The notes under the pieces: generated by a model
Databases searched by the model: none
Told to the model about the DNA's origin: nothing
Seen by the model: the letters and a program-made list of their open reading frames with translations, nothing else
Translations under genes and position numbers: made by a program
Shown here: in pieces, positions 1-64,000 of the stretch
How positions within the stretch are numbered: position 1 is the first letter of the stretch
Layout of the letters: the number at the start of each line of letters is the position of its first letter
Assembly: GCA_002104945.1 (NCBI GenBank)
Contig: MCFH01000015.1
Coordinates: forward strand, 806,001 to 870,000
Length of the DNA: 64,000 nucleotides
Reading direction: 5' to 3'
Origin: Piromyces finnis finn
Lineage: Eukaryota > Fungi > Neocallimastigomycota

Positions 1-400
1 ACTCCTGATACATTTATCATGGTATCATACATAAATGAAATAATTTAAATTATTGTAAATTAGGTTAACGACAAGCTTTATTAAAAATTATATATTCTTA
101 AAAATTTATTATAAACTTTTTGACTTTGTATGAATCTTGTTTGGATTTGCATACTTGTATTCACACAAAGTATTAGTGTTGGTATTAATGTAACTTATCG
201 TAGTTGAATCTAATTGCTCTAGTTTATTCTTAATTATATATATGTCTATTAACACTAAACACTAAATTTTTAATATTTTATTTTCACTACCAGCGTTGTT
301 TAATATTATAATGCTTATTTAATAATTAATTTTTAAAATAATATAACAAATATGTTATTATTAATTAATGATGATGAATTATTAATTGAATAGTTTTTAT

Positions 401-426
401 AATATTAATTTAGCGCTCATCATGCC
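401..426 (-). promoter_or_regulatory. Rolling-circle origin, half 1: stem arm plus TAATATT heptamer up to the nick
   Basis: Minus strand reads GGCATGATGAGCGCTA-AAT-TAATATT|AT. TAATATTAT is the nonanucleotide of SsHADV-1-like genomoviruses. Confidence 0.75.
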
Positions 427-558
427 AGCTTTTGCACTTAGAAACGTGACTTTGGATTAACCTACGCTGATGCACGTGATGTCACAAAAGAAGAATTATA
501 CACGTGTTTACAACTATTAGTTATCGCCGACGCACATGTAGATAAATTAATGGTAGCT
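422..558 (+). pseudogene. rep: CRESS Rep N-terminus (HUH endonuclease motif I), frameshifted and truncated
   Basis: Restoring one T in the run at ~451-453 gives MPAFALRNVTFGLTYADARDVTKEELYTCLQLLVIADAHVDKLMVA. FGLTY matches RCR motif I, and the sequence breaks just before the expected motif II (HxH). Confidence 0.72.
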
Positions 559-1097
559 GATGGGGAATTTCCCACGGCTTTATCATTGGTTACTGTAGCA
601 GAAACCCCTTCAATACTCTGTGTCGGTAAGATTTTACGACCTTGTAAATAAGTACATAAATTATTGAACTTTAAATGACAAACACTATACCAAATAGTTT
701 TTGAGGCTGCACCAGCACCCATCCAAGAAAAACCAAATCTGTTTATATATTTGTTTTTAGTAGGGTTTGTTTTAAACAATTTGCGTAAAAATCGTTGTTC
801 GCGTGGTGTTCTACGTACTATCATACGTGTTGTAGTATGGGTTGTACCGGCAGCGTTTCCTTTAACTGATTCGAATTGTCTATTGCCAATCCTACGATTT
901 CTTCGTACAATCCTATCTCTTGCTCTACGTCCTAAATTTTGGGCCAATTGTCTTGCTTTATTACGCACCATCCTATTTCTCATTGCTCTTCGTAATACGT
1001 TACGTGCTACTACCGGTACTTTCCATAACGCTTGTCTTCCTATTTGTTGAATAGGATAATTTCTCGCTCTTCGTACAACTTGTTGTCGTTATGGCAT
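555..1097 (-). pseudogene. cap: CRESS capsid 5' half (Arg-rich arm), nonsense at codon 3, truncated
   Basis: MP*RQQVVRRARNYPIQQIGRQALWKVPVVARNVLRRAMRNRMVRNKAR... It matches 60716-61171, with 2 aa differences in the 143 codons from MRNRM to NSPSA. Confidence 0.85.
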
Positions 1098-1137
1098 TTT
1101 GATTGGTCAATCAAGTACATTCGTACATTATACGGAC

Positions 1138-1189
1138 ATTTATAGTAATTCCGCAAATTAAAGTTTAATTTAAAAAATTAATATAAATA
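1138..1189. promoter_or_regulatory. Divergent TATA boxes of the viral long intergenic region
   Basis: TATAAAT on minus (1144-1138) lies ~40 nt before the cap ATG (1097). TATAAATA on plus (1182-1189) points across the origin to the rep ATG (422) in the reconstructed circle. Confidence 0.45.
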
Positions 1190-1195
1190 GAGACT

Positions 1196-1220
1196 GGCAG
1201 GCAGGCATGGAGCGCTATAT
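1196..1220 (-). promoter_or_regulatory. Rolling-circle origin, half 2: post-nick AT, stem arm and GGCA x3 iteron-like repeats
   Basis: Minus strand starts ATA-TAGCGCTCCATGCC. Plus strand has GGCAGGCAGGCA at 1196-1207. Confidence 0.65.
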
Positions 1221-1750
1221 ATTATTAATATATTACATGTAATACTTTATTGCTATTCTTATCAATTTAATAATCTTAACAAAGGATATATAATAGAATG
1301 AATTGAATTCGATTTTAATTCGTTGTAAAGATTATAGTTATTATCTTAATTATATAGTTAATAAATATATTATATCATTTATATTACTATTAAATAAATA
1401 AAAATTTATAAAAAAGTTGTTTTAAAACAAATATTGATTTTTCTTATTTGGAAGTTTTAAGTATTATATTATTTATTAAATTAAATTTCTTAAAAAAGAT
1501 TTTACTATAAAATTAATAACATTCTGACCTGGCCACATAACCAAACCCTAAAACTTAATAAATTAAGTTAGTTATTACTTCTCTATACGAGTTAATAACT
1601 AAATATAGTTTTATAAAAAATAAATAAAAAACTAAAATAAATATTAAACACTAAAATATTTATTAATAATAAATATTAGTAGTAAATAATTTCGTTTTAG
1701 TAGTGTGAACGTATTCAAGAATTATCTTTTTGTTTTTTATATTATCTTTG

Positions 1751-3630
1751 TTAAAATGATTTTATTTCAATATGTTTTAATTTTGAATTTAAGTAACCAT
1801 TTTCAATTGCTGTTTTGCTTGACAAATTATCAGTGAAAATAGTAATTGGTTTGTTGAAATTGAAAATTTCTTTGAGAATATTTCTGACCCATAGAACTTT
1901 CTTTGTGCGTTCAGCAGTACTTACATATTCAGCTTCTGCAGTTGAAGTGGCAACCGTTGTTTGTTTTTTAGATTGCCATAATATGGAACCTTTTCCCATT
2001 AAAATAATACATCCTGAAGTTAATTTTCTATCAGATGTATCATCGCCAAAGTCAGAATCTGTATAGGCTTGTATTGAACCCTTTCCGTTGTAACAAATTT
2101 TGTATTGGCTTGTGGCGTTTAAGTATTTTAAAATGTTTGTAACACTTTTCCAATTGGTTGCAATTGGGTTTTCGGGGTATCTATCGGCCTTATTTACTGC
2201 GTAGGAAATGTCTTTTCTAGTACATTTTGAAAGGTATATTAGAGAACCAACTGCGCTTTTATAAGTTGTTTTGTTGAATGGCGTATTGCTTCTTGAAGTT
2301 TCCACTGGTGAATGGAGTTTTAGATTTTCTTGTTTTATTAATATTGAATTTTCTTAATATTTCTTTTATGAAATTCTCTTGGATATATGGTAGCTAAAAT
2401 TTTTTTTCTTTTATACCTAGGATATAATTGATTAGATTGCATTTTAAGATTTTAAATTTTGATTTGATTTTATCGACAATCCCTGTGATGATTAAATCAT
2501 CAACATATAACCCGATTATACATGAAGGAGGTTTACTACCAGCCTTTTTTATAAATATATAAGGTTCAGACGATAATTGCAGAAACTTGTTATTTAATAG
2601 AAAAGAAGAAAAAGTATTATTCCAATGACGGCCAGATTGTTTAAGGCCGTAGAGTGTCTTATTTAATTTCTAGTAGCCTTTGCCATAGTTGCGATCGCCT
2701 TGGGGGATGTGTATGGATGGCAAAGTCGAGAGGAGCATTTAGATATGCGGCTTTAATATCGAGTTGCATAATATTCCATTTGAACTTTGAAGCTAATGCA
2801 ATGAGAAGCTTGAGGCTATCGACACTAAGAGTAGGAGAAAATGTCAATTCATAGTCTATGCCAAGTTTTTGAGTAAAACCTCTGGCAACTAGGCGAGCCT
2901 TGTATTTATCGATACAACCAAAGGCATCTTTTTTAATAGTAAAAACCCATTTTGTAGATATAGGGGTTTTACCATATGGGACACTTTTAACTACTTCTAT
3001 AATATTGTTAGAATAAAGGTTATCTAATTCATTATTAATAGCCTCAACCCATTCCTTTTTGTTTTTCCCGGAAATGGCTTGTTTGTAGGTAAGGGGACTA
3101 TCAGTAACAATATTTATGGAAGGATTATCAGTAGTTGATAAAGATTTTTAGAGACATCATCAAGGAGAATCCTTTTCTTAAGACATAATAATTGTTTCTG
3201 GTTACCTTGCTGGGTGGCTTCGGAGGAATTGTGGTTTGAGTAATCATTCTTGCTTCTTCGGCCTACAAAGTCAATGTCCATCAAATCATCTTGGTCATTG
3301 TTGATAATCGACTGATTGTATTTAATGTTCTTTTGAAGGTAGATTTGAAAATTAACCTTGTTATTAACTTCGGTCAAAAAATCCTTAATCTTCTTTGTTC
3401 CATCAGGGTGTATCTGGGTTCTCATACATTGAGGTAAAGAATAATAAATAATCCTTGTTTTTTCCCAGTCTCCTAAGTTAGAATTGTTGGATTTCATCAC
3501 AGAGAATATTTCATTGATTTGATGGAGTACATCCTTACAGTCAGTTAAACTTTTGGCCTTTAAAGAATAAAGTTTCTTCATCCAATGTTGAATATCAGAT
3601 GATTCATTACCTTAATAAAGCTAGGGTTGT
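1751..3630 (-). mobile_element. Ty1/Copia remnant: gag joined directly to RT-RNase H (protease/integrase missing), frameshifted
   Basis: Copia RT motifs (KARLVARGF, IMQLDIKAAYLNA, GLYVDDL) and RNase H (YTDSDF..WQSKKQTTVATSTAEAEY..TDN). ORF 3114-3581 is gag-like. Confidence 0.85.
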
Positions 3631-3862
3631 TAATAGAATATACACATATATACGTATATATGCAAAAAAATTAAATTAATTTTATATTAATTAAAGTTTG
3701 AGAAATCTTTCATAATTAAATATTAAAAATTTATTAATGACATTTTATAATAATTTAAGTTTTAAAATTAAAATTTAATATTTCAATTTAATATCAATTA
3801 AAGTTAATTATAGCAAAAGAGTTTTAATAATGTAACATATTCATATTGATAAATACATGTAA

Positions 3863-3905
3863 TATTATATATTATATTATATTATATTATATTATATTAT
3901 ATTAT
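3863..3905. repeat. (ATTAT)n microsatellite
   Basis: Direct reading of tandem ATTAT units. Confidence 0.8.
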
Positions 3906-4665
3906 ATAATTATAGTAAATATTTAAATAAATTGTTTATAAATTATTGTGCGTATTTCAATATAGATATTATTATTTTTATAATTAATAATATCAAATTT
4001 ATTAAATGTTTATATAGAATATTTTATTAATAATATTAAAAGATATAATATAAATATTATATACATGTTGTGATCTTAATAAATAATAAATTTATACTTT
4101 TGAGGAAAATATTATAAGAAACATAACTAAAAACATTATATTGATATAACTCGGTTCTATTTCCTTTTTAGGGAGAGACTTTATGTATTAATGTTTTTAA
4201 AATTAATTTTATTAAATATAAATTTTTGGCTAGAAATACAAGAAGCAAAGAATTAATTATAAGAAATAATAATACATTTATATATCTTTTAATAATTATA
4301 AACTATATTTTGTTTGTTTAATTAATAAATATATAATAACTAATATAAAAAGTATAAAAATATTTATTAAAGTATAATAAAAATATAATAAAATATAAAT
4401 ATAAAATATAAAATATTATAAATAAAAACAATAAATAAAAGAAATTATTTACATAACATAAAATTATGTTATAATTTTATATTTTTATTATTTAAATTAA
4501 TAAAATAAATTTATGCTATCACTTAAATTTATCTTATCATGTGAATTTATTTACGCCTCAATTGCTTTTAGTCACGTTATTACATGACTATTTTAATTTA
4601 TTTTATGTAATTATTAATAAAATAATTTTATTAATAATTAGAGTTTTATATAATATTTCATATCA
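3900..4665 (-). repeat. Probable 3' LTR of the 4686-7715 Gypsy (left boundary approximate)
   Basis: PPT-like AGGAGGGACA (minus, ~4668-4677) precedes TGATATGAAAT. Rearranged partial copies occur at ~25880-26200. Confidence 0.5.
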
Positions 4666-4685
4666 AATGTCCCTCCTAAATACAA

Positions 4686-7600
4686 CTATGGAGTTGTAGA
4701 ATAAATTTTTATTATATTTTTAAGGTGAACAGGACGTTCTAAAAGTCTTTTGGTATCTGGATCCATTAATTTAGCGGTATTATATTGTTTACTTACAACT
4801 TCGAAGGGTCTTACAAAATAAGGTTCTAATTTGTATCTCGAAAAATTCCTAACTTTAACTAAATCATCTATTTTAATTTCGTTCTGTTTGTTCATACTAG
4901 TAATTTCTTCTCTTTTAGCTTCCCAGTACTTGTTATTCTTCTTAATATTGTTACAAGCATCTATTATCCAATTATAATGATCTATAAATTTTTCAATTAA
5001 CTGCTATTCTTGGCTACCTTGGACCATGGAAGTAGGAAGAGTAGTGTATAATTCGAACAGCTGTTGGTCTTTTCTACCATAGACCAATTCAAAACTTGAA
5101 TATTTGGCAACCGTATTTTTAGATGTTCTTAAAGCTCATAGAGCAAAAGGAAGAACTTTGTCCCATTCCTTTTCTTTAGAGGCAAGCAATCTTAATAATT
5201 TTCCTATTTCTCTATTGCGATTTTTAGTTAGTCCATTGGACTCTGGATGATATGTTACGGTGAATTTAATGTATACGTCATACAAGTCTAGAAAAATTTT
5301 TATAAAGTCAGAATTAAATTGTACTCCATTATCAGTAGTTATGGTAGTAGGTGTACCAAATCTTGCAAAAATTTTTGATAGGAAGTAAACCACATCTTAA
5401 GACGTTATTGAGGACTGCGGCTCTGCTTCTACCCACTTGGTAAAATAGTCAACTACTACCATAATGTACTGGTTGCCTTGGCTAGTAGCAGGTAAAGGGC
5501 CTATTATATCTAAACCTAGGTGATTAAATGGAGCTTCCACAGGAGTAGCATATTTTTCTGTGGGATTGGGAATTTCATTCTTTTTATTTAATTGGTAGGT
5601 AGTACAATTAGCTATGAATCTTTTAATATCTACTGTCATTCCTTTCCAGTAGAAGGATTTCTTTAACCTCTCATAAGTTTTACCGAAGCCTTCGTGACTA
5701 ATTGCATGTGCTTTCCAAATTAAATCGAACTTTTCTTCATTTGTACTAATTATTTTTCTTAGATTTCCTTCATCTTTAATGTACCTTTCATTATCTAGAG
5801 TTACTATATGATCCTCAAGGAATTCTTTCATAAATTCAGCGATATCTCCTTCATCTGTAGCATTTTCATTGTTACTACTGCTATTATTAATAGAATGTAT
5901 TCTATAATTGATTAAATTATATTTATTACTCTTATTTCCTAATATATTATCTATATATTGTAATATATTATTCAAAGTTTGGTTCAATTGATTTTTATAT
6001 TGACATAAATTTTCGATTTTATGTTTTTCACTCATATTTTGGTTTTCTCCATTATATTGTAATATACGAGATTCTATATGGGCCAATATATTAGAATAGT
6101 ATTTGTTTATATCATTTTTGCATTGAATCAACTTAATTAAAAATTTCTTCAATTTATTTTGATTTATTTTAATATATTGGGGTTTATATAATTACATATA
6201 TTAGGATTACACTCTGATATATGGGATTTATTCTGAATTGAAAAATTTTTTGGATTCCCTGAAAATTTCAAATTATCAATATACCACCATTTTTCCCTTA
6301 AATTTTTAATTGATGAAATTTTTGAATTTTTCAAAATTATTTTATTTTTTTGAATAGTAGATGATTTATTATGATTTTGAATTCCTAAATTATTTTGACC
6401 TTTTTGTGTTTTCTTTTGACAAAATTTCTTCTTTATTAACTAGGTTATTACTTCGTCATTCTAAGGTAGCGGGAATTCTTGATAAAGCGTCAGCGAGACA
6501 ATTTTTCTTTCCTGGTTCATATAATATTTTTATTCTTAACATACTTATAGTAATGCACCACCTAATATGGCGCATGTTTTCTGGTTCTTTATTACTGAAT
6601 AGACCAAGCAAGGGTTTATGGTCGGTATATAAGAGAACCTCATATTTATTTCCAGAAATATAGTATTTAAATTCCTTTGCACAGTAATAGACTGCTGTGC
6701 CTTCCAGGTCCGTTGTACTATAATTTCTTTCTGCTTTAGTGAGTGTTCTACTTATAAAATATATCGGATGTTCTAAGCCATCTTCATCATTAATTTGTAA
6801 TAATACACCTCCGATACCATCCTTACAGGCGTCAGTTCTAATAATGAATTGTTTATTTGAATTAGGAAAAGCTAATATTGGGGCTTCTACCAGAGCTATT
6901 TTAAGTATGTCGAAACTTTCTTGTTCTATTTTATTCCATATAAACTGAGAATCTTTCTTCAATAATTTATAAAGTGGCGCAGCCAGTTTAGCAAAGTTAT
7001 TTATGAATTTTCTGTAATACCCAACTGTACCTAAAAATGACCTAAGTTCAGACACGTCTTTTGGTTTAGACCAGTTCTTCACGGCTTCTACTTTAGACTT
7101 AATGGTTTTGAGACCATCTTTGGACACTACGTGACCAAGCACCTCTACCTCCTCCTTGAAGAAGCAACATTTCTCAATGTTGATTTTAACCTTATGTTGG
7201 CGGAAGATGTCCAAAACTTGGTTTAAATGTGAAAGGTGTTCTTCGACATTATTAGAGAAAATTAAGATATCATCTAAGAAAACATAGACAGAGTGTCCAA
7301 GTAGATCAAAGAGAATTCTATTCATTTCTCTTTGAAAAGTAGCAGGGGCACCAGTAAGACCGAAGGGCATGACCTTAAAAGCAAAAGTTCCAAACTTAGT
7401 GGTAAAACTAGTAAGGTCAATACTATCCTCGTCCATACGAATTTGGTGATACTCGGAGAATAGGTCCAGAGTAGAGAAAATTTTTGCTCCACCAATCCCG
7501 CTAAAAATTTCATCAATATTAGGAAGTGAGTAGGAATCTAGAACAGTTAAAGCATTTAATTTTCTATAGTCCATGCAAAGTCTCCATTTACCATTCTTTT

Positions 7601-7715
7601 TTGTGACAAGGACTATAGGAGATGACCATGAAGATTTGGAGGGAACAATAAGACCTTTATTAATTAACTTGGTAAGTTCCTCCTTAAGAATGTCTGACTT
7701 GAATTTGTTACACAT
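4686..7715 (-). mobile_element. pol: Ty3/Gypsy pol remnant (RT-RNase H-integrase), 5'-truncated, broken frames
   Basis: 6456-7715: SPIVLV..RLCMDYRKLN, MPFGL, VFLDDILI, TDAC, TDHKPL. 5136-6152: H..H/C..C zinc finger, GLDIIGP, TDNGVQF. 4686-4895: GPY/F-like LEPYFVRPF. Confidence 0.9.
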
Positions 7716-8649
7716 ATCATAAATTAAAAATTTATTAATTATAAATTAAAAATTTTTCTATTCAAATATTAAGAGATTATTCATAATATATATTAAGGAT
7801 TTAATTAATATATGTTACAGTGAATGATCCATATATTGTGAATGAAATCAATTTAAATCCTTAGCTATCCAAAATCATTAAATTTCAAATGATGAATAGT
7901 TGGAAAAAGTACGAGGATTTTTGAGAAAAATTTTAAAAATTGAAAAATAATAATAATAAATAATAATAATTCGTTAAAAAAATAAATAAAAAAAAATGTC
8001 TGAAGAAGCCTTAAGACAGCAAAACAAAATTTTTACGCTCCAACGTGTCACTGTCATCAGTGACGAAGACAATGATGTTGACACGTGGTAAGAACAAATA
8101 CAAACTTGGAAGGATCTCCATAACATTGAGGACAAGAAGGAAATCTACGAATGGTGTTTATTGACAGTCAAAGGTAGCGGTGCCAAGGAAATTAGAAGAT
8201 ATATCACTCATGGGCCATCTGGAAAAATCTACCCTGACCTGGAAACTATTAGAGATATTTTTAAAAACTTGTACGACTTAGAGTACAAACCAGAAGATAT
8301 CATTGACGATTTGAAAGAGCTGAAAATAGACAACAAGGAAGATATCAAAGATTTTAACAAAAAGTACAAGAATAAGTATAATCAACTGGAATCTTTTGAT
8401 CAAAATGGCATTACGGTAGCTGATTACCTAAATGCGATTGAATCAAGACCGGAATCCTGGAAGGGTGTTAAGCTAGCTGGAAGAAAGATTAAACTAAACG
8501 AAGCATTTGAGATTGTAGAGTTATATGACAAAGTCGATAAGAAGTTGAAAAATAAATCTACCAGTAAGTCTTCCTTCAATTTCTTTTCTAGAGTAAATAA
8601 TGCGGGAAACTCTAGTTTTCAGAAGAAAATTAATATTAAGCCTGAAGAG

Positions 8650-9396
8650 TGTAAAGATATAATATATATCTTTATATTATTTAATAATTAACTATTAATT
8701 ATTAAATAATAAATTAATATTTATTAAAATTAACTATGAAATTTTTAATATTCAATGGAATAATTTAATAATAAATTATTTTATAATAATTCCGTCAAAA
8801 TTAAATAAAGATAAATATTTAAATTTAAGGAACAAAAGAATCTTAATTAAATTTAAATATTTCAAAAATTTTAAATATTCATAATAGCTTTAAATACTTT
8901 TTATTTAATTTTAGAATAGTTTAATAATAATATATTTTCTTATTTAAATTTATAATAGTTTAATAATTTTAACTGAGTTTTAAAAATAGATGTGTTTATA
9001 TTTCAATAGGAAATATATTAAGAATAGTATTGATAATATTAAATTAATTTATAGATAATACATGAGCTTTATTCAATTTTGAGTTTACTCAAATTGTATT
9101 AAAAGTATAATGAATTAGTTTAGTTTAGTTTTATTATTTTATTATTTAATTAGATTAGTTTTGTTTATTTTATATTAAATATATGTTTATTTAAATAGAA
9201 TAATATATTAGAATATAATTATGAAAAAATATAAATACATGTAAATTTTATCAATTGAATCGATGTAATTGTTATTTTATTTCTAACCATTAATAAAGAA
9301 GATAATTTTTAAAAAGAAACTCCTATTTTTATTTTATCGTGTGTTTAATTGTTTTATTGTTAAATATATAATCTGTTTTAAGATTAATATTTTACA
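8650..9396 (+). repeat. Solo LTR (747 bp) of the chromovirus family seen at 42082-48962
   Basis: TGTAAAG...TTTTACA termini, perfect 5-bp TSD AAGAG, and retains the GTAATTGTTAT self-priming motif (9265-9275). Confidence 0.9.
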
Positions 9397-9604
9397 AAGA
9401 GTATGGTGAGAGGATTAGTAGTAGGAATAATACAAATCCTTTCAAAGTTCAATTTTGTTATTTCTGCCGTAACCCTGGTCATAAGAAGAGTAGTTGTCCT
9501 GAGCATTCTAAATATGAATATATGAAATACCAAGAAATGATGAGTCGCAATAAACATAATAATAACGTTGAAGAAGAACTCTCTAGTGACTCTGAAGGTG
9601 GTTA

Positions 9605-9654
9605 TTTAAACTACTAGATGGGAGTGAGCGTTCTCCCGAAAATAATAACTCTCA
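9605..9654 (+). promoter_or_regulatory. -1 programmed ribosomal frameshift signal (T TTA AAC plus hairpin/pseudoknot)
   Basis: Heptamer is in canonical phase, gag TAG is at 9615-9617, stem GGGAG(9620-24)/CTCCC(9633-37), the loop can pair with AACTCTCA (9647-54), and the -1 frame is open. Confidence 0.75.
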
Positions 9655-10264
9655 AGAAGAAATGAAATATTATTATGTGGATGGTATCAAAAGAAAGAAA
9701 ATGCCCTCAGAACCCGAAGTTGAAATTAAACATCCTAAAAAGGAAACAAAGGACTAATTAAACCTTCGAAGTCTTCTTGGTAATCTCCTATTGTTTTAGT
9801 CTCAAAGAAGAATGGTAAATGGCGCTTGTGTTGTGATTATAGAAAATTAAATGGTATGACAGTTCCTGACTCATATTCAATTCCAAATATCGATGAAACT
9901 TTTCATATTCTCCATGGTGCAAAGGTCTTTTCTACTCTGGACTTGTTTTCTGGTTACCATCAAATTCTTATGGATGAAGAAAGTAGAGATTTAACTAGTT
10001 TTACTACAAAATTTGGTAATTTTATATATAAAGTAATGCCTTTTGGTCTGACTGGTGCTCCGGCGACTTTTCAAAGAGAAATGAATCCTATTCTTTTTGA
10101 TCTTTTGGGTAATTGTATTTTTGTTTTCATGGATGATATTCTCATTTTCTCTAAAAATGAAGAAGATCATATTAAACATATTACTCAAGTCCTATCCACT
10201 TTTAGGAAACATAAAGTTAAAATCAACATTGAGAAATGTTGCTTCTTTAAGGAGGAGGTGGAGG

Positions 10265-10826
10265 TGTTCTTGTAGTTGACTTGTCTTTCCATAGTATCAT
10301 CGTAATAAGTATCCTTGGAAGCATCATATTTGATTAGAAGATTCTTCAGTTCTTCTAACGTTTGTCTATCCGAAATTAGCATATAAAGTTATTAAAAATA
10401 TTAAAATTTTTAAAGTTTTAGGTTTTATAGGTGTTTATAAATTTTATTATCTTTAAGTTAAAAAATTACTAACGCTAAAGCTTCGTAATTTTTGTAATTT
10501 TTTGTTCTTTTTATACTTGAACAATTTTAATAATTACATTTTTAATTTTAATTAATTATTGTTTAATTATAAAATATTTAATTTTTATAAATTAATAATT
10601 AATATAATTATTGTAAATAGTTAATAAATTTAAAATAAATTTTTTAATAATAAATTTTTAATAATTTAAAAAAAAATTAAATAATTTCAAAGATTAAAAA
10701 TTTTATACTTTGAAATTTTTTAATAAAAATTTAAAAAATAAATTTTTTCAAATTTTCAAATTTTAAAAAAATTTTTAATTTTTCCATGTGTCCAAATTTT
10801 TTAAATTTTTATTGGTTATTATGACA
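10265..10826 (-). mobile_element. Deleted derivative of the dual-RT element family: partial LTR plus gag fragment
   Basis: 10268-10375 encodes DRQTLEELKNLLIKYDASKDTYYDDT, the same as the gag at ~53860-53960. 10380-10826 matches the LTR at 52234-52826 in reverse. Confidence 0.85.
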
Positions 10827-11604
10827 GTTTTTGTTGATACAATAAGAATATTATCTTAATTCTATAAATGAATATAAAAAGTGATAATATCTGTATCTAA
10901 AAAAAAAAATATTTAATAATTAAAAATAAAGAAAATAAAAAATAAATGATTTTTATACTTGTTCATTTTCAAGTATTAGTTTTATAAAATAAAGTTTAAT
11001 TATAAATTTGGATATTTAATAACTCTCGTATTATTAAATATATATATATTTTATTATTAATACATCTCGTATGTATATTAATATAATTATAAATATTATT
11101 TTAATAAATTTAATATTATTATTTAATTTTGACAGATTATTAGGAACAATTTTAAAAAGAACATTTTCTATTACTATTTATACAAAATTATTTTGAAGTA
11201 TAATTATAAACAAATATAAACTATTTAATTTAAAAAGAAATAAACAATTAAATAAACAAAAAGTTTACATTTATAATTTTTGATTTAATAATTTTATACA
11301 TGTTAAATATTTTAATTTTTATCTATGTTTTAATTATTGTTATTATTGTTATTGTTAATTATTTAATTTAATTTTAGTATTTTATTTATTAATTATTAAT
11401 AAGTAAAAGAGGCTATTATTAAATGAAAATAAAATAGGTGAAATTTATATGACTGAATGTCAAGTGTATACATACATTAATGAAATTTACATTAAATCTA
11501 TGTTCTACATAAAATAATGTTAATTATACATAGAAATATTTATTTACATGATATCACGTGTATAATTATTTAACTATAGTTATTAATATCTAGATTATAT
11601 AACA

Positions 11605-14600
11605 CTCCCCCTCAAATCAGTATTTAATTATTACTTGATTTGCAAAATTTTTAATTTTATTACCGTTAACATTTTTAGTTAATGTATCTGCTAACATTTT
11701 GTTGGTTTAAATATATTCTAACTTAATAATATTTTTATTAATATTGTCATTATTAAAATGATATTTAATTGAAATGTTTTAATTTTGGATTTAAGTCTCC
11801 ATTTTCCATTGAGGTATTACTTGCCATATTGTCGGTAAAGATTTTTATTGGTTTGCTAAAATGAAATAATTCATAATATATTTTTGAAATATAAAATCTT
11901 TTTGATATATAATGAAGCACTTACATATTCCGCTTCCGCTGTGGACGTAGCTACATTATCTTGTTTTCTAGAGTTCCAAGATATTGGATCTTTTCCCATT
12001 AAGATAATGTTATCTGAAGTAGATTTTCTATCCTTAACGTCGTTTGCGAAGTCTGAATCTGTGTAAGCTACTATGGTCTCCTTTACCGTGATATGTAATT
12101 TTATAATTTTTACTCGAATTTAAATATTTTAAAATATTTACGACTTTGACCCAGTCTGAAACTGTTGGATTTTCTGCATACCTAGCTGCTTTATTGACGG
12201 CGAAAGAGATATCAGGTCTTGTACATCTTGCTAAAAAGGATAGCCTTCCTATGGCACTCTTGTATATTGTTTTATCGAAGGGCTTCTTGTTTTCTGACAA
12301 TACATTATCTCCGACATATGGCGTATTTACAGCTCTACTATTATTAATGTTGAACTTATTTAAAATATTATTAATCATACTAATTTGTGAAATAGTATAA
12401 TTGTTATTGTTGTTTTCAACTTTGATTCCTAAGATATAATCTACTGGGCCGGACTTGGAAATACTAAAATTAATCTTGTTTTCTTATACATTTTTCTGAA
12501 TTTAGTTGGATAAAATTATGTTTCTTTAAGAATATGGAAATGGTAATATACCATTGTCTTCCAGATTGTTTAAGGCCATATAAATCCTTGTTTAATTTCC
12601 AATATCCTTTTCCATAGTTTTGATCTCCAGGTGGAATGGTAGCATAGATATCAAAGTCAAGTTTTGCATTGAGATATGCTGCTTTAATATCTAATTGGTA
12701 TATTGACCAATTACATTTTGTGGCTAAAGATATTATAAATTTAAGACAATCGATATTAAGAGTAGGAGAGTAAGTAAATTTATAATCGACTTCATATTTT
12801 TGTTTGAAACCTCTAGCAACCAGGCGAGCCTTTCTTTTAATGACTTTTCCTTCAGAATCAAATTTGTTAGCGAAAACCCAACCATCTAGTAGAAATAACT
12901 GTTTTACCTTTTGGGACAAATTTGACAAAGTTCATAATTTTATTATCATATAAATTATTAATTTCAGCCTTAATAGCCTTTTCCCATTCAAGTTTACATG
13001 GACCATTAATAGCATGATAATAACTAAAAGGTACATATGGAGAGGAATGAGAACCTTTATTGTTTATTGTTGATATTGAAAATATTTTTATCATGAAATC
13101 CATATGGGTTGAATTTATTGTTATTAGTACTTGAAGTAACTTTTAATTTGTTTGATTTGGTGGATTTATTAAATTTATTAGGATTGTTGGGGACAAAATT
13201 ATCGTTTATAATTAATCTCTTAATATTACTTCTTCCTCTATGTTGAAAGGACGAATTAAAAGCTTCTTTATTACTGTTTAGAACTCTATCAATATCTTTT
13301 AAATTTTTAATTTTAAAATTATTATTGGATTTATTATTTAATATATTATCGGTGGTATTATCAGATATATTAATATGTATATTGTAATTTGTGTCAGAAA
13401 AATTATTTATATTAGAATTATTTGAATTATTTAAATTATCAAAATTATTATTAAATAAAGTTTGATTATTTAATATATCACAATTTTGTGTAAAATTATT
13501 ATTATTAAATTTATTTTATTAATTAAGGTTTTTATATCTTTATTATTGTCATTAGTATTATTATTATCTGTGTTTGAAAAATTTTCATATATACCACCAT
13601 TTTTCTCTTTAAAATTTTCTTGATTAAAATTATTTTTAATATTTTCATTTTGATTTTCATTTTGATTTTCATTCTTATTGTTATTATTATTAATATTTAA
13701 ATTATTATGTGATTTATTAAATTAGGAGTTGTGCATTATTAACACTGTTTGGAATATTATTAGTCTCCTCATTAATTGCATTATTTGGATAATTATGTGT
13801 ATTAGTATTATTTGGTTCCTTATGAGTATTTGCCTCTTCTTTATTGCCAGTTTCGATGTTCGGATTCATTGCATTTACATCGCTATTTTTATCTTGTTCC
13901 TTAGTACTATTGGGATTAGATTTATATTGATTGTTGTTATCTTTTTCTTCAATATCCGAATTATTACTACTATTCTTGTTGTTGTAGTAATTTTTATTAT
14001 TACCCGAAAAATTGAAGTCAAATTCTAAAAAGTTTTTTCCAATTAAGTTGTTATTTTTAGAATTTGCCAGATGCAACTATGAAGGTGTATCTTCCATGCA
14101 AAAAACTTCACGTACTAAATGAATTTTGTGATCTTCAAAATCCATAACAATATAACAATGTGATTTTTCACTAGTGTTTTAGTGCAAGGTATAATTGTCT
14201 GATTATATCTTTCCGCAAAGCCATTATTTTCTGGGTTATATGATGAATATATTTTTGTATCCCATTATTTTTACAAAAGTTAATAATTTTCTTGTTATTA
14301 TATTCTTTTCCATTGTCAGATTTAAAATATTTTATCTTTTTATCATGAAATTTGTTGTTTAAAAATTTGAATATATCAATAATGAAATCAATGGCTTTAC
14401 TCTTGCTTTTTAATAAAAATAACCACGATTTTCTACTGTATTCATCAATAATTGTAAGTATAAATCTTTTACCAGTGTAATATTCACTTACAGGGCCAAT
14501 GATATCAGAATGTATCACTTCTAATATATCATTTGCTTTGGGATTATTTCCATTGTGTGGCGCCCCTTTTTAATTTGGTGATTTTACAGTCTTGACAAAA

Positions 14601-15130
14601 ATCCTTTTTTATGATATGTGAATCCAAATATTGAGATAAATTGGGGTTGTAAAAGTGGACAAATCTTCTGTGCCAAATTAGTTCCTTCATATTATTGTCA
14701 AGAGCTTGCATAGCCATAATATTGTTATTACTATTAAGTAATTTATTTTTATTTTTTTGAATGGCTATAATATTTATTTCATTATTGGAATTATCTAGAA
14801 AGGAGGCAATAGGTTTATAATTATCATTAAATAATTTCAGAGTGATATTATTATTGATGTTTTCGATTATAGCCTTAACTCCAGTCTTCGCAAGTTCGAT
14901 ACCACTTATCATGTTCTTCACAGCGTCTTTAGAATATAAAACACGATTTAATTTAATTTTAAAATTATTTACGCTAAATTCAAAATCTCCATAACCTTCA
15001 AATTCATAGAAAGTGTTATTAGCACATTTTAATTTAATATGTTTGTTTACAAAATTATTTAATAAACTTTTATTATTTGTAATATGTTAACCAGCCCCTG
15101 AATCATATAACCATGATGATTTATTATCAT
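11605..15130 (-). mobile_element. pol: Ty1/Copia remnant: protease, GAG-pre-integrase, integrase, RT, RNase H; many frameshifts
   Basis: W..DSG-like protease region ~15100, LIWHRRF..H..C..C (14544-14921), IHSDIIGP/SDNGKEY (14171-14518), RT 12034-13103, PPT GAGGGGGAG (11613-11605) followed by TGTTATA LTR start at 11604. Confidence 0.9.
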
Positions 15131-15974
15131 CATTTCTTGAATTATTTTTCTTTGTATTTTTATGATTAATATTGTTAATAAATAAATTAAATTTATTTTA
15201 GTGTTGATCTTCATTATTATATGTAAATTTTATTTTTATAATAAATTATATAAAATTATTTAATAATTATTTTATAATAAAATTTTCTACTAATATCAAA
15301 TTTATAATATATTTATAATTATTATTTATCATTTGCTGATAAAGAATGAAATTTATAAATAATAAATTAATAGAAATTAAAATAATAATGAACAATTAAA
15401 ATAATGTAAAATATAAATATTTAATTAAATTTTAAAAAGTAAAATATAAACAATTTTTGTTTATAAACAAACTTAAATGTAATTATATATTATATATAGA
15501 AATAGAAAACATTACTTTAAAAACTGTTACTAATTAGCCAGGAAAATTAGAATATTTTAATAATAAAATAATATATTAATATATTTTTTTTATAATATAT
15601 AGCGAGATGTATTATACATTTATTTTAAATAAATAAACTAATATTATAAATATTATTTTTCATAAATAAATAATTAATAAATAAATTTCATAATTAAATT
15701 ATATTAGAATTTTTATTTTAAATATAAAAACCTATTTAATTTTTAAACTAGTATTATTTAAAATTCTTTAATAAGTTTTAAAGAAAAGGTTAATAATAAA
15801 CAAGTATAATATTTTATTCTAGATTAAGTTGTATTATATCAAAACATTCTGACCAAGTTATCAACCCTAGCCCACTTTACAATACACTTAATAAACTCAA
15901 TTAAACTATAAATTATTTTTAATTATTACACTTTATTTCTTTATTAAATTAATTAAACTAAACTAAACTAATAC

Positions 15975-16617
15975 AACCGTTGATTATTTTACCGTGAAGG
16001 TTATTTCACCAGAGCAATCACTAGGTAATCAATTATCTTATTAAACTAAACTATACGATTTTCCAGTTATCGTTTCAATAGTTGAAAAATTATTCATACT
16101 TTTTAAATAAATTGAATAAATTCTAATATACATGTTTTAATATTATAATTTTACATTGTTTACATTTATACATTTATTAAAAGAAATTATTTGTATTAAG
16201 CTATTTAAATTCAATTTATTTACTAAAGGATTTTCTAAACTTAAAATAAAGTTTTGATTTACTTACTATATGGTTGATTATATTTCAAACATATATTTAA
16301 TTTATTTATTTCTAATTTTGAGGCTTAGTTTATAAAAAAAATTTTTATTATCTAAAATATTTATTGGTTAAAAATTATTTAATTTAAAATTTATTTTATC
16401 ATCAAAAACTTTATCTTATCATAAAATTAAATTTTACATAAATTTATGTTAATGTATTATAATACATTATCTTATCATAAATTAAAATTTCACATAAATT
16501 TATGTTAATGTATTGTGATATAAATGTTTACAAAATTTAAGGTACATTAATTTAATACATTATACATCATTTTAAATACGTATTAAATACATTATTTTAT
16601 TAATACAATATTTTACA
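15975..16617 (-). repeat. 3' LTR (part) of the 16619-17700 chromovirus; related copy at ~50255-50956
   Basis: PPT AAGAAGAGGGGC immediately precedes TGTAAAA at 16617. Long shared sequence with 50255-50956. Left boundary uncertain. Confidence 0.65.
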
Positions 16618-16618
16618 T

Positions 16619-17700
16619 GCCCCTCTTCTTAAGTCGAGCCCCTGAGAGACTTATGTTTAAACATAAGTATTCTTGGATCAATTGAGGGTCTTCGATTTCA
16701 TCTTCTCTAAGCCATGTACTTTCTGAAGATAACAAACTTTCCAAACCATAAAGTAGTACTTAGTTCCATTAACAACTTTTTCACTAACAATCTTCAATGG
16801 AATCCTTCAGTAGAATCGGTAGCAATGTTTGGTATTCTAGAAGTTGAATCGTTCACTTCAAATTCTCTTTCAACATAAGGTTCTAAGTTCGAAATGTGAA
16901 AAACGGGATGACATCTAAAGCTTTCGTGTAGTTCCAATTTATAAGAAACAAGTCCTGTTTTTTCAATAATCTTAAATGGTCCAAGTTTCTTATTTGTTAA
17001 TTTTGGAGGTCCTTTCGGAAATAAATCAGGACGCTTTAACCAAAATAAGTCACCAACCTTTAACTTAGGTCCATTAGGTCTAATACAATCAGCATACTTC
17101 TTATATCTTTCCTTGGCTTTTTCTAAGTTCTTCTTTAAAAATTTAATATTATCTTGCATCTGAGAGGCGTGCCTGTTAGCTCTTCTATTGTCACTATCAG
17201 CAGGAATATCGGTATTAAATCTTGGATTTTGTCCATAATTTGCAAAGAATGGAGTTTGATTTATAGATTGCTGAAGTGTATTATTATTATTATACGCAAA
17301 TTCGGCATAAGGCAAAAGGTTCATCCAGTTATCTTTTCTTTTGTTAATATAACATCTAAGAAATTGTTCTAATATACTATTTACACGTTCAGTCTGCCCA
17401 TCTGTTTGAGGATGGTGAGCACTAGAGATATTGTGCTTTATATTCAACAAAGTGCATAATCTTTGCCAAAATTCTGAAGTAAACTGAGTTCCTCGATCCG
17501 ATATTATTTCATCAGGTAGACCATGTAAACGAAAAACTTCTCTAAAAAATATATCAGCAGCAATTTGAGCAGAAGGAATCATCCTAAACGGAATAAAATG
17601 TGCTATCTTCGTTAATCTATCCACGACAACCATTATAACTGTTTTTTCCTTTGATTTTGGCAAATCATTTTAAGAAGACTGTGATACCATTATTGCCAAT
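16619..17700 (-). mobile_element. pol: Chromovirus integrase plus frameshifted chromodomain remnant
   Basis: VVVDRLTK, ISDRGTQF, DGQTERVN, GPFKI. The chromodomain-like KYYFMVWK..TWLREDEIED..LIQEY lies at ~16650-16800. Confidence 0.9.
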
Positions 17701-19050
17701 GGTAAATTGTGTACGATTAGACAAAAACGTTATAACAATGTTTATTCATTTATAAATGAATTCAAAAGAATTAGCCAGTATTAAACTTCAATGAATTGGC
17801 AAAAATTTACATGTTTCTTCAAGGACTTCATTTAAAATGAGGGAACAGGTTGATTACATCCGTGGTCGAAAAGTCAAGGTCCACACTTTATGTGAAGAGT
17901 TAGATGACGATAGCTATAGTAATAGTGTTAATTCCTATAACTTTTATCATAATCAAAATAATGTATATTATGTTTAAAGAAGTGTATAATTCAAAAAATT
18001 GTGAGGTAATAACCTCCACATTGTGAATACGATTGTGAGATTAAGTTAAAAGATAATTCAAATTTATTTTATGGTCCTTTGTAAGCAGAAAAAGATGAAT
18101 TAAAAAATTTATATAAAGGAAAATTTAGAAAAAGGGTTTATAAGAAAATCTATATCTCCTGCTGGGGCACCTGTGTTATTTGTAAAAAAAAAAAATGGTT
18201 CATTACGATTATGTGTTGATTATAGGAAATTGAATGATAAGACAGTTAGAAACTCATATTCACTTCCTTTAATTGTTGATTTATTGAATTATATTTATAA
18301 AAATATAATTAAATAGACTTTAATTTAAAGTTTCCTCATTTAATTATATTAAAATAATACTTAAAAATAAAATATTTACTTCCTTTAATTGTTGATTTAT
18401 TGGATAGAGTGAAAGGAGCTAAGTATTTTACCAAGTTAGATCTAAAATTGCCTATAAATTAGTAAGAATTAAAGAGGGTGACGAATTCAAAACAGCCTTC
18501 AGAATAAGATATGGTCATTTCAAATATCTCATAATGCCTTTTGGCTTAAAGAATGCTCATGCTACTTTCCAACATTTCATTAACTATGTTCTTAGTGAAT
18601 ACTTAGATGACTTTGTAATATCATATATTGATGATATTTTGATTTATTCTAATAATTTTGAAGAATATCATGAGAATGTAAAAAGGTTTTGAGAAACTTA
18701 TTAGATAACAATTTGTTTTTTAAATTAGAGAAGTGTGAATTTGGTTTATGTAATTATTATAGAATAAATATTCTATAATAATTACATAAACCAAAGATTT
18801 TGTAAAAATTTCGGTCCTTTACTCAAACTTACTAGGAAAGATCCTATTTGTTTGGGGTTTAGAACAACAGAAAGTATTTGATACTTTTGATACTTCTGCA
18901 CTCATACTTAAACATCCGGATAGCAATAAGCCCTTTATCGTCTAGATTGATGCAAGTAACTTTGCTGTCGGTGCAATTCTATCACTTCCTATTGCTTTCA
19001 TTTCTTCAAATCTAACAAAGTCTCAAAGAAATTACAAAATCTATGATAGA
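17690..19050 (+). pseudogene. Heavily decayed chromovirus gag/RT/RNase H fragments
   Basis: GKLCTIRQKRY..INEFKRI (gag), [25 protein letters not shown] and DASNFAVGAILS remnants homologous to 42840-47651. Confidence 0.8.
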
Positions 19051-19679
19051 GTTTGTAAAATACTAGATTAAACAAAACTGCGATAATACTAAATTTATAT
19101 ACATTATTGTATTATAGTTTTATATACTTTATTAATGATTTTTTACCAATATGTTATTAACTACTACAATTTTAAATAATTACATATATTAACTATTATA
19201 CCTAAGTTTTATTAATAGTAATAATATCATATATTTAGTATAATATAATTTTTTATGATTAACAAAATGAAAATAAAATGGATTTTTAATTGTTTGCATT
19301 ATAATTAACAAAGCATTTTCTAATTATATATATTAACTATAATAATTTAAAAATATACGCCAAATATATAAATTATATAATGTTAATTATATAATATAAA
19401 GCATCATCCATTTTCAACAAAAGATTATACTTTAAATTCTAATTATTGCTATTAACATTTCATTTCTATTCCTGGCGATTCGTTATGTTCTTATTTTACA
19501 TATATTTCTAATTAAGCAGCCTTCCCTATATTTTTAGCACAATTTTGTAATTCAATTAATCTTTCTTTGTCTAATTCTAATATTCAAACAGACTACCTAT
19601 TTTCGTTTCTTCTAATGAAGAATCCGAAAAGTCCGTTAATTCCTTTGCTTTAATCGGTACTGATCCATTTAACTCTAAA

Positions 19680-20060
19680 TCCCAGGGACAAAAATGTAGA
19701 TCAAGATTCAGATATTCATAGTGCTTCTAAAAAATCTCTTTTTTCTTAAAGATTTTGATGAATTCCAAGGTGTCTTTAATGTTAACTTCAGCATACTCAT
19801 CGTTTATATGAATATGAGGTTAAACTAAAAGAAAATTCGAATCTTTTTACAGTCAAATTTATCTTCTAACTGAAAACGAATCTAATACCTTAGAAAAATA
19901 TATCAAAGAAAATCTTAGAAAGGGTATCATCAAAATGTCCAGATCACACGCTTGTATTCCTGTTTCCATTTTCCTTAAGAAAAATGGTCAATTTCAAATG
20001 TACGTTGATAATAGGAAGTTAAATTTAATTACAATCATAGATTTTATCCATTTCCACTAA
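19680..20060 (+). pseudogene. Decayed Gypsy RT N-terminal fragment
   Basis: EYEVKLKENSNLF..KYIKENLRKGII..MYVDNRKLN-like remnants. Confidence 0.6.
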
Positions 20061-20479
20061 TCCAAAATATGATTTAACATTTCTGAAAAGAAAGAACATT
20101 TTTTTACTTATAAATAATATATATATTTCGTGTTTTTTTAAAAAAAATATAAATTCTCAAATGATAATTTTATATATATATATTTTTGTTTTATTTATTA
20201 AGTTTTATTTATTTATTTTTATTAAATTTTAATTGAGTTTTCTATTATCTTAATTCTACAATATTGTAAATAGTTTGATAAAATCTATCTTTTTAACATA
20301 GATACATATTATTTATTTTTAACATTCATTATTATTCCTTTATTCCTCATTCCTTAATATAGTTTCTTTAAACAAATTAAAAATAAAATTTATAGTTGGA
20401 AAATAATGAATATAAAAATTTTTTGAAATTTCAATTTTTAATATATATATTTTTCTTTTAATATATAACTCCTTTTTAT

Positions 20480-21220
20480 ATGTGTTTTTTCTGATATCAG
20501 ATAAACCACATAAAAAGTCAATTTCAACAGAACGTCATGGTCTATTAGGAATTTCTAAAGGTTGTAAAAGACCATATTTTTTGTGTTTATTGAATTTGTT
20601 TCAATTACAAATTTCACAAGAATTAAAAAATTTAGTTATATCTTTATGAATTTTTGGCCACCAATAATTTCTATTAATTAATTCTTCAGTTCTCTTAACA
20701 TCCAAATGGACTGCATCTGAATTCTCATAATATCTCATCTCATAAGGACTTCTAATCTAATATATTGATTTGGAATTTTACCATCTAAAGTATAAAGTAA
20801 ATTACAGTGGTCTGTAAAAACTGTTACCTTAAACTTAGCTCTTAAAAGAAGATGACATCAGACTGAAAAAGCAGATTTAATAGAAAGAAGTTCTTTACCC
20901 ATGATGGAGTAATTTCTTTTAGTATCATTTATACTTCTAGAAAAATAAGCAACAGGATTTAATTTTTTATCTTCATCATATTGAGATAAAATAGAACCTA
21001 CTGCAAAATTATTGACGTCACTCCTGTTGTTACATTAAGAGGCCTATTAGAATCAGGAAAAGCTAAAACGAGAGAAGTAATCATCATTGTATGCATTACG
21101 CAAATCTAGTAGAATATGGAATTTATAACAAAAACATCATCACATATCTAATTTAACATTTTTCCTAGTTAAATTATGTAGAGGTTTGGCAATTTTTGCA
21201 AAGTTATTAATAAATCTTCT
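20480..21220 (-). pseudogene. Decayed Gypsy RT-end/RNase H/integrase fragments
   Basis: GLLQPLEIPNRPW, WWPKIHKDI, PVAYFSR and NFAVGSILSQ remnants on the minus strand. Confidence 0.7.
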
Positions 21221-21558
21221 ATAATATATTATTAAAAAGATTTTTAAAAATGTAACATATTCATATTGATAAATACATATAACATTATATATTATATTTC
21301 ATTATATTATATAGTAATACAAAAAATAATTAAAATTAATATTATTAGTAAATTAATAAATAAATGGTTATTAAAAAGAATTTAATAAACATTATTAAAA
21401 ATAATATTTAATAAGATTTATAAATATTTATTATATAAATAATTGTATAGTTTGTAGAATTTATCATTAAAAACTACATATAAAAAGCGATTTTTTTTTT
21501 AAACAATAAATTATATAATAACATTGTAGTACAATTAAAAATCAAAAAAAAAATTAAA

Positions 21559-21686
21559 GATGATGTACAATGTAAATTTTAAATAATTATATTATTTGTA
21601 GATGATGTACAATGTAAATTTTAAATAATTATATTATTTGTAGATGATGTACAATGTAAATTTTAAATAATTATATTATTTGTAGA
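21559..21686. repeat. 42-bp tandem repeat x3
   Basis: GATGATGTACAATGTAAATTTTAAATAATTATATTATTTGTA starts at 21559, 21601 and 21643. Confidence 0.9.
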
Positions 21687-22399
21687 AAGTTAAAATAATA
21701 AGTTAAAAAATAAATAGTTAATTATTTCACATATTTTAACTTATTATTAAAGTTAGTATAAAAATAATAATTTACTTTATTTCATGCTTTATTTTATATA
21801 TTATTTTTAAATATTTTGTTTAAAAATCATTTTAAGATAATATACATTTAAATACCTATTATTTTGTTTTAATTATATTTTAACTTTACTTTATTTTTAA
21901 ATATAATTTAGTAAATTTAAAAAACTTTATTTTATATTTTTTTCTATTGATAATTTATTATTTAGTTGAATTTCTTTTATTATGGTAAAATTTTGTCATT
22001 TTGCTTTTAATTTAAAGATGATGATCTGAACGTCCTCTCAAATCAATTTTTACTTCATCACAACCATCCCAACCATAATTATTTCTTATACTTGATTCAC
22101 AGGAACTATAAAATTTATCGTTTTCAAAGCATTCTTTACAATCATATATTTCACAAATAAGCTTTAATTTTTTTTCATCTTTTTCACTATGGTAAACCAT
22201 TTTATTAACTTTACATTGAATTTTATGTAAATCATTTTTGCAATTGTTATCGTGTCCCCACCAACTTTTTTCAACACCTTGTTTAGTCGAATTAACTTAT
22301 TTATTTTCTTGAATTACATTTTTTTCCTCAACGTTTTTTTACATAGTAGGGATGAGAACTTATTATTAAAGTAGGAAAATAATTAGTTATCAAACACAT

Positions 22400-23654
22400 C
22401 ATTTTTTAAAAATCACAAACTCGAGATTATTAAAGTATTATTAATTATGTTACAAGAAATTTCATTACATAAAATATTATTAAATAAATGATCACTGCGT
22501 ATAGATAATAAATCAGGTTTTCCTGACTTTTTACCAGCTTTATAAATTAACTTAAAATCAAAACGAGATAAGAATTCGTACCATCTTATCTGTCGTTGTG
22601 AAAGCATTTCAGATTTTCTAGGAAAATTAAATTCTTATGATTTACGCTTTCTTTTTCCATTATTACAATGACGAGCACAATAATCCGAACTGAAAAAAAT
22701 CTTTCTTGAGTTGTGGTAGTTTTGAGGACTATGTTTATCGATCCAAGGAATATCTAAAATGATGTAAACATCTGGAATTCGAAGAACAAAAAGTTGAAAT
22801 TACCTCAAGGTGGTTTCTATAACGAAGAATACATTTTTCTGTATCACTTTCAACCACAGTCATGTCGTGTAAAATATTAATCTTAAAACAGATTATATAT
22901 TTAACAATAAAACAACTATACACGAAAACAAAAAAATAAAAGAATATTTTTTATTACAACTTTTACTTTTATTAATTATCAAAATTTAAAATAACAATTA
23001 CATCATCGATTTAATAAACAAAAATTACATGTATTTTTATTTTTTCATAATTAAATTCTAATATATTATTCTATTTAAATAAACATATATTTAATATAAA
23101 ATAAACAACACTAATCTAATTAAATAATAAAATAATATAAAATAAACAACACTAATCTAATTAAATAATAAAATAAAAGAACTAAACTAAACTAATTCAT
23201 TATACTTTTAATTCAATTTGAGTAAACTCAAAATTGAATAAAGTCCATGTATTTTCTATAAATTAATTTAATATTATCAATACTATTCTTAATATATTTC
23301 CTATTGAAATATAAACAAATCTATTTTTAAAACTCAGTTAAAATTATTAAACTATTCTAAATTTAAATAAAAAAGTATAATCTATTCTAAAATTAAATAA
23401 AAAGTATTTAAAAAATATATTAATTATTTAAAATATTTGAAATATTTAAATTTAATTAAAATTCTTTTATTCCTTAAATTTATATATTTACCTTTATTTA
23501 AATTTAACGGAATTATTATAAAATAATTTATTATTAAATTATTCCATAAAATTAATTCAAAAATTTTATAATCAATTTTACTAAATATTAATTTATTATT
23601 TAATAATTAATAATTAATTTTAAATAATCTAATGATATATATTATATCTTTACA
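22400..23654 (-). mobile_element. Deleted chromovirus: LTR (22868-23654) followed directly by protease and RNase H fragments
   Basis: LTR is homologous to 8650-9396 and 42082-42808. KCILRYRNHLEV and MLSQRQIRWYEFLSRFDFKLIY match 42840-47651. No TSD. Confidence 0.8.
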
Positions 23655-23689
23655 ATATCAAATACTAGATATGTTGATAGATTAAATAG

Positions 23690-25375
23690 TATTCATAAAA
23701 ATAATACAACTATAGAAAATAAAAATAAAACAAATATAACATATAACAATGAAAAAGAAGATTTCTTTTATTTAGAGAATAGTATTAATAATAAATATGA
23801 TAAATACTATCTTATTTATGCTAATAATACATATGCTACATCAAAAGAAAATATTTTAAAAAAGAGAGAACACAATTTGTAAATTCAGTTATACATGAAA
23901 TACATGATTTAATTTTAGAAAATAAAGAAACATTCAAAAATCAAAATAAATTGAGCGATTTAATAAAAGATGCCCATCCCTTAAAAAAAAGAAATAATAG
24001 CAATAAATCAAATTTAGTATTTGAAATTGCTTCTATAAATGGAGTATCAGTACTATTTTTTTTCCTTTCATATGAACTCAATAAAATAATAAAATCTATG
24101 CCTTATATTCGTGATATTGAACCAGATAAAAAATTAAAATTAAAAATACCTTCCTATGATGTTGAAAATTCCAAAAGCGGACTAAGAAATAAGAAATTTA
24201 ATTTTATTAATGATCCTGAAATTGATAAGATTCATAATCATAATAAAAATATTTTTAATGACAATAAGGTTAATATTGAAAAAATTAAAAATGAGATGGG
24301 ATGGAAAGACGTTAAAATAAAAAAAAATCTGATCTTCATCTGTCTCTAATCTCTCAAGGTAAATTTAATTTAATTCATATAATTTTGAAAATTACGATAA
24401 AAATTATTATTATCCAAAATCATCTGGAAAGGGAATAGATATTTACATTTTAGATTCTGATTTTAATTTTAATCAATGAATATTTAAATAATAATGAAAG
24501 AGAAGCAAAGTGTTTAGGTGTTTTCCGTAATGGTACATTTGATAAATCTAAAGATTGCTCCATGCCTAACGACCCACGCGGAGAATTAGTTGGTGGTATT
24601 AAACATGGTGTTGCTAGAAGTGCTAATATTTATGGTATGGCTATTGAATTCGATGGTGAAGATGGAACAACAATCAATAGATCGAATTTTATTAAAACTC
24701 TTGAGTATATTAGAAACAATATACCTATAAAAAAAATTGATATATATTAAATATTTTTTTAGGGAAATATTTTTCTATTGAAAAGGATGTAGAAAAAATC
24801 AATTTTATTAAAGAAAATTTTGCGAAATTAAATGAAAAAGGAATTGTGGTTATTACTTCTTCAGGTAATAATTGGAATAATATAATTAAAGAATATAAAA
24901 ATGAAACATTTAAGACTTTCATACGAATTAGATAATGTCGTTTTTATAGGAAGTATTGATAATTATAGCTATTATACCGATCCATATTTAACTTATTGGG
25001 CAACATGGATATAAAATATATGAATCAAATAATTATTCAAGAGCCCCTTTTTCAAATTATGGAAAAAATGTTAATGTTTTAGCTCCCGGTTTTGTCATTC
25101 TGGAATTCATAAATGAATACATTGAAGTAGAAGACATATTCATTGGCACTTCCTTTTCCAGTTCAATTGTTGCTGGTGTAGCAGTAACAATTATGAGTGA
25201 ACATTCACTCAATAAATTTAACTCAACATCTATGATTTCTTATATTACTAAACATGATTTAAATGGTATCACCGATATACAACGGCCCAGATATATTTAT
25301 AAATAATGGAAAAAAAGTATATATAATATTTCATCATATTTATATAATGAAGACGAAATTGATTCAGCCAAAGAA
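23690..25375 (+). pseudogene. Subtilisin-like (S8) serine protease pseudogene
   Basis: Ordered remnants: DIYILDSD (~24440, catalytic Asp motif), VGGIKHGVARSANIY, GIVVITSSGN (oxyanion Asn), SNYGKNVNVLAPG, GTSFSSSIVAGVA (~25145, catalytic Ser). The His motif is missing and there are several frameshifts. Confidence 0.8.
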
Positions 25376-26332
25376 TAAATAGATAAATAGTGTAAGTATA
25401 TAAATTATAATAAATATATAATTATTTTATATAAATTAATCACTAATGTTATAATTATTAGTAATACATATATGAATATTAAAAAGCTAAATTTAATAAC
25501 TACTGAAAATTATTTATTTAGGAATACTATTATATAAAATTAATAATTTTTAATAAAAAGAATAATTTATTTTAAAATAAATTTAAAAATACTAATGAGT
25601 GTTAATAAGTAATATTATATTTTTAAGGGTTTTAAAAAATCATATGTTATTTAAATTTTTATATGTATCATGTGTATTATAGTATGATTTATAAGTTATA
25701 TTTTTTTAATTAAATATTAAATTAAGAAACTTGATTTATCATCAATAAAAATTTTTAAAAGTAATTATACACAACATGTATATAATATTTATATTATATC
25801 TTTTAATATTATTAATAAAATATTCTATATAAACATTTAATAAATTTAATATTATTAATTATAAAAATAATAATATCTATATTGTAATACGCACAATAAT
25901 TTATAAACAATTTATTTAAATATTATAATTATATTGATATGAAATATTAAATAAAACATAAAATAAATTAAAATATTCATGTAATAACGTGACTAAAAGC
26001 AATTGAGGCGTAAGTAAATTCACACGATAAGATAAATTTAAGTAATAATATAAATTTATTTTATTTATTGTTTTTATTTATAATATTTTATATTTTATAT
26101 TTATATTTTATTATATTTTTATTATATAAGTTTCTCCCTAAAAAGGAAATAGAACTGAGTTATATCATTTGGTGGAGATATCGGTTCTTTTAGAGGAAGA
26201 GGAAGTTATACAATTTTAATAAATTGTATTATTTAGTTTTTTTTTTACATAACATTTTTAATTCTGCTTATAGTTATTCATTAACTATATTATAAAAAAA
26301 ATATATAAATTATTATTATTTAATATTGATAA

Positions 26333-26707
26333 TTGTTAGAGAAAGACTTAGCTAATACCAAGTGTAACATTTCGTTTGCCCAAATTCTGGATATTTGTCC
26401 TAAACTTAGAAGTAAATTAACTAAGAACCTTAAACTAGAAAAATTAAAATTTGTTAACTCTATGTATTTTAATGATGATTTTAATTTCTATAATAATAAC
26501 ATTACAGTTCATAATGCTAAATTTAAAAATGATGACTTAGGTATAGTCTTAGCCTCAGTCGATAATATTAAAAATAAACTCCTTATTGATTCTGGAAGTA
26601 ATCTAAATTTGGTTACTACTAAATATTTCAACAAATTGCCTGTGCAATATGAAACTGTAGGCGTTTGTCGCGGTAAAATTGGTAAAATTTTGTTAAGTAT
26701 AAAGTAA
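26333..26707 (+). pseudogene. Isolated Gypsy aspartic protease fragment
   Basis: ISFAQILDICPKLR..KL and LLIDSGSNLNLV, similar in layout to the 30756-31200 region. Confidence 0.7.
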
Positions 26708-26929
26708 TTATACTAATACAAATAATAAAGATCTTAAATAACTATATACAAATAATATAACTATATAATAAAAATATTAATAATTACTAGAAAAATGTAT
26801 AAAAATTATATATTGTAATTTTTATATTTTAAAAATAGAGTTAAACACTGATAAGGAATATAAATAGTTGAAGGTTAAATCCTAAAGTTCTAGCTAATTC
26901 AACTATTTATGTTCATTCCTTAACATCAA

Positions 26930-27695
26930 TGATGCAATATATTTCAAAAACACCATAAATAAAATATAATTGTGAACGTTAGCAATAGGGAATGATAGTT
27001 GAATAATATATTAGATAATATTGTATTTATTTCTATATTATAATAATAAAAATAAATAATAAAAACAAATAATAAAAATAATAGATTTTATAATAATATA
27101 ATTAAATAGATTTTGGTTTAAAGTTTCTTTATTTAATTATTATTATTATTATGATTATAAGATTAATAACATTCAATACTAGAAGAATCGAAAGTTATTA
27201 TTTAATAAATATAAATAATTAAATATAAAATGTAAATATAAAAATATGTTGATGAAATTCTTATTAATAATAAAATATAACTTTTTGAAATAATAAAAAT
27301 AAATAATAATTATTTTTTTCTTTTATAATTAATATTTTAAACTGAATTAAATATAATAAATACTTAATTATTAACCTAAAACTAACCTAAACTAGAACTA
27401 TTAAAATAAAATGAAATAAAATAAAACTTATACTTAAAACTAAAATATCAACTATTATTTATAAATGAAAAGTTCTCTCCTTTTTTATATCTTGTTCTTT
27501 ATTACTATTTTTATATCTTTTCATTTCTTGTGTAATTAATTATTCTAATATATGTGTAACATTTGCGTCATAATAATTTATACTAATATAGTCTAATAAT
27601 TATTAACACTAGTAATTGATATACAATTTATAAAAGGATTAGATATTATTCATAAAATATTTAAAATATTATATTTTTCTATGCATCTTGTATCA
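26930..27695 (-). repeat. 3' LTR (766 bp)
   Basis: Near-identical to 34208-34970, with TG...CA termini. Confidence 0.92.
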
Positions 27696-28849
27696 GGATG
27701 CCCCCACTTTAGATAAGACTTCGTCCCTTGAAGTCGTCGTATCTTTCATTAATGTTTCATTTCAATAAAACTACTAATATAGGGGATTACATTCTTTAAA
27801 TGAACATTTCTTTCTGTAATATCATTTGTAATTGGGTCGCATACTGTTACAGTATTAAGTTGTTGTTTTACAATTTTTAAAGGTCCAAGGTAATAAGGAT
27901 CTAATTTTCTTCTATTAAAATTTCTAATTAGAACTAAATCACCAGGCTTAAATTCACTACGTAGTCTTTTGATTTGTCTTCTTCTATCTTTCCATAGCTC
28001 ATTAGCTGTTTCAATATTATTTATCGCTTCTTTAATCCATTGGTTATGATTTATAAATTTCCTAATATAATATTCTTCATTTTCTTCTTTTAACCTTTTA
28101 TCAACATTGATACTAAGTTCAAATGGTTGAAGGTCTCTTCTTCCGTATAAGAGTTCAAAACTACTAAATTTTGTAATTTCGTTTTTTGCAGTTCTAAGAG
28201 CCCATAATGCACTAGGTAGTGTTTCATCCCAATCTTTATTTTTCTTTCCTAATAATCATAAGTATTTTGATATTTCTCTATTTCGATTTTCAACTTCTCC
28301 ATTTGAGGCTGGATGATAGGTACTGATATAATGAACATATACATCATGTAAATCTAGAAAAACTTTTGTTTTATCAGATATGAATTGTGGTCCATTATCT
28401 GTAATTAATAATTCTGGTATATCATGTCTTGAAAATACATTAGTAAGGAATCGTATTACATCCTCAGATTCAGTTTTCATTAAAGGTTCTGCTTCAACCC
28501 ATTTGGTTAAATAATCTACCAATACAATTATATATTTATTTCCTCTAGCAGTAGTATATAACGGACCTATTAAATCTAAACCAACTCTACTAAATGGTAA
28601 ACCTGGAGGAGTTGCTAGATCTTCCGGATACATATTAGATGGTTGTGGTTTACATGTTTGACATTTATGACAATATTTAATAAATAATTTAATATCCTTT
28701 ATCATACCTTTCCAAAAATAATCTCTTCTTAGTCTGTGATATGTCTTGTATGTTCCTTCATGACCAATAGAATGAGCTTCATTAATTAGTTTCCATTTTT
28801 CATCACTATTTGTAATAACTTTTCTTAATAAATCATTTTGTTTATAATA

Positions 28850-30184
28850 TTAAAGTCTTGATAAAGCATCAGCTATAACATTCTTCCTCCCCTCTTCATA
28901 TAAGACTTTAACCTTCAAAATACTGAACTCTGTTATCCATTTAACATGACGACTTGATGAAGGTTCTTTACTATTAAAAATATAGACCAAAGGTTTATGA
29001 TCAGTATACAAAAGTGTGTCAAGGTTGTTGCCAGTTATAAATGGTTTAAATTTACACACACAGTAAAAAGCAGCTAATCCTTCAAGTTCAGTAATACTAT
29101 AATTTAATTCTGAATTAGATAATGTTCTGCTTTCAAAATAGAGATGTTTTTCAAAACCGTCATCATCTAATTGAATAAGTACACCACCTATTCCTGATTT
29201 AGATGCATCAGTACGTATTATAAATTGTTTATTGAAATCTGGAGGAGTAAGAATAGGTGCGATGGCTAATTTATTTTTAAGTGCTTCAAAAGCATTATTA
29301 GAAATATCATCCCATTTAAATATAACATTCTTCTTAGTTAAATCATATAGAGGTTTAGCAATTTGAGCAAAGTTAGAAATGAACTTTCTATAATAACCAA
29401 TAGCACCTAAAAATGAACGTAGTTGTTTAATATTTTTCGGAGGTAACCCATTCATAATAACTTGAACTTTAGAATCAATAGGTTTAATACCTTTAGTAGA
29501 AAGAGTGTGACCAAGTAGTTCAACTTCTTCTTTAAAAAAATGACATTTCTCTACATTAATTTTTAAACCGTTATTATGTAGAATTTTAAAAACCTTTTTA
29601 ATGTCTTCATAATGTTGCTCCAATGAATTAGAATAAATAACAAGATCATCTATATAAACAAATACACATACACCAATTAAATCAAAAAATATACGATTCA
29701 TTTCACGTTGAAAAGTGACCGGTGCATTACAAAGTCCAAAAGGCATAACTTGGAAATTAAAATTACCATATATGGTAGTGAAGCAAGTTATGTCTCTATC
29801 ATCAGGATGCATAGGTATTTGATGATAACCAGAGAATAAATCAATAGTAGATAAAATAGTAGCATTACCCACATAGTATAAAATATCATCAATCAAAGGA
29901 AGTGAATATTCATCTTTTATAGTGCAATTATTTACCTTTCTATAGTCAACACACATTCTTATTTGATTATTTTTCTTAGGTATTAAAACTACTGGAGATG
30001 ACCATGACGAACTAGAAGGAACAATTAATTTATTATTAATAAGCTTAATTAATTCATTTTTTAATGCATCAGCTTGCACTTTAGATAATCTATAAGCACG
30101 TTGTTTAATAGGTTGGGTTCCAGGATCTAAATTTATTCTATGTGGCATTAATTTAGAATGACCTAAATCTGTCTTTATTGCCAC
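28850..30184 (-). CDS. pol: Gypsy RT-RNase H (part of a broken pol)
   Basis: SPVVLIP..RMCVDYRKVN, MPFGLCNAP, VYIDDLVI, TDASKSG, ELEGLA, TDHKPL, ADALSR. Confidence 0.9.
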   Translation of the reverse strand: MAIKTDLGHSKLMPHRINLDPGTQPIKQRAYRLSKVQADALKNELIKLINNKLIVPSSSSWSSPVVLIPKKNNQIRMCVDYRKVNNCTIKDEYSLPLIDDILYYVGNATILSTIDLFSGYHQIPMHPDDRDITCFTTIYGNFNFQVMPFGLCNAPVTFQREMNRIFFDLIGVCVFVYIDDLVIYSNSLEQHYEDIKKVFKILHNNGLKINVEKCHFFKEEVELLGHTLSTKGIKPIDSKVQVIMNGLPPKNIKQLRSFLGAIGYYRKFISNFAQIAKPLYDLTKKNVIFKWDDISNNAFEALKNKLAIAPILTPPDFNKQFIIRTDASKSGIGGVLIQLDDDGFEKHLYFESRTLSNSELNYSITELEGLAAFYCVCKFKPFITGNNLDTLLYTDHKPLVYIFNSKEPSSSRHVKWITEFSILKVKVLYEEGRKNVIADALSRL

Positions 30185-32455
30185 TACATCGCTATACTCA
30201 GAAAATAGTTGTTTTATATTATTCTTACTAGAAATAGGTATTTCATCTATTATTTCATTTATAATAAGTTGCTTCTTATTATTATCACCATTATTAGAAG
30301 TAGTATTTTCTTTAACAATTGATATGAAAACAGGAAGTGGACTAGAACAGGAATTTTAAAATAAAATATTATTATCAGATATAGAAGTATTTTTAGTAGT
30401 TATATTATTAGGAACATATGATATATTTCACAATTATCTATAAAATCAGAAACTCTTAAATTAGAAATTTTATCAGAGGCATTATTAATAGAACACACAT
30501 TATTAAACTTATTCAACTCGCACTCTATATAGTTTTTATCATCATCTTTATTAATATTATTTGAATTGTTAAAATTTACATCATAAAGTAAAGGTGCTAA
30601 TTTAATACATTCATTATTATTATTAACATGTAATAAAGAATCGTCAACTAAATTTAAAATAAAATTATTTCTTTTCAATGTAGCAATTCCAACAAGTACA
30701 TCAAAGATATCATCTTTTTCTACCTCTCTAAAGTGATCTGTAAATGTGTGATTTCCTATTGTAATCTTAAGTTCATAGATATTTGAATCAATAGAACTAT
30801 TTGAGTATACTTGAAATATTTTTTCAGATACTCTACCAACTGGTAATTTCTGATATTGAATTTCTTTAATGCAGTAGTAGTAATTAGGTTTACACTAGCA
30901 CAAGAGTCTAAGAATATTTCCGCTGGTTGATTTTCTATAAATCCATTAACCTTAATGACTTTATGACTTCCAATAACAGTCATAACATTTATTAAAGATT
31001 TCTTATCAATTTCTTTTAATTTCAGAGCTTTAATAAATATGGATCTAAATTTTGGGAATAAGTCTAAAAGATAACCTAACTTTGTTACTACATCAGTAGA
31101 GGCAACTTCTTTTATTAAATCATTAATTTTGAAATCATCAATTAATTCCATCATTTTAATATATTTTTCTAATTTTGGATTACTAGTTTTACTCAGAGAT
31201 TGGGTTTCATTCATACTATCATTTAAGTTATTCTTCATTTCATTTAATTTTTCTTGTTTACTTAATTTTTTTGCATTTGAAATATTGGGTTTATTAATAA
31301 CAGACAAATCTAGGTAATTTAATTTATTTGTGTTATTATTATCATTAGTAGTTTCTGAGGTTTTGTCAATTTTGTTATTTTCTTCTTTAATATTATCATC
31401 TAAAACTAATATTTCTGATTCTTTAATTGGTATCACATCCTCAGAAAATGATACCTGTTTTCCCTTCTTTGTATTATTATCTGGACTTTTATTTTTATCT
31501 ATAATATTGGTTTCTATATTTTCCTCTAATGCTGTATCTTCATCCATAGCTACGCTTTTATTATTTTTATTGTTATTCATTTTTCGTTTAGCTAATTTTA
31601 AAGCAGGTGTGCTATAAGGAATAGGGTTTTCTTTTAACTTTCTTTCTGAATCCTTATATGAAGTTAGTCGCTTAGGTTTATTTGATTTTTCATTCTTTTG
31701 TGCGACTGCTACTACTTCTTCCTTCATGTTGAGATTACTAAATTTATTGTAATTACTTTCTTTTATATTTTTATTATTAAATTCGTTATCATAATGATTT
31801 TTCCTAGTCTTCTCATATGTTTTATTATTTTTATGATACTCATATTCATCATCATCATCATTATTGGTATTTATATTATTTTTATCACCATTAATAATAT
31901 TATTACTGTTATGAATATCATTATTTGTATAAATATCACCATCATTATGAATATTATTATTATTATCATTTTCATTATAAAATTCCTCATTATTATAAAT
32001 ATTCTTATTGTTATAAATATTATTTTTATTATAAATATCATTATTATTATAAATATTGTTATCATAAATCATATCATTATTTTTATAACTCTCAGTATCA
32101 TTATTAATATCCGCATTATGACTATTGACATAAATATCATTATTATAAGTATCGTTATTAATATAAACATTATCATTATTATAAATATTATCATTATAAA
32201 TATTATCATTATAAATATTATTATTATATATATTATTATTATTGTTATAAATATCATAATTATTTTGATTATAAGCATAATCATTTATACCATTATCATT
32301 ATTGTTATTATCATTATAAAATGATTTGGTTTCATCAAATTTATTAGTGTCACTGTTAACAAACATAATATTTTCATTTATTTTATCATTATTATTATTG
32401 TTATTTAAAGAAGTTTCATTTGAATTAAAATAAATATCTGAATTGGTCTGATTAC

Positions 32456-32489
32456 TGGGAGTTATCCTTCTCCCATAATCTAGTTTAAA
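32456..32489 (-). promoter_or_regulatory. -1 programmed ribosomal frameshift signal (T TTA AAC, TAG, hairpin)
   Basis: Heptamer at 32489-32483 lies directly before the gag TAG. After a 7-nt spacer comes TGGGAG-8nt-CTCCCA. The -1 frame runs without a stop into ORF 30756-32366, which contains the protease. Confidence 0.8.
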
Positions 32490-34183
32490 TTATTTAATTC
32501 AGGTGGATTGTTTAAATTAATTTTGGTTGCTTTATTGTAATTATGTTCTGGTAAGTTCTTATTATAATAATTATTATAATATTGATTATTTAATTGATTA
32601 GGGTAATTATTATTAATATCGTTCCTGTTATCACTATCACTAATGTTATTCTTCATATTATTCTCATTGATATTACTGACATTATTAAATGCATTATTGT
32701 TCATTGTGTTGTTTTTATTATAATAACTATTAAAACCATTATTATAATATCCATTATATCCAATATTATTATTATTATTATAATTATTGTAGCTATTAAT
32801 ATTATTACTTTCATTATAATTATAATTTCCACTTGGATTAAAATTACCTTTCTTAAAATCATTATTGGTGTACATATAATTATTATTCATATTATTATAT
32901 TTATTTTTATGATAATAATCCATATAATTATTTTCATTAATGTTTCTATTACCCTTTTGGGTGTTGTTATTAGTATTAGTATTGAATCCATTTAAATAAC
33001 TATTATTGTTGTAATTATTGTTGTCATAATTATTATATAAATTTCCATATCTGTTATAAGAATTTCTTTGGTTATTAAATTGATTAAAATTATTGAAATT
33101 ATTTCTATTATTTCTTTCTCTTTTATTTGGACATTAACTAGCTTTATGTCCCATTTGCTTGCAATAGTAGCATTTGATACTCCTGAAGTTACTATTATTA
33201 AAATACACATTTTCATAATTTCTTGGGGTACCTGGATAGGATCTTCTGATAGGCTTTTCTTGTACATAATTTGAATAAAAGTTATTAAAATTGCTGTGAT
33301 TAATATTATCACTATCTTCATCTACTAATCCTCTATATAACGGATGGTCTAACAGAGCATTTCGAGTATTTTTTGTATTTTGGTATACCGTGGAAATATT
33401 GTTAGTTTCAGTTTTCTATGGTTCTTCTTTCGGCTTTCACAGCCTTTTCAGCAACTTTAAAAGCTTCGGATAATGTTTCACATTCGGCTAATAACTTGGG
33501 AGTGTGGATAAACTCTTTTCTTAATAGAATTTAAATAGTCATCCACAGAAATGATTTTCATAAAATTTCTTTCCAAACGGTGATAAAGAGTTAAGTATTT
33601 ATAGTTGAAGCTTATTATAGTTTCATTTTGTTTAATTTTTAATGTTTTTAATACTGAACATTTATCCCCTGGATTTATTTCCAGATAATCTTCAATGGCA
33701 AATTGTACCTCTTTATAATTAGGATACCTTTTAACGTTATTGTGAGAGGTACATAAAGATTTCAAAACGTTCTTGATATCCGCTTCAACAGCAACTTTTA
33801 ACCACACAAATATTCTAGAGGGCTCCTGTATATCATGGATCTCCATGACACTTATGAAATCCTCCATCCAAGAATCAATATCCTTTCCATAATCGCAGAG
33901 GTATGGAAGGTCTCTTTTTATTTTAGTGGCGTCTACCATTTGAATTATTTATTTATTTTAAAATAAATTTTTATAATACCTTCTTATACTTATTAATATT
34001 ATAATGGTTTTTTTTTAATATATATATATAATAATATTTGTGTATATTTAATAGTTTTATAGTAGAGTTTTATTTATATAAAAGGATTTATTATAATTAA
34101 AAAAAAAAGGAATAAAATAAAAAAAAAATATAATTAGAATAGAAATAATACTATTATTGTTTCATATTATTCAATATTGCTAC

Positions 34184-34200
34184 GCCCGGATTCTCCACCA
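34184..34200 (-). promoter_or_regulatory. Primer binding site, probably tRNA-Ala
   Basis: Minus strand TGGTGGAGAATCCGGGC is complementary to a tRNA 3' end ...GCCCGGATTCTCC-A-CCA with U70 and A73, the Ala identity elements. Confidence 0.7.
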
Positions 34201-34207
34201 AATTTTA

Positions 34208-34970
34208 TGATGCAATATATTTCAAAAACACCATAAATAAAATATAATTGTGAACGTTAGCAATAGGGAATGATAGTTGAATAATATATTAGATAATATT
34301 GTATTTATTTCTATATTATAATAATAAAAATAAATAATAAAAACAAATAATAAAAATAATAGATTTTATAATAATATAATTAAATAGATTTTGGTTTAAA
34401 GTTTCTTTATTTAATTATTATTATTATTATGATTATAAGATTAATAACATTCAATACTAGAAGAATCGAAAGTTATTTAATAAATATAAATAGTTAAATA
34501 TAAAATGTAAATATAAAAATATGTTGATGAAATTCTTATTAATAATAAAATATAACTTTTTGAAATAATAAAAATAAATAATAATTATTTTTTTCTTTTA
34601 TAATTAATATTTTAAACTGAATTAAATATAATAAATACTTAATTATTAACCTAAAACTAACCTAAACTAGAACTATTAAAATAAAATGAAATAAAATAAA
34701 ACTTATACTTAAAACTAAAATATCAACTATTATTTATAAATGAAAAGTTCTCTCCTTTTTTATATCTTGTTCTTTATCACTATTTTTATATCTTTTCATT
34801 TCTTGTGTAACTAATTATTCCAATATATGTGTAACATTTGCGTCATAATAATTTATACTAATATAGTTTAATTATTATTAACACTAGTAATTGATATACA
34901 ATTTATAAAAGGATTAGATATTATTCATAAAATATTTAAAATATTATATTTTTCTATGCATCTTGTATCA
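34208..34970 (-). repeat. 5' LTR (763 bp)
   Basis: Pairs with 26930-27695 and is followed on the minus strand by the PBS. Confidence 0.92.
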
Positions 34971-35663
34971 TCAATGTTACGGTTCAAGGAATTTATAAAA
35001 TATTAATAAATTTTATTAATACTCAAAAATAATATTAAAATGAAATAAGAAAAATTGTTTTATTAATAAATTTGTTTTATTAAGATATTAATATAAAATA
35101 AAAATAAAAAAAATATCTGTATATTCTCTAATCCTTATAATATACACCTTTTTATACTTTTTGTAAAAAATTAAGTAGTGTTAATTAAAAGAATTAGTCT
35201 TTAATTATTTACATTAATTTTAGTATTTAAATTACTTTTAAATGAATAATAGAATTACATTACTATTATAATAAATATTTATACATATTATTAAATTGAT
35301 TAACATACATTAAAAGTTTACTTTAAATATATTTAACTAAAGAATTTTACTATTTTACAGAAATATTATTCATAATTTTAATTAATAAAAATTCATTAAC
35401 TTGATAAATTAAACTAAAAGTTCAATAAACTATAATTTTCAATATATTATTATTACTAAATTAATTTTTAAGTTTAATAAAATAAAATTTAAGTTCAATA
35501 AAAATAATTATTAATAATTTTAAATATAATTTAAGTGTATACATTAATTTACAAATAAGAATATTGTAAAGTTTTCATACATTTAGGAATAATAATGGAT
35601 TAGGTCATAATCATTAATTATGACAAGAATAACATTATTTGTTGGTTCCTTAACATAAAAAAT

Positions 35664-37320
35664 TGTCAAAAAGCGATTTTTTATTAAAGAAAAGTGTGGT
35701 AAGCACACTAGTTATATTAATTAACAAATATAATACGCTTTCCTATTGAAGGCGTAAAGCTAATAATATTTATATAAAGAAATTTAAATAATATTTTTAT
35801 TTTAGCAATAACTTAATATCAGCATATATTAAGTTATTAAAAATATTAAAATTCTTAAAGTTTTAGGTTTTATAGGTGCTTATAAATTTTATTATCTTTA
35901 AGTTAAAAAATTACTAACGCTAAAGCTTTGTAATTTTTTGTGATTTTTTGTTCTTTTTATACTTGAACAATTTTAATAATTACATTTTTAATTTTAATTA
36001 ATTATTGTTTAATTATAAAATATTTAATTTTTATAAATTAATAATTAATATAATTATTGTAAATAGTTAATAAATTTAAAATAAATTTTTTAATAATAAA
36101 TTTTTTAATAATTTAAAAAAAAATTTAATAATTTCAAATATTAAAAATTTATACTTTGAAATGTTTTAATAAAAATTTAAAAAATAAATTTTTTCAAATT
36201 TTCAAATTTCCAAATTTTAAAAAAATTTTTAATTTTTGTAAAAGTTTTACTAAACTTATAATTTAATATTAAAATATTAAATTAAATAAAAGATTAAAGA
36301 TAACTAGGTTAGAAAAAATGATTTATTAAAATAATCTTACTTTTTTTATAAATGAATAATTAAATTATGTATTATGGTTAAAATAATTTCTTTTTATTTT
36401 ATTTAAAGAATATATAATAATAAGATTATTTAATAGTAATACTTATTAAGTATTAATAAGATAATAATCTTTACAAAGATTTAATTCATAAAACTATTCT
36501 AAACTATTTATACTATTTGTAATTTTACATTTAATAATAAAATAACTTTTTAATACATGATTATATTATATTCATAATATATTTTATAATACTAAGGCTA
36601 AACTTAAGATTTATTACTAATTATTAAAAATAACTATTGTTTATATATTCATAATATTAATTATTTCTTAATTATAATATAATTCATTGCATATAATTTT
36701 AATAATTATAATCTTTTAATTCAAAGATTATAAGTTATGTTATTGAAATAATTATTATAAAATAAAGTTAATTAATTCCGGAAAATAATTTTAATTTAAT
36801 TAAAACAATAATTTATATCCTTTTGGGTGAATGATTTATGTTCAATACATCAGGGGTGATCATTCTCTGAATAAACAATTAATCATTACTAACAAAATAT
36901 CTTTAAATTGGAATATCTCGTGAACCAGCAGAGATATCGACCTGATTTTAAAATATGTTGTTCATCTCGAGTGTGGCTTTCTAATGAGACCATAATTTCC
37001 AAAAACACAATTATCCAAAATCGCCATTCGTTAAGGAGATACACGTGTTTTTCCTTATTTAATTTTGATGATAAGGGTTAAAGTTATTTGTTATAAAATT
37101 TATTAAGGGTTAAGGTCATATCTTAACCTTTTCTAAATTTTTTAAATATTTCTTAATATAATTTTATAATTTATTTGGAAATAAAATATTATTGATTTTG
37201 AAATTTTATAAGTAATTTCACAATTTCAAGTGATCTTGAAATTGCAGATTCCACTAGTATTCGTGACAATTTTTTCCATGTGTCCAAATTTTTTAAATTT
37301 TTATATATGTTATTGTGACA
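35664..37320 (-). repeat. Solo LTR of the dual-RT family, interrupted by another solo LTR
   Basis: TGTCAAAAAGCG...TTGTGACA, homologous to 52234-52826 in reverse. Removing 36237-37273 restores it. Confidence 0.85.
36237..37268. repeat. Solo LTR (1032 bp) of another family
   Basis: TGTAAAAG...GTGACA termini with 5-bp TSD ATTTT. Confidence 0.8.
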
Positions 37321-40300
37321 AAATGTAATAATTCCACTATAAATTATTATATAATAGAATTATTAACTACAATTTATTGATAAATTGAGAATAATAAAAA
37401 AAAATAAATATTAATACTTATCTTTAAGTTCGAGTTTATTATAAGAGTAGAAATAATTTTACACTTTAATAAGTTAATATGTTTTATTATAACTAAGTTA
37501 AGTAAAATAAAATTAAAAACACTTTTATTATTATAATTTGTTTTTTATAATAATAACTCTTGATTCCTTAGAAGAGAATCAAGAGTCTTATTTATATTAT
37601 TTAATAAATTTAAAGTTTAAATTAAAATTTTATCTAATCTTAACAAAATAATTTTTTGTTTAGGAAAAGATTAGAAGAAAAACCTAAACAAAGTTCGATC
37701 AATATTCTATACATATTGATCATCGTATATTTTAAGTAAAACCAATTATTTTAGAAATTGGAAAAAACCTTAAAATATCGATTCCTAAACAATGAATAAT
37801 TATTTTAAAGTAATTAATTAAATAAATAATTAAATATATTTGATAAAAATATAAAGTTAAATAAAAGTAATTAATTAAATTAATTAATTAAATGCATAAA
37901 TATAATTAATAAAAATATTAAATAAAATATTGATGAATAATAATTAAATGGCTAAATGTAATTTAAGATATTAAAATTAAGTGAAAACAAATAATTAAAA
38001 TAAATTTAAATGAGAATAATTATTTAAATAAACTAATATTAGTAACATTAATTAATAATTAATAATTAATAATTAATGATTTTAACTAAGAAATATTAAT
38101 TATGTATCAAATAATTATTATTTCTTACACAAAAATGATGCGTTGACCGATATATTTGTGAATAATATAATGTTTTTAATAAATAATAAACTCTATATTA
38201 TTATGATGAAACAATAAATTTAAAATAAAATAAAATATGCTTTATAATTAACAAATAAATCACTCAAAACTCAAAAATAAACTCTTATTATGTTTTAAAT
38301 TAAATCTTTATTATATTTTATAATTTATTTATTATCTGTTTATTGTCTGATTTTTATAAAGAAGAATTTTATCTTCCTTTTATACATTTTCATTTATTAC
38401 ATGTATTATTATTTTTAACTATTAAATATTATTATTACTATTGTTATTATTTATTAAAATTAAAAGAATAAATTAAAATTATGTCTTAGTATTATAAAAT
38501 ATTATAGAATATTACTTATTTGATTTTCTTATTACTTCAAAATGTTTAAATTTAGAAAAATTATTATAAATTATCATTAGCTATCATTAAATGTATAATA
38601 CCTTGAATAAAATAATTAAAATTTAAAATTAAAATAAAATTAAGACAAAATTAAAATATTAAAAGTATCAATTATTATAAACACTCATTTTATACAGAAA
38701 CATAAAAGAGTTCTGTATTTTATCTTTAGAATTGTTATTATTGTTCTATTTCCAGGTTTTAAGTTTATCATTTTTAGTAATAATTACTCAATTAGTTATT
38801 TATTAATTTATAAGTTTAAAAGAATTTCTAAAGAACATTTGGATAAAACACTAGAATTAATAATTTGATGTATACCATTTTATTTTTAGTTTATTTATTC
38901 ATTTTTATTTATTATTATTATTTTATTATTTTAGTACATTATTTGGATTAAGTCGTTTTATTTATTTAATAATTTATTTTATTATTATCACTATTAGGTC
39001 GTTTTTACTCAGAGTTTATTATATAATAAAGAGAATATTATTTATTTAAGAAGAAAGGGTTATATTTTCATAAAATTATTATTCATTTATTTTTAAGGGT
39101 TATTTTCATTTATTTTTATTATAAGCTACTATGGGTTAAGTCGTGTTTATTCAGCTAGTTTTTATTATGTTTTTATGGGTGTAGCGTATCAAAATGATAA
39201 ATAATAATTGTAAATATATTATAAATTTGATATTAGTAGAAAATTTTATTATAAAATAATTATTAAATAATTTTATATAGTTTATTATAAAAATATAATT
39301 TACATAAAATCAAATATTTTATAAATTTATATATTTGATTGGGTTAAATTATAAAAATAATTTTTAATATAAAGAATAATAATATTTTTTAGTAGAAAAT
39401 AAGAAGACTTAGATTATTAGTAATAAGTAAAATTTTAATAATAGTTGATATAATTAATTAAATAATACATAATAATATTTAAAAGACAAAATTAAGTTTT
39501 TATATAATAAAAATTATTGTTAAAAAGAGTGTAAAAACAATAAATAAAAGAAAATATAAAAATGAAATTAAACTTGTCTAATTTGTAATTATTGTGTTAA
39601 TAATAAATAATATTTTATAGAGTAAATCTGGTGTTATTATTCTATATAAATATTATTAAAATAATAAAACTATTAAAATTATAAAATAAATTAAATATAT
39701 TAAATAAAACTAGTAGATATTGTTAAAGCTCGTACAATAACTGTCGAGATAAAACAATATAAGATAATGTTGAGTGAGCTAGGATTGGTATGTAACTTGG
39801 TCAGAATGTTTTATATAATATAACTTAATTTTCTAATAAAATATTAAACTTATTTATTATTAAATCTTTTCTTCAAAACTTATTAAAGAATTTAAATAAT
39901 ACTAATTTAAAAATTAAATAGGTTTTTATAATTTAAAATAAAAATTTTAATAATTTAATTATGAAATTTGTTTATTAATTATTTATTTATTAAGATAATA
40001 TTTATTAAGTTATATTATAGTTAATAATTAATAATTAATAATCTTACAAAGAATTTCAAAATTGATTTCAATTCTTTGTTTAAATACTTTTTTCTTACAT
40101 ATAATAAAATTACATTGATATTAATATTGATATTAATAATAAAGATAAAAATAAAATAATTTTAAATTAAAATATTAATAATTGATATTGATATTAATAA
40201 TATGAATTCATATGATAAATCTTAAGATTAATCTTTTAAATTACTTTTAAAATAAAAGTATTGTTTTAACCATTTTAAATTGTAAATATTTAATATTATA

Positions 40301-41036
40301 AATTGAGAATAACAATTACTGATACTAATTATATATTCTCATGATTAATTAATTAATAATTATAACTAATGATTTTTGATCCAAAGGCTTTTTTGGTTTG
40401 ATTATGATTGAGGTTATTAATCCAAATTATTTGAAAAATTATTAATTAATTTTTATAATTGATTAGGTTTGTAATCAAGAATATTTATTATCTAACCTTA
40501 TTTAATAATAATGGAGAATTTTTAAATTGAAATATTTATAGAAAGTTGGATGACTTGAATAATGACTTTAATTATATAAATTAATATTGATCATTTTAAT
40601 ATATATTTATTGGAACTAATTAATTCTTTAAATAGCTATATCTCAAGAACTAGTGGTCTAAATTAGCTGAAAATTTGTGAGAATATAGATATCAACTAGT
40701 ACTTCCTAATAAAATTAATTTGAAGTCTCTAGAAAAGGAAAATAGGACACGAGATTCAGAAGTTATCGCTAGTTTCGTATAGTGTATTTTCTTCTCAAGG
40801 GTTAATTTATTGAAAATTAAATTTTTGTGATCCTTAACCCTTTTCAATATTAAATTTTTTCAAGTGATCTTTTAATTATTTTTTAAAAGTGTTTTATAAT
40901 TTTTGAAATATAAATTTGATTTTTAAATTGTTTATTTGAATATTTAATTTATTTTTTAATCGTCTTCTATTCTTGACAGATAACAGAAGTAGTTGAGAAG
41001 TTGCAATATAACTACCAATCCGTTATCAAAAAACTA

Positions 41037-41657
41037 TGTCAAAAAGCGATTTTTTATTAAAGAAAAGTGTGGTAAGCACACTAGTTATATTAATTAACAA
41101 ATATAATACGCTTTCCTATTGAAGGCGTAAAGCTAATAATATTTATATAAAGAAAATTAAATAATATTTTTGTTTTAGCAATAATTTAATATCAGTATAT
41201 ATTAAGTTATTAAAAATATTAAAATTTTTAAAGTTTTGGGTTTTATAGAAGTTTATAAATTTTATTAACTTTAAGTTAAAAAATTACTAACGCTAAAGCT
41301 TTGTAATTTTTTGTGATTTTTTGTTCTTTTTATACTTGAACAATTTTAATAATTACATTTTTAATTTTAATTAATTATTGTTTAATTATAAAATATTTAA
41401 TTTTTATAAATTAATAATTAATATAATTATTGTAAATAGTTAATAAATTTAAAATAAATTTTTTAATAATAAATTTTTTAATAATTTAAAAAAAAAATTT
41501 AATAATTTCAAATATTAAAAATTTATACTTTGAAATTTTTTAATAAAAATTTAAAAAATAAATTTTTTCAAATTTTCAAATTTTCAAATTTTAAAAAATT
41601 TTTAATTTTTTCCATGTGTCCAAATTTTTTAAATTTTTATATATGTTGTTGTGACAA
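41037..41657 (-). repeat. LTR of the dual-RT family (621 bp)
   Basis: TGTCA...TGACA, near-identical to 35664-37320 (minus the insert) and to 52234-52826 in reverse. Confidence 0.88.
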
Positions 41658-42081
41658 TGATACGAAGAGGATATTATCTTAATTCTATATTTTACTATAG
41701 AAAGTGATAATATCTGTATCTAAAAATTTATAAATAAAAATAAGGAAAATAAAAATAGAATAAATGATTTTTATACTTGTTCATTTGCAAGTATTAGTTA
41801 ATTTTTAAAAATATAAAGTTTATTTAATTATAAAATTATCATTATTTAATAACTCTAGTATTATTAAATAAAAAAAATGTATGTTTTATATTCTAATTTT
41901 CAGGGATTATTAGTAACCCTTTTAAAAATAAGTTTTATTATAAAATCATTTTTGAATTTAATATTTAAAAGTATATATATCTAATTTTTCGCTCTGGATT
42001 ATTAGGAACATCTTTTAAAATAAAGTAATTCTATCACTATTTATACAAAATTATTATTTTAAAGTATAATTATAAACAAAT

Positions 42082-42808
42082 TGTAAAAGTTTTATAAATG
42101 TAAAACAGATTATAAAATTTTTTACAATAAAACAACAACACAAAATAAAGAAAAAACAAGAAAATAAATTATATTTAAAAAAATATCTCTTTTATTAATT
42201 TTATTTAGTTATTAACTAAATAATAGTCAATAACAATTACATCGTTTTAATCAAGAAATTTTACATGCATTTATATTTTTCGTAAATTATATTTTAATAT
42301 ACTATTCTATTTAATTATACATATATTCAATATAAAATAAACAAAACTAATTTAATACTAATTTAATTAAATAATAAAATAATAAAACTAAACTAAAACT
42401 AATTAAATACACTTTTGATTCAATTTGAGTAAACTGCAAATTGAATACAGTCCATGTATTACCTATATATTAATTAAATATTAATAATACTATTTATTAT
42501 ATATTTATAATTAAAAATGCTAATTTAAAACTACGCTAAAGTTATTAAACTAATTTTAATTAAATAAAAACTTTTTAAGATTTAATTTGAATATTTAAAA
42601 TATTTAAATTTAATTATCCATTAATTTAAATATTTATCCAAATTTCATTTCTAACTTTGATATTTTAAAATTAATATTTATTTAATTATTCCATAAAATT
42701 TATACAATAAATTTTATAAACAATTTTTTCATTAAAATATCAAAATTATTATTCAATAATTATTAATTAATTATTAAATAATTTAAAGATATACTTTATA
42801 TCTTTACA
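42082..42808 (-). repeat. 3' LTR (727 bp)
   Basis: TGTAAAAG...CTTTACA, matching 48236-48962. Confidence 0.95.
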
Positions 42809-42839
42809 ATCTCGCCCTTTAAGTCGAGCTCCTGCGAGA

Positions 42840-45800
42840 TTATTTCTTTGAAGGAATATCAATTACAAATGGTTGATATCTATGTTTGATCATACCATTG
42901 TTATTCCTTGTATAGACTTGATCTTGACTTTCTTTTCTAGACTTTTTATTTTTTCTATAAAATTCTTGGATCAATTGTACATCTGTAATTTGATCTTCCG
43001 GGATCCAAGTATTTTCGTCAAGATTTTTCCATGTCATCAAGAAAGATTTCTTTCCATGATAATTTCTTTCTTGAATAATCTTATCAGGAATCCTATCAAT
43101 AGTATCAGTAGTTAACTTAACATTTTTTCTTTTATTCATTACTGATCTATTTACAAATTCATTTTCGTTATAAGGTTCCAATAACGAAACATGAAAAACA
43201 GGGTGGCAACGTAAATTGTTTGGTAGTTTTAATTCAAATGCTAAAGGGCTTACCTTCTTGATTATTTCAAAAGGTCCAAGCATTTGATCAGCAAGTTCTC
43301 TTTTGATATTTTTATTTGAAGGATTAATACCTTTTAATAACCAAACTTTTTTACCAACTTCGAAATCTGGGGATTCCATTCTCTTTTGATCAGCATACTT
43401 TTTGTAGGTTTCTTTTGCTTGATCAAGATTTACTTTTAAAAATTTAATGTTTTCATTAATATCCAAAATTCTTTGTTCAGCTCTATTTGGTCTATTCGCT
43501 GAAGGGATTTCAGGGTTAAATTTTGGATTGAACCCATAATTAGCGAAAAACGGAGATTGGTTGATTGATTGCTGTAAAGTATTGTTATAAGCAAATTCAG
43601 CAAAAGGTAACAAGTCAACCCAATTATTCTGTTTTTCGTTAATAAAACAACGGAGATATTGTTCCAATATCCCGTTTACCCTCTCCGTTTGACCATCAGT
43701 TTCAGGATGGTTTGCAGTAGAAAAAGCAAGTTTAATATTTAACAAATTACATAAACGATTCCAAAAGTCTGAGGTAAATTGAGTACCTCGATCAGAAATG
43801 ATGGAATCAGGAAAACCATGTAATTTAAAGATATTGTTAACAAAAACATCAGCTGCTATAGAAGCAGTAGGCAAACATCTTAAAGGAATAAAATGAGCCA
43901 TTTTTGTTAACCTATCAACTATAACCATAATGGTAGTCATGTCTTTGGATTTAGGAAGCTCGACAATAAAATCCATTGACAATTCCGACCAAGCTCTATT
44001 AGGTGTGGAAAGAGGAGAAAGCAAACCATATGGTTTATGTCTTGGAACTTTAGCTTTACAACAAGTTTCGCAAGACTTTATAAACTTTTTAACATCATAA
44101 CTAAACTTTGGCCACCAAAAATTTCTACTAATTAATTCAATAGTTTTATTAACACCAAAGTGACCAGCAGAAATAGAATCATGATGTAATTCTAAGACCC
44201 TAGTTCTTAGTGAAGAAGGAACATAAATTAAATTATCATAAAGTAAAAATCCTTCTTTATCAATTTTAACTTTATTAATATTCCTAATCGGAGGGGACGA
44301 AGAATTTTTATCATTAAGAAATACACAAACTTTATTATATAAATCATCATTTTTTAAGGAACATAGAATAGAATTAATTAAAGAATCATCTTTATTAAAA
44401 GAATTAATTACATTACATGAAATAAAATTACAACTAAAATTACTACATTCAATATTTTCATTAATCCTATCATTATTATAAATATTACAGATATGATCAC
44501 TACGTCTGGATAACAAATCAGGTTTACCAGACTTTTTTCCAGCTCTATAAATTAACTTAAAATCAAATCTTGATAAAAATTCATACCATCTTATCTGTCG
44601 TTGTGAGAGCATCTCAGGCTTTCTTGGAAAGGTTAAATTCTTATGATCAGTATAAATGATGAACTGATGCTTTGCACCTTCCAGATAATGCCTCCATTCT
44701 TCAAGAGCCACTTTGATAGCGAGCAACTCTTTATCATAAATTTGATAGTTCCTTTGAGACTTGGTTAAGCTAGATGAAATAAAAGCAATAGGGTGCAATT
44801 GCCCTTCAAATTCTTGTGAAAGAATTGCACCGACAGCAAAGTTACTAGCGTCAGTCTCAACAATAAAAGGTTTGTTGCTATCAGGGTTCATTAAGATAGG
44901 AGCTGAAGTAAAAGCCTTTTTAAGTGTAACAAATGCATTTTGACACTCAGAAACCCAATTAAAAGGAACATTTTTCCTAGTAAGTTTGTGTAGAGGACTA
45001 GCAATTTTCGCAAAGTCTTTAATAAAAATTCTATAATAATTACATAATCCAATAAAGGATTGAACTTCTTTAACGTTTGTAGGAACAGGCCAGTCGAGGA
45101 TAGCTTTAACTTTATCTCTATCCATTTTCAGACCATCTTTGGATAATACATAACCAAGGAAAGTGGTTTCTGAAACATCAAACTCACACTTCTCTAACTT
45201 AACATATAAATTATTTTCTAATAATTTTTTCAATACTTTTTTAACATGTTCATGATGTTCTTCTAGGCTATTTGAATATATTAGAATATCATCAATATAT
45301 GATATAGCAAAATCATCTAAATAATCACTAAGGACATCATTTATGAAATGTTGAAACGTAGCTGGTGCATTCTTTAAACCAAAAGGCATGACAAGATATT
45401 CAAAATGCCCATATCTTGTTCTAAAGGCAGTTTTGTATTCATCACCCTCTTTGATTCTAACTAAATTATAAGCAGACTTTAAGTCCAACTTAGTAAAGTA
45501 TTTTGCACCTTTCACTCTATCCAATAAGTCACCAATTAACGGAAGAGGATATGAATTTCTAATTGTCATGTCATTAAGTTTCCTATAATCAACGCAAAGT
45601 CTTAATGACCCATCTTTCTTTTTGACAAATAAAACTGGTGCTCCGGCAGGAGATGAAGATTTCCTAATGAAACCTTTTTCTAAATTTTCATTGATATAAT
45701 TTTTTAATTCATCTCTCTCTGCCTCAGTTAAAGGATAAAGAGGACCATAAAACAAGTTAGCATTATCCTTTAATCGGATTTCACAATCGTATTCACGATG

Positions 45801-47651
45801 TGGAGGTAAAATATTACAATTCTTTTCATTAAAAACCTCTTTAAATAATAAATATTGTTTTGGAATTTCAATAGATTTTTTATCTTTATTCAAATTATCA
45901 CTTTCACTTTTACATTTATTAATAATATTACAAAATAAATCATAACAGTTACTAACTGAATTTAATACACGAGAATTATTATTATTACACACGTTTTTTG
46001 AAAATGAGTACTGTTTTGGTCCAGTGACCGAATTATTATCTTTATTTAAATTTTCATCAATACAATTAATGCTATTACATATACATTTAAAATTACAATT
46101 ATTATCATTATTTAAACTATTACTAAATTTAATTTTATTAAAACTATCTAGGTTACTAATGGTTTTGACGGAGGTTCTACGGCCTCTAATACTTAATGTT
46201 TCTTCATCATCACTGGAGTCGCTATAAGAGTATTCATAATGATTGTATGAACCAAGTTCACTATAAGAGGATTGATCATCTTCATCATCTTGAATAACTT
46301 CTTTTCCTTTTCTTGATGATATTTTTTCTTTCTTGGTTTCCTTTGTGCTACTCTTGTTCTTTCTTCTTCCCACATTACAATGTCTGGCACAGTATGTAGA
46401 GTTAAATGCAATTTTGGAAGAATCGTGGTAGTAAACAGGGCAATGTTTATCAATCCAAGGTACACCAAGAATTATATCAACTTCAGGAATTCTAAGTGCA
46501 TATAATTGAATGACTTCGTAATGATTTCTCAAACGAAGGATGCACTTTTCGGATTCCTTTTTCACGGTAGATGTACCTTGCCCTAAACCAGAAACCTTGA
46601 AAGATTCAGCAATATTTGAAAGTTTAATATTATTGATTCGGGCGAACTCGGGGTGGATGAAATTAAGATCGGAACCAGAATCAATAAGTACCTTAGCTTT
46701 GACTTCATCAATATCATTGGTTTTGATATAAAAATCAATAATATTTTTCTTTTCACCTTTATGAATTTCGAATATGTTTGAAGTTCCCTTGGAATTAAGA
46801 TTATCCTTTTTAATTTTCTTGATTGAAGGGCTAGCTTCGTCTTCTGAATAGCATCTCTTGATAATTTTTACATTTTTTGGTTTCTTTTTGTTTGGACAAT
46901 TGAATTGAAAGTGTCCAGACTTTCCACAAGTAAAGCAAACTCCATTCTTCTTAGCCTCAGTGCGATTTATTTTATTTTCGTCATAATTACTTCTATGAGG
47001 AGGGAAGTAATTAACCTTTCTTTGACCTAAACTGATCCTATATAAATCCACATCCATAGGATCATTTTGGTTATAATTTCTTCGGTCTTGATGCGTCATG
47101 TAATATTCACTGATATCATTTCTCTTAGTAAGATTTTCAATACTAAGGACATCAGAATAAAGACGCTCTAATTGAGAGGGATTTGGATTCACTACAGCTA
47201 AATGTTCACGCATTTTCGGATGTAATCCCTTTGTGAACATGTATATTTTAGCTGCTTCATTAAAATTCGAATTTTGGCTAACGCGTTGGAATTCGTTAAT
47301 GTATTCGAACACCTTGCCAAATTTTCTTTGTTTAATGTTGCAAAGTCTTCCATTTGCAACAATCGTATCATTATTCGGATCCCCGAAATTGGTACGAAGA
47401 GCAGCAATAAACCGATCATAGTTTCTTAGAACGGCGTCGTTATTTTGTCTTAAACGAGCGGCCCATTCTAAAGGTCTATTGACAAAGTAAGATATTAAGA
47501 ATCGAACTCTTGCCTCATCATTAACAAATCTATCAGGGTTGGCTTCAATGGCTAGTTCAACCCTGGTCAAGAACCCATCTAGTTCTTGTCTTCTTCCTGA
47601 AAAGGTTGGAGGATCATTAACTATCCTCAAAGACGCCCCTTGACGGTCCAT
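42840..47651 (-). CDS. gag-pol: Gag-Pol polyprotein: Gag, CCHC, protease, RT, RNase H, integrase, chromodomain
   Basis: First ATG at 47651 (the track's 47699 start is TTG). Motifs CFTCGKSGHFQFNC, LIDSGS, YIDD, TDAS/ELLA/TDH, H..H..C..C, MDF/SDRG/QTERVN, GPF, and C-terminal SFLMTWK..NTWIPE. Confidence 0.96.
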   Translation of the reverse strand: MDRQGASLRIVNDPPTFSGRRQELDGFLTRVELAIEANPDRFVNDEARVRFLISYFVNRPLEWAARLRQNNDAVLRNYDRFIAALRTNFGDPNNDTIVANGRLCNIKQRKFGKVFEYINEFQRVSQNSNFNEAAKIYMFTKGLHPKMREHLAVVNPNPSQLERLYSDVLSIENLTKRNDISEYYMTHQDRRNYNQNDPMDVDLYRISLGQRKVNYFPPHRSNYDENKINRTEAKKNGVCFTCGKSGHFQFNCPNKKKPKNVKIIKRCYSEDEASPSIKKIKKDNLNSKGTSNIFEIHKGEKKNIIDFYIKTNDIDEVKAKVLIDSGSDLNFIHPEFARINNIKLSNIAESFKVSGLGQGTSTVKKESEKCILRLRNHYEVIQLYALRIPEVDIILGVPWIDKHCPVYYHDSSKIAFNSTYCARHCNVGRRKNKSSTKETKKEKISSRKGKEVIQDDEDDQSSYSELGSYNHYEYSYSDSSDDEETLSIRGRRTSVKTISNLDSFNKIKFSNSLNNDNNCNFKCICNSINCIDENLNKDNNSVTGPKQYSFSKNVCNNNNSRVLNSVSNCYDLFCNIINKCKSESDNLNKDKKSIEIPKQYLLFKEVFNEKNCNILPPHREYDCEIRLKDNANLFYGPLYPLTEAERDELKNYINENLEKGFIRKSSSPAGAPVLFVKKKDGSLRLCVDYRKLNDMTIRNSYPLPLIGDLLDRVKGAKYFTKLDLKSAYNLVRIKEGDEYKTAFRTRYGHFEYLVMPFGLKNAPATFQHFINDVLSDYLDDFAISYIDDILIYSNSLEEHHEHVKKVLKKLLENNLYVKLEKCEFDVSETTFLGYVLSKDGLKMDRDKVKAILDWPVPTNVKEVQSFIGLCNYYRIFIKDFAKIASPLHKLTRKNVPFNWVSECQNAFVTLKKAFTSAPILMNPDSNKPFIVETDASNFAVGAILSQEFEGQLHPIAFISSSLTKSQRNYQIYDKELLAIKVALEEWRHYLEGAKHQFIIYTDHKNLTFPRKPEMLSQRQIRWYEFLSRFDFKLIYRAGKKSGKPDLLSRRSDHICNIYNNDRINENIECSNFSCNFISCNVINSFNKDDSLINSILCSLKNDDLYNKVCVFLNDKNSSSPPIRNINKVKIDKEGFLLYDNLIYVPSSLRTRVLELHHDSISAGHFGVNKTIELISRNFWWPKFSYDVKKFIKSCETCCKAKVPRHKPYGLLSPLSTPNRAWSELSMDFIVELPKSKDMTTIMVIVDRLTKMAHFIPLRCLPTASIAADVFVNNIFKLHGFPDSIISDRGTQFTSDFWNRLCNLLNIKLAFSTANHPETDGQTERVNGILEQYLRCFINEKQNNWVDLLPFAEFAYNNTLQQSINQSPFFANYGFNPKFNPEIPSANRPNRAEQRILDINENIKFLKVNLDQAKETYKKYADQKRMESPDFEVGKKVWLLKGINPSNKNIKRELADQMLGPFEIIKKVSPLAFELKLPNNLRCHPVFHVSLLEPYNENEFVNRSVMNKRKNVKLTTDTIDRIPDKIIQERNYHGKKSFLMTWKNLDENTWIPEDQITDVQLIQEFYRKNKKSRKESQDQVYTRNNNGMIKHRYQPFVIDIPSKK

Positions 47652-47869
47652 ATTTTCGTTTAAGTGGAGGTTAGATAAGAGTTGGTTGATTTCCTCCAAT
47701 ATGCTTAATATTTTACTTATTTAATTTTTTACAATATTTTAATTAAGATGTCGTCGTAACTCTATCCTATCAAACGGTGTTAGACGAGCTCTTAAAAATA
47801 TAGTAACAAAATTAAATACAGTAACCAAATAGTGTTGGAAGCTTGAATGATACTAAAATAATAATCTAA

Positions 47870-48149
47870 ACGCGGTAGATATTTCCTAAGACACGGTAGA
47901 TCGCCTTTAAAACACAGTAGATATTCCTTTAGACGCGGTAGATATTTCCTAAGACACGGTAGATCGCCTTTAAAACACAGTAGATATTCCTTTAGACGCG
48001 GTAGATATTTCCTAAGACACGGTAGATCGCCTTTAAAACACAGTAGATATTCTTTTAGACGAGGTAGATATTTCCTAAGACACGGTAGATCGCCTTTAAA
48101 ACACAGTAGATATTCTTTTAGACGAGGTAGATATTTCCTAAGACACGGT
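47870..48149. repeat. 63-bp tandem repeat x~4.4, each made of three 21-bp subunits, in the 5' UTR
   Basis: Units start at ~47870, 47933, 47996, 48059 and 48122. Subunits share the core AC(G/A)(C/G)(G/A)GTAGAT. Confidence 0.92.
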
Positions 48150-48224
48150 AAGTAAGAAAAAAAATATTAAATATGTTTTATTAAAAAAAAAAAAATTTTA
48201 TAACGTGTTTTATAAAAAAAAAAG

Positions 48225-48235
48225 GTAATTGTTAT
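48225..48235 (-). promoter_or_regulatory. Self-priming PBS (ATAACAATTAC)
   Basis: Abuts the 5' LTR, has no TGG, and is perfectly complementary to the LTR sequence at 48384-48394. Confidence 0.85.
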
Positions 48236-48962
48236 TGTAAAAGTTTTATAAATGTAAAACAGATTATAAAATTTTTTACAATAAAACAACAACACAAAAT
48301 AAAGAAAAAACAAGAAAATAAATTATATTTAAAAAAATATCTCTTTTATTAATTTTATTTAGTTATTAACTAAATAATAGTCAATAACAATTACATCGTT
48401 TTAATCAAGAAATTTTACATGCATTTATATTTTTCGTAAATTATATTTTAATATACTATTCTATTTAATTATACATATATTCAATATAAAATAAACAAAA
48501 CTAATTTAATACTAATTTAATTAAATAATAAAATAATAAAACTAAACTAAAACTAATTAAATACACTTTTGATTCAATTTGAGTAAACTGCAAATTGAAT
48601 ACAGTCCATGTATTACCTATATATTAATTAAATATTAATAATACTATTTATTATATATTTATAATTAAAAATGCTAATTTAAAACTACGCTAAAGTTATT
48701 AAACTAATTTTAATTAAATAAAAACTTTTTAAGATTTAATTTGAATATTTAAAATATTTAAATTTAATTATCCATTAATTTAAATATTTATCCAAATTTC
48801 ATTTCTAACTTTGATATTTTAAAATTAATATTTATTTAATTATTCCATAAAATTTATACAATAAATTTTATAAACAATTTTTTCATTAAAATATCAAAAT
48901 TATTATTCAATAATTATTAATTAATTATTAAATAATTTAAAGATATACTTTATATCTTTACA
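48236..48962 (-). repeat. 5' LTR (727 bp)
   Basis: Matches 42082-42808. Confidence 0.95.
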
Positions 48963-49089
48963 CAAATATAAACTATTTAATTTAAAAATAAGTAAACAAT
49001 TAAATAAACAAAAAGTTTACATTTATAATTTTTAATTTAATAATTTTATACAAGTTAATTATTTTAATTTTTAACTATCTGTGTTTTAA

Positions 49090-49129
<40 letters not shown>

Positions 49130-50254
49130 TCATAATTTATAAATTTAATTATTTATCAACAAACTGACACACGTTCAAGTATACCTTAATTCTAAATAAG
49201 CTTAGAAAGTGGTATATTTGGTATGTATTTGAATGACTTATTTTTACTTGCTCATTCTACAAGTTTATATAATTATTAAATATAATTTAAAGTTTTAAAA
49301 ACACATCTTGTTTTATAATATTAATTTATTTATTTAAAATAAATGTATAATACATCTCGCTATGTATTATAAAAAAAATATATTAATTTATTATAATTTT
49401 AAAATATTCTAATTTTCTTGGCTAATTAGTAACAATCTTTAAAAATAATATTTTCTATTTCTATTTATAATAAATAATTACATTTAAGTTTGTTTATAAA
49501 CAAAAGTTGTTTATATTTTACATTTTTAAAATTTAATTAAACATTTATATTTTATATTATTTTGATTATTTACTATTATTTTAATTTATATTAAGTTTAT
49601 ATAATTTTAAAATCAGCTATTCTATTAATTCATTATTTATAAATTTCATTCTTTATCAAAACTAATGTAAAAGGTTTTTTATATTATTAGTTAATAAGTT
49701 ATAAATTAGTTAATTAAGTTAGTTATTACCTCTCTATACGAGTTAATAACTAAATAAAGTTTTATAAAAAATAATAAAAGAAAGAAAATAAATATTATAA
49801 CACTAAAATAAATATAAACACTGATATAAATATTTTATGAAATAATTCTTACTTAAATAATTATTTTTAATTATATCTTTTATTTATTTATTATAATTAT
49901 CATACATTAATTATTATTATAGTTATTAATTTACTTTAATACTAACGCTAAAGTATTTAACGTTAGTTTAAACTATACTATTTAACTATATTAGTTTATT
50001 TTTTTTACCACTTGATTGGGTAAAGCAAATAAACTTCCTATTTAATTAATAACCATTAATATATGGTTATGCACATATCTGGCCAATAAATGGTGACCAG
50101 AATATATGGTTTCAATTGAAATATTTGTGGGCAAACTTATGGCCACTGTAAAATAAACTATACTACAGTTCAGGTTTGTATACACTAAATTAAACTAACA
50201 CAAACTATGTTTTATTTTTAATAATACTTTTATTTATTTTAAACTATATTAACA

Positions 50255-50956
50255 ACCGTTGATTACTTTACCGTGAAGGTTATTTTACCAGAGCCCTTAC
50301 TAGGTAATCAATTTATTTTTATTTAAAACTAAAATTATTAATCTAAACTATAAACTAATGTTAATTTATACTAAATTAACCTATACGATTTTCCAACTAT
50401 CGTTTCAATAGTTGAAAATTTTTCTTTATTTATACTTTTTAAATAAATTGAATAAATTCTAATATACATGTTTTAATATTATAATTTTACATTGTTTACA
50501 TTTATACATTTATTAAAAGAAATTATTTGTATTAAACTATTTAAATTCAATTTATTTACTAAAGAATTTTCTAAACTTAAAATAAAGTTTTGATTTATTT
50601 ACTATATGGTTGATTATATTTCAAACATATATTCAATTTATTTATTTCTAATTTTGAGGCTTAGTTTATAAAAAAATTTTTTTATTATCTAAAATATTTA
50701 TTGGTTAAAAATTATTTAATTTAAAATTTTATTTTATCATCAAAAACTTTATCTTATCATAAAATTAAATTTTACATAAATTTATGTTAATGTATTGTGA
50801 TATAAATTTTTGTAATTAAAGAATAAAATTTACATAAATTTATGTTAACGTATTGTGATATAAATTTTGTAAAAATTTACGGTACATTAATTTAATACAT
50901 TATACATTATTTTAAATATGTATTAATACATTGTTCTATTAATACAATATTTTACA
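50255..50956 (-). repeat. LTR copy related to 15975-16617 (left boundary approximate)
   Basis: Shared ACAACCGTTGATTA..TTTACCGTGAAGG... sequence ending ATATTTTACA. Confidence 0.65.
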
Positions 50957-51003
50957 GCCACAAATATTTCTTACATGGTACAACCTGTTTGTTTTGTTTG
51001 TAC

Positions 51004-51283
51004 CTTTATATGGATCAATACAACTAGAATGAATAAAACAATTATTATATTATAATGAAATAACACAACAATAAAAATGATTTTTATATTTTATGTATTA
51101 TTGTATATATTCTTTTTATTTATCTTTGATCAATAATGTACTATTTATATGGATCAATACAACTAGAATGAATAAAACAATTATTATATTATAATGAAAT
51201 AACACAACAATAAAAATGATTTTTATATTTTATGTATTATTGTATATATTCTTTTTATTTATCTTTGATCAATAATGTACTAT
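51004..51283. repeat. 139-bp tandem duplication
   Basis: TGGATCAATACAACTAG... starts at 51011 and 51150. Confidence 0.85.
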
Positions 51284-52233
51284 TAATGATTTAAACTCTT
51301 ATAATAGAAATAAATAAGTATAATTCACTAGATTATAATCTGAATATCACTATTAATTCCTACTTAAATCTAATAATAATATTATTTATCTATCTAGTAT
51401 TATCACTTATGCCTATTTTCTTATTATTATTTCTTATTATCTTTTATATCGTTTCTTCTCTTTTAATATTTATTAATTCTCTTTTATTAAATACTCTTTG
51501 TTGTAATTAAGGTTTTTAGTCTTTTTTAATTAATTTTATTTATAATTTTTATTTTAGTTATTGCTATAAGTGTTATTAATTAAATCAATAATTGTTAGCT
51601 TATAAATTTATATATTAAATTTTTATTAAACCTAAAATACTTAAAGTAGAATTATTATTAGTAAAATTAAAGGTTAAATAGGAATTCCTATGCTCTTACA
51701 TTTTTCTGAATCAGTCGTACCATACTGTAAGAAACATAGATAAATTCTATATAATTTACCTATTTTCTTATTAATTAATATTTATTATAATGTTTATTAT
51801 TATTTATTGTTTAATACATTAATTTAACACATTATTTAATACACTATTTAATACATAATTTGATACATTAATTAAATACATTAATTAAATACATTGTTTT
51901 ATTACATTAATTTAGTTGTATCATTTTAACCAATCCATGTATAATGTATTAAATTACTATAAAAGAATAATCTTGATTCTCTTGAGAAATCAAGAGTTAT
52001 TATTATATAAATTTATTAATAAATAAAGTATTAATTATTTTTAAAAAATAATGTTTATTTAACGTGTGTTTTTAAGTGTTAATATTTAATATTTTGTTTA
52101 TTAGTATTTTTATATAAAACTCGACATTAATGTTTTTATTTTCTTTCTCAAATTAGTAATATTTAATTATTATTAATTTGTAGAAGAAGTTATTTATAAT
52201 TTATTTATAAGTAACTTCTTACACATACAACTA

Positions 52234-52826
52234 TGTCACAATAACATATATAAAAATTTAAAAAATTTGGACACATGAAAAAAATTAAAAATTTTTTTAA
52301 AATTTGAAAATTTGAAAATTTGAAAAAATTTCAAATTATAAAATTTCTAATATTCGAAATTATTAAATTTTTTTTAATAATTATTAAAATTTTATTATAA
52401 AAAATTTTTATTTTTAAATTTATTAACTATTTACAATAATTATTAATTATTAATTTATAAAAATTAAATATTTTATAATTAGATAATAATTAATTAAAAT
52501 TAAAAAATGTAATAATTAAAATTGTTCATGTATAAAAAGAACAAAAATTGACAAAAATTACGAAGTTTTAGCATTAGTAATTTTTAACTTAAAGTTAATA
52601 AAATTTATAAACTCCTATAAAACCTAAAACTTTAAAAATTTTAATATTTTTAATAACTTAATATATGCTGATATTAAGTTATTGCTAAAATAAAAATATT
52701 ATTTAATTTTCTTTATATAAATATTATTAGCTTTACGCCTTCAATAGGAAAGCGTATTATATTTGTTAATTAATATAACTAGTGTGCTTACCACACTTTT
52801 CTTTAATAAAAAATCGCTTTTTGACA
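52234..52826 (+). repeat. 5' LTR (593 bp) of the dual-RT element
   Basis: TGTCACA...TTTGACA, lies 81 nt before the gag ATG, followed by a self-priming PBS. Three other copies are in the window. Confidence 0.88.
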
Positions 52827-52837
52827 TTACTAACGCT
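52827..52837 (+). promoter_or_regulatory. Self-priming PBS (TTACTAACGCT)
   Basis: Abuts the LTR. Complementary to LTR 52570-52580 with 1 mismatch in this copy and perfectly in the copies at 10466, 35911 and 41284. Confidence 0.8.
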
Positions 52838-52907
52838 TATTATAAAAGTGCGCTAAGCACCAATTAGTTAGTAATTATTAATAACTAAATATAATAATTA
52901 AAGTTTA

Positions 52908-55900
52908 ATGGGAAAATCTCCACTTACACCTATTAAAGTGGATACAAAAGAATTTTTTAACCGCCTACAAACTACCAAGAGAGAACGTTCCCCAGGAAAT
53001 ACTCCCGTAAGAAAATCAAAGATGCCTAATCATTCCGGACAAATTAATGCTTCTACGAGTAATCCTACTCAGAAGCCAACTACTAATGAGGATCTCAAGG
53101 CCCTCATTGAGTCTTTAACTGCTACCTTAACTGGGAATATCAATCAGTTAAAGGTTGATATTCAAGCTACCAGAAGGGAAAACGAAAGTCTCAATGATCG
53201 TTTGACTGTTTTGGAAAACTCTACTCAAGTTATTATGGGTAAGATGGCTACTTTAGAAGTCAACGATGCTAGGAAAGACAATCAACTCGCTGATATCAAA
53301 GCTCATATCAGCAAAGCTACTCAAAGAGTTGATGAGTTGTCTACTCCCGTTACTCCTTCTACTACTACCCCTCACGAACCTGACGGTGACGTCATCATGG
53401 GAGATGCTTCGCCTCCAAACGTCGCTGAAAAAATGCTTTCTTACTCAGGAGAAAGTATTCAACTACGCAGATTCATCCGTCGATGCGAACACCACTTCTT
53501 AAGACACATCAAGTTCTATGGAAACAATGAAGCTATGAAAGTAAACTTCATTGAAGATTGTCTTACTGGTGATGCTGCAGATTGGTACGTTGTTGAACAA
53601 GCAGACTTCCAGGAATCTCATCCGAATAGAAAAGTTCTTTACGAAGCTTTGAGTAAGAGATTCCTTAACCCGAAGGATATCAACATCACCAAAATCGACC
53701 TGATGAAGCTCAGACATAGTTGGGGAAAAGCTTCCGAATACTTAGGAAAATTCTCCCAATATGTCAAATTAATTGGATGTTCCGAAGACATTCAATTAAC
53801 CATCATGCTTTTCCAAGTTAGACCTACCGTGAACCACGCCTTTAGTAAGTTAACTTCTGATAGACAAACGTTAGAAGAACTGAAGAATCTTCTAATCAAA
53901 TATGATGCTTCCAAGGATACTTATTACGATGATACTTTGGAAAGACAAGCTAACTACAAGGACAAAGAGCCCTTAATAGCTAATTTATTAGGTATTCATG
54001 GCAGTCTTTATTCCAAAAACCCTAACAAGAATAACAATCGTAATAACAACCAAAGGAACAACAATAACAGCAATCGCCCGTCTAACCAAAAAGGAAAAGG
54101 CTCCAGTAACTTGGATAGCAAGTCTAGTACTAAAAATCCCAATAAAAGTACTAAACCTAATAATGGTACTTCATACTCCAGCTATCTCTGTGAAGTAGAA
54201 GAGCAAGATATCTTAGAGCTACCAAATCCTGATCCGGAGAAGTATCCCATCGTGAAGACTAGTGTAAAAACTTCTAAAGGATCTAGACAGGTTATCACTT
54301 CGTCTCTCTTAGATTCTGGCTCTACTACCAATGTAATCCATATGGATTTAGTGAAGAAACTAGGAATTAAGACCATACCAGCTGATACTGTTGTAAAGGT
54401 CATGGGAGGTAATGTCCTAATGCATTACATCACAGAAGAGTTCAACATTGTAATGAACTTATCTTCTTTAGGAAGAACTCGAGAAGAAGTTCGTCAATAC
54501 AAACTTCGATGCCACGTAGCTGATCAGCTTCCTTCTTCGATTCTCCTAGGTTCTAAGTTCATGAAAACCAACTTCTTCTGTATCTTTACACAACCTGACC
54601 ATTCCTTTACAGTTAAAATTGGTCCTGTTCCTTTCTCCAACCATAATGGATCTGAGATTAAATCTCCTAACTTTAGGAATGATTTGAAGAAATCTACACC
54701 TCTTCATGAATTACGCGAAGTCCTCCAAAAGAGACAGTTCGTCTTAGACGAACAATGGGACAAAGAACATTTGAACGATCGAGGAAGAATCGTGATCAAG
54801 AAACAATCAAGCAAGAAACCCAATAATAACCATGTCCACAACACAGAAACGATAACCCTATCCAACGAAGAAAAACTGAAAATCGAACAAAGGCTTCTTA
54901 AACAAAAACAAAACAATCAAAGTTTTATAATCTCAACTGACCATAAAGAAGGACTCGACGAATACATTATCAAGGAAATACAAAACCTCCCTCAAGAATT
55001 ACAAGAATTCAAGCAAGTTTTCGGACCACCACCAAAGGGCAAGATATTTAATAGGAAAAACGAAAATTTAAATTCATACTTACCTTATGATAAGGAAAAA
55101 GTTAAGAGGCTACCCATGATGCCTCACATCAAATTAGACAAAAACCAAGAAGACGCTCTTGAACAAGAATTTCATGAACTTGAACAGAACGGAAAAATCG
55201 AGAGAACTCGATCCAGTTCGGCTTGCAACGTCTTTAATGCACCTAAGAAAGATGGTACATTCAGAACTGTGTTTAATTACGTTATGGTTAATAATTGCCT
55301 ACACCATAACAACTACCCAATACCTAAAATAATCGAACTTGTACACAGAGCTGCCCAGTATAAGTTCCATATTTTACTAGATTTAAGAAATGCCTATAAC
55401 CAAATCTATCTCGAGCCCAAATATCGTTTCCTTACAAGCTTTAGATTTAAAAACCAAACCTATCAATGGAAAGTTCTTCCCTTTGGACTCTCCACTGCCC
55501 CATCCATTTTCCAATCCATTCTCAACCTCTTATTAAAAATATACTTGAATAAAGGTATTGATATCTACCTAGATGATATACATATTTATGCCCAAGATAA
55601 GCAAGAATGCCTCAGACTTTGTGCTTACACTTTAAAGAAGTTCAAAGAAAATAATTTCTTTTGTAAACTTGAAAAATGCTTATTTTTCCCAGAAGAATTC
55701 GAATATTTAGGGTACAAAATTGGATATGAAAAAATACGTCCTATTTCTAATAAAACTTTAGACATTAAAGAATGCAAAACACAAAAGGAATATCAGCAAC
55801 TATATGGCTTTCTTAATTATTTCAAAGACTACGTAAATAACTTTACCGAAAGAACAAAATATATCTCTATGGGACTATCAAATAAAACCACTACTTGGAC

Positions 55901-57923
55901 TAAAGAAATGAATGACGAACTAAATTATTTTAAGAAATTAATTCCTAACCTTCCAAATTTAGCACCGTTTAAACCTAACCACGATATCTTTATCCTAACC
56001 GACGCATCGGAAATCGGAATTGGCGCCGCAATTTTTCAAGCGGGGGCCCCCAATGTACATATTCAAAATTACATTTTAAGTAACGTATACAAGAATAATA
56101 TTAATCGTGAAATCATCGAAAACTTATTTGGTCATAAAAATTGGACATTAAACGGACATTCTGAAGTAAATGGACGTGAAAATAAGAAAATCGATAAAGC
56201 CAAGAATCGTGAAGATATCAATCCACCAATTAAATTGAATGAAGCAATGAATACATTTGAAATAAAAAACAATAGTTTATCCGAATTAAAAAAGTATTTA
56301 AAACCCATAGGCTTTTTCTCCAGAAAATTGAATTCTACAGAAAGAAAATATTCAACATTCGACAGAGAATTATTAGCTCTCTCGGACACCTTACAACACT
56401 ACCGGTTACTTCTCCAACAAGGACAAAAAATATACTGTGCGACGGACCATAAGAATTTGGTAATCTACATAAATTCCGGATCCAAAGTCGAAACTAATCG
56501 TAAGTTAAGATTATTTGAAAATATTTGCAATTACAATATAATACCTTATTATATCGAAGGAAAAGACAACAAGATTGCAGATCTACTCTCAAGATTTATT
56601 AAAATGGAAAACGAAACCGAAAATACTAGCAACAGAAGAAACCCACAGCAGGTCAACAATATTGAAGAAACAAATTCTTTGGATTTCTTAGTAAATGCCA
56701 TTGAACTCAAGGACTTAGAATCTACCAACAAAGAAGAAGATAACGAGGAACCAGACTTAAAAGTCTTTAAGACTACCATAAGTTCGCTAATGGAAAATAA
56801 TAAACAAAAGGAACTAAAAAATTATCTTATCAATTGGTACAAGAACCAGGATATGTTATTCAAATCATTGAAGGAACAAATAGTAAACCTACTAGAAGAA
56901 AACACTTTCTTCGAAAAACAATATAAAAAACAAGTTAATCTCAGATGTCAAGACCTAAAAGATGTATTGGATAAAAGAGAACATTTTAGTTCAGAAATAA
57001 AAAAGGTGAAAGATGAATTACAACTTCTACAAACTGGCAACACCCAAGGAGAAACTAAAAGAAAATTTGATAGACTTAATCAAAAAATAAACGATTTAAG
57101 GTATGACCTCAATCCAAAGGCTGAAAGAATAGAACTCACTAAGAAAGTAAACCATTCGGAAAAACAGATAACTGCCCAATGGAAAGAGATAGAAAACCTC
57201 AAGAAAATAATAGAAAAAATGGATAAAAGGATAACTGCCCTAATCATTGACAACGAAGAAGACTCAAATCTGGATAAATCAACTTCCATTCCAACAGAAA
57301 CAGTCTTCATAGTCGATGATCAGAATCCTGAACTAGTAGAATCTATCAACGGTATACCTTTGGAATATGAAGATTTATATGAAGCCTTCAATGAAGAACG
57401 AGCCGATGAACTTCCTGAACATCGTGTATATGATTGTTCTATTGATTTGAAACCTAATGCTTCATTATTTTATGGGCCAATTTATCCAACTACTCCTACT
57501 GAACGTCAATTTATTAAGGAGTATATTGAAGAAAACTTGAATAAAGGATTCATTAGAAAATCCCGATCTCCTGCTGGACATCCAGTTCTACTCCAAGATA
57601 AGAAGGATGGTAGTCTCAGATTTTGCGTTGACTATCGCAAGCTCAACGACCAAACTATCAAGAATGCCTATCCGCTACCTTTAATCCTATCAGTCTTTGA
57701 ATCAATGAAAGGTGCTAACTATTTCACTAAGTTAGACCTCAAGTCAGCTTATAATTTAATTAGGATTAAAGAAGGTGACGAATACAAGACTGCATTTAGG
57801 ACGGCATTTGGTCACTTTGAGTACTTAGTCATGCCTTTTGGACTAACTAATGCTCCTGCAGTTTTCCAAGCTTTCATTAATGATATCTTTAGTGATCAAA
57901 TTAATAAGTACGTTCAAGTGTAA
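52908..57923 (+). CDS. gag-pol: Polyprotein part 1: Gag, protease, RT1, RNase H1, coiled-coil domain, N-terminal half of RT2
   Basis: Gag (YSGESIQLRRFIRRCEHHF), LLDSGS, RT1 (LLDLRNAYNQI, LPFGLSTAP, YLDD at 55566), RH1 (TDAS, RELLA, TDH, ADLLSR), then a second RT ([37 protein letters not shown]). Confidence 0.92.
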   Translation: MGKSPLTPIKVDTKEFFNRLQTTKRERSPGNTPVRKSKMPNHSGQINASTSNPTQKPTTNEDLKALIESLTATLTGNINQLKVDIQATRRENESLNDRLTVLENSTQVIMGKMATLEVNDARKDNQLADIKAHISKATQRVDELSTPVTPSTTTPHEPDGDVIMGDASPPNVAEKMLSYSGESIQLRRFIRRCEHHFLRHIKFYGNNEAMKVNFIEDCLTGDAADWYVVEQADFQESHPNRKVLYEALSKRFLNPKDINITKIDLMKLRHSWGKASEYLGKFSQYVKLIGCSEDIQLTIMLFQVRPTVNHAFSKLTSDRQTLEELKNLLIKYDASKDTYYDDTLERQANYKDKEPLIANLLGIHGSLYSKNPNKNNNRNNNQRNNNNSNRPSNQKGKGSSNLDSKSSTKNPNKSTKPNNGTSYSSYLCEVEEQDILELPNPDPEKYPIVKTSVKTSKGSRQVITSSLLDSGSTTNVIHMDLVKKLGIKTIPADTVVKVMGGNVLMHYITEEFNIVMNLSSLGRTREEVRQYKLRCHVADQLPSSILLGSKFMKTNFFCIFTQPDHSFTVKIGPVPFSNHNGSEIKSPNFRNDLKKSTPLHELREVLQKRQFVLDEQWDKEHLNDRGRIVIKKQSSKKPNNNHVHNTETITLSNEEKLKIEQRLLKQKQNNQSFIISTDHKEGLDEYIIKEIQNLPQELQEFKQVFGPPPKGKIFNRKNENLNSYLPYDKEKVKRLPMMPHIKLDKNQEDALEQEFHELEQNGKIERTRSSSACNVFNAPKKDGTFRTVFNYVMVNNCLHHNNYPIPKIIELVHRAAQYKFHILLDLRNAYNQIYLEPKYRFLTSFRFKNQTYQWKVLPFGLSTAPSIFQSILNLLLKIYLNKGIDIYLDDIHIYAQDKQECLRLCAYTLKKFKENNFFCKLEKCLFFPEEFEYLGYKIGYEKIRPISNKTLDIKECKTQKEYQQLYGFLNYFKDYVNNFTERTKYISMGLSNKTTTWTKEMNDELNYFKKLIPNLPNLAPFKPNHDIFILTDASEIGIGAAIFQAGAPNVHIQNYILSNVYKNNINREIIENLFGHKNWTLNGHSEVNGRENKKIDKAKNREDINPPIKLNEAMNTFEIKNNSLSELKKYLKPIGFFSRKLNSTERKYSTFDRELLALSDTLQHYRLLLQQGQKIYCATDHKNLVIYINSGSKVETNRKLRLFENICNYNIIPYYIEGKDNKIADLLSRFIKMENETENTSNRRNPQQVNNIEETNSLDFLVNAIELKDLESTNKEEDNEEPDLKVFKTTISSLMENNKQKELKNYLINWYKNQDMLFKSLKEQIVNLLEENTFFEKQYKKQVNLRCQDLKDVLDKREHFSSEIKKVKDELQLLQTGNTQGETKRKFDRLNQKINDLRYDLNPKAERIELTKKVNHSEKQITAQWKEIENLKKIIEKMDKRITALIIDNEEDSNLDKSTSIPTETVFIVDDQNPELVESINGIPLEYEDLYEAFNEERADELPEHRVYDCSIDLKPNASLFYGPIYPTTPTERQFIKEYIEENLNKGFIRKSRSPAGHPVLLQDKKDGSLRFCVDYRKLNDQTIKNAYPLPLILSVFESMKGANYFTKLDLKSAYNLIRIKEGDEYKTAFRTAFGHFEYLVMPFGLTNAPAVFQAFINDIFSDQINKYVQV

Positions 57924-60317
57924 TTGGATGATATCATTATCTACTCCAAGACCCTTGAAGAACATGTTCAACATGTTAGAAATGTTCTTCAATTAATCAT
58001 TGAAAACAACTTAGTTGCGAAACTCAAAAAATGTGAGTTTCACAAAGCTGAAATCGAATTTTTGGGTCACGTAATCAGTAAGGAGGGAATCAAAACTGAT
58101 CCTCACAAAATTGAAGCAGTTAAGAACTGGCCTATCCCCACTACTGTGAAAGAAGTTCAGTCTTTCTTAGGGTTATGCAATTACTACCGTCGCTTTATCT
58201 CTAACTTTTCTAAAATTGCAAAACCATTATACAACTTAACTAAGAAAGGCGTCACTTTCATATGGACAGACGAGTGTAATAGAGCATTTAATCAACTTAA
58301 AGAATTTCTTACTTCAGCTCCAGTTTTACTTTGTCCTGATCACGATAAACCATTCATAGTTGAATGTGACGCAAGTGACTTTGCTATCGGGGGAGTACTT
58401 TCACAAAAAGGTGATGATGGAGACCTGCATCCAGTTTATTACTTTTCTAAAACCCTTCATGATGCAGAACTTAATTACTCTATCACCGAAAAGGAACTCT
58501 TAGCAATTCGTCAAGCTTTTATCGAATGGCGTCACTTACTTCAAGGTGCAAAATATCCTATTACCGTTTATTCAGACCATCGAAACTTGCTTTTTGCTAC
58601 CAAACCGCAACTTCTATCCCAAAGACAAGCTCGTTGGCAAGAATACTTTGCTACTTTTGATTTCAAGATTATCTATCGACCAGAAAAGAAAAATGGTAAA
58701 GCTGATGCTCTCTCTCGTAGATCCGACCATATGCTCACAGTTGGTAAGGATATAAGTGAATCATCCTTACTTAAACCAACTCAATTAGAAGGATTCAACG
58801 AAGATGAATGCTACTTCTCTATGGAAACTAGCTTCATTGACGACATTAAGCAGTGCTACCTTCAAGATGAAACCGCTTGTCAGATTCTTAAGGATCTTGA
58901 AGTTCCAAATAGTGATCATCCTTGGATTCTTCAAGATGGCCTTTTAATAAGAACCAAACATCCGGAGCAAGTATATGTTCCAAGTCAACTAAGACTCTTA
59001 GTTATTAAGCTCAACCATGATGCACCCACTGCCGGTCACTTGGGAGTCGATAAGACTTATGACATTCTTAAACGTAATTTCTATTGGGTTAATATGCGTC
59101 AAGATGTCGAGTCTTATATTCGAAGCTGTAGTGTATGCAAGGCAATGAAAACCGATCACCATGCTCCTTATGGTAATATGATCCGTGTCCCTCTTCCGGA
59201 ACTTCCATGGCAACATCTACAAATGGACTTTATCACGGACTTACCATCAAGACCTTGTAACTCTACCTTACCATTCGACTCTACCAATCCGAACCACTAT
59301 CAAGGTACCATAATGGTTACTACTTGCTACTTAACTAAGATGATACACTTAGTTGGGTTCAAACATTTATCCACTGCTAAGGAAACTGCTACTGCTTTTC
59401 TTAACCATATTTTCAAACTGCACGGATTCCCCTTATCTATTGTTACAGACCGTGGTACTCAGTTCGAAAGTCGTCTTTGGTTCCACTTGATGGAATTCTT
59501 TAATATCGATCACCACTCTGCTACTACTGGCCATCACCGCACTGTTGGACAAGTAGAACGTAACAACGACTACGTCGAAACTTATCTTCGTTGCTACTTA
59601 GCTCAATTTGATGATCTCAGTTGGATGGATCATTTGTACTTAGCTGAATTTTGCTACAACAATTCCATCCATGCTTCCACCAAGCAACCACCATTTCTCT
59701 CCGTCTATAATTATCAAGTTCACGCAAACCCACAAATTGCAGACCTTGTTTCTTCTTTAGGACTTCATCCCCTCATCGATAGCTTCTCCCATAACTTAGC
59801 TGACCTTAAGCATACTCTCGAAGTCAGTCGTACCCGTTATCTCGATGAAAAGGATAAGCACCTTTATCACAACTTTAAGCGCTTCAAGGTCCACGATCTT
59901 GTTTGGCTTCGCAAACCCGCTAATTATCATCCTCCATTAGCGTTCAAGCTCCAAACCCGCAAGTATGGTCCATACAAGGTCACTGGTGTCGATGAATCTA
60001 AGCTCAACTACCGCCTTGATTTATCTACCTCACCTTTCCCTCGTGTCTACCCCGTATTCCACATCAGTGAACTCGAACCATATCATCCCACTCCTCACCA
60101 TCTATTGCTCAACCATCCCAACTCCAATGAAATCACCAAGATCCTTAGTTCTCGTAAATCGGGTCATTTTTACGAGTACTTAGTCACTTTTACTGACTTA
60201 TCTCAACGTTGGATCAATGCTGACACCATTGATAAGGATGACTACTACAGCACCCTTTTAGCTGATTACCAACGTCGCGCTTACCAACAATTCACCAATT
60301 CCGTCCCAGATTCTTAA
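57924..60317 (+). CDS. pol: Polyprotein part 2 (same frame, after TAA): rest of RT2, RNase H2, integrase, chromodomain
   Basis: LDD, CDASD/KELLA/SDH/ADALSR, HDAPTAGH..CSVC, MDF/TDRG/QVERNN, GPYKV, EITKILSSR..YEYLVTF..RW. Confidence 0.9.
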   Translation: MDDIIIYSKTLEEHVQHVRNVLQLIIENNLVAKLKKCEFHKAEIEFLGHVISKEGIKTDPHKIEAVKNWPIPTTVKEVQSFLGLCNYYRRFISNFSKIAKPLYNLTKKGVTFIWTDECNRAFNQLKEFLTSAPVLLCPDHDKPFIVECDASDFAIGGVLSQKGDDGDLHPVYYFSKTLHDAELNYSITEKELLAIRQAFIEWRHLLQGAKYPITVYSDHRNLLFATKPQLLSQRQARWQEYFATFDFKIIYRPEKKNGKADALSRRSDHMLTVGKDISESSLLKPTQLEGFNEDECYFSMETSFIDDIKQCYLQDETACQILKDLEVPNSDHPWILQDGLLIRTKHPEQVYVPSQLRLLVIKLNHDAPTAGHLGVDKTYDILKRNFYWVNMRQDVESYIRSCSVCKAMKTDHHAPYGNMIRVPLPELPWQHLQMDFITDLPSRPCNSTLPFDSTNPNHYQGTIMVTTCYLTKMIHLVGFKHLSTAKETATAFLNHIFKLHGFPLSIVTDRGTQFESRLWFHLMEFFNIDHHSATTGHHRTVGQVERNNDYVETYLRCYLAQFDDLSWMDHLYLAEFCYNNSIHASTKQPPFLSVYNYQVHANPQIADLVSSLGLHPLIDSFSHNLADLKHTLEVSRTRYLDEKDKHLYHNFKRFKVHDLVWLRKPANYHPPLAFKLQTRKYGPYKVTGVDESKLNYRLDLSTSPFPRVYPVFHISELEPYHPTPHHLLLNHPNSNEITKILSSRKSGHFYEYLVTFTDLSQRWINADTIDKDDYYSTLLADYQRRAYQQFTNSVPDS

Positions 60318-60742
60318 TCTGGACCCCACTTATTAGTATCCCACCTACTAGTGTCTACCACCCTTACTCCTTCACTACCCACCTATCGCCACTACCCCAC
60401 CTACTACCCACAACTCCGCTACCCACTAGTCGCCACCACTACAACTACCAACCACTATTCCGCTACCCAACCACCCTCTTTCGCCTTTGCCCTCAACCCT
60501 CAAATTCCGCAACCTTTTCCGCATCCCAAAATCCGTATCCCCTCGAGTCATATCATTTCCCTAACCTTCACGTGTAGTCTCCATTTCTGAAGAATCCACG
60601 TGATACCCTCACAACTTTTCTTTGAACACTTTTACACCTCACTTTTTCAACACTTAGAAAAATTTTGAGAATTTTCAAAAAATGGAAATTCTCAATTTTT
60701 GAAAAAAAATCTAAGGTAGCACGTAACGTATTACGAAGAGCA

Positions 60743-61867
60743 ATGAGAAATAGAATGGTGCATAATAAAGCAAGACAATTGGCTCAAAATTTAGGACGTA
60801 GAGCAAGAGATAGGATTGTACGAAGAAATCGTAGGATTGGCAATAGACAATTCGAATCAGTTAAAGGAAATGCTGCTGGTACAACCCATACTACAACACG
60901 TATGATAGTACGTAGAACACCACGCGAACAACGATTTTTACGCAAATTGTTTAAAACAAACCCTACTAAAAACAAATATATAAACAGATTTGGTTTTTCT
61001 TGGATGGGTGCTGGTGCAGCCTCAAAAACTATTTGGTATAGTGTTTGTCATTTAAAGTTCAATAATTTATGTAATTATTTACAAGGTCGTAAAATCTTAC
61101 CGACACAGAGTATAGAAGGAGTTTCTGCTACAGTAACCAATGATAAAGCCGTGGGAAATTCCCCATCAGCTGGTATTTACGTTGGTAAATGTACATTCCA
61201 TTACGAATTGTATAACCCAACTAATTATTTAATGACCGTATACATTTACGATTTAATTTGTAAATGTGATACACCACATCAAATAGCATATTCTGATGCT
61301 AATAATGATGGTAATAGTGCCCCTGAAGCTTGTATGCAAAAGGGTTCAAAATCCATGACCGATGGAGGTTCTGCCCCAACATGGCAAGTTGCAGACCCTA
61401 CACTCGAAATGGGTACATATTGGAATACTGTTGGTATGAAACCAACGGACTATCATTTATTTAATACGATTTGGAAAGTCAAAGGAATGAAAAAAATCAT
61501 TTTACCACCTGGATCATCACACCATCACGTGGTTATATACAACCCAAAAAAGAAGATAACCAATGCTAGTTTATTATACCCTAGAGAAACTAGACATACT
61601 AATAATAAAATGGGTATTGGTGGTATTACACAAGCAACTTTATTTGGTTTTGAAGGTCAAGTTGCAACTGAAGACAATCAACGTAGTGATGGTACAATTG
61701 TAGGTACATTACCTGGTAAATTATTAGTTAAATGTATTAAAAAGGTAAATATATGGGATCTTCCATGTAACTATCAATCAGTAACATCTGAAGATGATTT
61801 AGTAGCAACATGGACTAAACCAACTATATTCTCTGATTTAGTAGAAGTCAATGCAAGCTCTACATAA
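60743..61867 (+). CDS. cap: CRESS virus capsid protein (Arg-rich arm plus probable single jelly-roll), 374 aa from first in-frame ATG
   Basis: Very Arg-rich N-terminus followed by beta-strand-type segments (FHYELYNPTNYLMTVYIYDLIC, IWKVKGMKKIILPPGSSHHHVVIY). Near-identical to the copy next to a Rep and origin at 401-1220, and converges on a Rep remnant. Confidence 0.85.
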   Translation: MRNRMVHNKARQLAQNLGRRARDRIVRRNRRIGNRQFESVKGNAAGTTHTTTRMIVRRTPREQRFLRKLFKTNPTKNKYINRFGFSWMGAGAASKTIWYSVCHLKFNNLCNYLQGRKILPTQSIEGVSATVTNDKAVGNSPSAGIYVGKCTFHYELYNPTNYLMTVYIYDLICKCDTPHQIAYSDANNDGNSAPEACMQKGSKSMTDGGSAPTWQVADPTLEMGTYWNTVGMKPTDYHLFNTIWKVKGMKKIILPPGSSHHHVVIYNPKKKITNASLLYPRETRHTNNKMGIGGITQATLFGFEGQVATEDNQRSDGTIVGTLPGKLLVKCIKKVNIWDLPCNYQSVTSEDDLVATWTKPTIFSDLVEVNASST

Positions 61868-62137
61868 GAACACGTGACATACAACTAAGTTAACGTGTTT
61901 GATCCCTGTGAGCCGCAGGCTCTAGACCCTGGCCGTTGACTATCACATGTTTATATCTCATGGTGATCATGTGATGAGTCACACCCTCCCACTTATCCAT
62001 AGCCAAGTGGTTCTGAGAGGATTGTTTCCTACTCTGGACGGACGGCTCTGGGGGAGTAGGAGGAACAGATTTTTTTATTATTTTTATTTAACACAAAATG
62101 TATACAACACAAATATAATGTAATGTAATGTAAATAT
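61868..62137. other. GC-rich, hairpin-rich viral short intergenic region
   Basis: Stems AACACGT/ACGTGTT, GAGCC-GCA-GGCTC, ATCACATG/CATGTGAT, CCACTT/AAGTGG and TCCTACTC/GAGTAGGA. Confidence 0.6.
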
Positions 62138-62150
62138 AATAAACTTTATT
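62138..62150. terminator. Back-to-back polyadenylation signals AATAAA-C-TTTATT
   Basis: AATAAA on plus (62138-43) for cap. AATAAA on minus (62150-45) overlaps the rep stop. Confidence 0.6.
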
Positions 62151-62290
62151 TAATATAATTTATTTTGTAAAACAATACAAGTACAATTTTTTTTTAAAAA
62201 GTTTAAGTGTTCAATATTTAAATTCTTATATAAATCTTCATTGGATAACCAAATCATTGGTTTTCCCCAATGAACCGTTCTTTTAAAATT
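62150..62290 (-). pseudogene. rep: CRESS Rep C-terminus (SF3 helicase motif C region)
   Basis: FKRTVHWGKPMIWLSNEDLYKNLNIEHLNFLKKNCTCIVLQNKLY* follows the genomovirus/geminivirus pattern K..I.WGKP.IWL.N...WL..NC.F..L..PL(F/Y)*. Confidence 0.8.
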
Positions 62291-62747
62291 AAATTGCCTG
62301 TTCGTTTTAGTAAAAACTAACGGGGGCCTTTTCTTCAATGGTAACTAGATAATATGTAGCTATGGCTATATACTATTTCGGGTATTGGCCTACTTATCTT
62401 AGGAAATCTAAAATACTTAAACCAATGTATATGTAGTATTGACGTTAAAGAGCCTACTTTAAGGAATTTTCACGTAAGTAAAACTCGTTTGTGATTTATG
62501 CGTTTTATATAATAATTTTATTTAATATGTTTTATTATAAGTTTATTTATAAGATCAAAGTTATTTAAAAGTTTGTTGTTTTATTAATTCTTTATCCTCT
62601 GTTGCTATATTGTCGAGGAAGACTATCTTTTTCTAGTGATTAATAATAACTAACAAATACTTTTAAAAGTTATAAAGTTTTATAAATAAATGAATTTTTT
62701 CGAATTAATACGTTTGAGTTTAAAATTTTCGTTACAAATTTTATATT

Positions 62748-62851
62748 ACGAATTTAAATTACGAATTTTAACTACGAATTAAAACTACGAATTTTAACTA
62801 CGAATTAAAACTACGAATTTTAATCACGAATTTTAACCACGAATTTTAAAT
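62748..62851. repeat. 13-bp tandem repeat x8 (ACGAATTTTAACT consensus)
   Basis: Units start at 62748, 62761, 62774, 62787, 62800, 62813, 62826 and 62839. Confidence 0.9.
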
Positions 62852-63013
62852 TAGAAAAAACTAAAGTTTTAAAATAATACATTTAGATGATATTTATACA
62901 TGATTATTAAATTTAGCTATAATATTATTAATAAACTATTACTAATAGAATTTTTAAAGTTATATTAAATATAAATAATTTTAACTAATTAGATTCATTT
63001 TTTGTGTTTAAAG

Positions 63014-64000
63014 TTAGTCAAATGTTTCTTGGTTCTTTTTCATTGGTTCATTTGTTAAATCGATTTCTATTTGAAAGTTCGAAAGTTTTCTTTTCTTAAG
63101 TTCATTACTAATTACGGCTTCGGAAGCGGGGAAGATTTCCTTTAATTCGTTATCAATTATCAAAGCATTGATTCTTTTACTAATACTTTCGATTTTATTT
63201 CTAAGTTCTTCTGTTTCCTTCCATTGGGCAGTTAATTGTTTTTCCGTTTTATTAACCTTTCTAGTAAGTTCGATGCGTTCGGCCTTTGGGTTTAGATCAT
63301 ATCTAAGGTCGTTGATTTTTTGATTTAATTTGTTGAATTTTCTTTTAACTTCTACTTGAGTGTTTCCTGTTTGAAGAAGTTGAATTTCGTCTTTTACCTT
63401 TTTAATTTCTTGATTAAACTGTTCCTTTCTGTCCAAGACTTCTTTTAAGTCTTCGCATCTTAAATTAATCTGCTTTTTATATTGTTTTTCATAATAAGTG
63501 TTTTCTTCTAATAGGTTAATAATTTGTTCTTTCAAGCTTTTGAATAGTTTATCCTGATTTCGATACCATTTGTATAGGTAATCCTTTAATTCTTCTTGTT
63601 TATTGCTTTCGATTAATGAATTGATTGTAACTTTAAAGACTTTGAAGTCGGTGTCTTCTTTCTTTTCATTATTGTTTGATGATTCCTTATCTTTTAATTC
63701 AATTGTGTTGATTATAAAATCTAGTGAGTTCATTTCCTCTATGTTGTTTATCTGTTGTGGATTAGCTATAGTATTATTGTTTACTTCATTACTTTGTTCC
63801 ATTTTGATAAATCTTGATAATAGGTCCGCTATTTTGTTATCTTTTCCTTCTATGTAGCAAGGTATAACATTAAAATTGCAAATATTCTCGAATAGTCGTA
63901 GCTTTCTATTTGTTTCGACTTTGGAACCAGAGTTGATATAGATTACTAGGTTCTTGTGGTCCGTGGCGCAATAGATTTTTTGTCCCTGTTGAAGTAATAA
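63014..64000 (-). CDS. 3' end of a second RT1-type ORF: RNase H C-terminus plus coiled-coil domain, then stop (runs off window)
   Basis: Open from 64000: LLLQQGQKIYCATDHKNL...ADLLSRFIKME, 3 aa differences from RH1 in 66 codons. The coiled coil is homologous to 56600-57255, and the ORF ends ...QETFD* with no RT2 or integrase. Confidence 0.88.
   Translation of the reverse strand, partial: LLLQQGQKIYCATDHKNLVIYINSGSKVETNRKLRLFENICNFNVIPCYIEGKDNKIADLLSRFIKMEQSNEVNNNTIANPQQINNIEEMNSLDFIINTIELKDKESSNNNEKKEDTDFKVFKVTINSLIESNKQEELKDYLYKWYRNQDKLFKSLKEQIINLLEENTYYEKQYKKQINLRCEDLKEVLDRKEQFNQEIKKVKDEIQLLQTGNTQVEVKRKFNKLNQKINDLRYDLNPKAERIELTRKVNKTEKQLTAQWKETEELRNKIESISKRINALIIDNELKEIFPASEAVISNELKKRKLSNFQIEIDLTNEPMKKNQETFD

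Follow-up and report, generated by a model that had tools for sequence, protein, structure and literature searches.

Endogenization of CRESS virus DNA is generally treated as passive capture at chromosome breaks (PMC7758297), and integration driven by the viral Rep has been proposed without junction evidence (PMC3198968, PMC5014472). In the accessible parts of these sources, one puts forward excision and invasion driven by Rep and reports a truffle element flanked by TIRs (PMC3198968), another describes tandem elements with intact origins and proposes a Helitron-like spread by Rep (PMC5014472), and a third presents the replication origins of these viruses as both nick sites and recombination hot spots (PMC3187698). 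Among the closest described systems are the endogenous geminivirus-like elements (Nicotiana GRD, yam EGV1, and the fungal Rep elements of Liu et al. 2011), which resemble the locus described here in being integrated DNA of Rep-type ssDNA viruses with truncated genes; however, they either retain an intact origin within tandem repeats or are located in a TIR element whose transposases are separate, and the accessible accounts describe none of them as nick-opened within a look-alike host word. Our literature search returned no nick-to-nick CRESS insert and no CRESS inserts in gut fungi (the supplements of EVE surveys may list them); the accessible part of PMC9615429 contains 0 mentions of Piromyces, Neocallimast- or Anaeromyces, and that of PMC13696870 holds nothing bearing on a nick-to-nick CRESS insert.

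The locus studied here lies in a stretch of 64,000 bases of a Piromyces finnis contig (hereafter the window), which is eukaryotic, has a GC content of 24%, and is rich in copia and gypsy remains. These include an apparently intact gypsy element (42080–48962) that has an ORF of 1,626 codons between LTRs of 729 bases identical to each other, a gypsy-like element (52902–60317) whose two long ORFs are divided by a single stop, a further reverse-transcriptase start and a long coiled stretch lying in the first ORF, and a decayed copia element on the minus strand (1751–3611), which begins 530 bases to the right of the insert described below.

Positions 401–1220 (minus strand) are a virus-derived insert of 820 bases, which opens at the predicted nick of its origin and derives by deletion, with the origin retained, from an ambisense virus of ~2.7 kb. 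The GC content of the insert is 0.37, against 0.155 and 0.135 in the two flanks, both of which are members of high-copy host repeats: the left flank (355–400) has a summed contig depth of ~50,000 and the right flank (1221–1360) one of 14,500–290,000, compared with ~149 for unique flank, and run X1 agrees with positions 1–400 at every base (0 differences). A tandem viral genome, with viral sequence continuing beyond the insert, had been named in an earlier note on this DNA as something that would undo its reading; we rejected it because both flanks are AT-rich, high-copy host DNA that is very deep in run X1 and nonviral. Virus and host have the same four bases in common at both junctions (398–401 on the left and 1218–1221 on the right), of which three precede the break and one follows it, and the left overlap grows to six bases (398–403) if the left flank once continued like its repeat family. 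On the minus strand, the host word at 1221–1229 matches eight of the nine viral bases before the nick and is the candidate acceptor end. The end sequences, their coordinates, the host join TAATAAT^ATAAAAAC, its 8/9 match to the viral nonamer and the four-nucleotide ambiguity are all as the earlier note had written them. The right flank also contains a perfect 14-base palindrome (1231–1244), ten bases from the junction.

Gene content shows how much of the virus is left. The insert is ~30% of a ~2.7 kb ambisense genomovirus-like genome: the origin is retained, and one deletion has joined what is left of Rep to what is left of capsid, in each case the 5′ end of the gene. The Rep piece (422–557, plus strand) includes motif I (GLTY), has its frame broken after codon 6, and stops just before HUH motif II; it aligns to the Rep of a free 2,734-base genome, L001, with a score of 50 that 0 of 5,000 shuffles equaled, and to a second relative (P0236) with 40% identity over 45 aa (E 1e-8; profile E 5e-4). 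The capsid piece (555–1097, minus strand) holds the first ~180 of 412 codons and has a stop at codon 3. Rep and capsid overlap by three bases at the deletion joint (555–557), where ~1.9 kb is missing; contigs of run X1 continue past this joint, by 130 bases on the Rep side and by 110 on the capsid side, and none of the X1 contigs listed spans it. The unit-length genome of the earlier note is thus not what is present, as only 820 of about 2,700 bases remain. The insert is dead, its Rep being cut before the HUH motif and parted from the intergenic region found upstream of Rep on the circle, and because its Rep ends there, any Rep that took part acted in trans or before the deletion. We regard a deletion in a defective circle before insertion and a deletion in place of a full inserted genome as about equally likely; since the short intergenic region is missing from the insert, the deletion may postdate insertion. 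No Pfam family was assigned to the capsid or Rep pieces of the window, and no intact Rep was found within its 64 kb, where motif I and a C-terminal end are present. A capsid-only segment of a multipartite virus was also considered as the source and rejected, because the Rep start is present and both genes continue in other copies.

The donor belongs among viruses of genomovirus-like organization. We found 104 relatives of the capsid at E values up to 0.001, many on contigs of 2.5–2.9 kb (such as P0011, P0016, and P0083, of 2,840, 2,752, and 2,734 bases). A model of the capsid with a moderate pLDDT of 62 best matches the capsids of STNV and geminiviruses (E 3e-4) and CRESS capsids (E to 1e-19), and the capsid is accordingly modeled as a single jelly-roll with a basic N-terminus, as expected of a genomovirus-like protein. 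The ambisense layout is likewise genomovirus-like, with the capsid on the virion strand and Rep on the complementary strand, diverging from an intergenic origin, as is the TAATATTA(C/T)-type nonamer in a virion-strand hairpin. L001 carries the capsid of Cattle blood-associated gemycircularvirus (NCBI: Genomoviridae, Gemykibivirus cowchi1) and a Rep that matches PF00799 and PF08283, and it shares with the insert the ambisense arrangement, the nonamer TAATATTAT in a capsid-strand hairpin, and a Rep start beside the stem. The cattle-blood virus has a capsid 53% identical to that of the window and a short intergenic stretch 84% identical; it differs in being a free 2,734-base genome, whereas the window holds deleted, integrated pieces, and the Rep start of the insert is nearer to P0236 than to this virus. 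Genomes of the Genomoviridae are usually about 2.2 kb. The nearest named relative, which is filed in that family, is 2.7 kb with an unspliced Rep, and the Rep pieces of the window are too short for a tree.

The capsid of the window falls in a 90% cluster of at least four copies, two of them on the same contig as the window and two named Piromyces finnis, and more distant capsids are named from Pecoramyces (P0138) and Anaeromyces (P0148). In a quick capsid tree of 46 chosen rows, the capsids from Piromyces, Anaeromyces, and Pecoramyces form one clade with free circles and the cattle-blood virus (34 of the 46 rows, support 100). Because capsids named from three gut-fungus genera share this clade, anaerobic gut fungi are likely its hosts, as judged from sequence placement. 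The Pecoramyces relative consists of two partial copies in one gene model, and P0138 and P0148 group with free circles of ~3.2–3.3 kb that have longer capsids (629–639 aa). Scans for related loci gave no match in a single-protein viral scan (0/6 stretches), a metagenome scan (0/135), or a phage collection, and an alignment scan matched 1 of 45 stretches.

Closing positions 401–1220 into a circle restores a stem of 14 bp, interrupted by a bulge of two bases (−16.2 kcal/mol, z −6.0), a stability that 0 of 500 shuffled sequences reached, and places the nonamer in its loop; the earlier note had predicted such a hairpin and nonamer on circle closure, and both are there. The nonamer TAATATTAT occurs in the insert on the capsid-sense strand only, within this hairpin loop, its first seven bases (the viral 3′ end) at 401–407 on the minus strand and its last two at 1220–1219. 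The nick we take to fall between its positions 7 and 8, by analogy with the biochemistry of geminivirus and genomovirus Reps. One arm of the stem (411–426) contains the Rep start codon and the other (1204–1217) lies in the long intergenic region (1098–1220), which has a TATA-like word (1182–1189), three tandem GGCA (1196–1207) that are possible Rep-binding repeats, and a 30-base stretch that is 87% like positions 94–123 of L001. This arrangement is general among the relatives: of the 78 Rep relatives examined, 57 have a detectable stem-loop, and the nonamer lies opposite the Rep strand in 56 of these. One contig of run X1 spans the closed origin, running from 1217 to 398 with 140 letters on its short side, which indicates that the closed form exists in a related copy.

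A second viral copy (60716–62314) lies near the other end of the window. It comprises a capsid gene whose 5′ end is cut at codon 30 and which is complete to its stop (60716–61867, plus strand; 448 of 456 bases identical to 555–1010), the short intergenic region that the 820-base insert lacks (61868–62149, of which 61999–62070 is 84% like L001 1590–1664), and a C-terminal fragment of Rep (62150–62314, minus strand; profile E 5e-8 and 7e-10). This copy has no origin and starts in mid-capsid without microhomology. It directly follows a long gypsy-type pol ORF (ending at 60317) and precedes an inverted relative of that element (63014–64000), and no LTRs enclosing it were found. Of the three copies whose origin region is visible, one is origin-opened, namely the insert; the second copy and the X1 contig with the intact origin (depth 207) are not. 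The earlier note had named copies broken at other positions as evidence against its reading, and this has come about in part.

Differences between copies bear on where the insert came from. Insert and second copy differ at 8 of 456 bases, and six of these differences, all at third positions, are also found in the majority contig of run X1 (P 0.0014). Between positions 398 and 557, the X1 contig differs from the insert at 19 places; among the 10 listed in 442–557, eight are third-position, and seven of the nine changed Rep codons are synonymous. Mostly synonymous differences point to a distinct, replicating virus variant as the source, inserted during an infection in which Rep was present; on these sequence comparisons the insert derives from its own circulating variant rather than from the copying of another insert, and is young. 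Likeness between the insert and the X1 contig with the intact origin is ~88% on the Rep side (398–557) and 97% on the capsid side (555–1217), a gap that suggests recombination at the origin between virus variants. Runs X2 and X3, which we guess to be RNA and which belong to two studies, each contain a contig (depth 20 and 8) with a third Rep variant at 442–545, which has 12 differences, with six of the seven listed codons synonymous, and does not occur among the X1 contigs listed; both contigs end 50 letters past the aligned part, near the origin. They hint weakly that a Rep is expressed or that a virus is resident. Capsid depth in run X1 is ~3.7 times the unique depth. The insert's own letters at 21 listed differing places, and any contig bridging its junctions, do not appear among the X1 contigs listed; such contigs drop rarer variants, and the two junctions are situated in repeats of very high depth, so the missing bridge leaves the insert unconfirmed by reads, not refuted.

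The predicted empty site, in which 400 would join directly to 1221, was not observed in the data searched. Neither flank has a paralogue within the window, and a 25-base flank word had one exact match in the JGI metagenomes, in an unrelated context. The sole X1 joint across the site runs from 399 to 1218, with 27 letters on its short side and a depth of 150 (unique flank 149). Relatives of the left flank diverge after 403 (one contig in X2 and two in X4) and those of the right flank before 1218 or 1220 (three contigs in X1), and the site in the flank family matches the nonamer at only 5/9 positions. Because the right-flank relatives differ from the window before 1218–1220, the junction may coincide with the edge of a host repeat, and because flank relatives continue with other letters, host DNA may have been lost, a hint that comes from paralogues and partly listed X1 pieces.

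How unusual are these junctions? A random opening would fall on the nick in 5 of 820 registers of the short circle, or 5 of 2,734 of a full-size one. Among 33,454 AT-rich sites, 306 (0.9%) match the nonamer at 8/9 as the host join does, and 334 (1.0%, a figure independent of any guess at the empty site) match the nine prenick viral bases as well as the acceptor word does; the 11/12 identity around the break, in a window chosen post hoc, recurs in 32, and four shared bases at the nick recur in 4,172 (12%). Few parts of the circle are as host-like as the origin loop, and homology-guided capture is therefore a fair rival. When the break is set by best local homology, the nick is reached at 4–6% of sites on the 820-base circle with both strands considered (11% with one strand) and at 0.5–0.7% (both strands) on full-size L001, a stand-in with a different loop. 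Homology-only capture thus arrives at the nick at just 0.5–6% of sites, which favors the involvement of Rep, and because a nick opening combined with a look-alike host word is hard to obtain by chance, a role for Rep is the leading reading.

We consider it probable that the insert reflects a one-off insertion opened at the viral Rep nick, and predict, with a probability of about 0.5, that it was joined by Rep at one or both ends to a look-alike host site. The donor is an ambisense CRESS virus with a hairpin origin, as its structure shows, and both ends of the insert fall within the 4–6 bases that cover position 7/8 of the nonamer, where such a donor would have been opened. Rep, covalently attached to the viral 5′ end after the nick, would then have passed that end to a host 3′ end resembling the prenick word at 8/9 positions; by analogy with Rep joining chemistry, a 5′ end bound by Rep would plausibly require such a word in its acceptor. 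Less surely, a further Rep transfer or microhomology repair may have connected the viral 3′ end to the remaining host end, and host DNA may have been lost in the process. The ~1.9 kb was deleted at the 3-base overlap, whether before insertion, in a defective circle, or afterward.

Two rivals accept the same ends and differ in who made the joins. Rep may have opened the donor only, a linear, unit-length rolling-circle intermediate then being end-joined into a chromosome break through 4–6 A/T bases that virus and host have in common at either end. The standard view, that capture is passive and happens at breaks (PMC7758297, as far as that source is accessible), favors joining by host repair, which also accounts for the nick ends, a possible host deletion, and two separate microhomologies of six and four bases; a linear donor, however, has its prenick word at the opposite end, with no pairing at the right junction, so that the 8/9 host match becomes a coincidence expected at 1.0% of sites, and we hold this account to be a minority possibility. 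Alternatively, without any Rep, a broken host end may have paired with the A/T-rich origin loop, been copied for one lap, and returned at the same homology. Such templated repair would explain the 11/12 identity at the break, and the best-matching register falls in the nick region with a 4- to 11-fold enrichment, 23% (one strand) or 37/334 (both strands) of the 11/12 matches on the 820-base circle lying there; yet in absolute terms its chance is low on the short circle (4–6%) and lower on the full-size stand-in L001 (0.5–0.7%), and it needs a complete lap, which leaves it rather unlikely.

Two further rivals remain. The insert may not be chromosomal in this form in every culture, being an assembly chimera or an insertion in part of the population, as among the X1 contigs listed none has the insert letters and none bridges a junction, and the joint across the site is as deep (150) as unique sequence (149). 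That joint, one side of which has fewer than 31 letters, could itself be a paralogue, the contigs drop rarer variants, and the codon-biased differences mark the insert as real viral sequence, all of which renders this explanation improbable. More improbable again is membership in an active family of rolling-circle transposons derived from a CRESS virus. HUH chemistry is common to Helitrons and Replitrons, a transposon-like role has been proposed for endogenous Rep genes in the accessible parts of PMC3198968 and PMC5014472, and at least four capsid copies fall in one 90% cluster; however, copies differ by synonymous changes as separate viruses do, other copies end elsewhere, capsid depth is just ~3.7 times unique in run X1, and the catalytic Rep is missing from the insert. 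Several copies with the same termini at different sites, the mark of such a transposon, were not found, one of three visible copies being origin-opened.

A Rep-joined, one-off insertion is hence the reading we retain, and the earlier claim of Rep-mediated integration survives in part: the nick opening and the look-alike word speak for it, whereas what was inserted is 30% of a genome without a catalytic Rep, in a single event, at a site whose empty form may differ from that predicted. The stronger wording, a CRESS virus acting as a rolling-circle transposon, finds no support, given the single event and the lack of a catalytic Rep in the insert. We tentatively hypothesize, as a doubtful extension, that a genomovirus-type Rep can act as an occasional integrase, nicking a chromosomal look-alike of the nonamer and joining both viral strand ends in the style of AAV or a relaxase, of which the insert would be the footprint. 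A nick-to-nick insert at a nonamer-like word offers a testable pair of substrates and a signature that can be counted in other genomes; if the reading is true, joining by Rep would link viruses to HUH transposons mechanistically. Separately, the gut-fungus capsids point to likely hosts for a virus clade that had none assigned.

AAV, the relaxase TrwC, IS91, IS200/IS605, Helitrons, and Replitrons resemble the reading retained here in that an HUH enzyme nicks and joins one strand, at a word that is short or looks like an origin. Site-specific integration of AAV, which depends on Rep, is covered in the accessible part of PMC3187698, and Replitrons in that of PMC10288648. Geminivirus subgenomic DNAs resemble the insert in keeping the origin while both genes are cut by an internal deletion; unlike it, they nearly always retain the origins of both strands and are about half size, whereas the insert is 30% and is without the short intergenic region (accessible part of PMC3187698). 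On the tests run, the insert works like a one-off HUH integration and falls outside all families of rolling-circle transposons. It stands apart from AAV, TrwC, IS91, IS200/IS605, Helitrons, and Replitrons in that it comes from a capsid-coding circular virus, arose in one event with no family around it, and is known from sequence alone.

Follow-up and report, generated by a model that had tools for sequence, protein, structure and literature searches.

Inverted copies of a circular single-stranded DNA virus lineage in the anaerobic gut fungus Piromyces finnis, one probably inserted by the viral Rep at a look-alike of its origin

Viruses of the family Genomoviridae (SsHADV-1 and its relatives) resemble the lineage described here in their fungal host, in a geminivirus-like Rep with a GRS-like stretch, in their ambisense genes and in their nonamer. 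Their genomes, of 1.8–2.4 kb (PMC11052389), compare with approximately 2.7 kb here. Unlike them, the virus found in the window (the whole stretch of 64,000 nt of P. finnis DNA that was analyzed) has a capsid protein of 412 residues without a Pfam match, and its lineage has FGLTY[AP][DE] as motif I and Reps that fall outside the 10 core genomovirus Reps sampled. A second reference is the cattle blood-associated gemycircularvirus, whose replication in cattle is unproven (PMC5769433); the genomes given in the accessible part of that report measure 2,192 and 2,926 nt, and the capsid entry used here (P0075, YP_009551433.1) can be matched to neither of them. A complete relative of 2,734 nt (L004) encodes a capsid identical to P0075, and this capsid is 53% identical to that of the lineage. 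L004 shares with the lineage the ambisense layout and an unspliced Rep (332 residues in L004), with copy 1 of the window the order nonamer, stem and ATG, TAATATTAT being placed in a stem directly before the Rep start, and with the window virus an origin-side spacer that is the shorter of the two (120 vs. 316 nt). On the other hand, its Rep is 37–39% identical to those of the lineage and belongs to a sister clade, and its stem has 14 bp vs. 8 bp in copy 1.

Integration of adeno-associated virus is directed by Rep, an HUH protein that acts on a host look-alike of the viral origin, and the insertion proposed below for copy 1 would be of the same kind. Defective subgenomic geminivirus DNAs (PMC3187698) are, like copy 1, deletion circles that retain the origin. 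Unlike both, copy 1 has the appearance of a defective circle lying in a fungal chromosome with origin sequence at its two ends. The endogenous CRESS elements of Entamoeba and Giardia involve other families and other hosts, and the accessible passages of PMC7493932 describe no nick-site junction for them, unlike copy 1. We found no characterized DNA virus of anaerobic gut fungi in the literature searched; the nearest report concerns a Rep-like transcript, likewise from an anaerobic gut fungus and named 'Pecoramyces gemycircularvirus A', which consists of one 307-nt contig with a 36-residue match (E 9e-5) and for which the accessible part of PMC9501391 gives no genome, capsid or placement.

Analysis of the window confirms that it contains two homologous viral stretches in inverted orientation approximately 60 kb apart, as the initial annotation had noted: residues 555–1010 and 60716–61171 are identical at 448 of 456 nucleotides (98.2%). 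Their features are collected in Table 1. The content first assigned to copy 2, namely capsid codons 30–412 and the 3' end of Rep, stands as described, and so does the count of two amino-acid differences in 143 residues of the overlap, since the same two are found over the 152 capsid codons that the copies have in common (143 if counted from the second methionine). Together they contain 1,939 nt of non-redundant viral DNA, approximately 72% of a genome estimated at about 2.7 kb (2.68–2.70 kb). Only the two ends of Rep are represented in the window (about 45 and 46 of some 340 codons, i.e. about a quarter), most of the gene being missing. Both stretches are viral DNA and belong to a lineage of viruses with circular single-stranded DNA; that they are integrated in P. 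finnis and that copy 1 is an origin-bounded insertion made by Rep we consider, taken together, probable.

Table 1. Viral features of the two copies and adjoining host features, in positions of the window
Feature	Positions	Strand	Basis and remarks
Copy 1, internally deleted viral circle opened in origin loop	401–1220		820 nt; X1 contig running 1217 to 398, insert length, junction comparison
Nonamer TAATATTAT, left junction	399–407	-	Seven viral bases plus two common to host site
Origin stem arm, 8 nt	411–418	+	Exact reverse complement of 1210–1217
Rep 5' fragment, ~45 codons, motif I FGLTYAD	422–557	+	Frameshifted near 441
Deletion junction, Rep start to mid-capsid	555–557		3-nt microhomology; Rep match stops at 557, capsid match begins at 555
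Capsid codons 1–181	555–1097	-	Stop at codon 3
Origin-side intergenic DNA	1098–1220		Ends in second stem arm, 1210–1217
Host half of target site	1221–1232	-	Comparison with viral nonamer and loop
LTR-like repeat of Ty3/gypsy element	~60340–60652		Precedes hairpin repeat left of copy 2
Host hairpin-forming repeat end adjoining copy 2	60650–60715		Fold z -2.8
Copy 2 capsid codons 30–412, frame open	60716–61867	+	98.7% to ORX54321.1; 103 relatives; jelly-roll model
Copy 2 intergenic region separating the convergent genes, 282 nt	61868–62149		L004 alignment
Copy 2 Rep 3' end, ~46 codons, motif C IWLSN	62150–62290	-	Right boundary approximate

The neocallimastigomycete host suspected at the outset is borne out by near-identical proteins of P. 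finnis and by a Rep fragment from a second genus. Four proteins make up the 90% cluster to which the window protein belongs. Two come from the window's own contig of 911,805 bp, and the other two bear the name of P. finnis: ORX54321.1, on a 1.08-Mb scaffold, and ORX44057.1, on a 448-kb scaffold, the Rep ORX44058.1 bearing the next locus tag after the latter (these other loci are known from their proteins alone). A Rep fragment of the neocallimastigomycete Anaeromyces robustus is 88% identical to a Rep on a 2,702-nt contig. Thus the lineage is carried by two genera of Neocallimastigomycota, and its hosts are likely anaerobic gut fungi at large. Within the window itself no diagnostic host gene was found. 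In UniRef, ORX54321.1 already bears the label of a capsid and both fungal Reps that of a Rep, so that the sequences as such were known to databases; our literature search found no report linking the lineage to gut fungi, although surveys of endogenous Reps may already list them, and the accessible text of PMC9615429 mentions neither Piromyces nor 'Neocallimast-'.

The search with the copy 2 capsid yielded 104 proteins from 1,483 candidates, namely the window's own and 103 relatives with 46–68% identity. The majority of the latter (92 of 103) are 400–465 residues long, and 56 lie on contigs of 2.6–2.95 kb, none on a contig longer than 10 kb. As their sources carry no habitat label, the link to dung or rumen viromes suggested at the outset is at most a possibility. 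The length of about 412 residues that had been reconstructed for the window virus is that of the intact natural protein ORX54321.1, in which 24 of the first 80 residues are Arg or Lys. A jelly-roll fold had been set beforehand as a check on the initial annotation, and structure prediction followed by a fold search agrees with it. The capsid model, built from 61 sequences, has a pLDDT of 86, and the only chains at Z ≥8 out of 48,161 were those of STNV (Z 10.3, rmsd 3.6, 171 aligned residues), a nanovirus (Z 9.4) and the geminiviruses AYVV (Z 9.2, rmsd 4.1, 179 residues) and MSV (Z 8.8, rmsd 3.9, 174 residues); moreover, the top named structure matches in BFVD are CRESS capsids. The capsid is thus predicted to be a single jelly-roll of the geminivirus/STNV type. 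Pfam recognized neither the capsid nor the two Rep fragments. Confirmed capsid matches were absent from IMG/VR (0 of 6 pattern matches) and from GTDB genomes (0 of 27), and JGI metagenomes gave one of 42, a distant locus with approximately 25% identity. A search of the Atlas returned Cressdnaviricota clusters only; its recognition value is low and it is at most a lead.

The virus belongs to the Geplafuvirales: the clade encodes a geminivirus-type HUH-SF3 Rep, the predicted capsid is a single jelly-roll resembling those of geminiviruses, and the genes are ambisense with a nonamer within a stem-loop. The initial description as a CRESS virus is supported; the Rep is geminivirus-like, and the Rep tree places it outside the sampled genomoviruses. 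Clade Reps carry motifs I–III, Walker A/B and motif C, with matches to Gemini_AL1 (P0154, E 3e-7) and Gemini_AL1_M (ORX44058, E 2e-5); pattern matching of GRS and Walker B is too crude for comparison between groups. The lineage is further characterized by genomes of about 2.7–2.9 kb, unspliced Reps of 329–361 residues and capsids of 400–465 residues. A large Rep tree of 187 rows combined 30 Reps of the clade with two phytoplasma plasmid Reps and with those 155 of 227 further matches that passed a filter of 285–385 residues, and a small one was made from 49 hand-picked rows, none of them a labelled geminivirus or Geplanaviridae Rep. Support for the clade is 100/100 and for the clade together with its sister clade 99/88, and the ten core genomovirus Reps group apart; names are attached to five of these, most of the ten genera being without a labelled exemplar. 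Exclusive sisterhood of the clade with the core genomoviruses is rejected; the deep nodes lack resolution, and the outgroup, too, may have its origin in this order (PMC6668415).

Judged by these sequences, the lineage is probably unclassified within the order. That it is instead a divergent member of an existing family, either Genomoviridae or Geplanaviridae, is the alternative that survives best, although we regard it as distinctly less probable. At NCBI the named relative stands under Gemykibivirus cowchi1, but the L004 Rep joins the sister clade, away from the named gemykibivirus. Geplanaviridae genomes, of 2.3–2.9 kb, overlap in size (PMC13689118), whereas both the estimate for the window virus and L004 exceed the range of Genomoviridae. 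The nonamer TAATATTAT, the weakness of the Gemini_AL1 matches, a Geplanaviridae capsid at rank 27 (13% identity) in the list of fold matches, and the AU test, with which a group of clade, sister clade and core genomoviruses is compatible (p 0.29), can all be read in favor of an existing family. Motif I argues the other way: D or E is the last residue of its four commonest forms in the clade, which account for 23 of 27 Reps, whereas Q or R closes the forms listed for core genomoviruses and for the sister clade. The four clade forms thus lack the Q of the genomovirus motif uuTYxQ. Likewise, clade Reps are only 33–45% identical to four named Reps from outside. When a profile made from 15 Reps was used, 437 bits or more were reached by 28 of 120 matches and 223 by the next; a search of 1.84 billion representatives gives the clade as a single full-length 50% cluster with 603 bits, the next full-length one having 225.

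Copy 1 had been taken to start at 555, but the nonamer and the Rep start lie further left. Of the content proposed for it, capsid codons 1–181, the nonamer TAATATTAT and the start of Rep are indeed present; they do not form a colinear piece. Since the nonamer and Rep start are fused to mid-capsid, copy 1 is a unit with permuted order and an internal deletion, without most of Rep and without the 3' half of the capsid gene. A contig of run X1 (DNA) derived from another copy reads residues 1078–1217 and then straight on into 398–557, so that 398–557 is viral and adjoins 1078–1217 on the circle. The Rep fragment is 74% identical to residues 12–50 of P0146 (E 9e-13), and the origin-side intergenic DNA is 87% identical to its L004 counterpart over 30 nt. 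This origin-bearing region, at first called the long one, measures approximately 144 nt vs. 282 nt for the other, in the same order as in L004. The nonamer of the left junction is the only exact TAATATTAT near the viral DNA of copy 1, a second being located at 301 in the host flank; both 8-mers of the origin stem are single-copy on the plus strand of the window. The arms are divided, one per end and neither of them eroded, and folding of either junction alone accordingly gave no stem-loop. A candidate Rep start at 1494–1571 was rejected, having neither a Pfam match nor a tblastn match to clade Reps.

The canonical nick lies at TAATATT/AC, from which the nick position in copy 1 was inferred. 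Both ends of copy 1 (398–401 on the left and 1217–1220 on the right) fall within a 4-nt window that contains this position, as rolling-circle insertion would have it. The host sides read TAATAAT and AT and match eight of nine viral nonamer bases and 13 of 15 loop bases; 8/9 sites occur at 0.4–0.7% and 13/15 sites at 0.02–0.04% of host positions, statistics that were chosen after sight of the match and concern a single event. The sole mismatch in the nonamer is at -2 (numbering as in PMC7826260), and in the Rep cleavage assays of that report positions -4 and -1 are the most preferred, -3 and -2 only slightly so. No second, uninterrupted copy of the target site was found within the window. As read from these junctions, copy 1 was likely inserted by the viral Rep into the look-alike host site.

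The main competing explanation, which we hold to be unlikely, is that host repair captured a circle nicked by Rep at the viral origin only, the opened molecule being joined to a chromosome break by microhomology in AT-rich DNA and the look-alike reflecting that homology. Four letters can be assigned to either side of the junction, and since four of the matching bases are this microhomology, repair-driven joining fits equally well; the match, however, reaches 10 of 12 bases 5' of the nick, past the microhomology. Sites with an 8/9 match are frequent in low-GC tiles (382 per 54,000 positions); the match at copy 1 includes the most preferred positions -4 and -1. Origins are recombination hot-spots (PMC3187698) and the remaining junctions show 1–3 nt of microhomology, whereas at copy 1 both stem arms are uneroded.

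Insertion by Rep could have proceeded as follows. The virus would replicate by rolling circle in fungal nuclei, a deletion at 3-nt microhomology would produce a defective circle retaining the origin, and Rep supplied by a helper genome would nick both this origin and the host TAATAAT/AT site and join the strands, leaving no visible target duplication. Copy 2 would have entered separately, from another variant, and would have been either fragmentary from the start or longer at first and later cut down in a retrotransposon-rich region. A bolder reading, for which the odds are poor, is that of a new family-level single-stranded DNA virus lineage of anaerobic gut fungi with a temperate-like habit, in which Rep reversibly inserts and releases circles at nonamer look-alikes, still polymorphic in one strain. 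Nonamer look-alikes are abundant in such very AT-rich genomes, and the polymorphism draws on the presence of copy 1 in the assembly vs. an empty site in run X1.

This empty site is a possible reading of one X1 contig that joins 399 to 1218, according to which copy 1 may be strain-polymorphic or else unsupported. No X1 contig has copy 1's own letters at 412–519 and none crosses the junction at 555, so that copy 1 is without independent support; contigs do drop variants. On the unique flanks the X1 contigs match without differences, and we put at about even the chance that copy 1 is missing from most X1 nuclei. It is very improbable that copy 1 is an assembly chimera or represents a minority of molecules, even though contigs of other copies fully account for the X1 depth over 412–573 (207.2; 340.5 as the weighted sum) and the joining contig has the depth of the left flank (150 vs. 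149.4). The joint has just 27 letters on its short side, and three further skips nearby, in AT-rich DNA, look spurious. Moreover, copy 1 has variant letters of its own, partly codon-spaced, and chance ligation would hardly have put both ends in the origin loop or in a nonamer look-alike. Contig depth in X1, of about 550 on the capsid and 150–190 on unique flanks, hints at approximately three copies and at no high-copy episome, depth not being a copy number. Runs X2 and X3 are RNA by guess only, and no claim on expression is therefore made.

The eight substitutions in the overlap comprise six silent and two replacement changes (dN/dS 0.10), and neutral change after insertion as the null gives P 0.0025; the changes were thus likely acquired while the viruses were replicating, and by this measure copies 1 and 2 likely descend from separate viral variants. 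Rep starts diverge more than the capsid, copy 1 differing from an X1 contig at 19 of 160 letters and from X2 and X3 contigs at 12 of 104. At least four viral loci and three Rep-start variants are found in the genome, so that the copies, which also lack most of Rep, do not reconstruct most of one virus as had been proposed; their low divergence is nevertheless consistent with the recent insertion that had been suggested. That they are pieces or duplicates of a single insertion, as their 98.2% identity and location 60 kb apart on the same scaffold could suggest, is the least probable alternative of all, given the excess of silent changes, the inverted orientation, unrelated flanks and different architecture, and a third locus equally close to both.

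Anaerobic gut fungi are drivers of fibre digestion in herbivores. With integrated copies in two of their genera, more than 100 orphan capsid clusters gain a host that can be tested, and the virus named from cattle blood may, as these copies suggest, travel with gut fungi as a passenger. Integration of CRESS viruses by Rep is commonly presumed, and copy 1 offers a junction resolved to the base as a concrete substrate on which to examine it. The fungal copies likely point to the host of a large set of viruses known from metagenomes and, through copy 1, to the way in which Rep would insert the virus; the origin-bounded insertion at a look-alike site and the two fungal genera go beyond the initial annotation. 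As gut fungi have had few genetic tools (PMC5796279), a native origin with its Rep is also of practical interest.

The window is AT-rich and full of copia and gypsy remains. No bridging piece was found for the left junction of copy 2 among the pieces listed. The 3' end of Rep in copy 2 has 17 Rep matches (best E 6e-18), and together with part of the adjoining intergenic region it is 69% identical to L004 over 283 nt. The right junction is spanned by an X2 contig, from a different study, that covers residues 62217–62395 with zero differences.

The host hairpin that adjoins copy 2, the viral insert carrying most of the capsid gene and the Rep 3′ end, is a repeat end (window 60650–60715) immediately after which contigs from the sequencing runs X2 and X3 carry another variant of the Rep start (in X3, a contig of 461 nt at depth 20). 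This join is an additional viral junction at the repeat, and viral DNA may be attracted to, or carried by, such hairpin ends. The opposite, right side of copy 2 is adjoined by a short segment (62290–62376) that is not Rep and is common to another locus, which diverges from the window beyond 62376.

Two transposon regions and one other coding fragment of the window are listed in the table. Part of the nested Ty3/gypsy frames (56406–57257) has an inverted relative at 63146–64000, with 73–80% identity. The LTR segments of the chromodomain-bearing element are 100% identical across 300 nt, the mark of a very recent insertion. Among 34 frames of the window, the subtilase-like fragment is the sole non-transposon Pfam match exceeding its cut-off.

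Transposon and other coding features of the window
Feature	Position	Flanks	Pfam match
Nested Ty3/gypsy frames, two RT regions	52902–60317 and 63014–64000		
Gypsy element, chromodomain-bearing, apparently intact	42840–47720	42080–42516 and 48234–48670	
Subtilase-like fragment	24992–25306		PF00082, E 7e-5

Within the capsid family of copy 2, one member (P0069, MBO7692651.1; 57%), encoded on a 2,660-nt contig, is labelled a Methanobrevibacter protein; this contig is likely a viral genome placed in an archaeal assembly by mis-binning. Two Rep clades, about 40% apart, are paired with this one capsid family, represented by the complete relative L004 and by the cluster of protein P0284. Gemykibivirus cowchi1, the label given by NCBI, is at odds with the Rep that L004 encodes. 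A geminivirus-like Rep also occurs on a 45-kb contig of another fungus, Gymnopilus junonius (P0268), and belongs to a clade other than that of the gut-fungus Reps.

What the first reader, a model, noticed from the sequence alone, without database searches (positions are those of the whole stretch)
52908..60317. LTR retroelement with two complete, very different RT-RNase H modules in one reading frame
Seen: between the protease and a normal chromovirus RT-RH-IN lies an in-frame ~850-aa block (~54700-57260). It holds a divergent RT with all three catalytic Asp, an RNase H with all four acidic residues, and a coiled-coil domain. The block is more A-rich than the flanking gag and RT2-IN, suggesting foreign origin. 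A relative at 63014-64000 differs by many synonymous but few amino-acid changes, so the module has been under purifying selection. Known: extra RNase H domains occur in plant Tat and some oomycete elements, but I know of no lineage with a second RT-RH. Inference: a chromovirus captured the enzyme module of an integrase-less retroelement, giving either a stable dual-RT lineage or a carrier/passenger pair; a one-off in-frame recombinant is the alternative.
Basis: partly seen in the sequence, partly recalled or inferred. Interest (0 to 1): 0.9.

Follow-up and report, generated by a model that had tools for sequence, protein, structure and literature searches.

The report
Chimeric fungal retrotransposon, two reverse transcriptases
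One copy of a Ty3/gypsy-type jumping gene in an anaerobic gut fungus has swallowed, in frame, the reverse transcriptase-RNase H-coiled-coil part of a second, integrase-less retroelement family; the chimera is real, but all the evidence available points to a young, probably single and already broken recombinant rather than a new dual-enzyme lineage.

Summary
Frame 52908-60317 reads gag-PR, then an 850-codon foreign block (54708-57257: linker, RT1, RNase H1, helical domain), then RT2-RH2-IN with a weak chromo-like tail. One thing was missed: a TAA at 57921-57923 sits where relatives have the Tyr of RT2's Y-L-D-D.

- **Host:** gag-PR and RT2-IN belong to one chromovirus-like lineage of anaerobic gut fungi. 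Its four nearest relative families (57-58% pol identity) have no block. Their gag-PR/pol frameshift overlap lies in the same PR-RT interval that holds the block.
- **Donor:** the block comes from a separate Ty3-like family seen in Piromyces finnis, Piromyces sp. E2 and metagenomes. That family has gag-like, PR, RT, RH, a conserved helical domain, a 43-aa tail and a stop, but no integrase. All three donor 3' ends seen are standalone, including the window's own second copy.
- **Selection:** synonymous sites are saturated and pN is 0.09-0.26, so purifying selection on the donor family is confirmed.
- **Age:** the block keeps the donor's A-rich third positions, with a sharp switch at the junctions, which suggests a recent fusion.
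- **Other copies:** no second copy with either junction was found, but the source genome could not be searched.

Most likely this is a young recombinant made by double template switching or illegitimate recombination.

The parts
52234..52827 (+). 5' LTR of the host chromovirus-like element
   Evidence: Three more copies lie in the window (10375-10826, 35650-36237, 41023-41610, all minus strand, 87-97% identity). LTR plus gag is also conserved in Piromyces sp. E2 locus L013 at 68% nt identity. No 3' partner lies within the window.
52908..54227 (+). Host gag, with an N-terminal helical part and a Ty3-capsid-like core
   Evidence: Sub-threshold Ty3_capsid match, E = 8e-5. About 29% identity to the gag of RT2-clade relatives. 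A 92%-identical fragment lies at 10269-10379 next to another LTR copy.
54228..54707 (+). Host aspartic protease (D-S-G Asp at 54312) and the start of the PR-RT linker
   Evidence: Pfam Asp_protease_2 at aa 466-551. 30-34% identity to the PR of relatives.
54708..55187 (+). Donor block, part 1: post-protease linker of the RT1 family (5' junction at about 54708)
   Evidence: Homology to the L001 polyprotein begins here. There is none upstream. 74-81% identity to L001 and L012.
55188..55877 (+). Donor block, part 2: RT1 (motif A Asp at 55380; Y-L-D-D Asps at 55572-55577)
   Evidence: Pfam RVT_1 full length, E = 7e-46 for both RTs together. 86-89% identity to P. finnis copies, about 30% to chromovirus RTs. 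Best solved structure is Ty3 RT, E = 1e-57.
55878..56612 (+). Donor block, part 3: RNase H1 with a family-specific insertion of about 80 aa (D 56001, E 56367, D 56445, D 56580)
   Evidence: Pfam RT_RNaseH and RT_RNaseH_2, both split. Alignment A3 shows the insertion conserved in L001 and L012 and absent from chromoviruses.
56613..57257 (+). Donor block, part 4: conserved helical (coiled-coil-like) domain; 3' junction after ..I-I-D-N-E at 57257
   Evidence: Alignment A2 has long invariant runs. AF2 predicts long helices at low confidence. No Pfam or PDB relative. Similarity to copy 2 ends exactly here.
57258..57920 (+). Host PR-RT linker remnant and the N-terminal half of RT2 (motif A Asp at 57735)
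   Evidence: 63-72% identity to relatives from about aa 1472. 68% identity to the neighbouring chromovirus.
57921..57923 (+). In-frame TAA where relatives have the Tyr codon of RT2's Y-L-D-D
   Evidence: and alignment A3.
57924..60317 (+). Host RT2 C-terminal half, RNase H2, integrase (zinc finger; D 59226, D 59448, E 59556), SH3, and a weak chromo-like tail
   Evidence: Pfam hits. 57-58% identity to P0272-P0275. Chromo/Tudor-knot signal is only sub-threshold.
60318..60715 (+). C-rich 3' untranslated remnant of the host element, cut off by an unrelated repeat that starts at about 60716
63014..64000 (-). Second, standalone member of the donor family: end of RNase H, helical domain, 43-aa tail, own stop. 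Its 5' part lies beyond the window end.
62789..63082 (-). LTR-like 3' region of that second copy, including the 13-nt tandem repeat at 62714-62869
   Evidence: 70-85% identity to the 3' repeat of L012 and to the 3' flank of L001. Repeat found. The outer boundary is approximate.

Best explanation
The region holds a real chimeric LTR retrotransposon from an anaerobic gut fungus (Piromyces or a close relative).

**Host and donor.** The host is a Ty3/gypsy, chromovirus-like element: LTR, gag, PR, RT2, RH2, IN and a chromo-like tail. Its relatives translate pol through a frameshift that lies between PR and RT. In this copy that PR-RT interval holds 2,550 bp (850 codons) copied from the internal part of a different retroelement family. 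In its standalone form that family encodes gag-like, PR, linker, RT1, RH1 (with an insertion of about 80 aa), a conserved helical domain, a 43-aa tail and a stop. It has no integrase.

**Breakpoints.** The donor piece runs from just after the donor's PR to a point that, in copy L012, lies about 60 nt before the donor's 3' repeat. It is joined in frame on both sides.

**Mechanism (inferred).** During minus-strand synthesis on a host RNA, the polymerase switched to a co-packaged donor RNA and back again. This is the mechanism that makes LTR-mediated retrocopies. An equivalent illegitimate recombination at the DNA level is also possible.

**Age and state (inferred).** The event is recent on the scale of synonymous change. 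The product is probably a single or very low-copy dead end. As it stands it would translate gag-PR-RT1-RH1-helical domain plus half of RT2 and then stop, giving no integrase, so it could move only with help in trans.
For: **Shown**
- Both junctions are mapped to within a few codons.
- Donor identity: 78% amino-acid identity to the standalone P. finnis copies L001 and L012 and to window copy 2, which all end in tail plus stop.
- Donor copies elsewhere keep their own gag-like and PR parts upstream of the same linker.
- No integrase or recombinase domain is found in the donor polyprotein.
- Host unity: four relative families have gag-PR followed directly by RT-RH-IN with no block. The window's 27% gag-PR and 58% pol identity fit the trend among those relatives.
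- Three of these relatives (L014, L020, L021) have overlapping gag-PR and pol frames in the same PR-RT interval.
- Third-position composition of the block equals the standalone donor family (A 0.40 against 0.41-0.45). It differs from both flanks (A 0.22-0.30, T 0.38-0.42). Change points fall at 54708 and 57423.
- No direct repeat flanks the block, so it is not an ordinary nested insertion. There are no LTRs at the junctions.
- RT2 has a TAA in its active-site motif.

**Literature**
- Internal foreign copies flanked by discontinuous LTR-element sequence, made by template switches and often in frame, are documented (PMC5131818). Template switching also creates complex LTR elements (PMC1950507).
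Against: - The source genome could not be searched, so the lack of other copies is weak evidence.
- Both junctions are in frame and sit at domain boundaries. The chance is roughly 1 in 9 for frame alone, or 1 in 18 with orientation. This also fits selection for a working fusion.
- The block shows no excess amino-acid change relative to standalone copies: pN to outgroups is 0.25-0.26 against 0.23-0.26. All its catalytic residues are intact.
- Only one stop occurs in 2,469 codons.
- The donor subfamily closest to the block was not sampled. All pairs are saturated at synonymous sites, so the time of capture cannot be dated directly.
- Microsimilarity at the junctions, the hallmark of template switching, could not be tested because the unbroken host parent is unknown.
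Confidence: 0.62

Rival explanations
1. A transposing dual-RT lineage. The fusion is functional: the integrase-less RT1-RH1-helical module rides in a chromovirus that supplies LTRs and integrase (a carrier and passenger, or division of labour between two polymerases). The window holds one recently inactivated member.
For: - Both junctions are in frame at domain boundaries, the block is intact with all catalytic residues, and there is one stop in 2,469 codons.
- The host LTR family is multi-copy in this window, so the family has been active.
- A P. finnis donor derivative (L012) carries only the linker-RT1-RH1-helical ORF between 99%-identical repeats. The module can therefore persist in a mobile unit without its own gag-PR.
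Against: - No second copy with either junction was found.
- Three of three donor 3' ends are standalone.
- Four of four nearest host relatives lack the block.
- Composition has not converged across the junctions, as it should under shared replication over time.
- RT2 is broken in its active site, and the 3' LTR is not seen.
Confidence: 0.2
2. DNA-level history. A complete donor element inserted into the PR-RT linker of an integrated chromovirus. Two later deletions removed its 5' part (repeat, gag-like, PR) and its 3' tail and repeat, leaving an in-frame remnant by chance.
For: - The window is a dense nest of retroelements with many truncated and nested copies.
- Donor-family copies lie next to chromovirus fragments in L012 and in the window.
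Against: - It needs three events, with two independent deletions both restoring frame.
- No remnant of donor repeats or of a target duplication is found at the junctions.
- The rest of the element shows almost no decay.
Confidence: 0.1
3. Assembly artefact. Two unrelated repeats were joined by the assembler.
For: The region is highly repetitive, and read support could not be examined.
Against: - Misjoins arise at shared sequence, yet host and donor share none at either junction.
- Two artefactual joins in the same orientation and both in frame are unlikely.
- The block sits inside an otherwise collinear element.
Confidence: 0.05

Closest known systems
Ty3/gypsy chromovirus-like LTR retrotransposons of anaerobic gut fungi (relatives L014, L015-18, L020, L021-22; P0272-P0275, including an Orpinomyces model)
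   Same: Same gag, PR, RT, RNase H, integrase (zinc finger, D-D-E, SH3) and weak chromo-like tail. Pol identity is 57-58%.
   Different: The relatives go straight from PR to RT, with a frameshift overlap between them. The window copy has 850 foreign codons in that interval and a single frame.
LTR-mediated retroposition chimeras and template-switch recombinants (PMC5131818; PMC1950507; PMC5668417)
   Same: A foreign RNA-derived segment lies inside a discontinuous LTR retrotransposon. It has no target duplication of its own and can be in frame with the carrier.
   Different: The passenger is the pol of another retroelement rather than a cellular mRNA or a sister copy, so the product has two RT-RNase H modules. 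Microsimilarity at the fusion points could not be tested.
Dual RNase H in retroviruses and in Tat and other Ty3/gypsy lineages (PMC4408406)
   Same: An extra enzymatic domain within pol.
   Different: In those lineages only RNase H is doubled, and the state is fixed across whole lineages. Here a whole RT-RNase H-helical module is added and only one copy is known.
Integrase-less reverse-transcribing elements (Caulimoviridae / endogenous caulimovirids, PMC10377300), as a comparison for the donor family
   Same: PR-RT-RNase H with no integrase.
   Different: The donor's RT-RH is closer to Ty3 (E = 1e-57) than to the caulimovirus polymerase chain 8r0s (E = 4e-29). One copy has 403-bp direct terminal repeats and a 13-14-bp target duplication. 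The host is a fungus. No movement protein or zinc-knuckle capsid was detected.

Membership tests
Ty3/gypsy (Metaviridae) LTR retrotransposon: host part | Domain order PR, RT, RNase H, integrase in pol | tested here: met
   Pfam hits in that order once the block is set aside. Collinear with relatives.
Ty3/gypsy (Metaviridae) LTR retrotransposon: host part | Integrase with zinc finger and D-D-E core | tested here: met
   Integrase_H2C2 E = 7e-22. rve is weak (E = 5e-4, below the cut-off). D 59226, D 59448 and E 59556 align with the neighbouring chromovirus.
Ty3/gypsy (Metaviridae) LTR retrotransposon: host part | Two long terminal repeats with a target-site duplication | tested here: inconclusive
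   The 5' LTR at 52234-52827 is identified from four copies in the window. No 3' LTR lies before the window end, because the element is interrupted at about 60716.
Chromovirus (chromodomain-bearing Ty3/gypsy) | Chromodomain at the integrase C-terminus | tested here: inconclusive
   Only Tudor-knot at E = 0.12 in the window. Chromo scores E = 0.02-0.05 in relatives, all below Pfam cut-offs. The tail aligns with the Pfam-positive chromodomain of the neighbouring element.
   None was found in the window, 22 fetched loci, the protein collections, JGI metagenomes, IMG/VR or prokaryotic genomes. The source genome itself is not searchable, so this is a weak negative.
   A TAA at 57921-57923 in RT2's Y-L-D-D position ends translation before RH2 and IN.
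LTR-mediated retroposition / template-switch chimera | An internal foreign segment flanked by discontinuous carrier sequence, without its own terminal repeats or target duplication | tested here: met
LTR-mediated retroposition / template-switch chimera | Microsimilarity between donor and carrier at the fusion points | not testable with these tools
   It needs the unbroken parent of the host element. The closest relative has only 58% pol identity.
DIRS / Ngaro (tyrosine-recombinase retroelements): considered for the donor family | Tyrosine recombinase ORF; inverted or split terminal repeats | tested here: not met
   No recombinase domain in the L001 polyprotein or neighbouring ORFs. L012 has direct repeats. 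The donor has an aspartic protease motif, which DIRS elements lack (from my own knowledge).
Caulimoviridae-like pararetrovirus: considered for the donor family | RT closest to caulimovirus RT; no terminal direct repeats | tested here: not met
   Ty3 RT scores E = 1e-57 against E = 4e-29 for chain 8r0s. L012 has 403-bp direct repeats and a target duplication.

The most novel reading that the evidence does not exclude
The chimera may be the founder or a member of a young, transposition-competent lineage. In it an integrase-less Ty3-like polymerase module (RT1-RH1-helical domain) has made a chromovirus its vehicle. One polyprotein would then carry two different RT-RNase H enzymes, and the ancestral gag-PR/pol frameshift would be replaced by a single frame. 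The evidence also leaves open that the donor family itself is a previously undescribed kind of LTR-like retroelement that inserts without an integrase. That reading rests on one copy with a 13-14-bp target duplication and non-TG/CA ends.
Probability: 0.18. Interest if true: 0.8.

Novelty: new variant of a known kind. Interest (0 to 1): 0.45.

Why it matters
If it is a one-off, it is a clean natural example of inter-family recombination between retroelements. Both parents are identified and both breakpoints mapped, which shows how whole enzymatic modules can be shuffled into a polyprotein in frame. This is the kind of event thought to lie behind the extra RNase H of retroviruses and Tat elements.

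If other copies exist, it would be the first LTR element I know of with two different RT-RNase H modules. It would allow a direct test of whether an integrase-less element can survive as a passenger.

The donor family deserves a description in its own right, whichever reading holds. It is old (synonymous sites are saturated between members) and strongly constrained. It is present in at least two Piromyces genomes and in metagenome and other public assemblies. It has a conserved C-terminal helical domain of unknown function and no integrase.

Tried and rejected
**Searches that found nothing useful**
- LTR search around the element found no pair. Only the 5' LTR could be recognised, through other copies.
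- Exact look-up of the window's ORFs in the protein collection found none.
- A protein search with the RT1 block against long proteins gave only 25-31% Ty3/gypsy hits. The best 'multi-RT' hits (P0001, P0123, P0124) are head-to-tail concatenations of whole polyproteins, so they are gene-model fusions and not analogues.
- A gag-PR-linker protein search gave only one Piromyces sp. E2 gag model, at a contig end.
- Scans of JGI metagenomes (gag-PR; donor helical-domain alignment), IMG/VR (gag-PR; helical domain; junction pattern) and prokaryotic genomes (junction pattern) found no relative of the host gag and no second junction.
- Rfam and tRNA scans of the window were empty.
- Literature searches found no description of dual-RT LTR elements or of Piromyces retroelements.

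**Analyses that failed**
- The structure model of the helical domain had mean pLDDT 51 and that of the 400-aa neighbouring ORF had 34. Both were too poor for fold searches.
- dN/dS ratios could not be computed because pS exceeds the saturation limit in every pair. pN and pS are reported instead.

**Ideas rejected**
- The 35650-41610 'LTR pair' is not a second family member: its interior is 16% GC and non-coding.
- There is no target-duplication-like repeat around the block.

Full report
**What is in the sequence**

The window is a nest of retroelements in DNA whose non-coding parts are 10-16% G+C. From 52908 one frame stays open for 1,671 codons and meets a TAA at 57921-57923. It then continues in the same frame for 797 more codons to 60317.

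Pfam reads the following, in order:
- an aspartic protease at aa 466-551;
- a full reverse transcriptase at aa 779-938 (RT1);
- a split RNase H at about aa 1000-1230 (RH1);
- the first half of a second RT;
- after the stop, the second half of that RT, an RNase H, an integrase zinc finger, a weak rve core and the SH3 of Tf2-type integrases.

RT1 and RH1 keep every catalytic residue when aligned with chromovirus relatives. RT2 does not.

**Where it comes from**

Close relatives of the middle block come from Piromyces finnis (assembly GCA_002104945.1; named), Piromyces sp. E2 and metagenome or run assemblies. A neighbouring repeat is 98% identical in DNA to a P. finnis locus. The window is therefore from P. 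finnis or a near relative, an anaerobic gut fungus.

**The block and its donor family**

- *Borders.* Homology to the donor begins at 54708 and ends at 57257, after ..I-I-D-N-E.
- *Standalone form.* In P. finnis locus L001 the same module is the 3' part of one long polyprotein. That protein has a helical N-terminal region, a gag-like region and a D-S-G protease, followed by the linker, RT1 and RH1 with the same insertion of about 80 aa. It ends with a conserved helical domain, a 43-aa tail and a stop. More distant members in metagenome contigs keep the gag-like and protease parts upstream of the same linker.
- *No integrase.* Pfam finds no integrase or recombinase in it.
- *3' ends.* All three donor 3' ends available (L001, L012 and the window's own second copy at 63014-64000, minus strand) end in tail plus stop. 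None runs into RT2.
- *Type.* RT1-RH1 is Ty3-like: Ty3 RT scores E = 1e-57, the caulimovirus-type chain 8r0s E = 4e-29 and foamy-virus RT about 1e-21.
- *Helical domain.* It has long invariant runs across four copies and no relative in Pfam or the PDB. It is predicted, at low confidence, to be long helices.
- *Selection.* Between any two members synonymous sites are saturated (pS 0.73-0.87) while pN is 0.09-0.26.

**The host**

The closest relatives of RT2-IN have 57-58% identity. They fall into four families: L014; L015-18; L020; L021-22. All show gag, PR, RT, RH, IN and a weak chromo-like tail with no block.

The window's gag and PR are 27-34% identical to theirs. Among the relatives themselves, 65% pol identity goes with 33-36% gag-PR identity, and 84-87% with 58-62%. 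The window's 58% and 27% lie on the same trend. So gag-PR and RT2-IN are two halves of one lineage, split by the block.

In L014, L020 and L021 the gag-PR and pol frames differ and overlap by 47-90 nt, the usual sign of a programmed frameshift. That site lies in the interval that the block now occupies.

The host's 5' LTR is 52234-52827. Three further copies of it, and a 92%-identical gag fragment, lie elsewhere in the window. LTR plus gag also recur in Piromyces sp. E2. No 3' LTR is present, because an unrelated repeat begins at about 60716 and the second donor copy follows it to the window end.

**Lineage or one-off**

For a recent, probably single event:
1. The block's third-codon composition (A 0.40, T 0.27) is that of standalone donors (A 0.41-0.45). 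It differs from both flanks (A 0.22-0.30, T 0.38-0.42).
2. A blind two-change-point search returns 54708 and 57423. Shared replication over a time comparable to synonymous turnover should have blurred this boundary.
3. Every donor 3' end and every host relative examined lacks the fusion.
4. RT2 is stopped in its active-site motif, so no integrase would be made.
5. No second copy of either junction was found anywhere that could be searched.

For a selected fusion:
1. Both junctions are in frame and at domain boundaries.
2. The block is intact and shows no excess amino-acid change.
3. The whole 2,469-codon frame has one stop.
4. The P. finnis copy L012 shows that the linker-RT1-RH1-helical ORF alone can sit between 99%-identical repeats with a target duplication.

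The negative searches are weak, because the source genome is not in any collection I could query. I put about 0.6 on a young recombinant that is single or nearly so, and about 0.2 on a real dual-RT lineage. The rest is split between a multi-step DNA-level history and an assembly artefact.

**Mechanism**

The block has no terminal repeats and no flanking duplication, so it is not an ordinary nested insertion. Its layout is an internal piece of a foreign RNA flanked by discontinuous carrier sequence in the same orientation. That matches LTR-mediated retroposition, where two template switches between co-packaged RNAs embed a passenger in an LTR element, often in frame (PMC5131818; see also PMC1950507 and PMC5668417).

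This step is inferred. The test would be microsimilarity at the fusion points, and it needs the unbroken host parent, which I could not find.

As it stands the copy would give a 1,671-aa product ending in half of RT2. It could move only with integrase supplied in trans.

**Comparison with known systems**

The host passes the tests for a Ty3/gypsy element. Its second LTR is unseen and its chromodomain is only sub-threshold.

Extra RNase H domains are fixed features of retroviruses and several Ty3/gypsy lineages (PMC4408406). I found no report of a second whole RT-RNase H module. Database proteins with several RTs turned out to be concatenated neighbouring elements.

The finding is therefore a new variant of a known kind of event, inter-element recombination. 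It is not yet a new kind of element.

Noticed in passing
L012:6840-11386 (P. finnis); also L001:4400-10935: The donor (RT1) family has no integrase. In L012 it sits between 403-bp direct repeats that are 99% identical, with ends ATCGAAC...AAAGATA rather than TG...CA. It is flanked by a 13-14-bp target duplication inside another repeat. This copy carries only the linker-RT1-RH1-helical ORF (787 aa). The long duplication hints at insertion without an integrase, but this is a single case.
   Followed up: partly
window 60716-~62300 (ORF 60665/60743-61867, +); copies at window 555-1010 (-) and L001:19752-20630: A repeat that is 98% identical between loci encodes a protein of about 375-400 aa with an arginine-rich N-terminus. 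It has no Pfam, PHROG or PDB relative, and the single-sequence structure model was too poor to use. It cuts off the 3' end of the chimeric element. Its nature is unknown.
   Followed up: partly
L014:4614-4705; L020:9024-9070; L021:2463-2509: Relatives of the host element have gag-PR and pol in different frames that overlap by 47-90 nt, probably a programmed frameshift. The window element has lost this arrangement and reads as one frame.
   Followed up: partly
window 42080-48962 (-): A full-length chromovirus with a 1,619-aa polyprotein (Ty3 capsid, zinc knuckle, PR, RT, RH, IN, Pfam-positive chromodomain) and 729-bp LTRs that are 100% identical. It is a very young insertion.
   Followed up: partly
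window 26929-34970 (-): Another LTR element with 767-bp LTRs at 98.8% identity. It contains an RT-RH ORF (28850-30184) and a 536-aa ORF with no Pfam hit (30756-32366).
   Followed up: no
window 35650-36237 and 41023-41610 (-); 10375-10826 (-): Extra copies of the host element's LTR. The first two are 96.8% identical to each other and 5.4 kb apart, but the DNA between them is 16% G+C and non-coding, so they are not the ends of a coding element. The third abuts a 37-aa gag fragment (10269-10379).
   Followed up: yes
window 62714-62869; 51005-51287; 48000-48188: Tandem repeats: a 13-nt unit (about 12 copies) inside the LTR-like tail of the second donor copy; a 139-bp tandem duplication; and a 21/63-nt array.
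   Followed up: no
window 56406-57257 versus 63146-64000: The proportion of synonymous differences between the two donor copies (0.84) exceeds the 0.75 expected at saturation, although their third-position base composition is nearly the same. This is unexplained. It may reflect small-sample noise or different codon preferences within amino-acid classes.
   Followed up: no

What the first reader, a model, noticed from the sequence alone, without database searches (positions are those of the whole stretch)
60716..61867. ssDNA-virus capsid ORF in the env position of the dual-RT retroelement
Seen: 400 nt after the integrase stop, on the same strand, is an uninterrupted 374-codon CRESS capsid frame that lost its native start but keeps an in-frame ATG and a polyA signal. 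Known: Ty3/Gypsy elements have repeatedly captured envelope or movement genes at this position; I know of no capture of a jelly-roll capsid. Inference: possibly a retroelement-CRESS chimera. Against: the antisense Rep end comes along too and no 3' LTR is visible, so this may be a DNA-level insertion that truncated the element.
Basis: partly seen in the sequence, partly recalled or inferred. Interest (0 to 1): 0.8.

Follow-up and report, generated by a model that had tools for sequence, protein, structure and literature searches.

The report
Endogenous ssDNA virus inside a fungal retrotransposon
The capsid reading frame is real, but it is part of an almost whole small circular-DNA virus genome that became integrated, as DNA, inside an LTR retrotransposon of the gut fungus Piromyces finnis. 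It is one of at least four such integrations in that genome and shows no sign of being a gene the retrotransposon uses or spreads.

Summary
Observation confirmed. Window 60716-61867 (+) is an unbroken capsid frame of a CRESS-DNA virus. It is 63-66% identical to capsids on 2.6-2.9-kb metagenome contigs, has a predicted jelly-roll fold, lacks the first 29 codons, and lies 398 nt after the integrase stop.

Interpretation partly supported. The position is right: a PPT-like motif and the best-matching LTR (98.8%) lie 8.1 kb past the capsid's stop codon (6 kb past the window end), so the viral DNA sits between integrase and PPT/3' LTR. It is not a captured capsid gene, though. The insert is a near-complete ambisense viral genome (capsid, short intergenic region, antisense Rep). 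Rep is decayed and split by a 6.65-kb nested retroelement block.

The integrase-capsid junction is single-copy, because the only other instance is an uncollapsed assembly duplicate. Three other capsid loci in the same Piromyces finnis assembly have different ends and no such retroelement upstream. Low dN/dS between copies (0.10) fits independent recent integrations of live virus rather than selection within the element.

The main residual value is host assignment: this ruminant-gut CRESS lineage probably infects anaerobic fungi. I did not fetch the DNA of the viral relatives.

The parts
52234..52826 (+). 5' LTR (TGTCACA...TGACA, 593 nt) of the host LTR retroelement
   Evidence: Four copies of this LTR family were aligned. 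This copy is 98.8% identical (7 substitutions in 591) to the LTR at L001 18987-19609 and 95-96% identical to the other copies. Fourteen informative sites group these two LTRs, against 2 and 1 for the alternative groupings.
52908..60317 (+). gag-PR-RT-RNaseH-coiled coil-RT-RNaseH-integrase-SH3 reading frame ('dual RT'). It is broken once by an in-frame stop, with no frameshift.
   Evidence: Pfam finds RVT_1 twice, RT_RNaseH, Integrase_H2C2, rve and SH3_Tf2-1. The second RT-RH-IN part is 58-72% identical to single-RT elements L005 and L006, while the first part is only about 27% identical to them.
60318..60649 (.). C-rich spacer of unknown origin (48.5% GC) between the integrase stop and the viral insert
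   Evidence: It has no match anywhere in the held sequence. Relatives L005 and L006 have the PPT-like motif within about 10 nt of the integrase stop, so this stretch is probably not native 3' UTR.
60650..60694 (.). Left arm of a perfect 45-nt inverted repeat that brackets the insert. The right arm is L001 18853-18897, directly abutting the Rep start.
   Evidence: The arms are 100% identical in inverted orientation. The sequence occurs nowhere else in the window or in L003-L006.
60695..60715 (.). 21-nt A/T-rich filler between the repeat arm and the capsid fragment
   Evidence: Read from the sequence. Homology to the other capsid copies starts exactly at 60716.
60716..61867 (+). CRESS-DNA virus capsid gene, 5'-truncated (residues 30-412 of the full-length form), otherwise unbroken
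   Evidence: It is 98.35% identical in nucleotides to the L003 copy with no gaps.
61868..62149 (.). Viral short intergenic region between the converging capsid and Rep ends, with AATAAA at 62138-62143
   Evidence: It is colinear with L004 at 96.6% identity across capsid, intergenic region and Rep end. Rfam finds nothing.
62150..64000 (-). Rep gene, broken, running off the window to window-equivalent 69856. It carries one nested 6.65-kb block, one internal deletion of about 40 codons, at least 4 frame changes and 1 stop.
   Evidence: tblastn with the intact 297-aa Rep of L004 gave counts and outer bounds only. The L004 Rep hits Pfam Gemini_AL1_M and has Rep relatives of 340-345 aa on 2.2-3.0-kb contigs.
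62377..64000 (-). Nested block inside Rep, continuing to window-equivalent 69030. It holds an LTR-less gag-PR-RT-RNaseH-coiled-coil retroelement fragment plus an AT-rich tail, and is flanked by a 95-nt direct duplication.
   Evidence: A hairpin with a 15-bp stem lies in the duplicated stretch.
399..1218 (-). Second, internally deleted viral copy of about 0.82 kb. Capsid residues 1-188 (one stop) converge on a short Rep N-terminal piece, and both ends lie in the origin loop.
   Evidence: It is 98.2% identical to 60716-61171. The ends were read from the sequence.

Best explanation
A circular ssDNA (CRESS) virus of about 2.8 kb, belonging to a lineage common in ruminant-gut metagenomes and probably infecting anaerobic fungi, was integrated as DNA into the Piromyces finnis genome several times. 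At this locus a nearly unit-length linear copy landed in the very short interval between the integrase stop and the polypurine tract of a Ty3/Gypsy-type LTR element. That copy runs from capsid codon 30 through the short intergenic region and the antisense Rep to the Rep start. It came in together with about 0.5 kb of unexplained flanking DNA bounded by a 45-nt inverted repeat. Later a 6.65-kb retroelement-derived block entered Rep, and Rep decayed further. The capsid frame is still open because the integration is recent, not because the retroelement uses it. Shown: the identity of capsid and Rep, the layout, the single-copy junction, the other loci, and the substitution pattern. Inferred: the order of events, the DNA-level mechanism, and the fungal host of the free virus.
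For: The source is P. finnis assembly GCA_002104945.1. Capsid and Rep relatives sit on contigs of the same 2.2-3.0-kb size class. The layout is capsid, intergenic region, then antisense Rep, and is colinear with locus L004, where Rep is an intact 297-aa ORF. The PPT-like motif CCTTAGGA(G/C)GGGC occurs in held sequence only in three places. Two are directly after the integrase stop of relatives L005 and L006, and the third is directly before the LTR at L001 18987. That LTR is the closest relative of the 5' LTR at 98.8%. There are four capsid loci with different end points: residues 30-412 here, 1-412 in L003, 40-412 in L004 and 1-188 at window 399-1218. None of the other three has this retroelement upstream. 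L002 differs from L001 by 2 substitutions and 117 indels over 13.4 kb, flanks included, so it is an assembly duplicate. This copy versus L003 shows 14 synonymous and 5 non-synonymous differences, dN/dS 0.10, Fisher p 1.5e-6. The adjacent Rep parts are only 75-88% identical between loci. That pattern fits separate integrations of diverged, recombining viruses. L003 keeps the native origin hairpin with TAATATTAT in its loop.
Against: The LTR pair has no matching target-site duplication (AACTA versus ATGTA), so the two LTRs may come from two elements. The 398 nt before the capsid, the 45-nt inverted repeat and the 95-nt duplication around the nested block are unexplained. A read-through transcript of an older integrated copy could in principle also carry an antisense Rep, so an RNA-mediated origin of the composite is not strictly excluded. 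The rest of the fungal genome could not be searched at DNA level, so 'single copy' rests on protein clusters and on the held loci. Low dN/dS is also what host-level selection would give.
Confidence: 0.78

Rival explanations
1. True chimera. The LTR element acquired the capsid as an extra gene in the env position and uses or spreads it as part of its own transcript.
For: It lies on the same strand, 398 nt after the integrase stop and upstream of the PPT and 3' LTR. The frame is unbroken over 383 codons with an in-frame ATG. dN/dS is low against other copies.
Against: The junction is single-copy. The whole viral genome is present, with a decayed antisense Rep and a 6.65-kb nested block between the capsid and the PPT. 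There is no target-site duplication. Relatives of the element have no gene at this position. The synonymous-rich differences are to capsid copies that lie outside any such element. The pol frame itself carries a stop.
Confidence: 0.04
2. Host domestication. The fungus keeps capsid copies under selection, for example as an antiviral factor, independently of the retroelement.
For: dN/dS is 0.10 and 0.09 between copies. L003 holds an intact full-length 412-aa capsid, and gene models were called on all four loci. Capsid parts are far more alike between loci than Rep parts.
Against: Three of the four copies are truncated and two carry a stop. The copy at L004 gives dN/dS 0.58, which is not significant. 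Different end points and flanks point to separate integrations, and in that case the synonymous excess was laid down in the free virus. There are no expression data.
Confidence: 0.1
3. The insert does not lie within one element. It lies between the 5' part of one element and the PPT and 3' LTR of a second, closely related element, joined by recombination or deletion.
For: There is no matching target-site duplication. The LTRs differ by a 27-nt indel and 7 substitutions. The region is a dense mosaic of retroelement fragments.
Against: The two LTRs are each other's closest relatives among four copies. The PPT-like motif is of exactly the family of the integrase that precedes the insert.
Confidence: 0.2
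4. Assembly artefact or contamination. Viral reads were joined to fungal contigs by error.
For: The assembly shows uncollapsed duplicates and many indel errors. The capsid's GC (35%) is higher than the window mean (24%).
Against: There are four loci on four large contigs (0.45-1.08 Mb), each with different fungal junctions. A fungal retroelement fragment is nested inside Rep. The same junction was assembled twice independently, in L001 and L002. The copies carry truncations and decay.
Confidence: 0.03

Closest known systems
Endogenous CRESS-DNA virus elements in eukaryotic genomes (Liu et al. 2011, PMC3198968; Kinsella et al. 2020, PMC7493932, for Entamoeba and Giardia)
   Same: Integrated Rep and capsid fragments occur in several copies, often decayed. 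They can be used to link metagenomic circular viruses to a host.
   Different: Capsid-derived elements are rare in such surveys: 3 capsid against 302 Rep sequences in Liu et al.. Here one locus keeps an intact full-length capsid and this one keeps 383 unbroken codons. I found no report for Neocallimastigomycota in the library searched.
env acquisition by Ty3/Gypsy-type elements, such as insect errantiviruses and plant env-like ORFs (from my own knowledge)
   Same: A foreign viral structural gene lies on the sense strand between integrase and the PPT/3' LTR.
   Different: Those env genes are shared by all copies of a family and encode membrane glycoproteins. Here the protein is a jelly-roll capsid, the junction is single-copy, and it comes with a whole antisense Rep and a nested insertion. 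Relatives of the element have no gene at this position.
Geminivirus-related DNA in Nicotiana, and defective subgenomic DNAs of geminiviruses (from my own knowledge)
   Same: Rep-encoding circular ssDNA has been integrated. The 0.82-kb copy at window 399-1218 keeps both gene starts, has a large internal deletion, and ends in the origin loop, like a defective circle linearised near the nick site.
   Different: The host is a fungus, the virus lineage is different, and there are no tandem arrays.
Geminivirus-like transposon of Tuber melanosporum with 37-bp terminal inverted repeats and no target-site duplication (Liu et al. 2011)
   Same: Viral Rep-bearing DNA in a fungal genome is bounded by a perfect inverted repeat of similar length (45 nt here) and has no target-site duplication.
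   Different: The Tuber element has 42 near-identical copies. The 45-nt repeat here is found at this locus only, and the other three loci have other kinds of ends.
Genomoviridae (fungal and environmental CRESS viruses)
   Same: Rep matches the geminivirus-type central domain. More distant Rep relatives are named Genomoviridae sp. at 41% identity. The origin loop holds TAATATTAT.
   Different: The capsid is 412 aa and the relatives' contigs are 2.6-2.9 kb, both larger than I recall for genomoviruses. No Pfam capsid family matches. No phylogeny was made.

Membership tests
CRESS-DNA virus (Cressdnaviricota) genome | Capsid homologous to known CRESS capsids, with a basic N-terminal arm | tested here: met
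   (104 homologues, some named capsid protein). The arginine-rich N-terminal third is seen in the translation.
CRESS-DNA virus (Cressdnaviricota) genome | Single jelly-roll fold of the capsid | tested here: met
   Model pLDDT 71. The PDB matches are all jelly-roll capsids at E about 1e-5 but with low TM (0.2-0.47). BFVD gives CRESS capsids at E 1.5e-24 with TM up to 0.62.
CRESS-DNA virus (Cressdnaviricota) genome | Rep with HUH endonuclease and SF3 helicase parts, next to the capsid | tested here: met
   Rep pieces converge on the capsid. The intact Rep at L004 scores 24.8 bits on Gemini_AL1_M (cut-off 24) and gives weak Gemini_AL1 and AAA hits. UniRef names it a CRESS-DNA virus Rep endonuclease.
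CRESS-DNA virus (Cressdnaviricota) genome | Origin hairpin with a nonanucleotide in the loop | tested here: inconclusive
   It is present at sister locus L003 (8-bp stem, TAATATTAT in the loop, z -3.6) and split between the two ends of the copy at window 399-1218. It is absent from the locus of the finding, whose viral DNA stops at the Rep start.
Genomoviridae | Rep phylogeny within the family, with the family's genome size and capsid type | not tested
   There are only distant named hits (41% identity to a Genomoviridae sp. Rep). No tree was made, and the DNA of viral relatives was not fetched.
env-bearing Ty3/Gypsy element (errantivirus-like) | Extra sense-strand ORF between integrase and PPT/3' LTR | tested here: met
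   This is positional only.
env-bearing Ty3/Gypsy element (errantivirus-like) | The extra gene is shared by the transposed copies of the family | tested here: not met
   The junction was found once. Relatives L005 and L006 lack any gene there. No close sister copy was retrievable.
env-bearing Ty3/Gypsy element (errantivirus-like) | The extra gene encodes a membrane fusion glycoprotein | tested here: not met
   The fold is a jelly-roll capsid. No signal-peptide or transmembrane prediction was run.
env-bearing Ty3/Gypsy element (errantivirus-like) | Expression of the extra gene from a spliced subgenomic transcript | not testable with these tools
   No transcript data were available.
Ty3/Gypsy LTR retrotransposon (the host element) | gag-PR-RT-RNaseH-IN order, TG...CA LTRs and a PPT | tested here: met
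   Pfam, LTR ends, PPT-like motif.
Ty3/Gypsy LTR retrotransposon (the host element) | Matching target-site duplication around the LTR pair | tested here: not met
   AACTA before the 5' LTR, ATGTA after the downstream LTR.

The most novel reading that the evidence does not exclude
The LTR element carrying the viral insert is, or recently was, a working composite in which the capsid frame is expressed from the element's own transcript. That would make it a retroelement that picked up a jelly-roll capsid gene of an ssDNA virus. It might have arisen through read-through transcription of an older integrated copy rather than by DNA insertion.
Probability: 0.04. Interest if true: 0.85.

Novelty: new member of a known kind. 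Interest (0 to 1): 0.4.

Why it matters
For the scan, this shows that a viral ORF sitting in the env position of an LTR element is not evidence of capture unless the junction recurs. For biology, the value lies elsewhere. Four recent integrations sit in one anaerobic gut fungus, with capsid copies 96.6-98.4% identical to one another, and one has an intact capsid and its native origin hairpin. Together they tie a group of about 2.8-kb circular viruses seen in ruminant-gut metagenomes to Neocallimastigomycota as the likely host. At least one member of that group is named after cattle blood. This is the same logic that assigned other gut CRESS viruses to Entamoeba and Giardia (PMC7493932). I found no such assignment for anaerobic fungi in the library searched. 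The 0.82-kb copy whose two ends lie in the origin loop is a small clue that integration can start from Rep-nicked or defective molecules.

Tried and rejected
- **Capsid family searches.** Pfam and PDB sequence searches with the capsid gave nothing. Identity came from the word search and the fold search instead.
- **L002 as a second copy.** I first took L002 for a second genomic copy of the junction. I rejected that: it matches 13.4 kb including the flank upstream of the 5' LTR, with 2 substitutions and 117 indels, so it is an uncollapsed assembly duplicate.
- **Sister copies of the element.** The fungal genome is not in any DNA-searchable collection here. Genome contigs holds only bacteria and archaea, so no junction pattern search was run.
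- **Target-site duplication.** The test failed. An AACTA next to the inverted LTR at 41036 was considered and set aside as a probable chance match.
- **The 45-nt repeat arm.** A 31-nt, 90% match to the LTR region of L005 is low-complexity A/T sequence and was not relied on.
- **Rfam.** Nothing found on 60000-63100.
- As a result I could not define the viral intergenic regions from free viruses, or build a capsid/Rep phylogeny with free-virus genomes.

Full report
**1. What is there**

The window is very AT-rich (24% GC overall, with stretches of 14-20%) and full of retroelement remains. Look-up of the gene product places it in Piromyces finnis, an anaerobic gut fungus, assembly GCA_002104945.1, contig MCFH01000015.1.

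An open frame runs 60665-61867 on the + strand. Homology to viral capsids and to three other genomic copies begins exactly at 60716. From there to the stop are 383 codons without any break, equal to residues 30-412 of the full-length 412-aa paralogue P0105. The integrase ORF ends at 60317, 398 nt upstream on the same strand.

**2. It is a capsid of a small circular ssDNA virus**

- Pfam and PDB sequence searches were blank.
- The word search returned 104 homologues. The best non-self ones are 63-66% identical over 96% of the ORF, 414-425 aa long, and sit on contigs of 2.6-2.9 kb.
- A few are named capsid protein: a Cressdnaviricota sp., a 'cattle blood-associated gemycircularvirus', and a stray in a rumen Methanobrevibacter bin.
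- A model built on 28 sequences (pLDDT 71, pTM 0.62) matches only jelly-roll capsids in the PDB, including a bat circovirus and a geminivirus. Those matches have modest TM-scores.
- In BFVD it matches CRESS capsids with E down to 1.5e-24.

**3. The capsid does not come alone**

Downstream lie a 282-nt intergenic region and, on the minus strand, the C-terminal end of a Rep gene. L001 extends the window by 6.9 kb, and I followed the locus there.

- The rest of Rep lies at L001 18028-18853 on the minus strand.
- Between the two Rep parts sits a 6.65-kb block, from window 62377 to L001 18027. It holds an LTR-less gag-PR-RT-RNaseH-coiled-coil retroelement fragment on the minus strand plus an AT-rich tail.
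- That block is flanked by a 95-nt direct duplication, which contains a hairpin with a 15-bp stem.
- Measured against the intact 297-aa Rep ORF of sister locus L004, Rep here is broken by that block, by one internal deletion of about 40 codons, by at least four frame changes and by one stop.
- The frame-change count is soft, because this assembly has many indel errors.
- The L004 Rep reaches the Pfam threshold for the geminivirus-type Rep central domain. Its relatives are 55-66% identical, 340-345 aa long, and lie on 2.2-3.0-kb contigs.

The insert is thus a nearly unit-length ambisense genome running from capsid codon 30 round to the Rep start.

**4. Relation to the retroelement**

- Directly after the Rep start come the right arm of a perfect 45-nt inverted repeat, 74 further nt, a PPT-like motif, and then an LTR at L001 18987-19609 in the same orientation as the 5' LTR at 52234-52826. 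The left arm of the repeat is at 60650-60694.
- These two LTRs are each other's closest relatives: 98.8% identical, against 95-97% to two other copies, with 14 shared informative sites against 2 and 1.
- The PPT-like motif occurs in all held sequence only here and directly after the integrase stop of two single-RT relatives, L005 and L006, where it is followed by TGT.
- So about 9.7 kb now separates an integrase stop and a PPT that in relatives are some 10 nt apart.
- Against a simple one-element picture, the flanks of the LTR pair do not match (AACTA versus ATGTA).
- Also unexplained are the 398 nt before the capsid and the 118 nt after Rep. They match nothing else and are joined only by the 45-nt inverted repeat.

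**5. Is the junction repeated?**

The capsid's protein cluster has four members in this one genome.

- L002 carries the identical junction. However, it matches L001 over 13.4 kb, including 1.2 kb upstream of the 5' LTR, with 2 substitutions and 117 indels. It is an uncollapsed duplicate of the same place.
- L003 (MCFH01000011.1) has an intact 412-aa capsid. It is preceded by the native 142-nt intergenic region with an 8-bp-stem hairpin holding TAATATTAT in the loop, and by the Rep N-terminus.
- L004 (MCFH01000048.1) has capsid residues 40-412 with one stop, plus an intact Rep. The whole insert is flanked by a perfect 42-nt direct repeat.
- Window 399-1218 holds a 0.82-kb internally deleted copy with capsid residues 1-188 and one stop. 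Its two ends fall in the origin loop.
- None of these three has the integrase, the spacer or the 45-nt repeat next to it.
- A protein search with the RT-RNaseH-integrase ORF found no relative above 58% identity, so close sister elements could not be inspected.
- The family-level relatives have a single RT and no gene between integrase and LTR.

It is met as far as these tools reach.

**6. Selection**

| Comparison | Synonymous | Non-synonymous | dN/dS | Fisher p |
|---|---|---|---|---|
| This copy vs L003 | 14 | 5 | 0.10 | 1.5e-6 |
| This copy vs the 0.82-kb copy | 6 | 2 | 0.09 | 0.002 |
| This copy vs L004 | 7 | 15 | 0.58 | not significant |

- The loci differ in their end points and flanks.
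- Their Rep parts are only 75-88% identical, while their capsid parts are 96.6-98.4% identical.
- The simplest reading is several recent integrations from a population of recombining viruses. The synonymous excess was then laid down in the free virus.
- With so few substitutions since integration, an unbroken frame is expected by descent and needs no selection in the host.
- Host-level selection on the capsid is not excluded, and it is my second rival.

**7. The 'dual RT'**

- The first half of the element (gag-PR-RT-RNaseH-coiled coil) has two other copies that lack integrase and end in the same AT-rich tail: the nested block, and L004 9-609.
- The second half (RT-RNaseH-integrase) is 58-72% identical to ordinary single-RT elements. 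Their gag-PR is only 27% identical to the gag-PR here.
- The element therefore looks like an in-frame join of two lineages. It carries one in-frame stop.
- This bears on the finding only in showing that the locus is a mosaic.

**8. Known or new**

- Integrated CRESS sequences are well known in fungi, plants, animals and protists, mostly Rep and rarely capsid: 302 against 3 in PMC3198968.
- They have been used to assign hosts (PMC7493932, PMC9615429).
- I found no report for Neocallimastigomycota or P. finnis.
- I rate it a new member of a known kind. The retroelement-capture reading is improbable, at about 0.04.

**9. Limits and steps left out**

- I did not fetch the DNA of the metagenomic viral contigs by look-up or pattern. 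Their hosts are unknown, one relative is named after cattle blood, and Pfam likens Rep to that of geminiviruses.
- Consequently the viral intergenic regions were defined only from the fungal loci, and no tree was made.
- Alignments across frameshifts were reduced to counts and outer bounds.

Noticed in passing
window 399-1218 (capsid on the - strand): A copy of about 0.82 kb of the same virus with a large internal deletion (capsid residues 1-188 meeting a short Rep N-terminal piece). Its two ends carry the left arm plus loop and the right arm of the origin hairpin, as if a defective circle had been linearised at or near the Rep nick site before integration.
   Followed up: partly
L003 9625-12385 (MCFH01000011.1): An intact full-length 412-aa capsid gene with its native 142-nt intergenic region and origin hairpin (TAATATTAT in the loop), between two Rep fragments. 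A 0.57-kb insertion lies just after the capsid stop. This is the best-preserved copy in the genome and a candidate for host use.
   Followed up: partly
L004 9471-11925 (MCFH01000048.1): A viral insert with an intact 297-aa Rep ORF, flanked by a perfect 42-nt direct repeat, with a run of 12 A at the left junction. This integration signature differs from those of the other loci.
   Followed up: partly
window 60650-60694 and L001 18853-18897: A perfect 45-nt inverted repeat brackets the whole insert and is found nowhere else in the held sequence. It may mark a palindromic target or a fold-back rearrangement. Unexplained.
   Followed up: partly
window 62282-62376 and L001 18028-18122: A 95-nt direct duplication (96.8%) flanks the 6.65-kb nested block, far longer than an LTR-element target duplication. 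It contains a hairpin with a 15-bp stem (z -8.1).
   Followed up: partly
window 52908-60317; L001 12011-17880; L004 9-609; L005; L006: The 'dual-RT' frame looks like an in-frame join of an integrase-less gag-PR-RT-RNaseH-coiled-coil lineage with the RT-RNaseH-integrase of an ordinary single-RT Ty3/Gypsy lineage. The integrase-less lineage has at least two other copies.
   Followed up: partly
window 42080-48955 (- strand): Another LTR element with a 1619-aa uninterrupted ORF (42840-47699) and LTR stretches that are 100% identical at a spacing of 6154 nt. It looks young.
   Followed up: no
window 35662-36237 and 41036-41656 (- strand): Two more copies of the same LTR family enclose 4.8 kb of 14-15% GC DNA with no long ORF. 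A further partial copy at 10375-10826 abuts a 92%-identical gag fragment.
   Followed up: no
L002 (MCFH01000152.1) versus L001: The 23-kb contig is an uncollapsed duplicate of this locus, with 2 substitutions and 117 indels in 13.4 kb. Frameshifts seen in this assembly may be sequencing errors.
   Followed up: yes
window 62727-62856; 47795-48172; 51005-51282: Tandem repeats with 13-nt units, 21-nt units and a 139-nt doublet, in the AT-rich DNA next to retroelement ends.
   Followed up: no

Follow-up and report, generated by a model that had tools for sequence, protein, structure and literature searches.

A candidate integrase-less Ty3/Gypsy-type RT-RNase H lineage beside an endogenous CRESS virus fragment

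At one end of the 64,000-nt stretch of DNA analyzed here (the window), a Gypsy-type RNase H frame, RT1b, runs to a stop with no integrase behind it and points into a fragment of a CRESS virus. Does this arrangement reflect a retroelement that does without its own integrase, an ordinary element that was broken, or a hybrid of retroelement and virus? An element that loses its integrase but retains a working RT-RNase H takes the step that sets pararetroviruses apart from Ty3/Gypsy elements, as is documented for caulimovirids of plants; if the reading favored below is true, RT1 would add a second case, likely from a gut fungus, and its means of persistence (a borrowed integrase, recombination or episomes) would be testable. 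The window is AT-rich (14-40% GC per 2 kb) and consists of a nest of Gypsy and Copia elements.

The RT1b frame and the DNA behind it

Read from the window edge inwards, the following features were assigned:

63812..64000, minus strand: C-terminal half of the RT1b RNase H, Ty3/Gypsy-type (TDH, ADLLSR); the frame continues past the window edge
63014..63811, minus strand: RT1b tail, 265 aa up to the stop, predicted helical, where integrase normally sits
62290..63013, minus strand: non-coding AT-rich trailer, 724 nt; contains a short tandem repeat and no frame longer than 44 aa
62150..62290, minus strand: C-terminal remnant of a CRESS Rep, from a WGKP motif to the stop; boundary approximate

The RT1b frame (63014-64000, minus strand) comprises 328 aa and is open from the window edge until its stop at 63014, with TDH at aa 13, ADLLSR at aa 58-63 and the 265-aa tail after them. 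RT1b is thus known from the second half of its RNase H and the tail, its RT and upstream part lying beyond 64000, a position that one contig of sample X1 passes by 119 nt. The frame alone gave no Pfam match at E 0.01, and it was identified as RNase H because it is 77% identical over 285 aa to a second copy, the RT1a module (54711-57257), which sits in a polyprotein called RVT_1/RT_RNaseH by Pfam. Across the 62 RNase H codons the identity of the two copies rises to 95% at the amino acid level.

The tail is predicted to be helical, in a low-confidence model (mean pLDDT 51, pTM 0.20) for which a comparison with solved folds gave no match, and near its end it carries what we take to be a basic patch and a SIM-like motif (IEIDL). 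It had no Pfam match above the cut-off, lacked the HHCC motif and scored -9.7 bits on an integrase profile built from 145 post-RNase H regions, with the integrase of the host chromovirus of RT1a as control. From the RT1b stop it is 724 nt to the start of Rep homology (~62290) and 670 nt to the stop-to-stop frame at 62344. The 724-nt trailer scored below 0 bits on the same profile (250 for the control), a tyrosine recombinase ORF was not found in it, and it had only weak AT-rich matches elsewhere within the window. A single 10-nt purine run (62336-62327) occurs in it, with no TG behind, and so a canonical PPT-LTR join was not found in the trailer, which may be cut by the viral fragment. These results agree with the sequence-only reading that preceded this work, which had stated that the RNase H-plus-tail ORF ends at 63014 without an integrase and that the next ~670 nt hold no ORF of 60 aa or more, LTR or PPT.

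An X3 contig crosses the Rep/trailer joint (62217-62395) with zero differences, and an assembly error there is therefore unlikely. Contigs of X2-X4, which we guess to be RNA runs, leave the RT1b frame uncovered and are no evidence either way. A joint of 62155 to 63764 in X1 was disregarded as likely spurious, one of its sides being only 21 nt long. No tRNA was found in the whole window and no Rfam match in 60000-64000.

RT1 copies, relatives and probable position in the RT tree

Two further traces of RT1 lie in the window, each inside another element:

52902..60317, plus strand: host chromovirus copy with gag-like region, protease, the RT1a insert, RT2, RH2, integrase, SH3 and a chromodomain-like end
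54711..57257, plus strand: RT1a, an 849-codon in-frame insert with pre-RT linker, RT, RNase H with a long insertion, and most of the tail
21087..21127, minus strand: third trace of RT1 (41 nt, from RT motif A) in a decayed Gypsy element

RT1a takes the place of 21 nt in the PR-RT linker of its host chromovirus, the gag and protease ahead of it being the chromovirus's own, and in contigs of X1, X3 and X4 position 54710 is followed by 21 different letters and then by 57258. In X1, the depth of this insert-less joint was 3203, compared to ~200 for RT1a, 189 for RT1b and 171 for its trailer; contig depth is a rough guide that should not be taken for copy number, and X1 could itself be the source of the window. 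A variant at 62080 halves an X1 depth of 360, which suggests that 180-200 corresponds to one copy. Since sister contigs skip RT1a at such depth, element 52902-60317 is an ordinary multi-copy chromovirus, one among perhaps 15 copies. The statement of the sequence-only reading that RT1 flanks the viral fragment on both sides is thus literally true and yet misleading, the left piece being an insert that sister chromoviruses skip. The host copy differs from its sister contigs by about 0.5-1.3%, and for this reason the capture of RT1a looks recent; an 849-codon foreign RT-RNase H captured in frame by a young chromovirus would offer a snapshot of module exchange. The long X1 pieces held no close donor copy of RT1a, and both RT1 window copies appear low-copy at 85% likeness. 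P0464, whose cluster includes a Piromyces protein, is a close tree neighbor of the window's chromoviruses, which makes an anaerobic gut fungus the likely host.

The third trace encodes RT1a's residues with 7 differences, all of them synonymous (0/200 shuffles; found after the fact), and lies between the thumb and RNase H of a Gypsy relic, in the relic's orientation. Two other Gypsy elements thus contain RT1 sequence, in each case oriented like the element itself.

A search with RT1a as query scored 7994 candidates and gave 324 matches. Among the best 120 of these, four proteins (P0001, P0002, P0003 and P0010) were set apart at 47-65% identity, the rest reaching 32% at most. When 1.84 billion representatives were searched with a profile, P0002 headed the ranking together with a fifth member, P0323. 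All four proteins of the family with visible ends stop 265-278 residues beyond the last RNase H motif (tails of 265 aa in RT1b, 278 in P0001, 265 in P0003 and 277 in P0010). In these four HHCC was not found and the integrase profile gave 4.2 bits at most, compared to 250 for the host integrase; Pfam, too, found no integrase domain in RT1 proteins. The sequence-only reading had named a normal integrase in other RT1 copies as the finding that would count against it, and none of the four visible ends has one. Because all four stop at this distance, the absence of integrase appears to be a trait of the RT1 lineage and not a chance break. The stops themselves are likely true, since P0001 and P0010 share an end motif and at least five members of the P0003 cluster have the same length. 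The tails fall into three types without mutual alignment that have only length and position in common, and those of P0001 and P0010 are 63% identical and so not independent. None of the 88 matches longer than 1336 aa belonged to RT1, which is weak evidence.

A comparison of RT1a with RT1b shows saturation at synonymous sites (pS 0.84) and a dN of 0.145 (0.04 in RNase H and 0.158 in the tail); as dN is low against such synonymous divergence, the tail is under purifying selection. RT1a, P0001 and P0003 preserve the catalytic YLDD as well as all four acidic motifs of RNase H, P0323 reads YLED, and a family-specific insertion of 80-126 aa in the RNase H is present in all four members that span it. 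Four of the five outside clusters (P0002, P0003, P0010 and P0323) are pieces beginning or ending mid-domain, which resembles decay. The contigs encoding the outside proteins measure 6.6-14.2 kb, long enough to hold an integrase or recombinase gene apart from pol. For the pol frame, then, sequence comparison supports an integrase-less RT1 lineage that recurs outside this genome. The sequence-only reading had proposed a possibly new integrase-less class that relies on partners for integration; its first half holds for the pol frame, and RT1 pieces inside integrase-bearing elements would fit reliance on other integration routes. RT1 loci were not recovered from viral contigs (0/76 and 0/100 pattern matches), metagenome contigs (0/73, then 6/593 at only 24-30% identity, which are not RT1) or prokaryote genomes (0/106, then 1/96 at 31%). 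The literature searched, with most subscription journals outside it, held no description of the RT1 lineage or of an RT-CRESS hybrid.

Phylogenies, which the sequence-only reading had called for, were built as a fast tree from the RT cores of 340 of 369 matching proteins, short matches being dropped, and as a careful tree of 55 rows, with 6 long-branch and 2 near-duplicate rows left out of the random picks. In the latter, RT1 formed a single clade (100/99) on a long stem, sister to P0390 and nested in a branch of chromovirus-type RTs near the integrase-bearing P0420 and P0448. The best score of RT1 against solved structures was 198 bits for Ty3, compared to 103 for PDB 8r0s, which is named once in a CaMV RT paper (PMC11363490); P0300, the only caulimovirid-like row, reached 95 bits. 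An AU test on 27 rows did not reject joining RT1 and P0390 to P0300 (p 0.385), P0300 being a single long row. Taken together, RT1 is probably a long-branch clade among chromovirus-like Gypsy RTs, and the caulimovirid parallel drawn earlier stands as far as an RT-RNase H without integrase goes; as a statement of kinship it is an analogy, the scores favoring Ty3 and the AU test leaving the link unrejected.

RT1 shares with Ty3/Gypsy elements of the chromovirus branch (Ty3 RT: PDB 4ol8, 7q5b) the order of RT followed by Ty3-type RNase H (the RT is seen in RT1a and the outside members), in addition to the structure score and the tree position. It departs from them in its ~270-aa tail in place of integrase, and so in lacking the DDE integrase C-terminal to RNase H that marks Metaviridae, and also in the RNase H insertion, the very long branch and the absence of a visible PPT-LTR downstream of RT1b. 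An RT-RNase H without integrase is a criterion of Caulimoviridae that RT1 shares, but the match is weaker, the host is likely a fungus, and neither movement nor coat protein is seen in the visible RT1 DNA. The RNase H motifs of RT1 are Gypsy-type, in contrast to those of Caulimoviridae.

The neighboring CRESS fragment and a second viral copy

The remaining viral DNA of the window comprises:

61868..62149, no strand: intergenic region of the virus, where cap and rep converge, by nucleotide alignment to L007
60716..61867, plus strand: gemycircularvirus-like capsid gene, 5' end missing
60653..60716, no strand: imperfect palindrome at the chromovirus/capsid joint
399..1217, both strands: second endogenous CRESS copy with Rep start (plus), 5' part of the capsid (minus) and an internal deletion

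The Rep remnant lies on the same strand as RT1b, as had been read from the letters, and matched the Rep of L007 at E 1.2e-6, a score reached by 0/1000 shuffles; Pfam gave no match above the cut-off for either the capsid or the Rep remnants. A capsid scan yielded 0/6 with a single protein and 1/30 with an alignment, the one hit being L007, which is 2734 nt long and has a complete 332-aa Rep, the same layout and no RT. The capsid is predicted to fold as a single jelly roll, with STNV as best match. Convergent Rep and jelly-roll capsid together with an origin nonamer in a stem-loop (nonamer and arms in copy 399-1217) place the viral fragments with the gemycircularvirus-like group, and the capsid comes from an ordinary family of this kind, with genomes of 2.7-2.9 kb and a full Rep. 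It is 53% identical to that of a cattle blood-associated gemycircularvirus (P0204), which also has a convergent layout and a similar intergenic region and Rep end and equals L007 in genome and capsid length, whereas the window holds broken endogenous fragments. A gemycircularvirus has been reported from a Pecoramyces transcriptome, according to the accessible parts of two papers (PMC9501391, PMC10224137). P0132-P0234 are ~100 mostly unnamed CRESS capsids of 410-460 aa with no Pfam match, and gut fungi are likely the hosts of this capsid family, given the endogenous copies in the window.

The second copy is 98% identical over 456 nt to the first and retains a Rep start (0/1000 shuffles). Its origin consists of a nonamer at 407-399 (minus strand) and 8-nt stem arms at 411-418 and 1210-1217, each of which occurs once in the window. 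The copy resembles a circle opened at the origin, which would fit Rep-mediated integration or a captured linear replication intermediate, and its capsid start contains several stops. The palindrome at 60653-60716 reads flipped in contigs of X2-X4, and in these three runs a contig also passes from 60694 into DNA resembling the Rep start (422-450). CRESS DNA may thus adjoin the 3' hairpin of the chromovirus at two or more loci, and the partner that recurs beside CRESS DNA could be this family of chromoviruses, not RT1.

The sequence-only reading had speculated that RT1b and the viral fragment form a hybrid virus in which RT, facing a jelly-roll capsid, had supplanted most of Rep. RT1b and the Rep end do adjoin the capsid in convergent orientation, their joint is found in a second sample, the capsid is a predicted jelly roll, and one capsid relative (P0138) is encoded on a 7.4-kb contig. 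Against this, 98 of the 103 foreign capsid matches lie on contigs of at most 3.4 kb (the other five on 4.4-7.4 kb), the Rep of L007 is complete, the second window copy has a Rep start and an origin, and RT1b ends at its own stop, with the 724-nt spacer before Rep. The X1 depth of the capsid (550-690) exceeds that of RT1b and its trailer (171-189), and other virus copies therefore seem to be without the RT1b join. The suggested search for recurrent linkage of RT1 to cap/rep did not bear the idea out either: within the window, one of three RT1 traces adjoins CRESS DNA and one of two CRESS copies adjoins RT1. The third trace has no CRESS DNA within 19 kb, and between RT1a and the capsid lie 3.4 kb of RT2-RH2-INT-chromodomain and 3' non-coding DNA. 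That two divergent RT1 copies lie less than 6 kb from one CRESS fragment is an unexplained coincidence, and a hybrid virus is scarcely credible to us.

Possible routes of RT1 into chromosomes

If RT1b were an ordinary Gypsy pol that had lost its integrase by local truncation or decay, it would be in fitting company, as broken Gypsy and Copia elements abound in the window; however, the shared stop position in 4/4 proteins and the conservation of the tail between two copies with saturated synonymous sites largely refute this reading, which we hold to be very improbable. RT1 could instead be a domesticated host gene family, a Gypsy RT-RNase H with a helical host-type tail, of which RT1a would be a processed copy captured by the chromovirus. 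The low X1 depth, the intact frames and the strong purifying selection with saturated synonymous sites between copies would suit such a family, but RT1b lies within a transposon nest and abuts viral DNA, the frames of RT1a, RT1b and P0001 are uninterrupted, no RT1-family match has a named genome annotation, several outside members are broken, and the tails are non-homologous across subgroups; domestication thus seems distinctly unlikely.

A more serious contender, though a doubtful one, is that RT1 is autonomous and that its integrating enzyme lies elsewhere, as an integrase upstream of RT or as a separate integrase or tyrosine recombinase ORF, the window holding a truncated end. Gmr1-like Gypsy elements carry their integrase between protease and RT, and DIRS/Ngaro elements have a tyrosine recombinase ORF and inverted or split terminal repeats. 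Like both, RT1 has an RT-RNase H without a downstream integrase in the same frame; unlike both, it has no integrating enzyme in its visible part, the upstream part of RT1b being beyond the window. The 6.6-14.2 kb contigs of RT1 proteins, the position of everything upstream of the RT1b RNase H outside the window and the integrase domains of the nearest full-length rows, P0420 and P0448, would all accommodate such an enzyme. On the other side, the 92 RT1a residues upstream of P0001's start matched neither integrase nor SH3, a protease-like DSG motif lies ~200 aa before RT in the sister P0390 with no integrase between (a weak match, E 0.05), no ORF above 44 aa occurs in the 724 nt past RT1b, and the window copies look low-copy at 85% likeness, which is unlike an active transposon family.

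The reading that we favor, to which we give an even chance, is that RT1 is a distinct, fast-evolving Ty3/Gypsy-type RT-RNase H lineage with a predicted helical tail of ~270 residues in the place of integrase, which would reach chromosomes without an integrase of its own, by cDNA recombination or break repair, often into chromovirus copies, the CRESS fragment being an independent capture. It brings together the observed domain order, conserved stop position, intact catalytic residues, purifying selection and occurrence of RT1 inside two Gypsy elements. RT1 would remain a mobile, reverse-transcribing element, and its tail might serve in oligomerization or nuclear targeting. Its cDNA could be captured when templates are switched in shared particles, or through annealing and repair guided by microhomology. 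Precedents are given in the accessible part of PMC10377300, which describes integrase-independent, Rad52-mediated insertion of Tf1 cDNA, mainly into existing related elements, as well as capture at palindromes and template switching and annealing routes for caulimovirids; in this source and in PMC11363490, as far as each is accessible, chromosomal copies of caulimovirids are thought to be due to break repair or recombination with LTR retrotransposons. The RT1 pieces inside other Gypsy elements resemble the outcome of the Tf1 route, but Tf1 encodes an integrase and uses this route as a backup, whereas for RT1 it would be the main one. The CRESS fragment would likely stem from an ordinary small DNA virus, separately captured at the same breakage-prone spot; it is bounded by the palindrome and by the RT1b trailer, and the palindrome at the chromovirus/capsid joint is a plausible break site.

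An unlikely variant would make RT1 the fungal counterpart of plant pararetroviruses, with an independent origin in the chromovirus branch. Gut fungi would harbor it as a reverse-transcribing episome or infectious agent of 7-12 kb, with a helical tail for integrase and only one-off chromosomal fossils. Such an agent would explain the three diverged low-copy traces, the apparent absence of an RT1a donor and the recurring contigs of 7.2-7.4 and 11.7-12.3 kb.

Several minor observations concern the elements of the window. Chromovirus copy 52902-60317 is a double-RT chimera in which gag-PR-RT1-RH1-tail is fused in frame to RT2-RH2-INT. A stop at 57921-57923, private to this copy and missing from sister contigs, replaces the tyrosine of the RT2 YLDD, and the polyprotein would end there without integrase. 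Over the RT1a RNase H insertion (55868-56609) the X1 depth was 460-860, compared to ~200 for the remaining RT1a; these peaks, which short pieces of other families can cause, were left out of the RT1 copy counts. Upstream of the chromovirus, a TG...CA-bounded repeat (52234-52827) has three further copies in the window, and 3' of its chromodomain (60299-60658) there is no matching 3' LTR or PPT but a C-rich tract that is deep in X3 and X4. Frame 5397-6191 combines an integrase zinc finger with a weak, sub-threshold match to Dam methyltransferase (E 0.003). The Gypsy element at 26929-34970 has LTRs 98.8% identical and a long low-complexity extra ORF (30756-32489) with no Pfam match, and the one at 42080-48962 has LTRs 100% identical and an intact 1626-aa chromovirus polyprotein.
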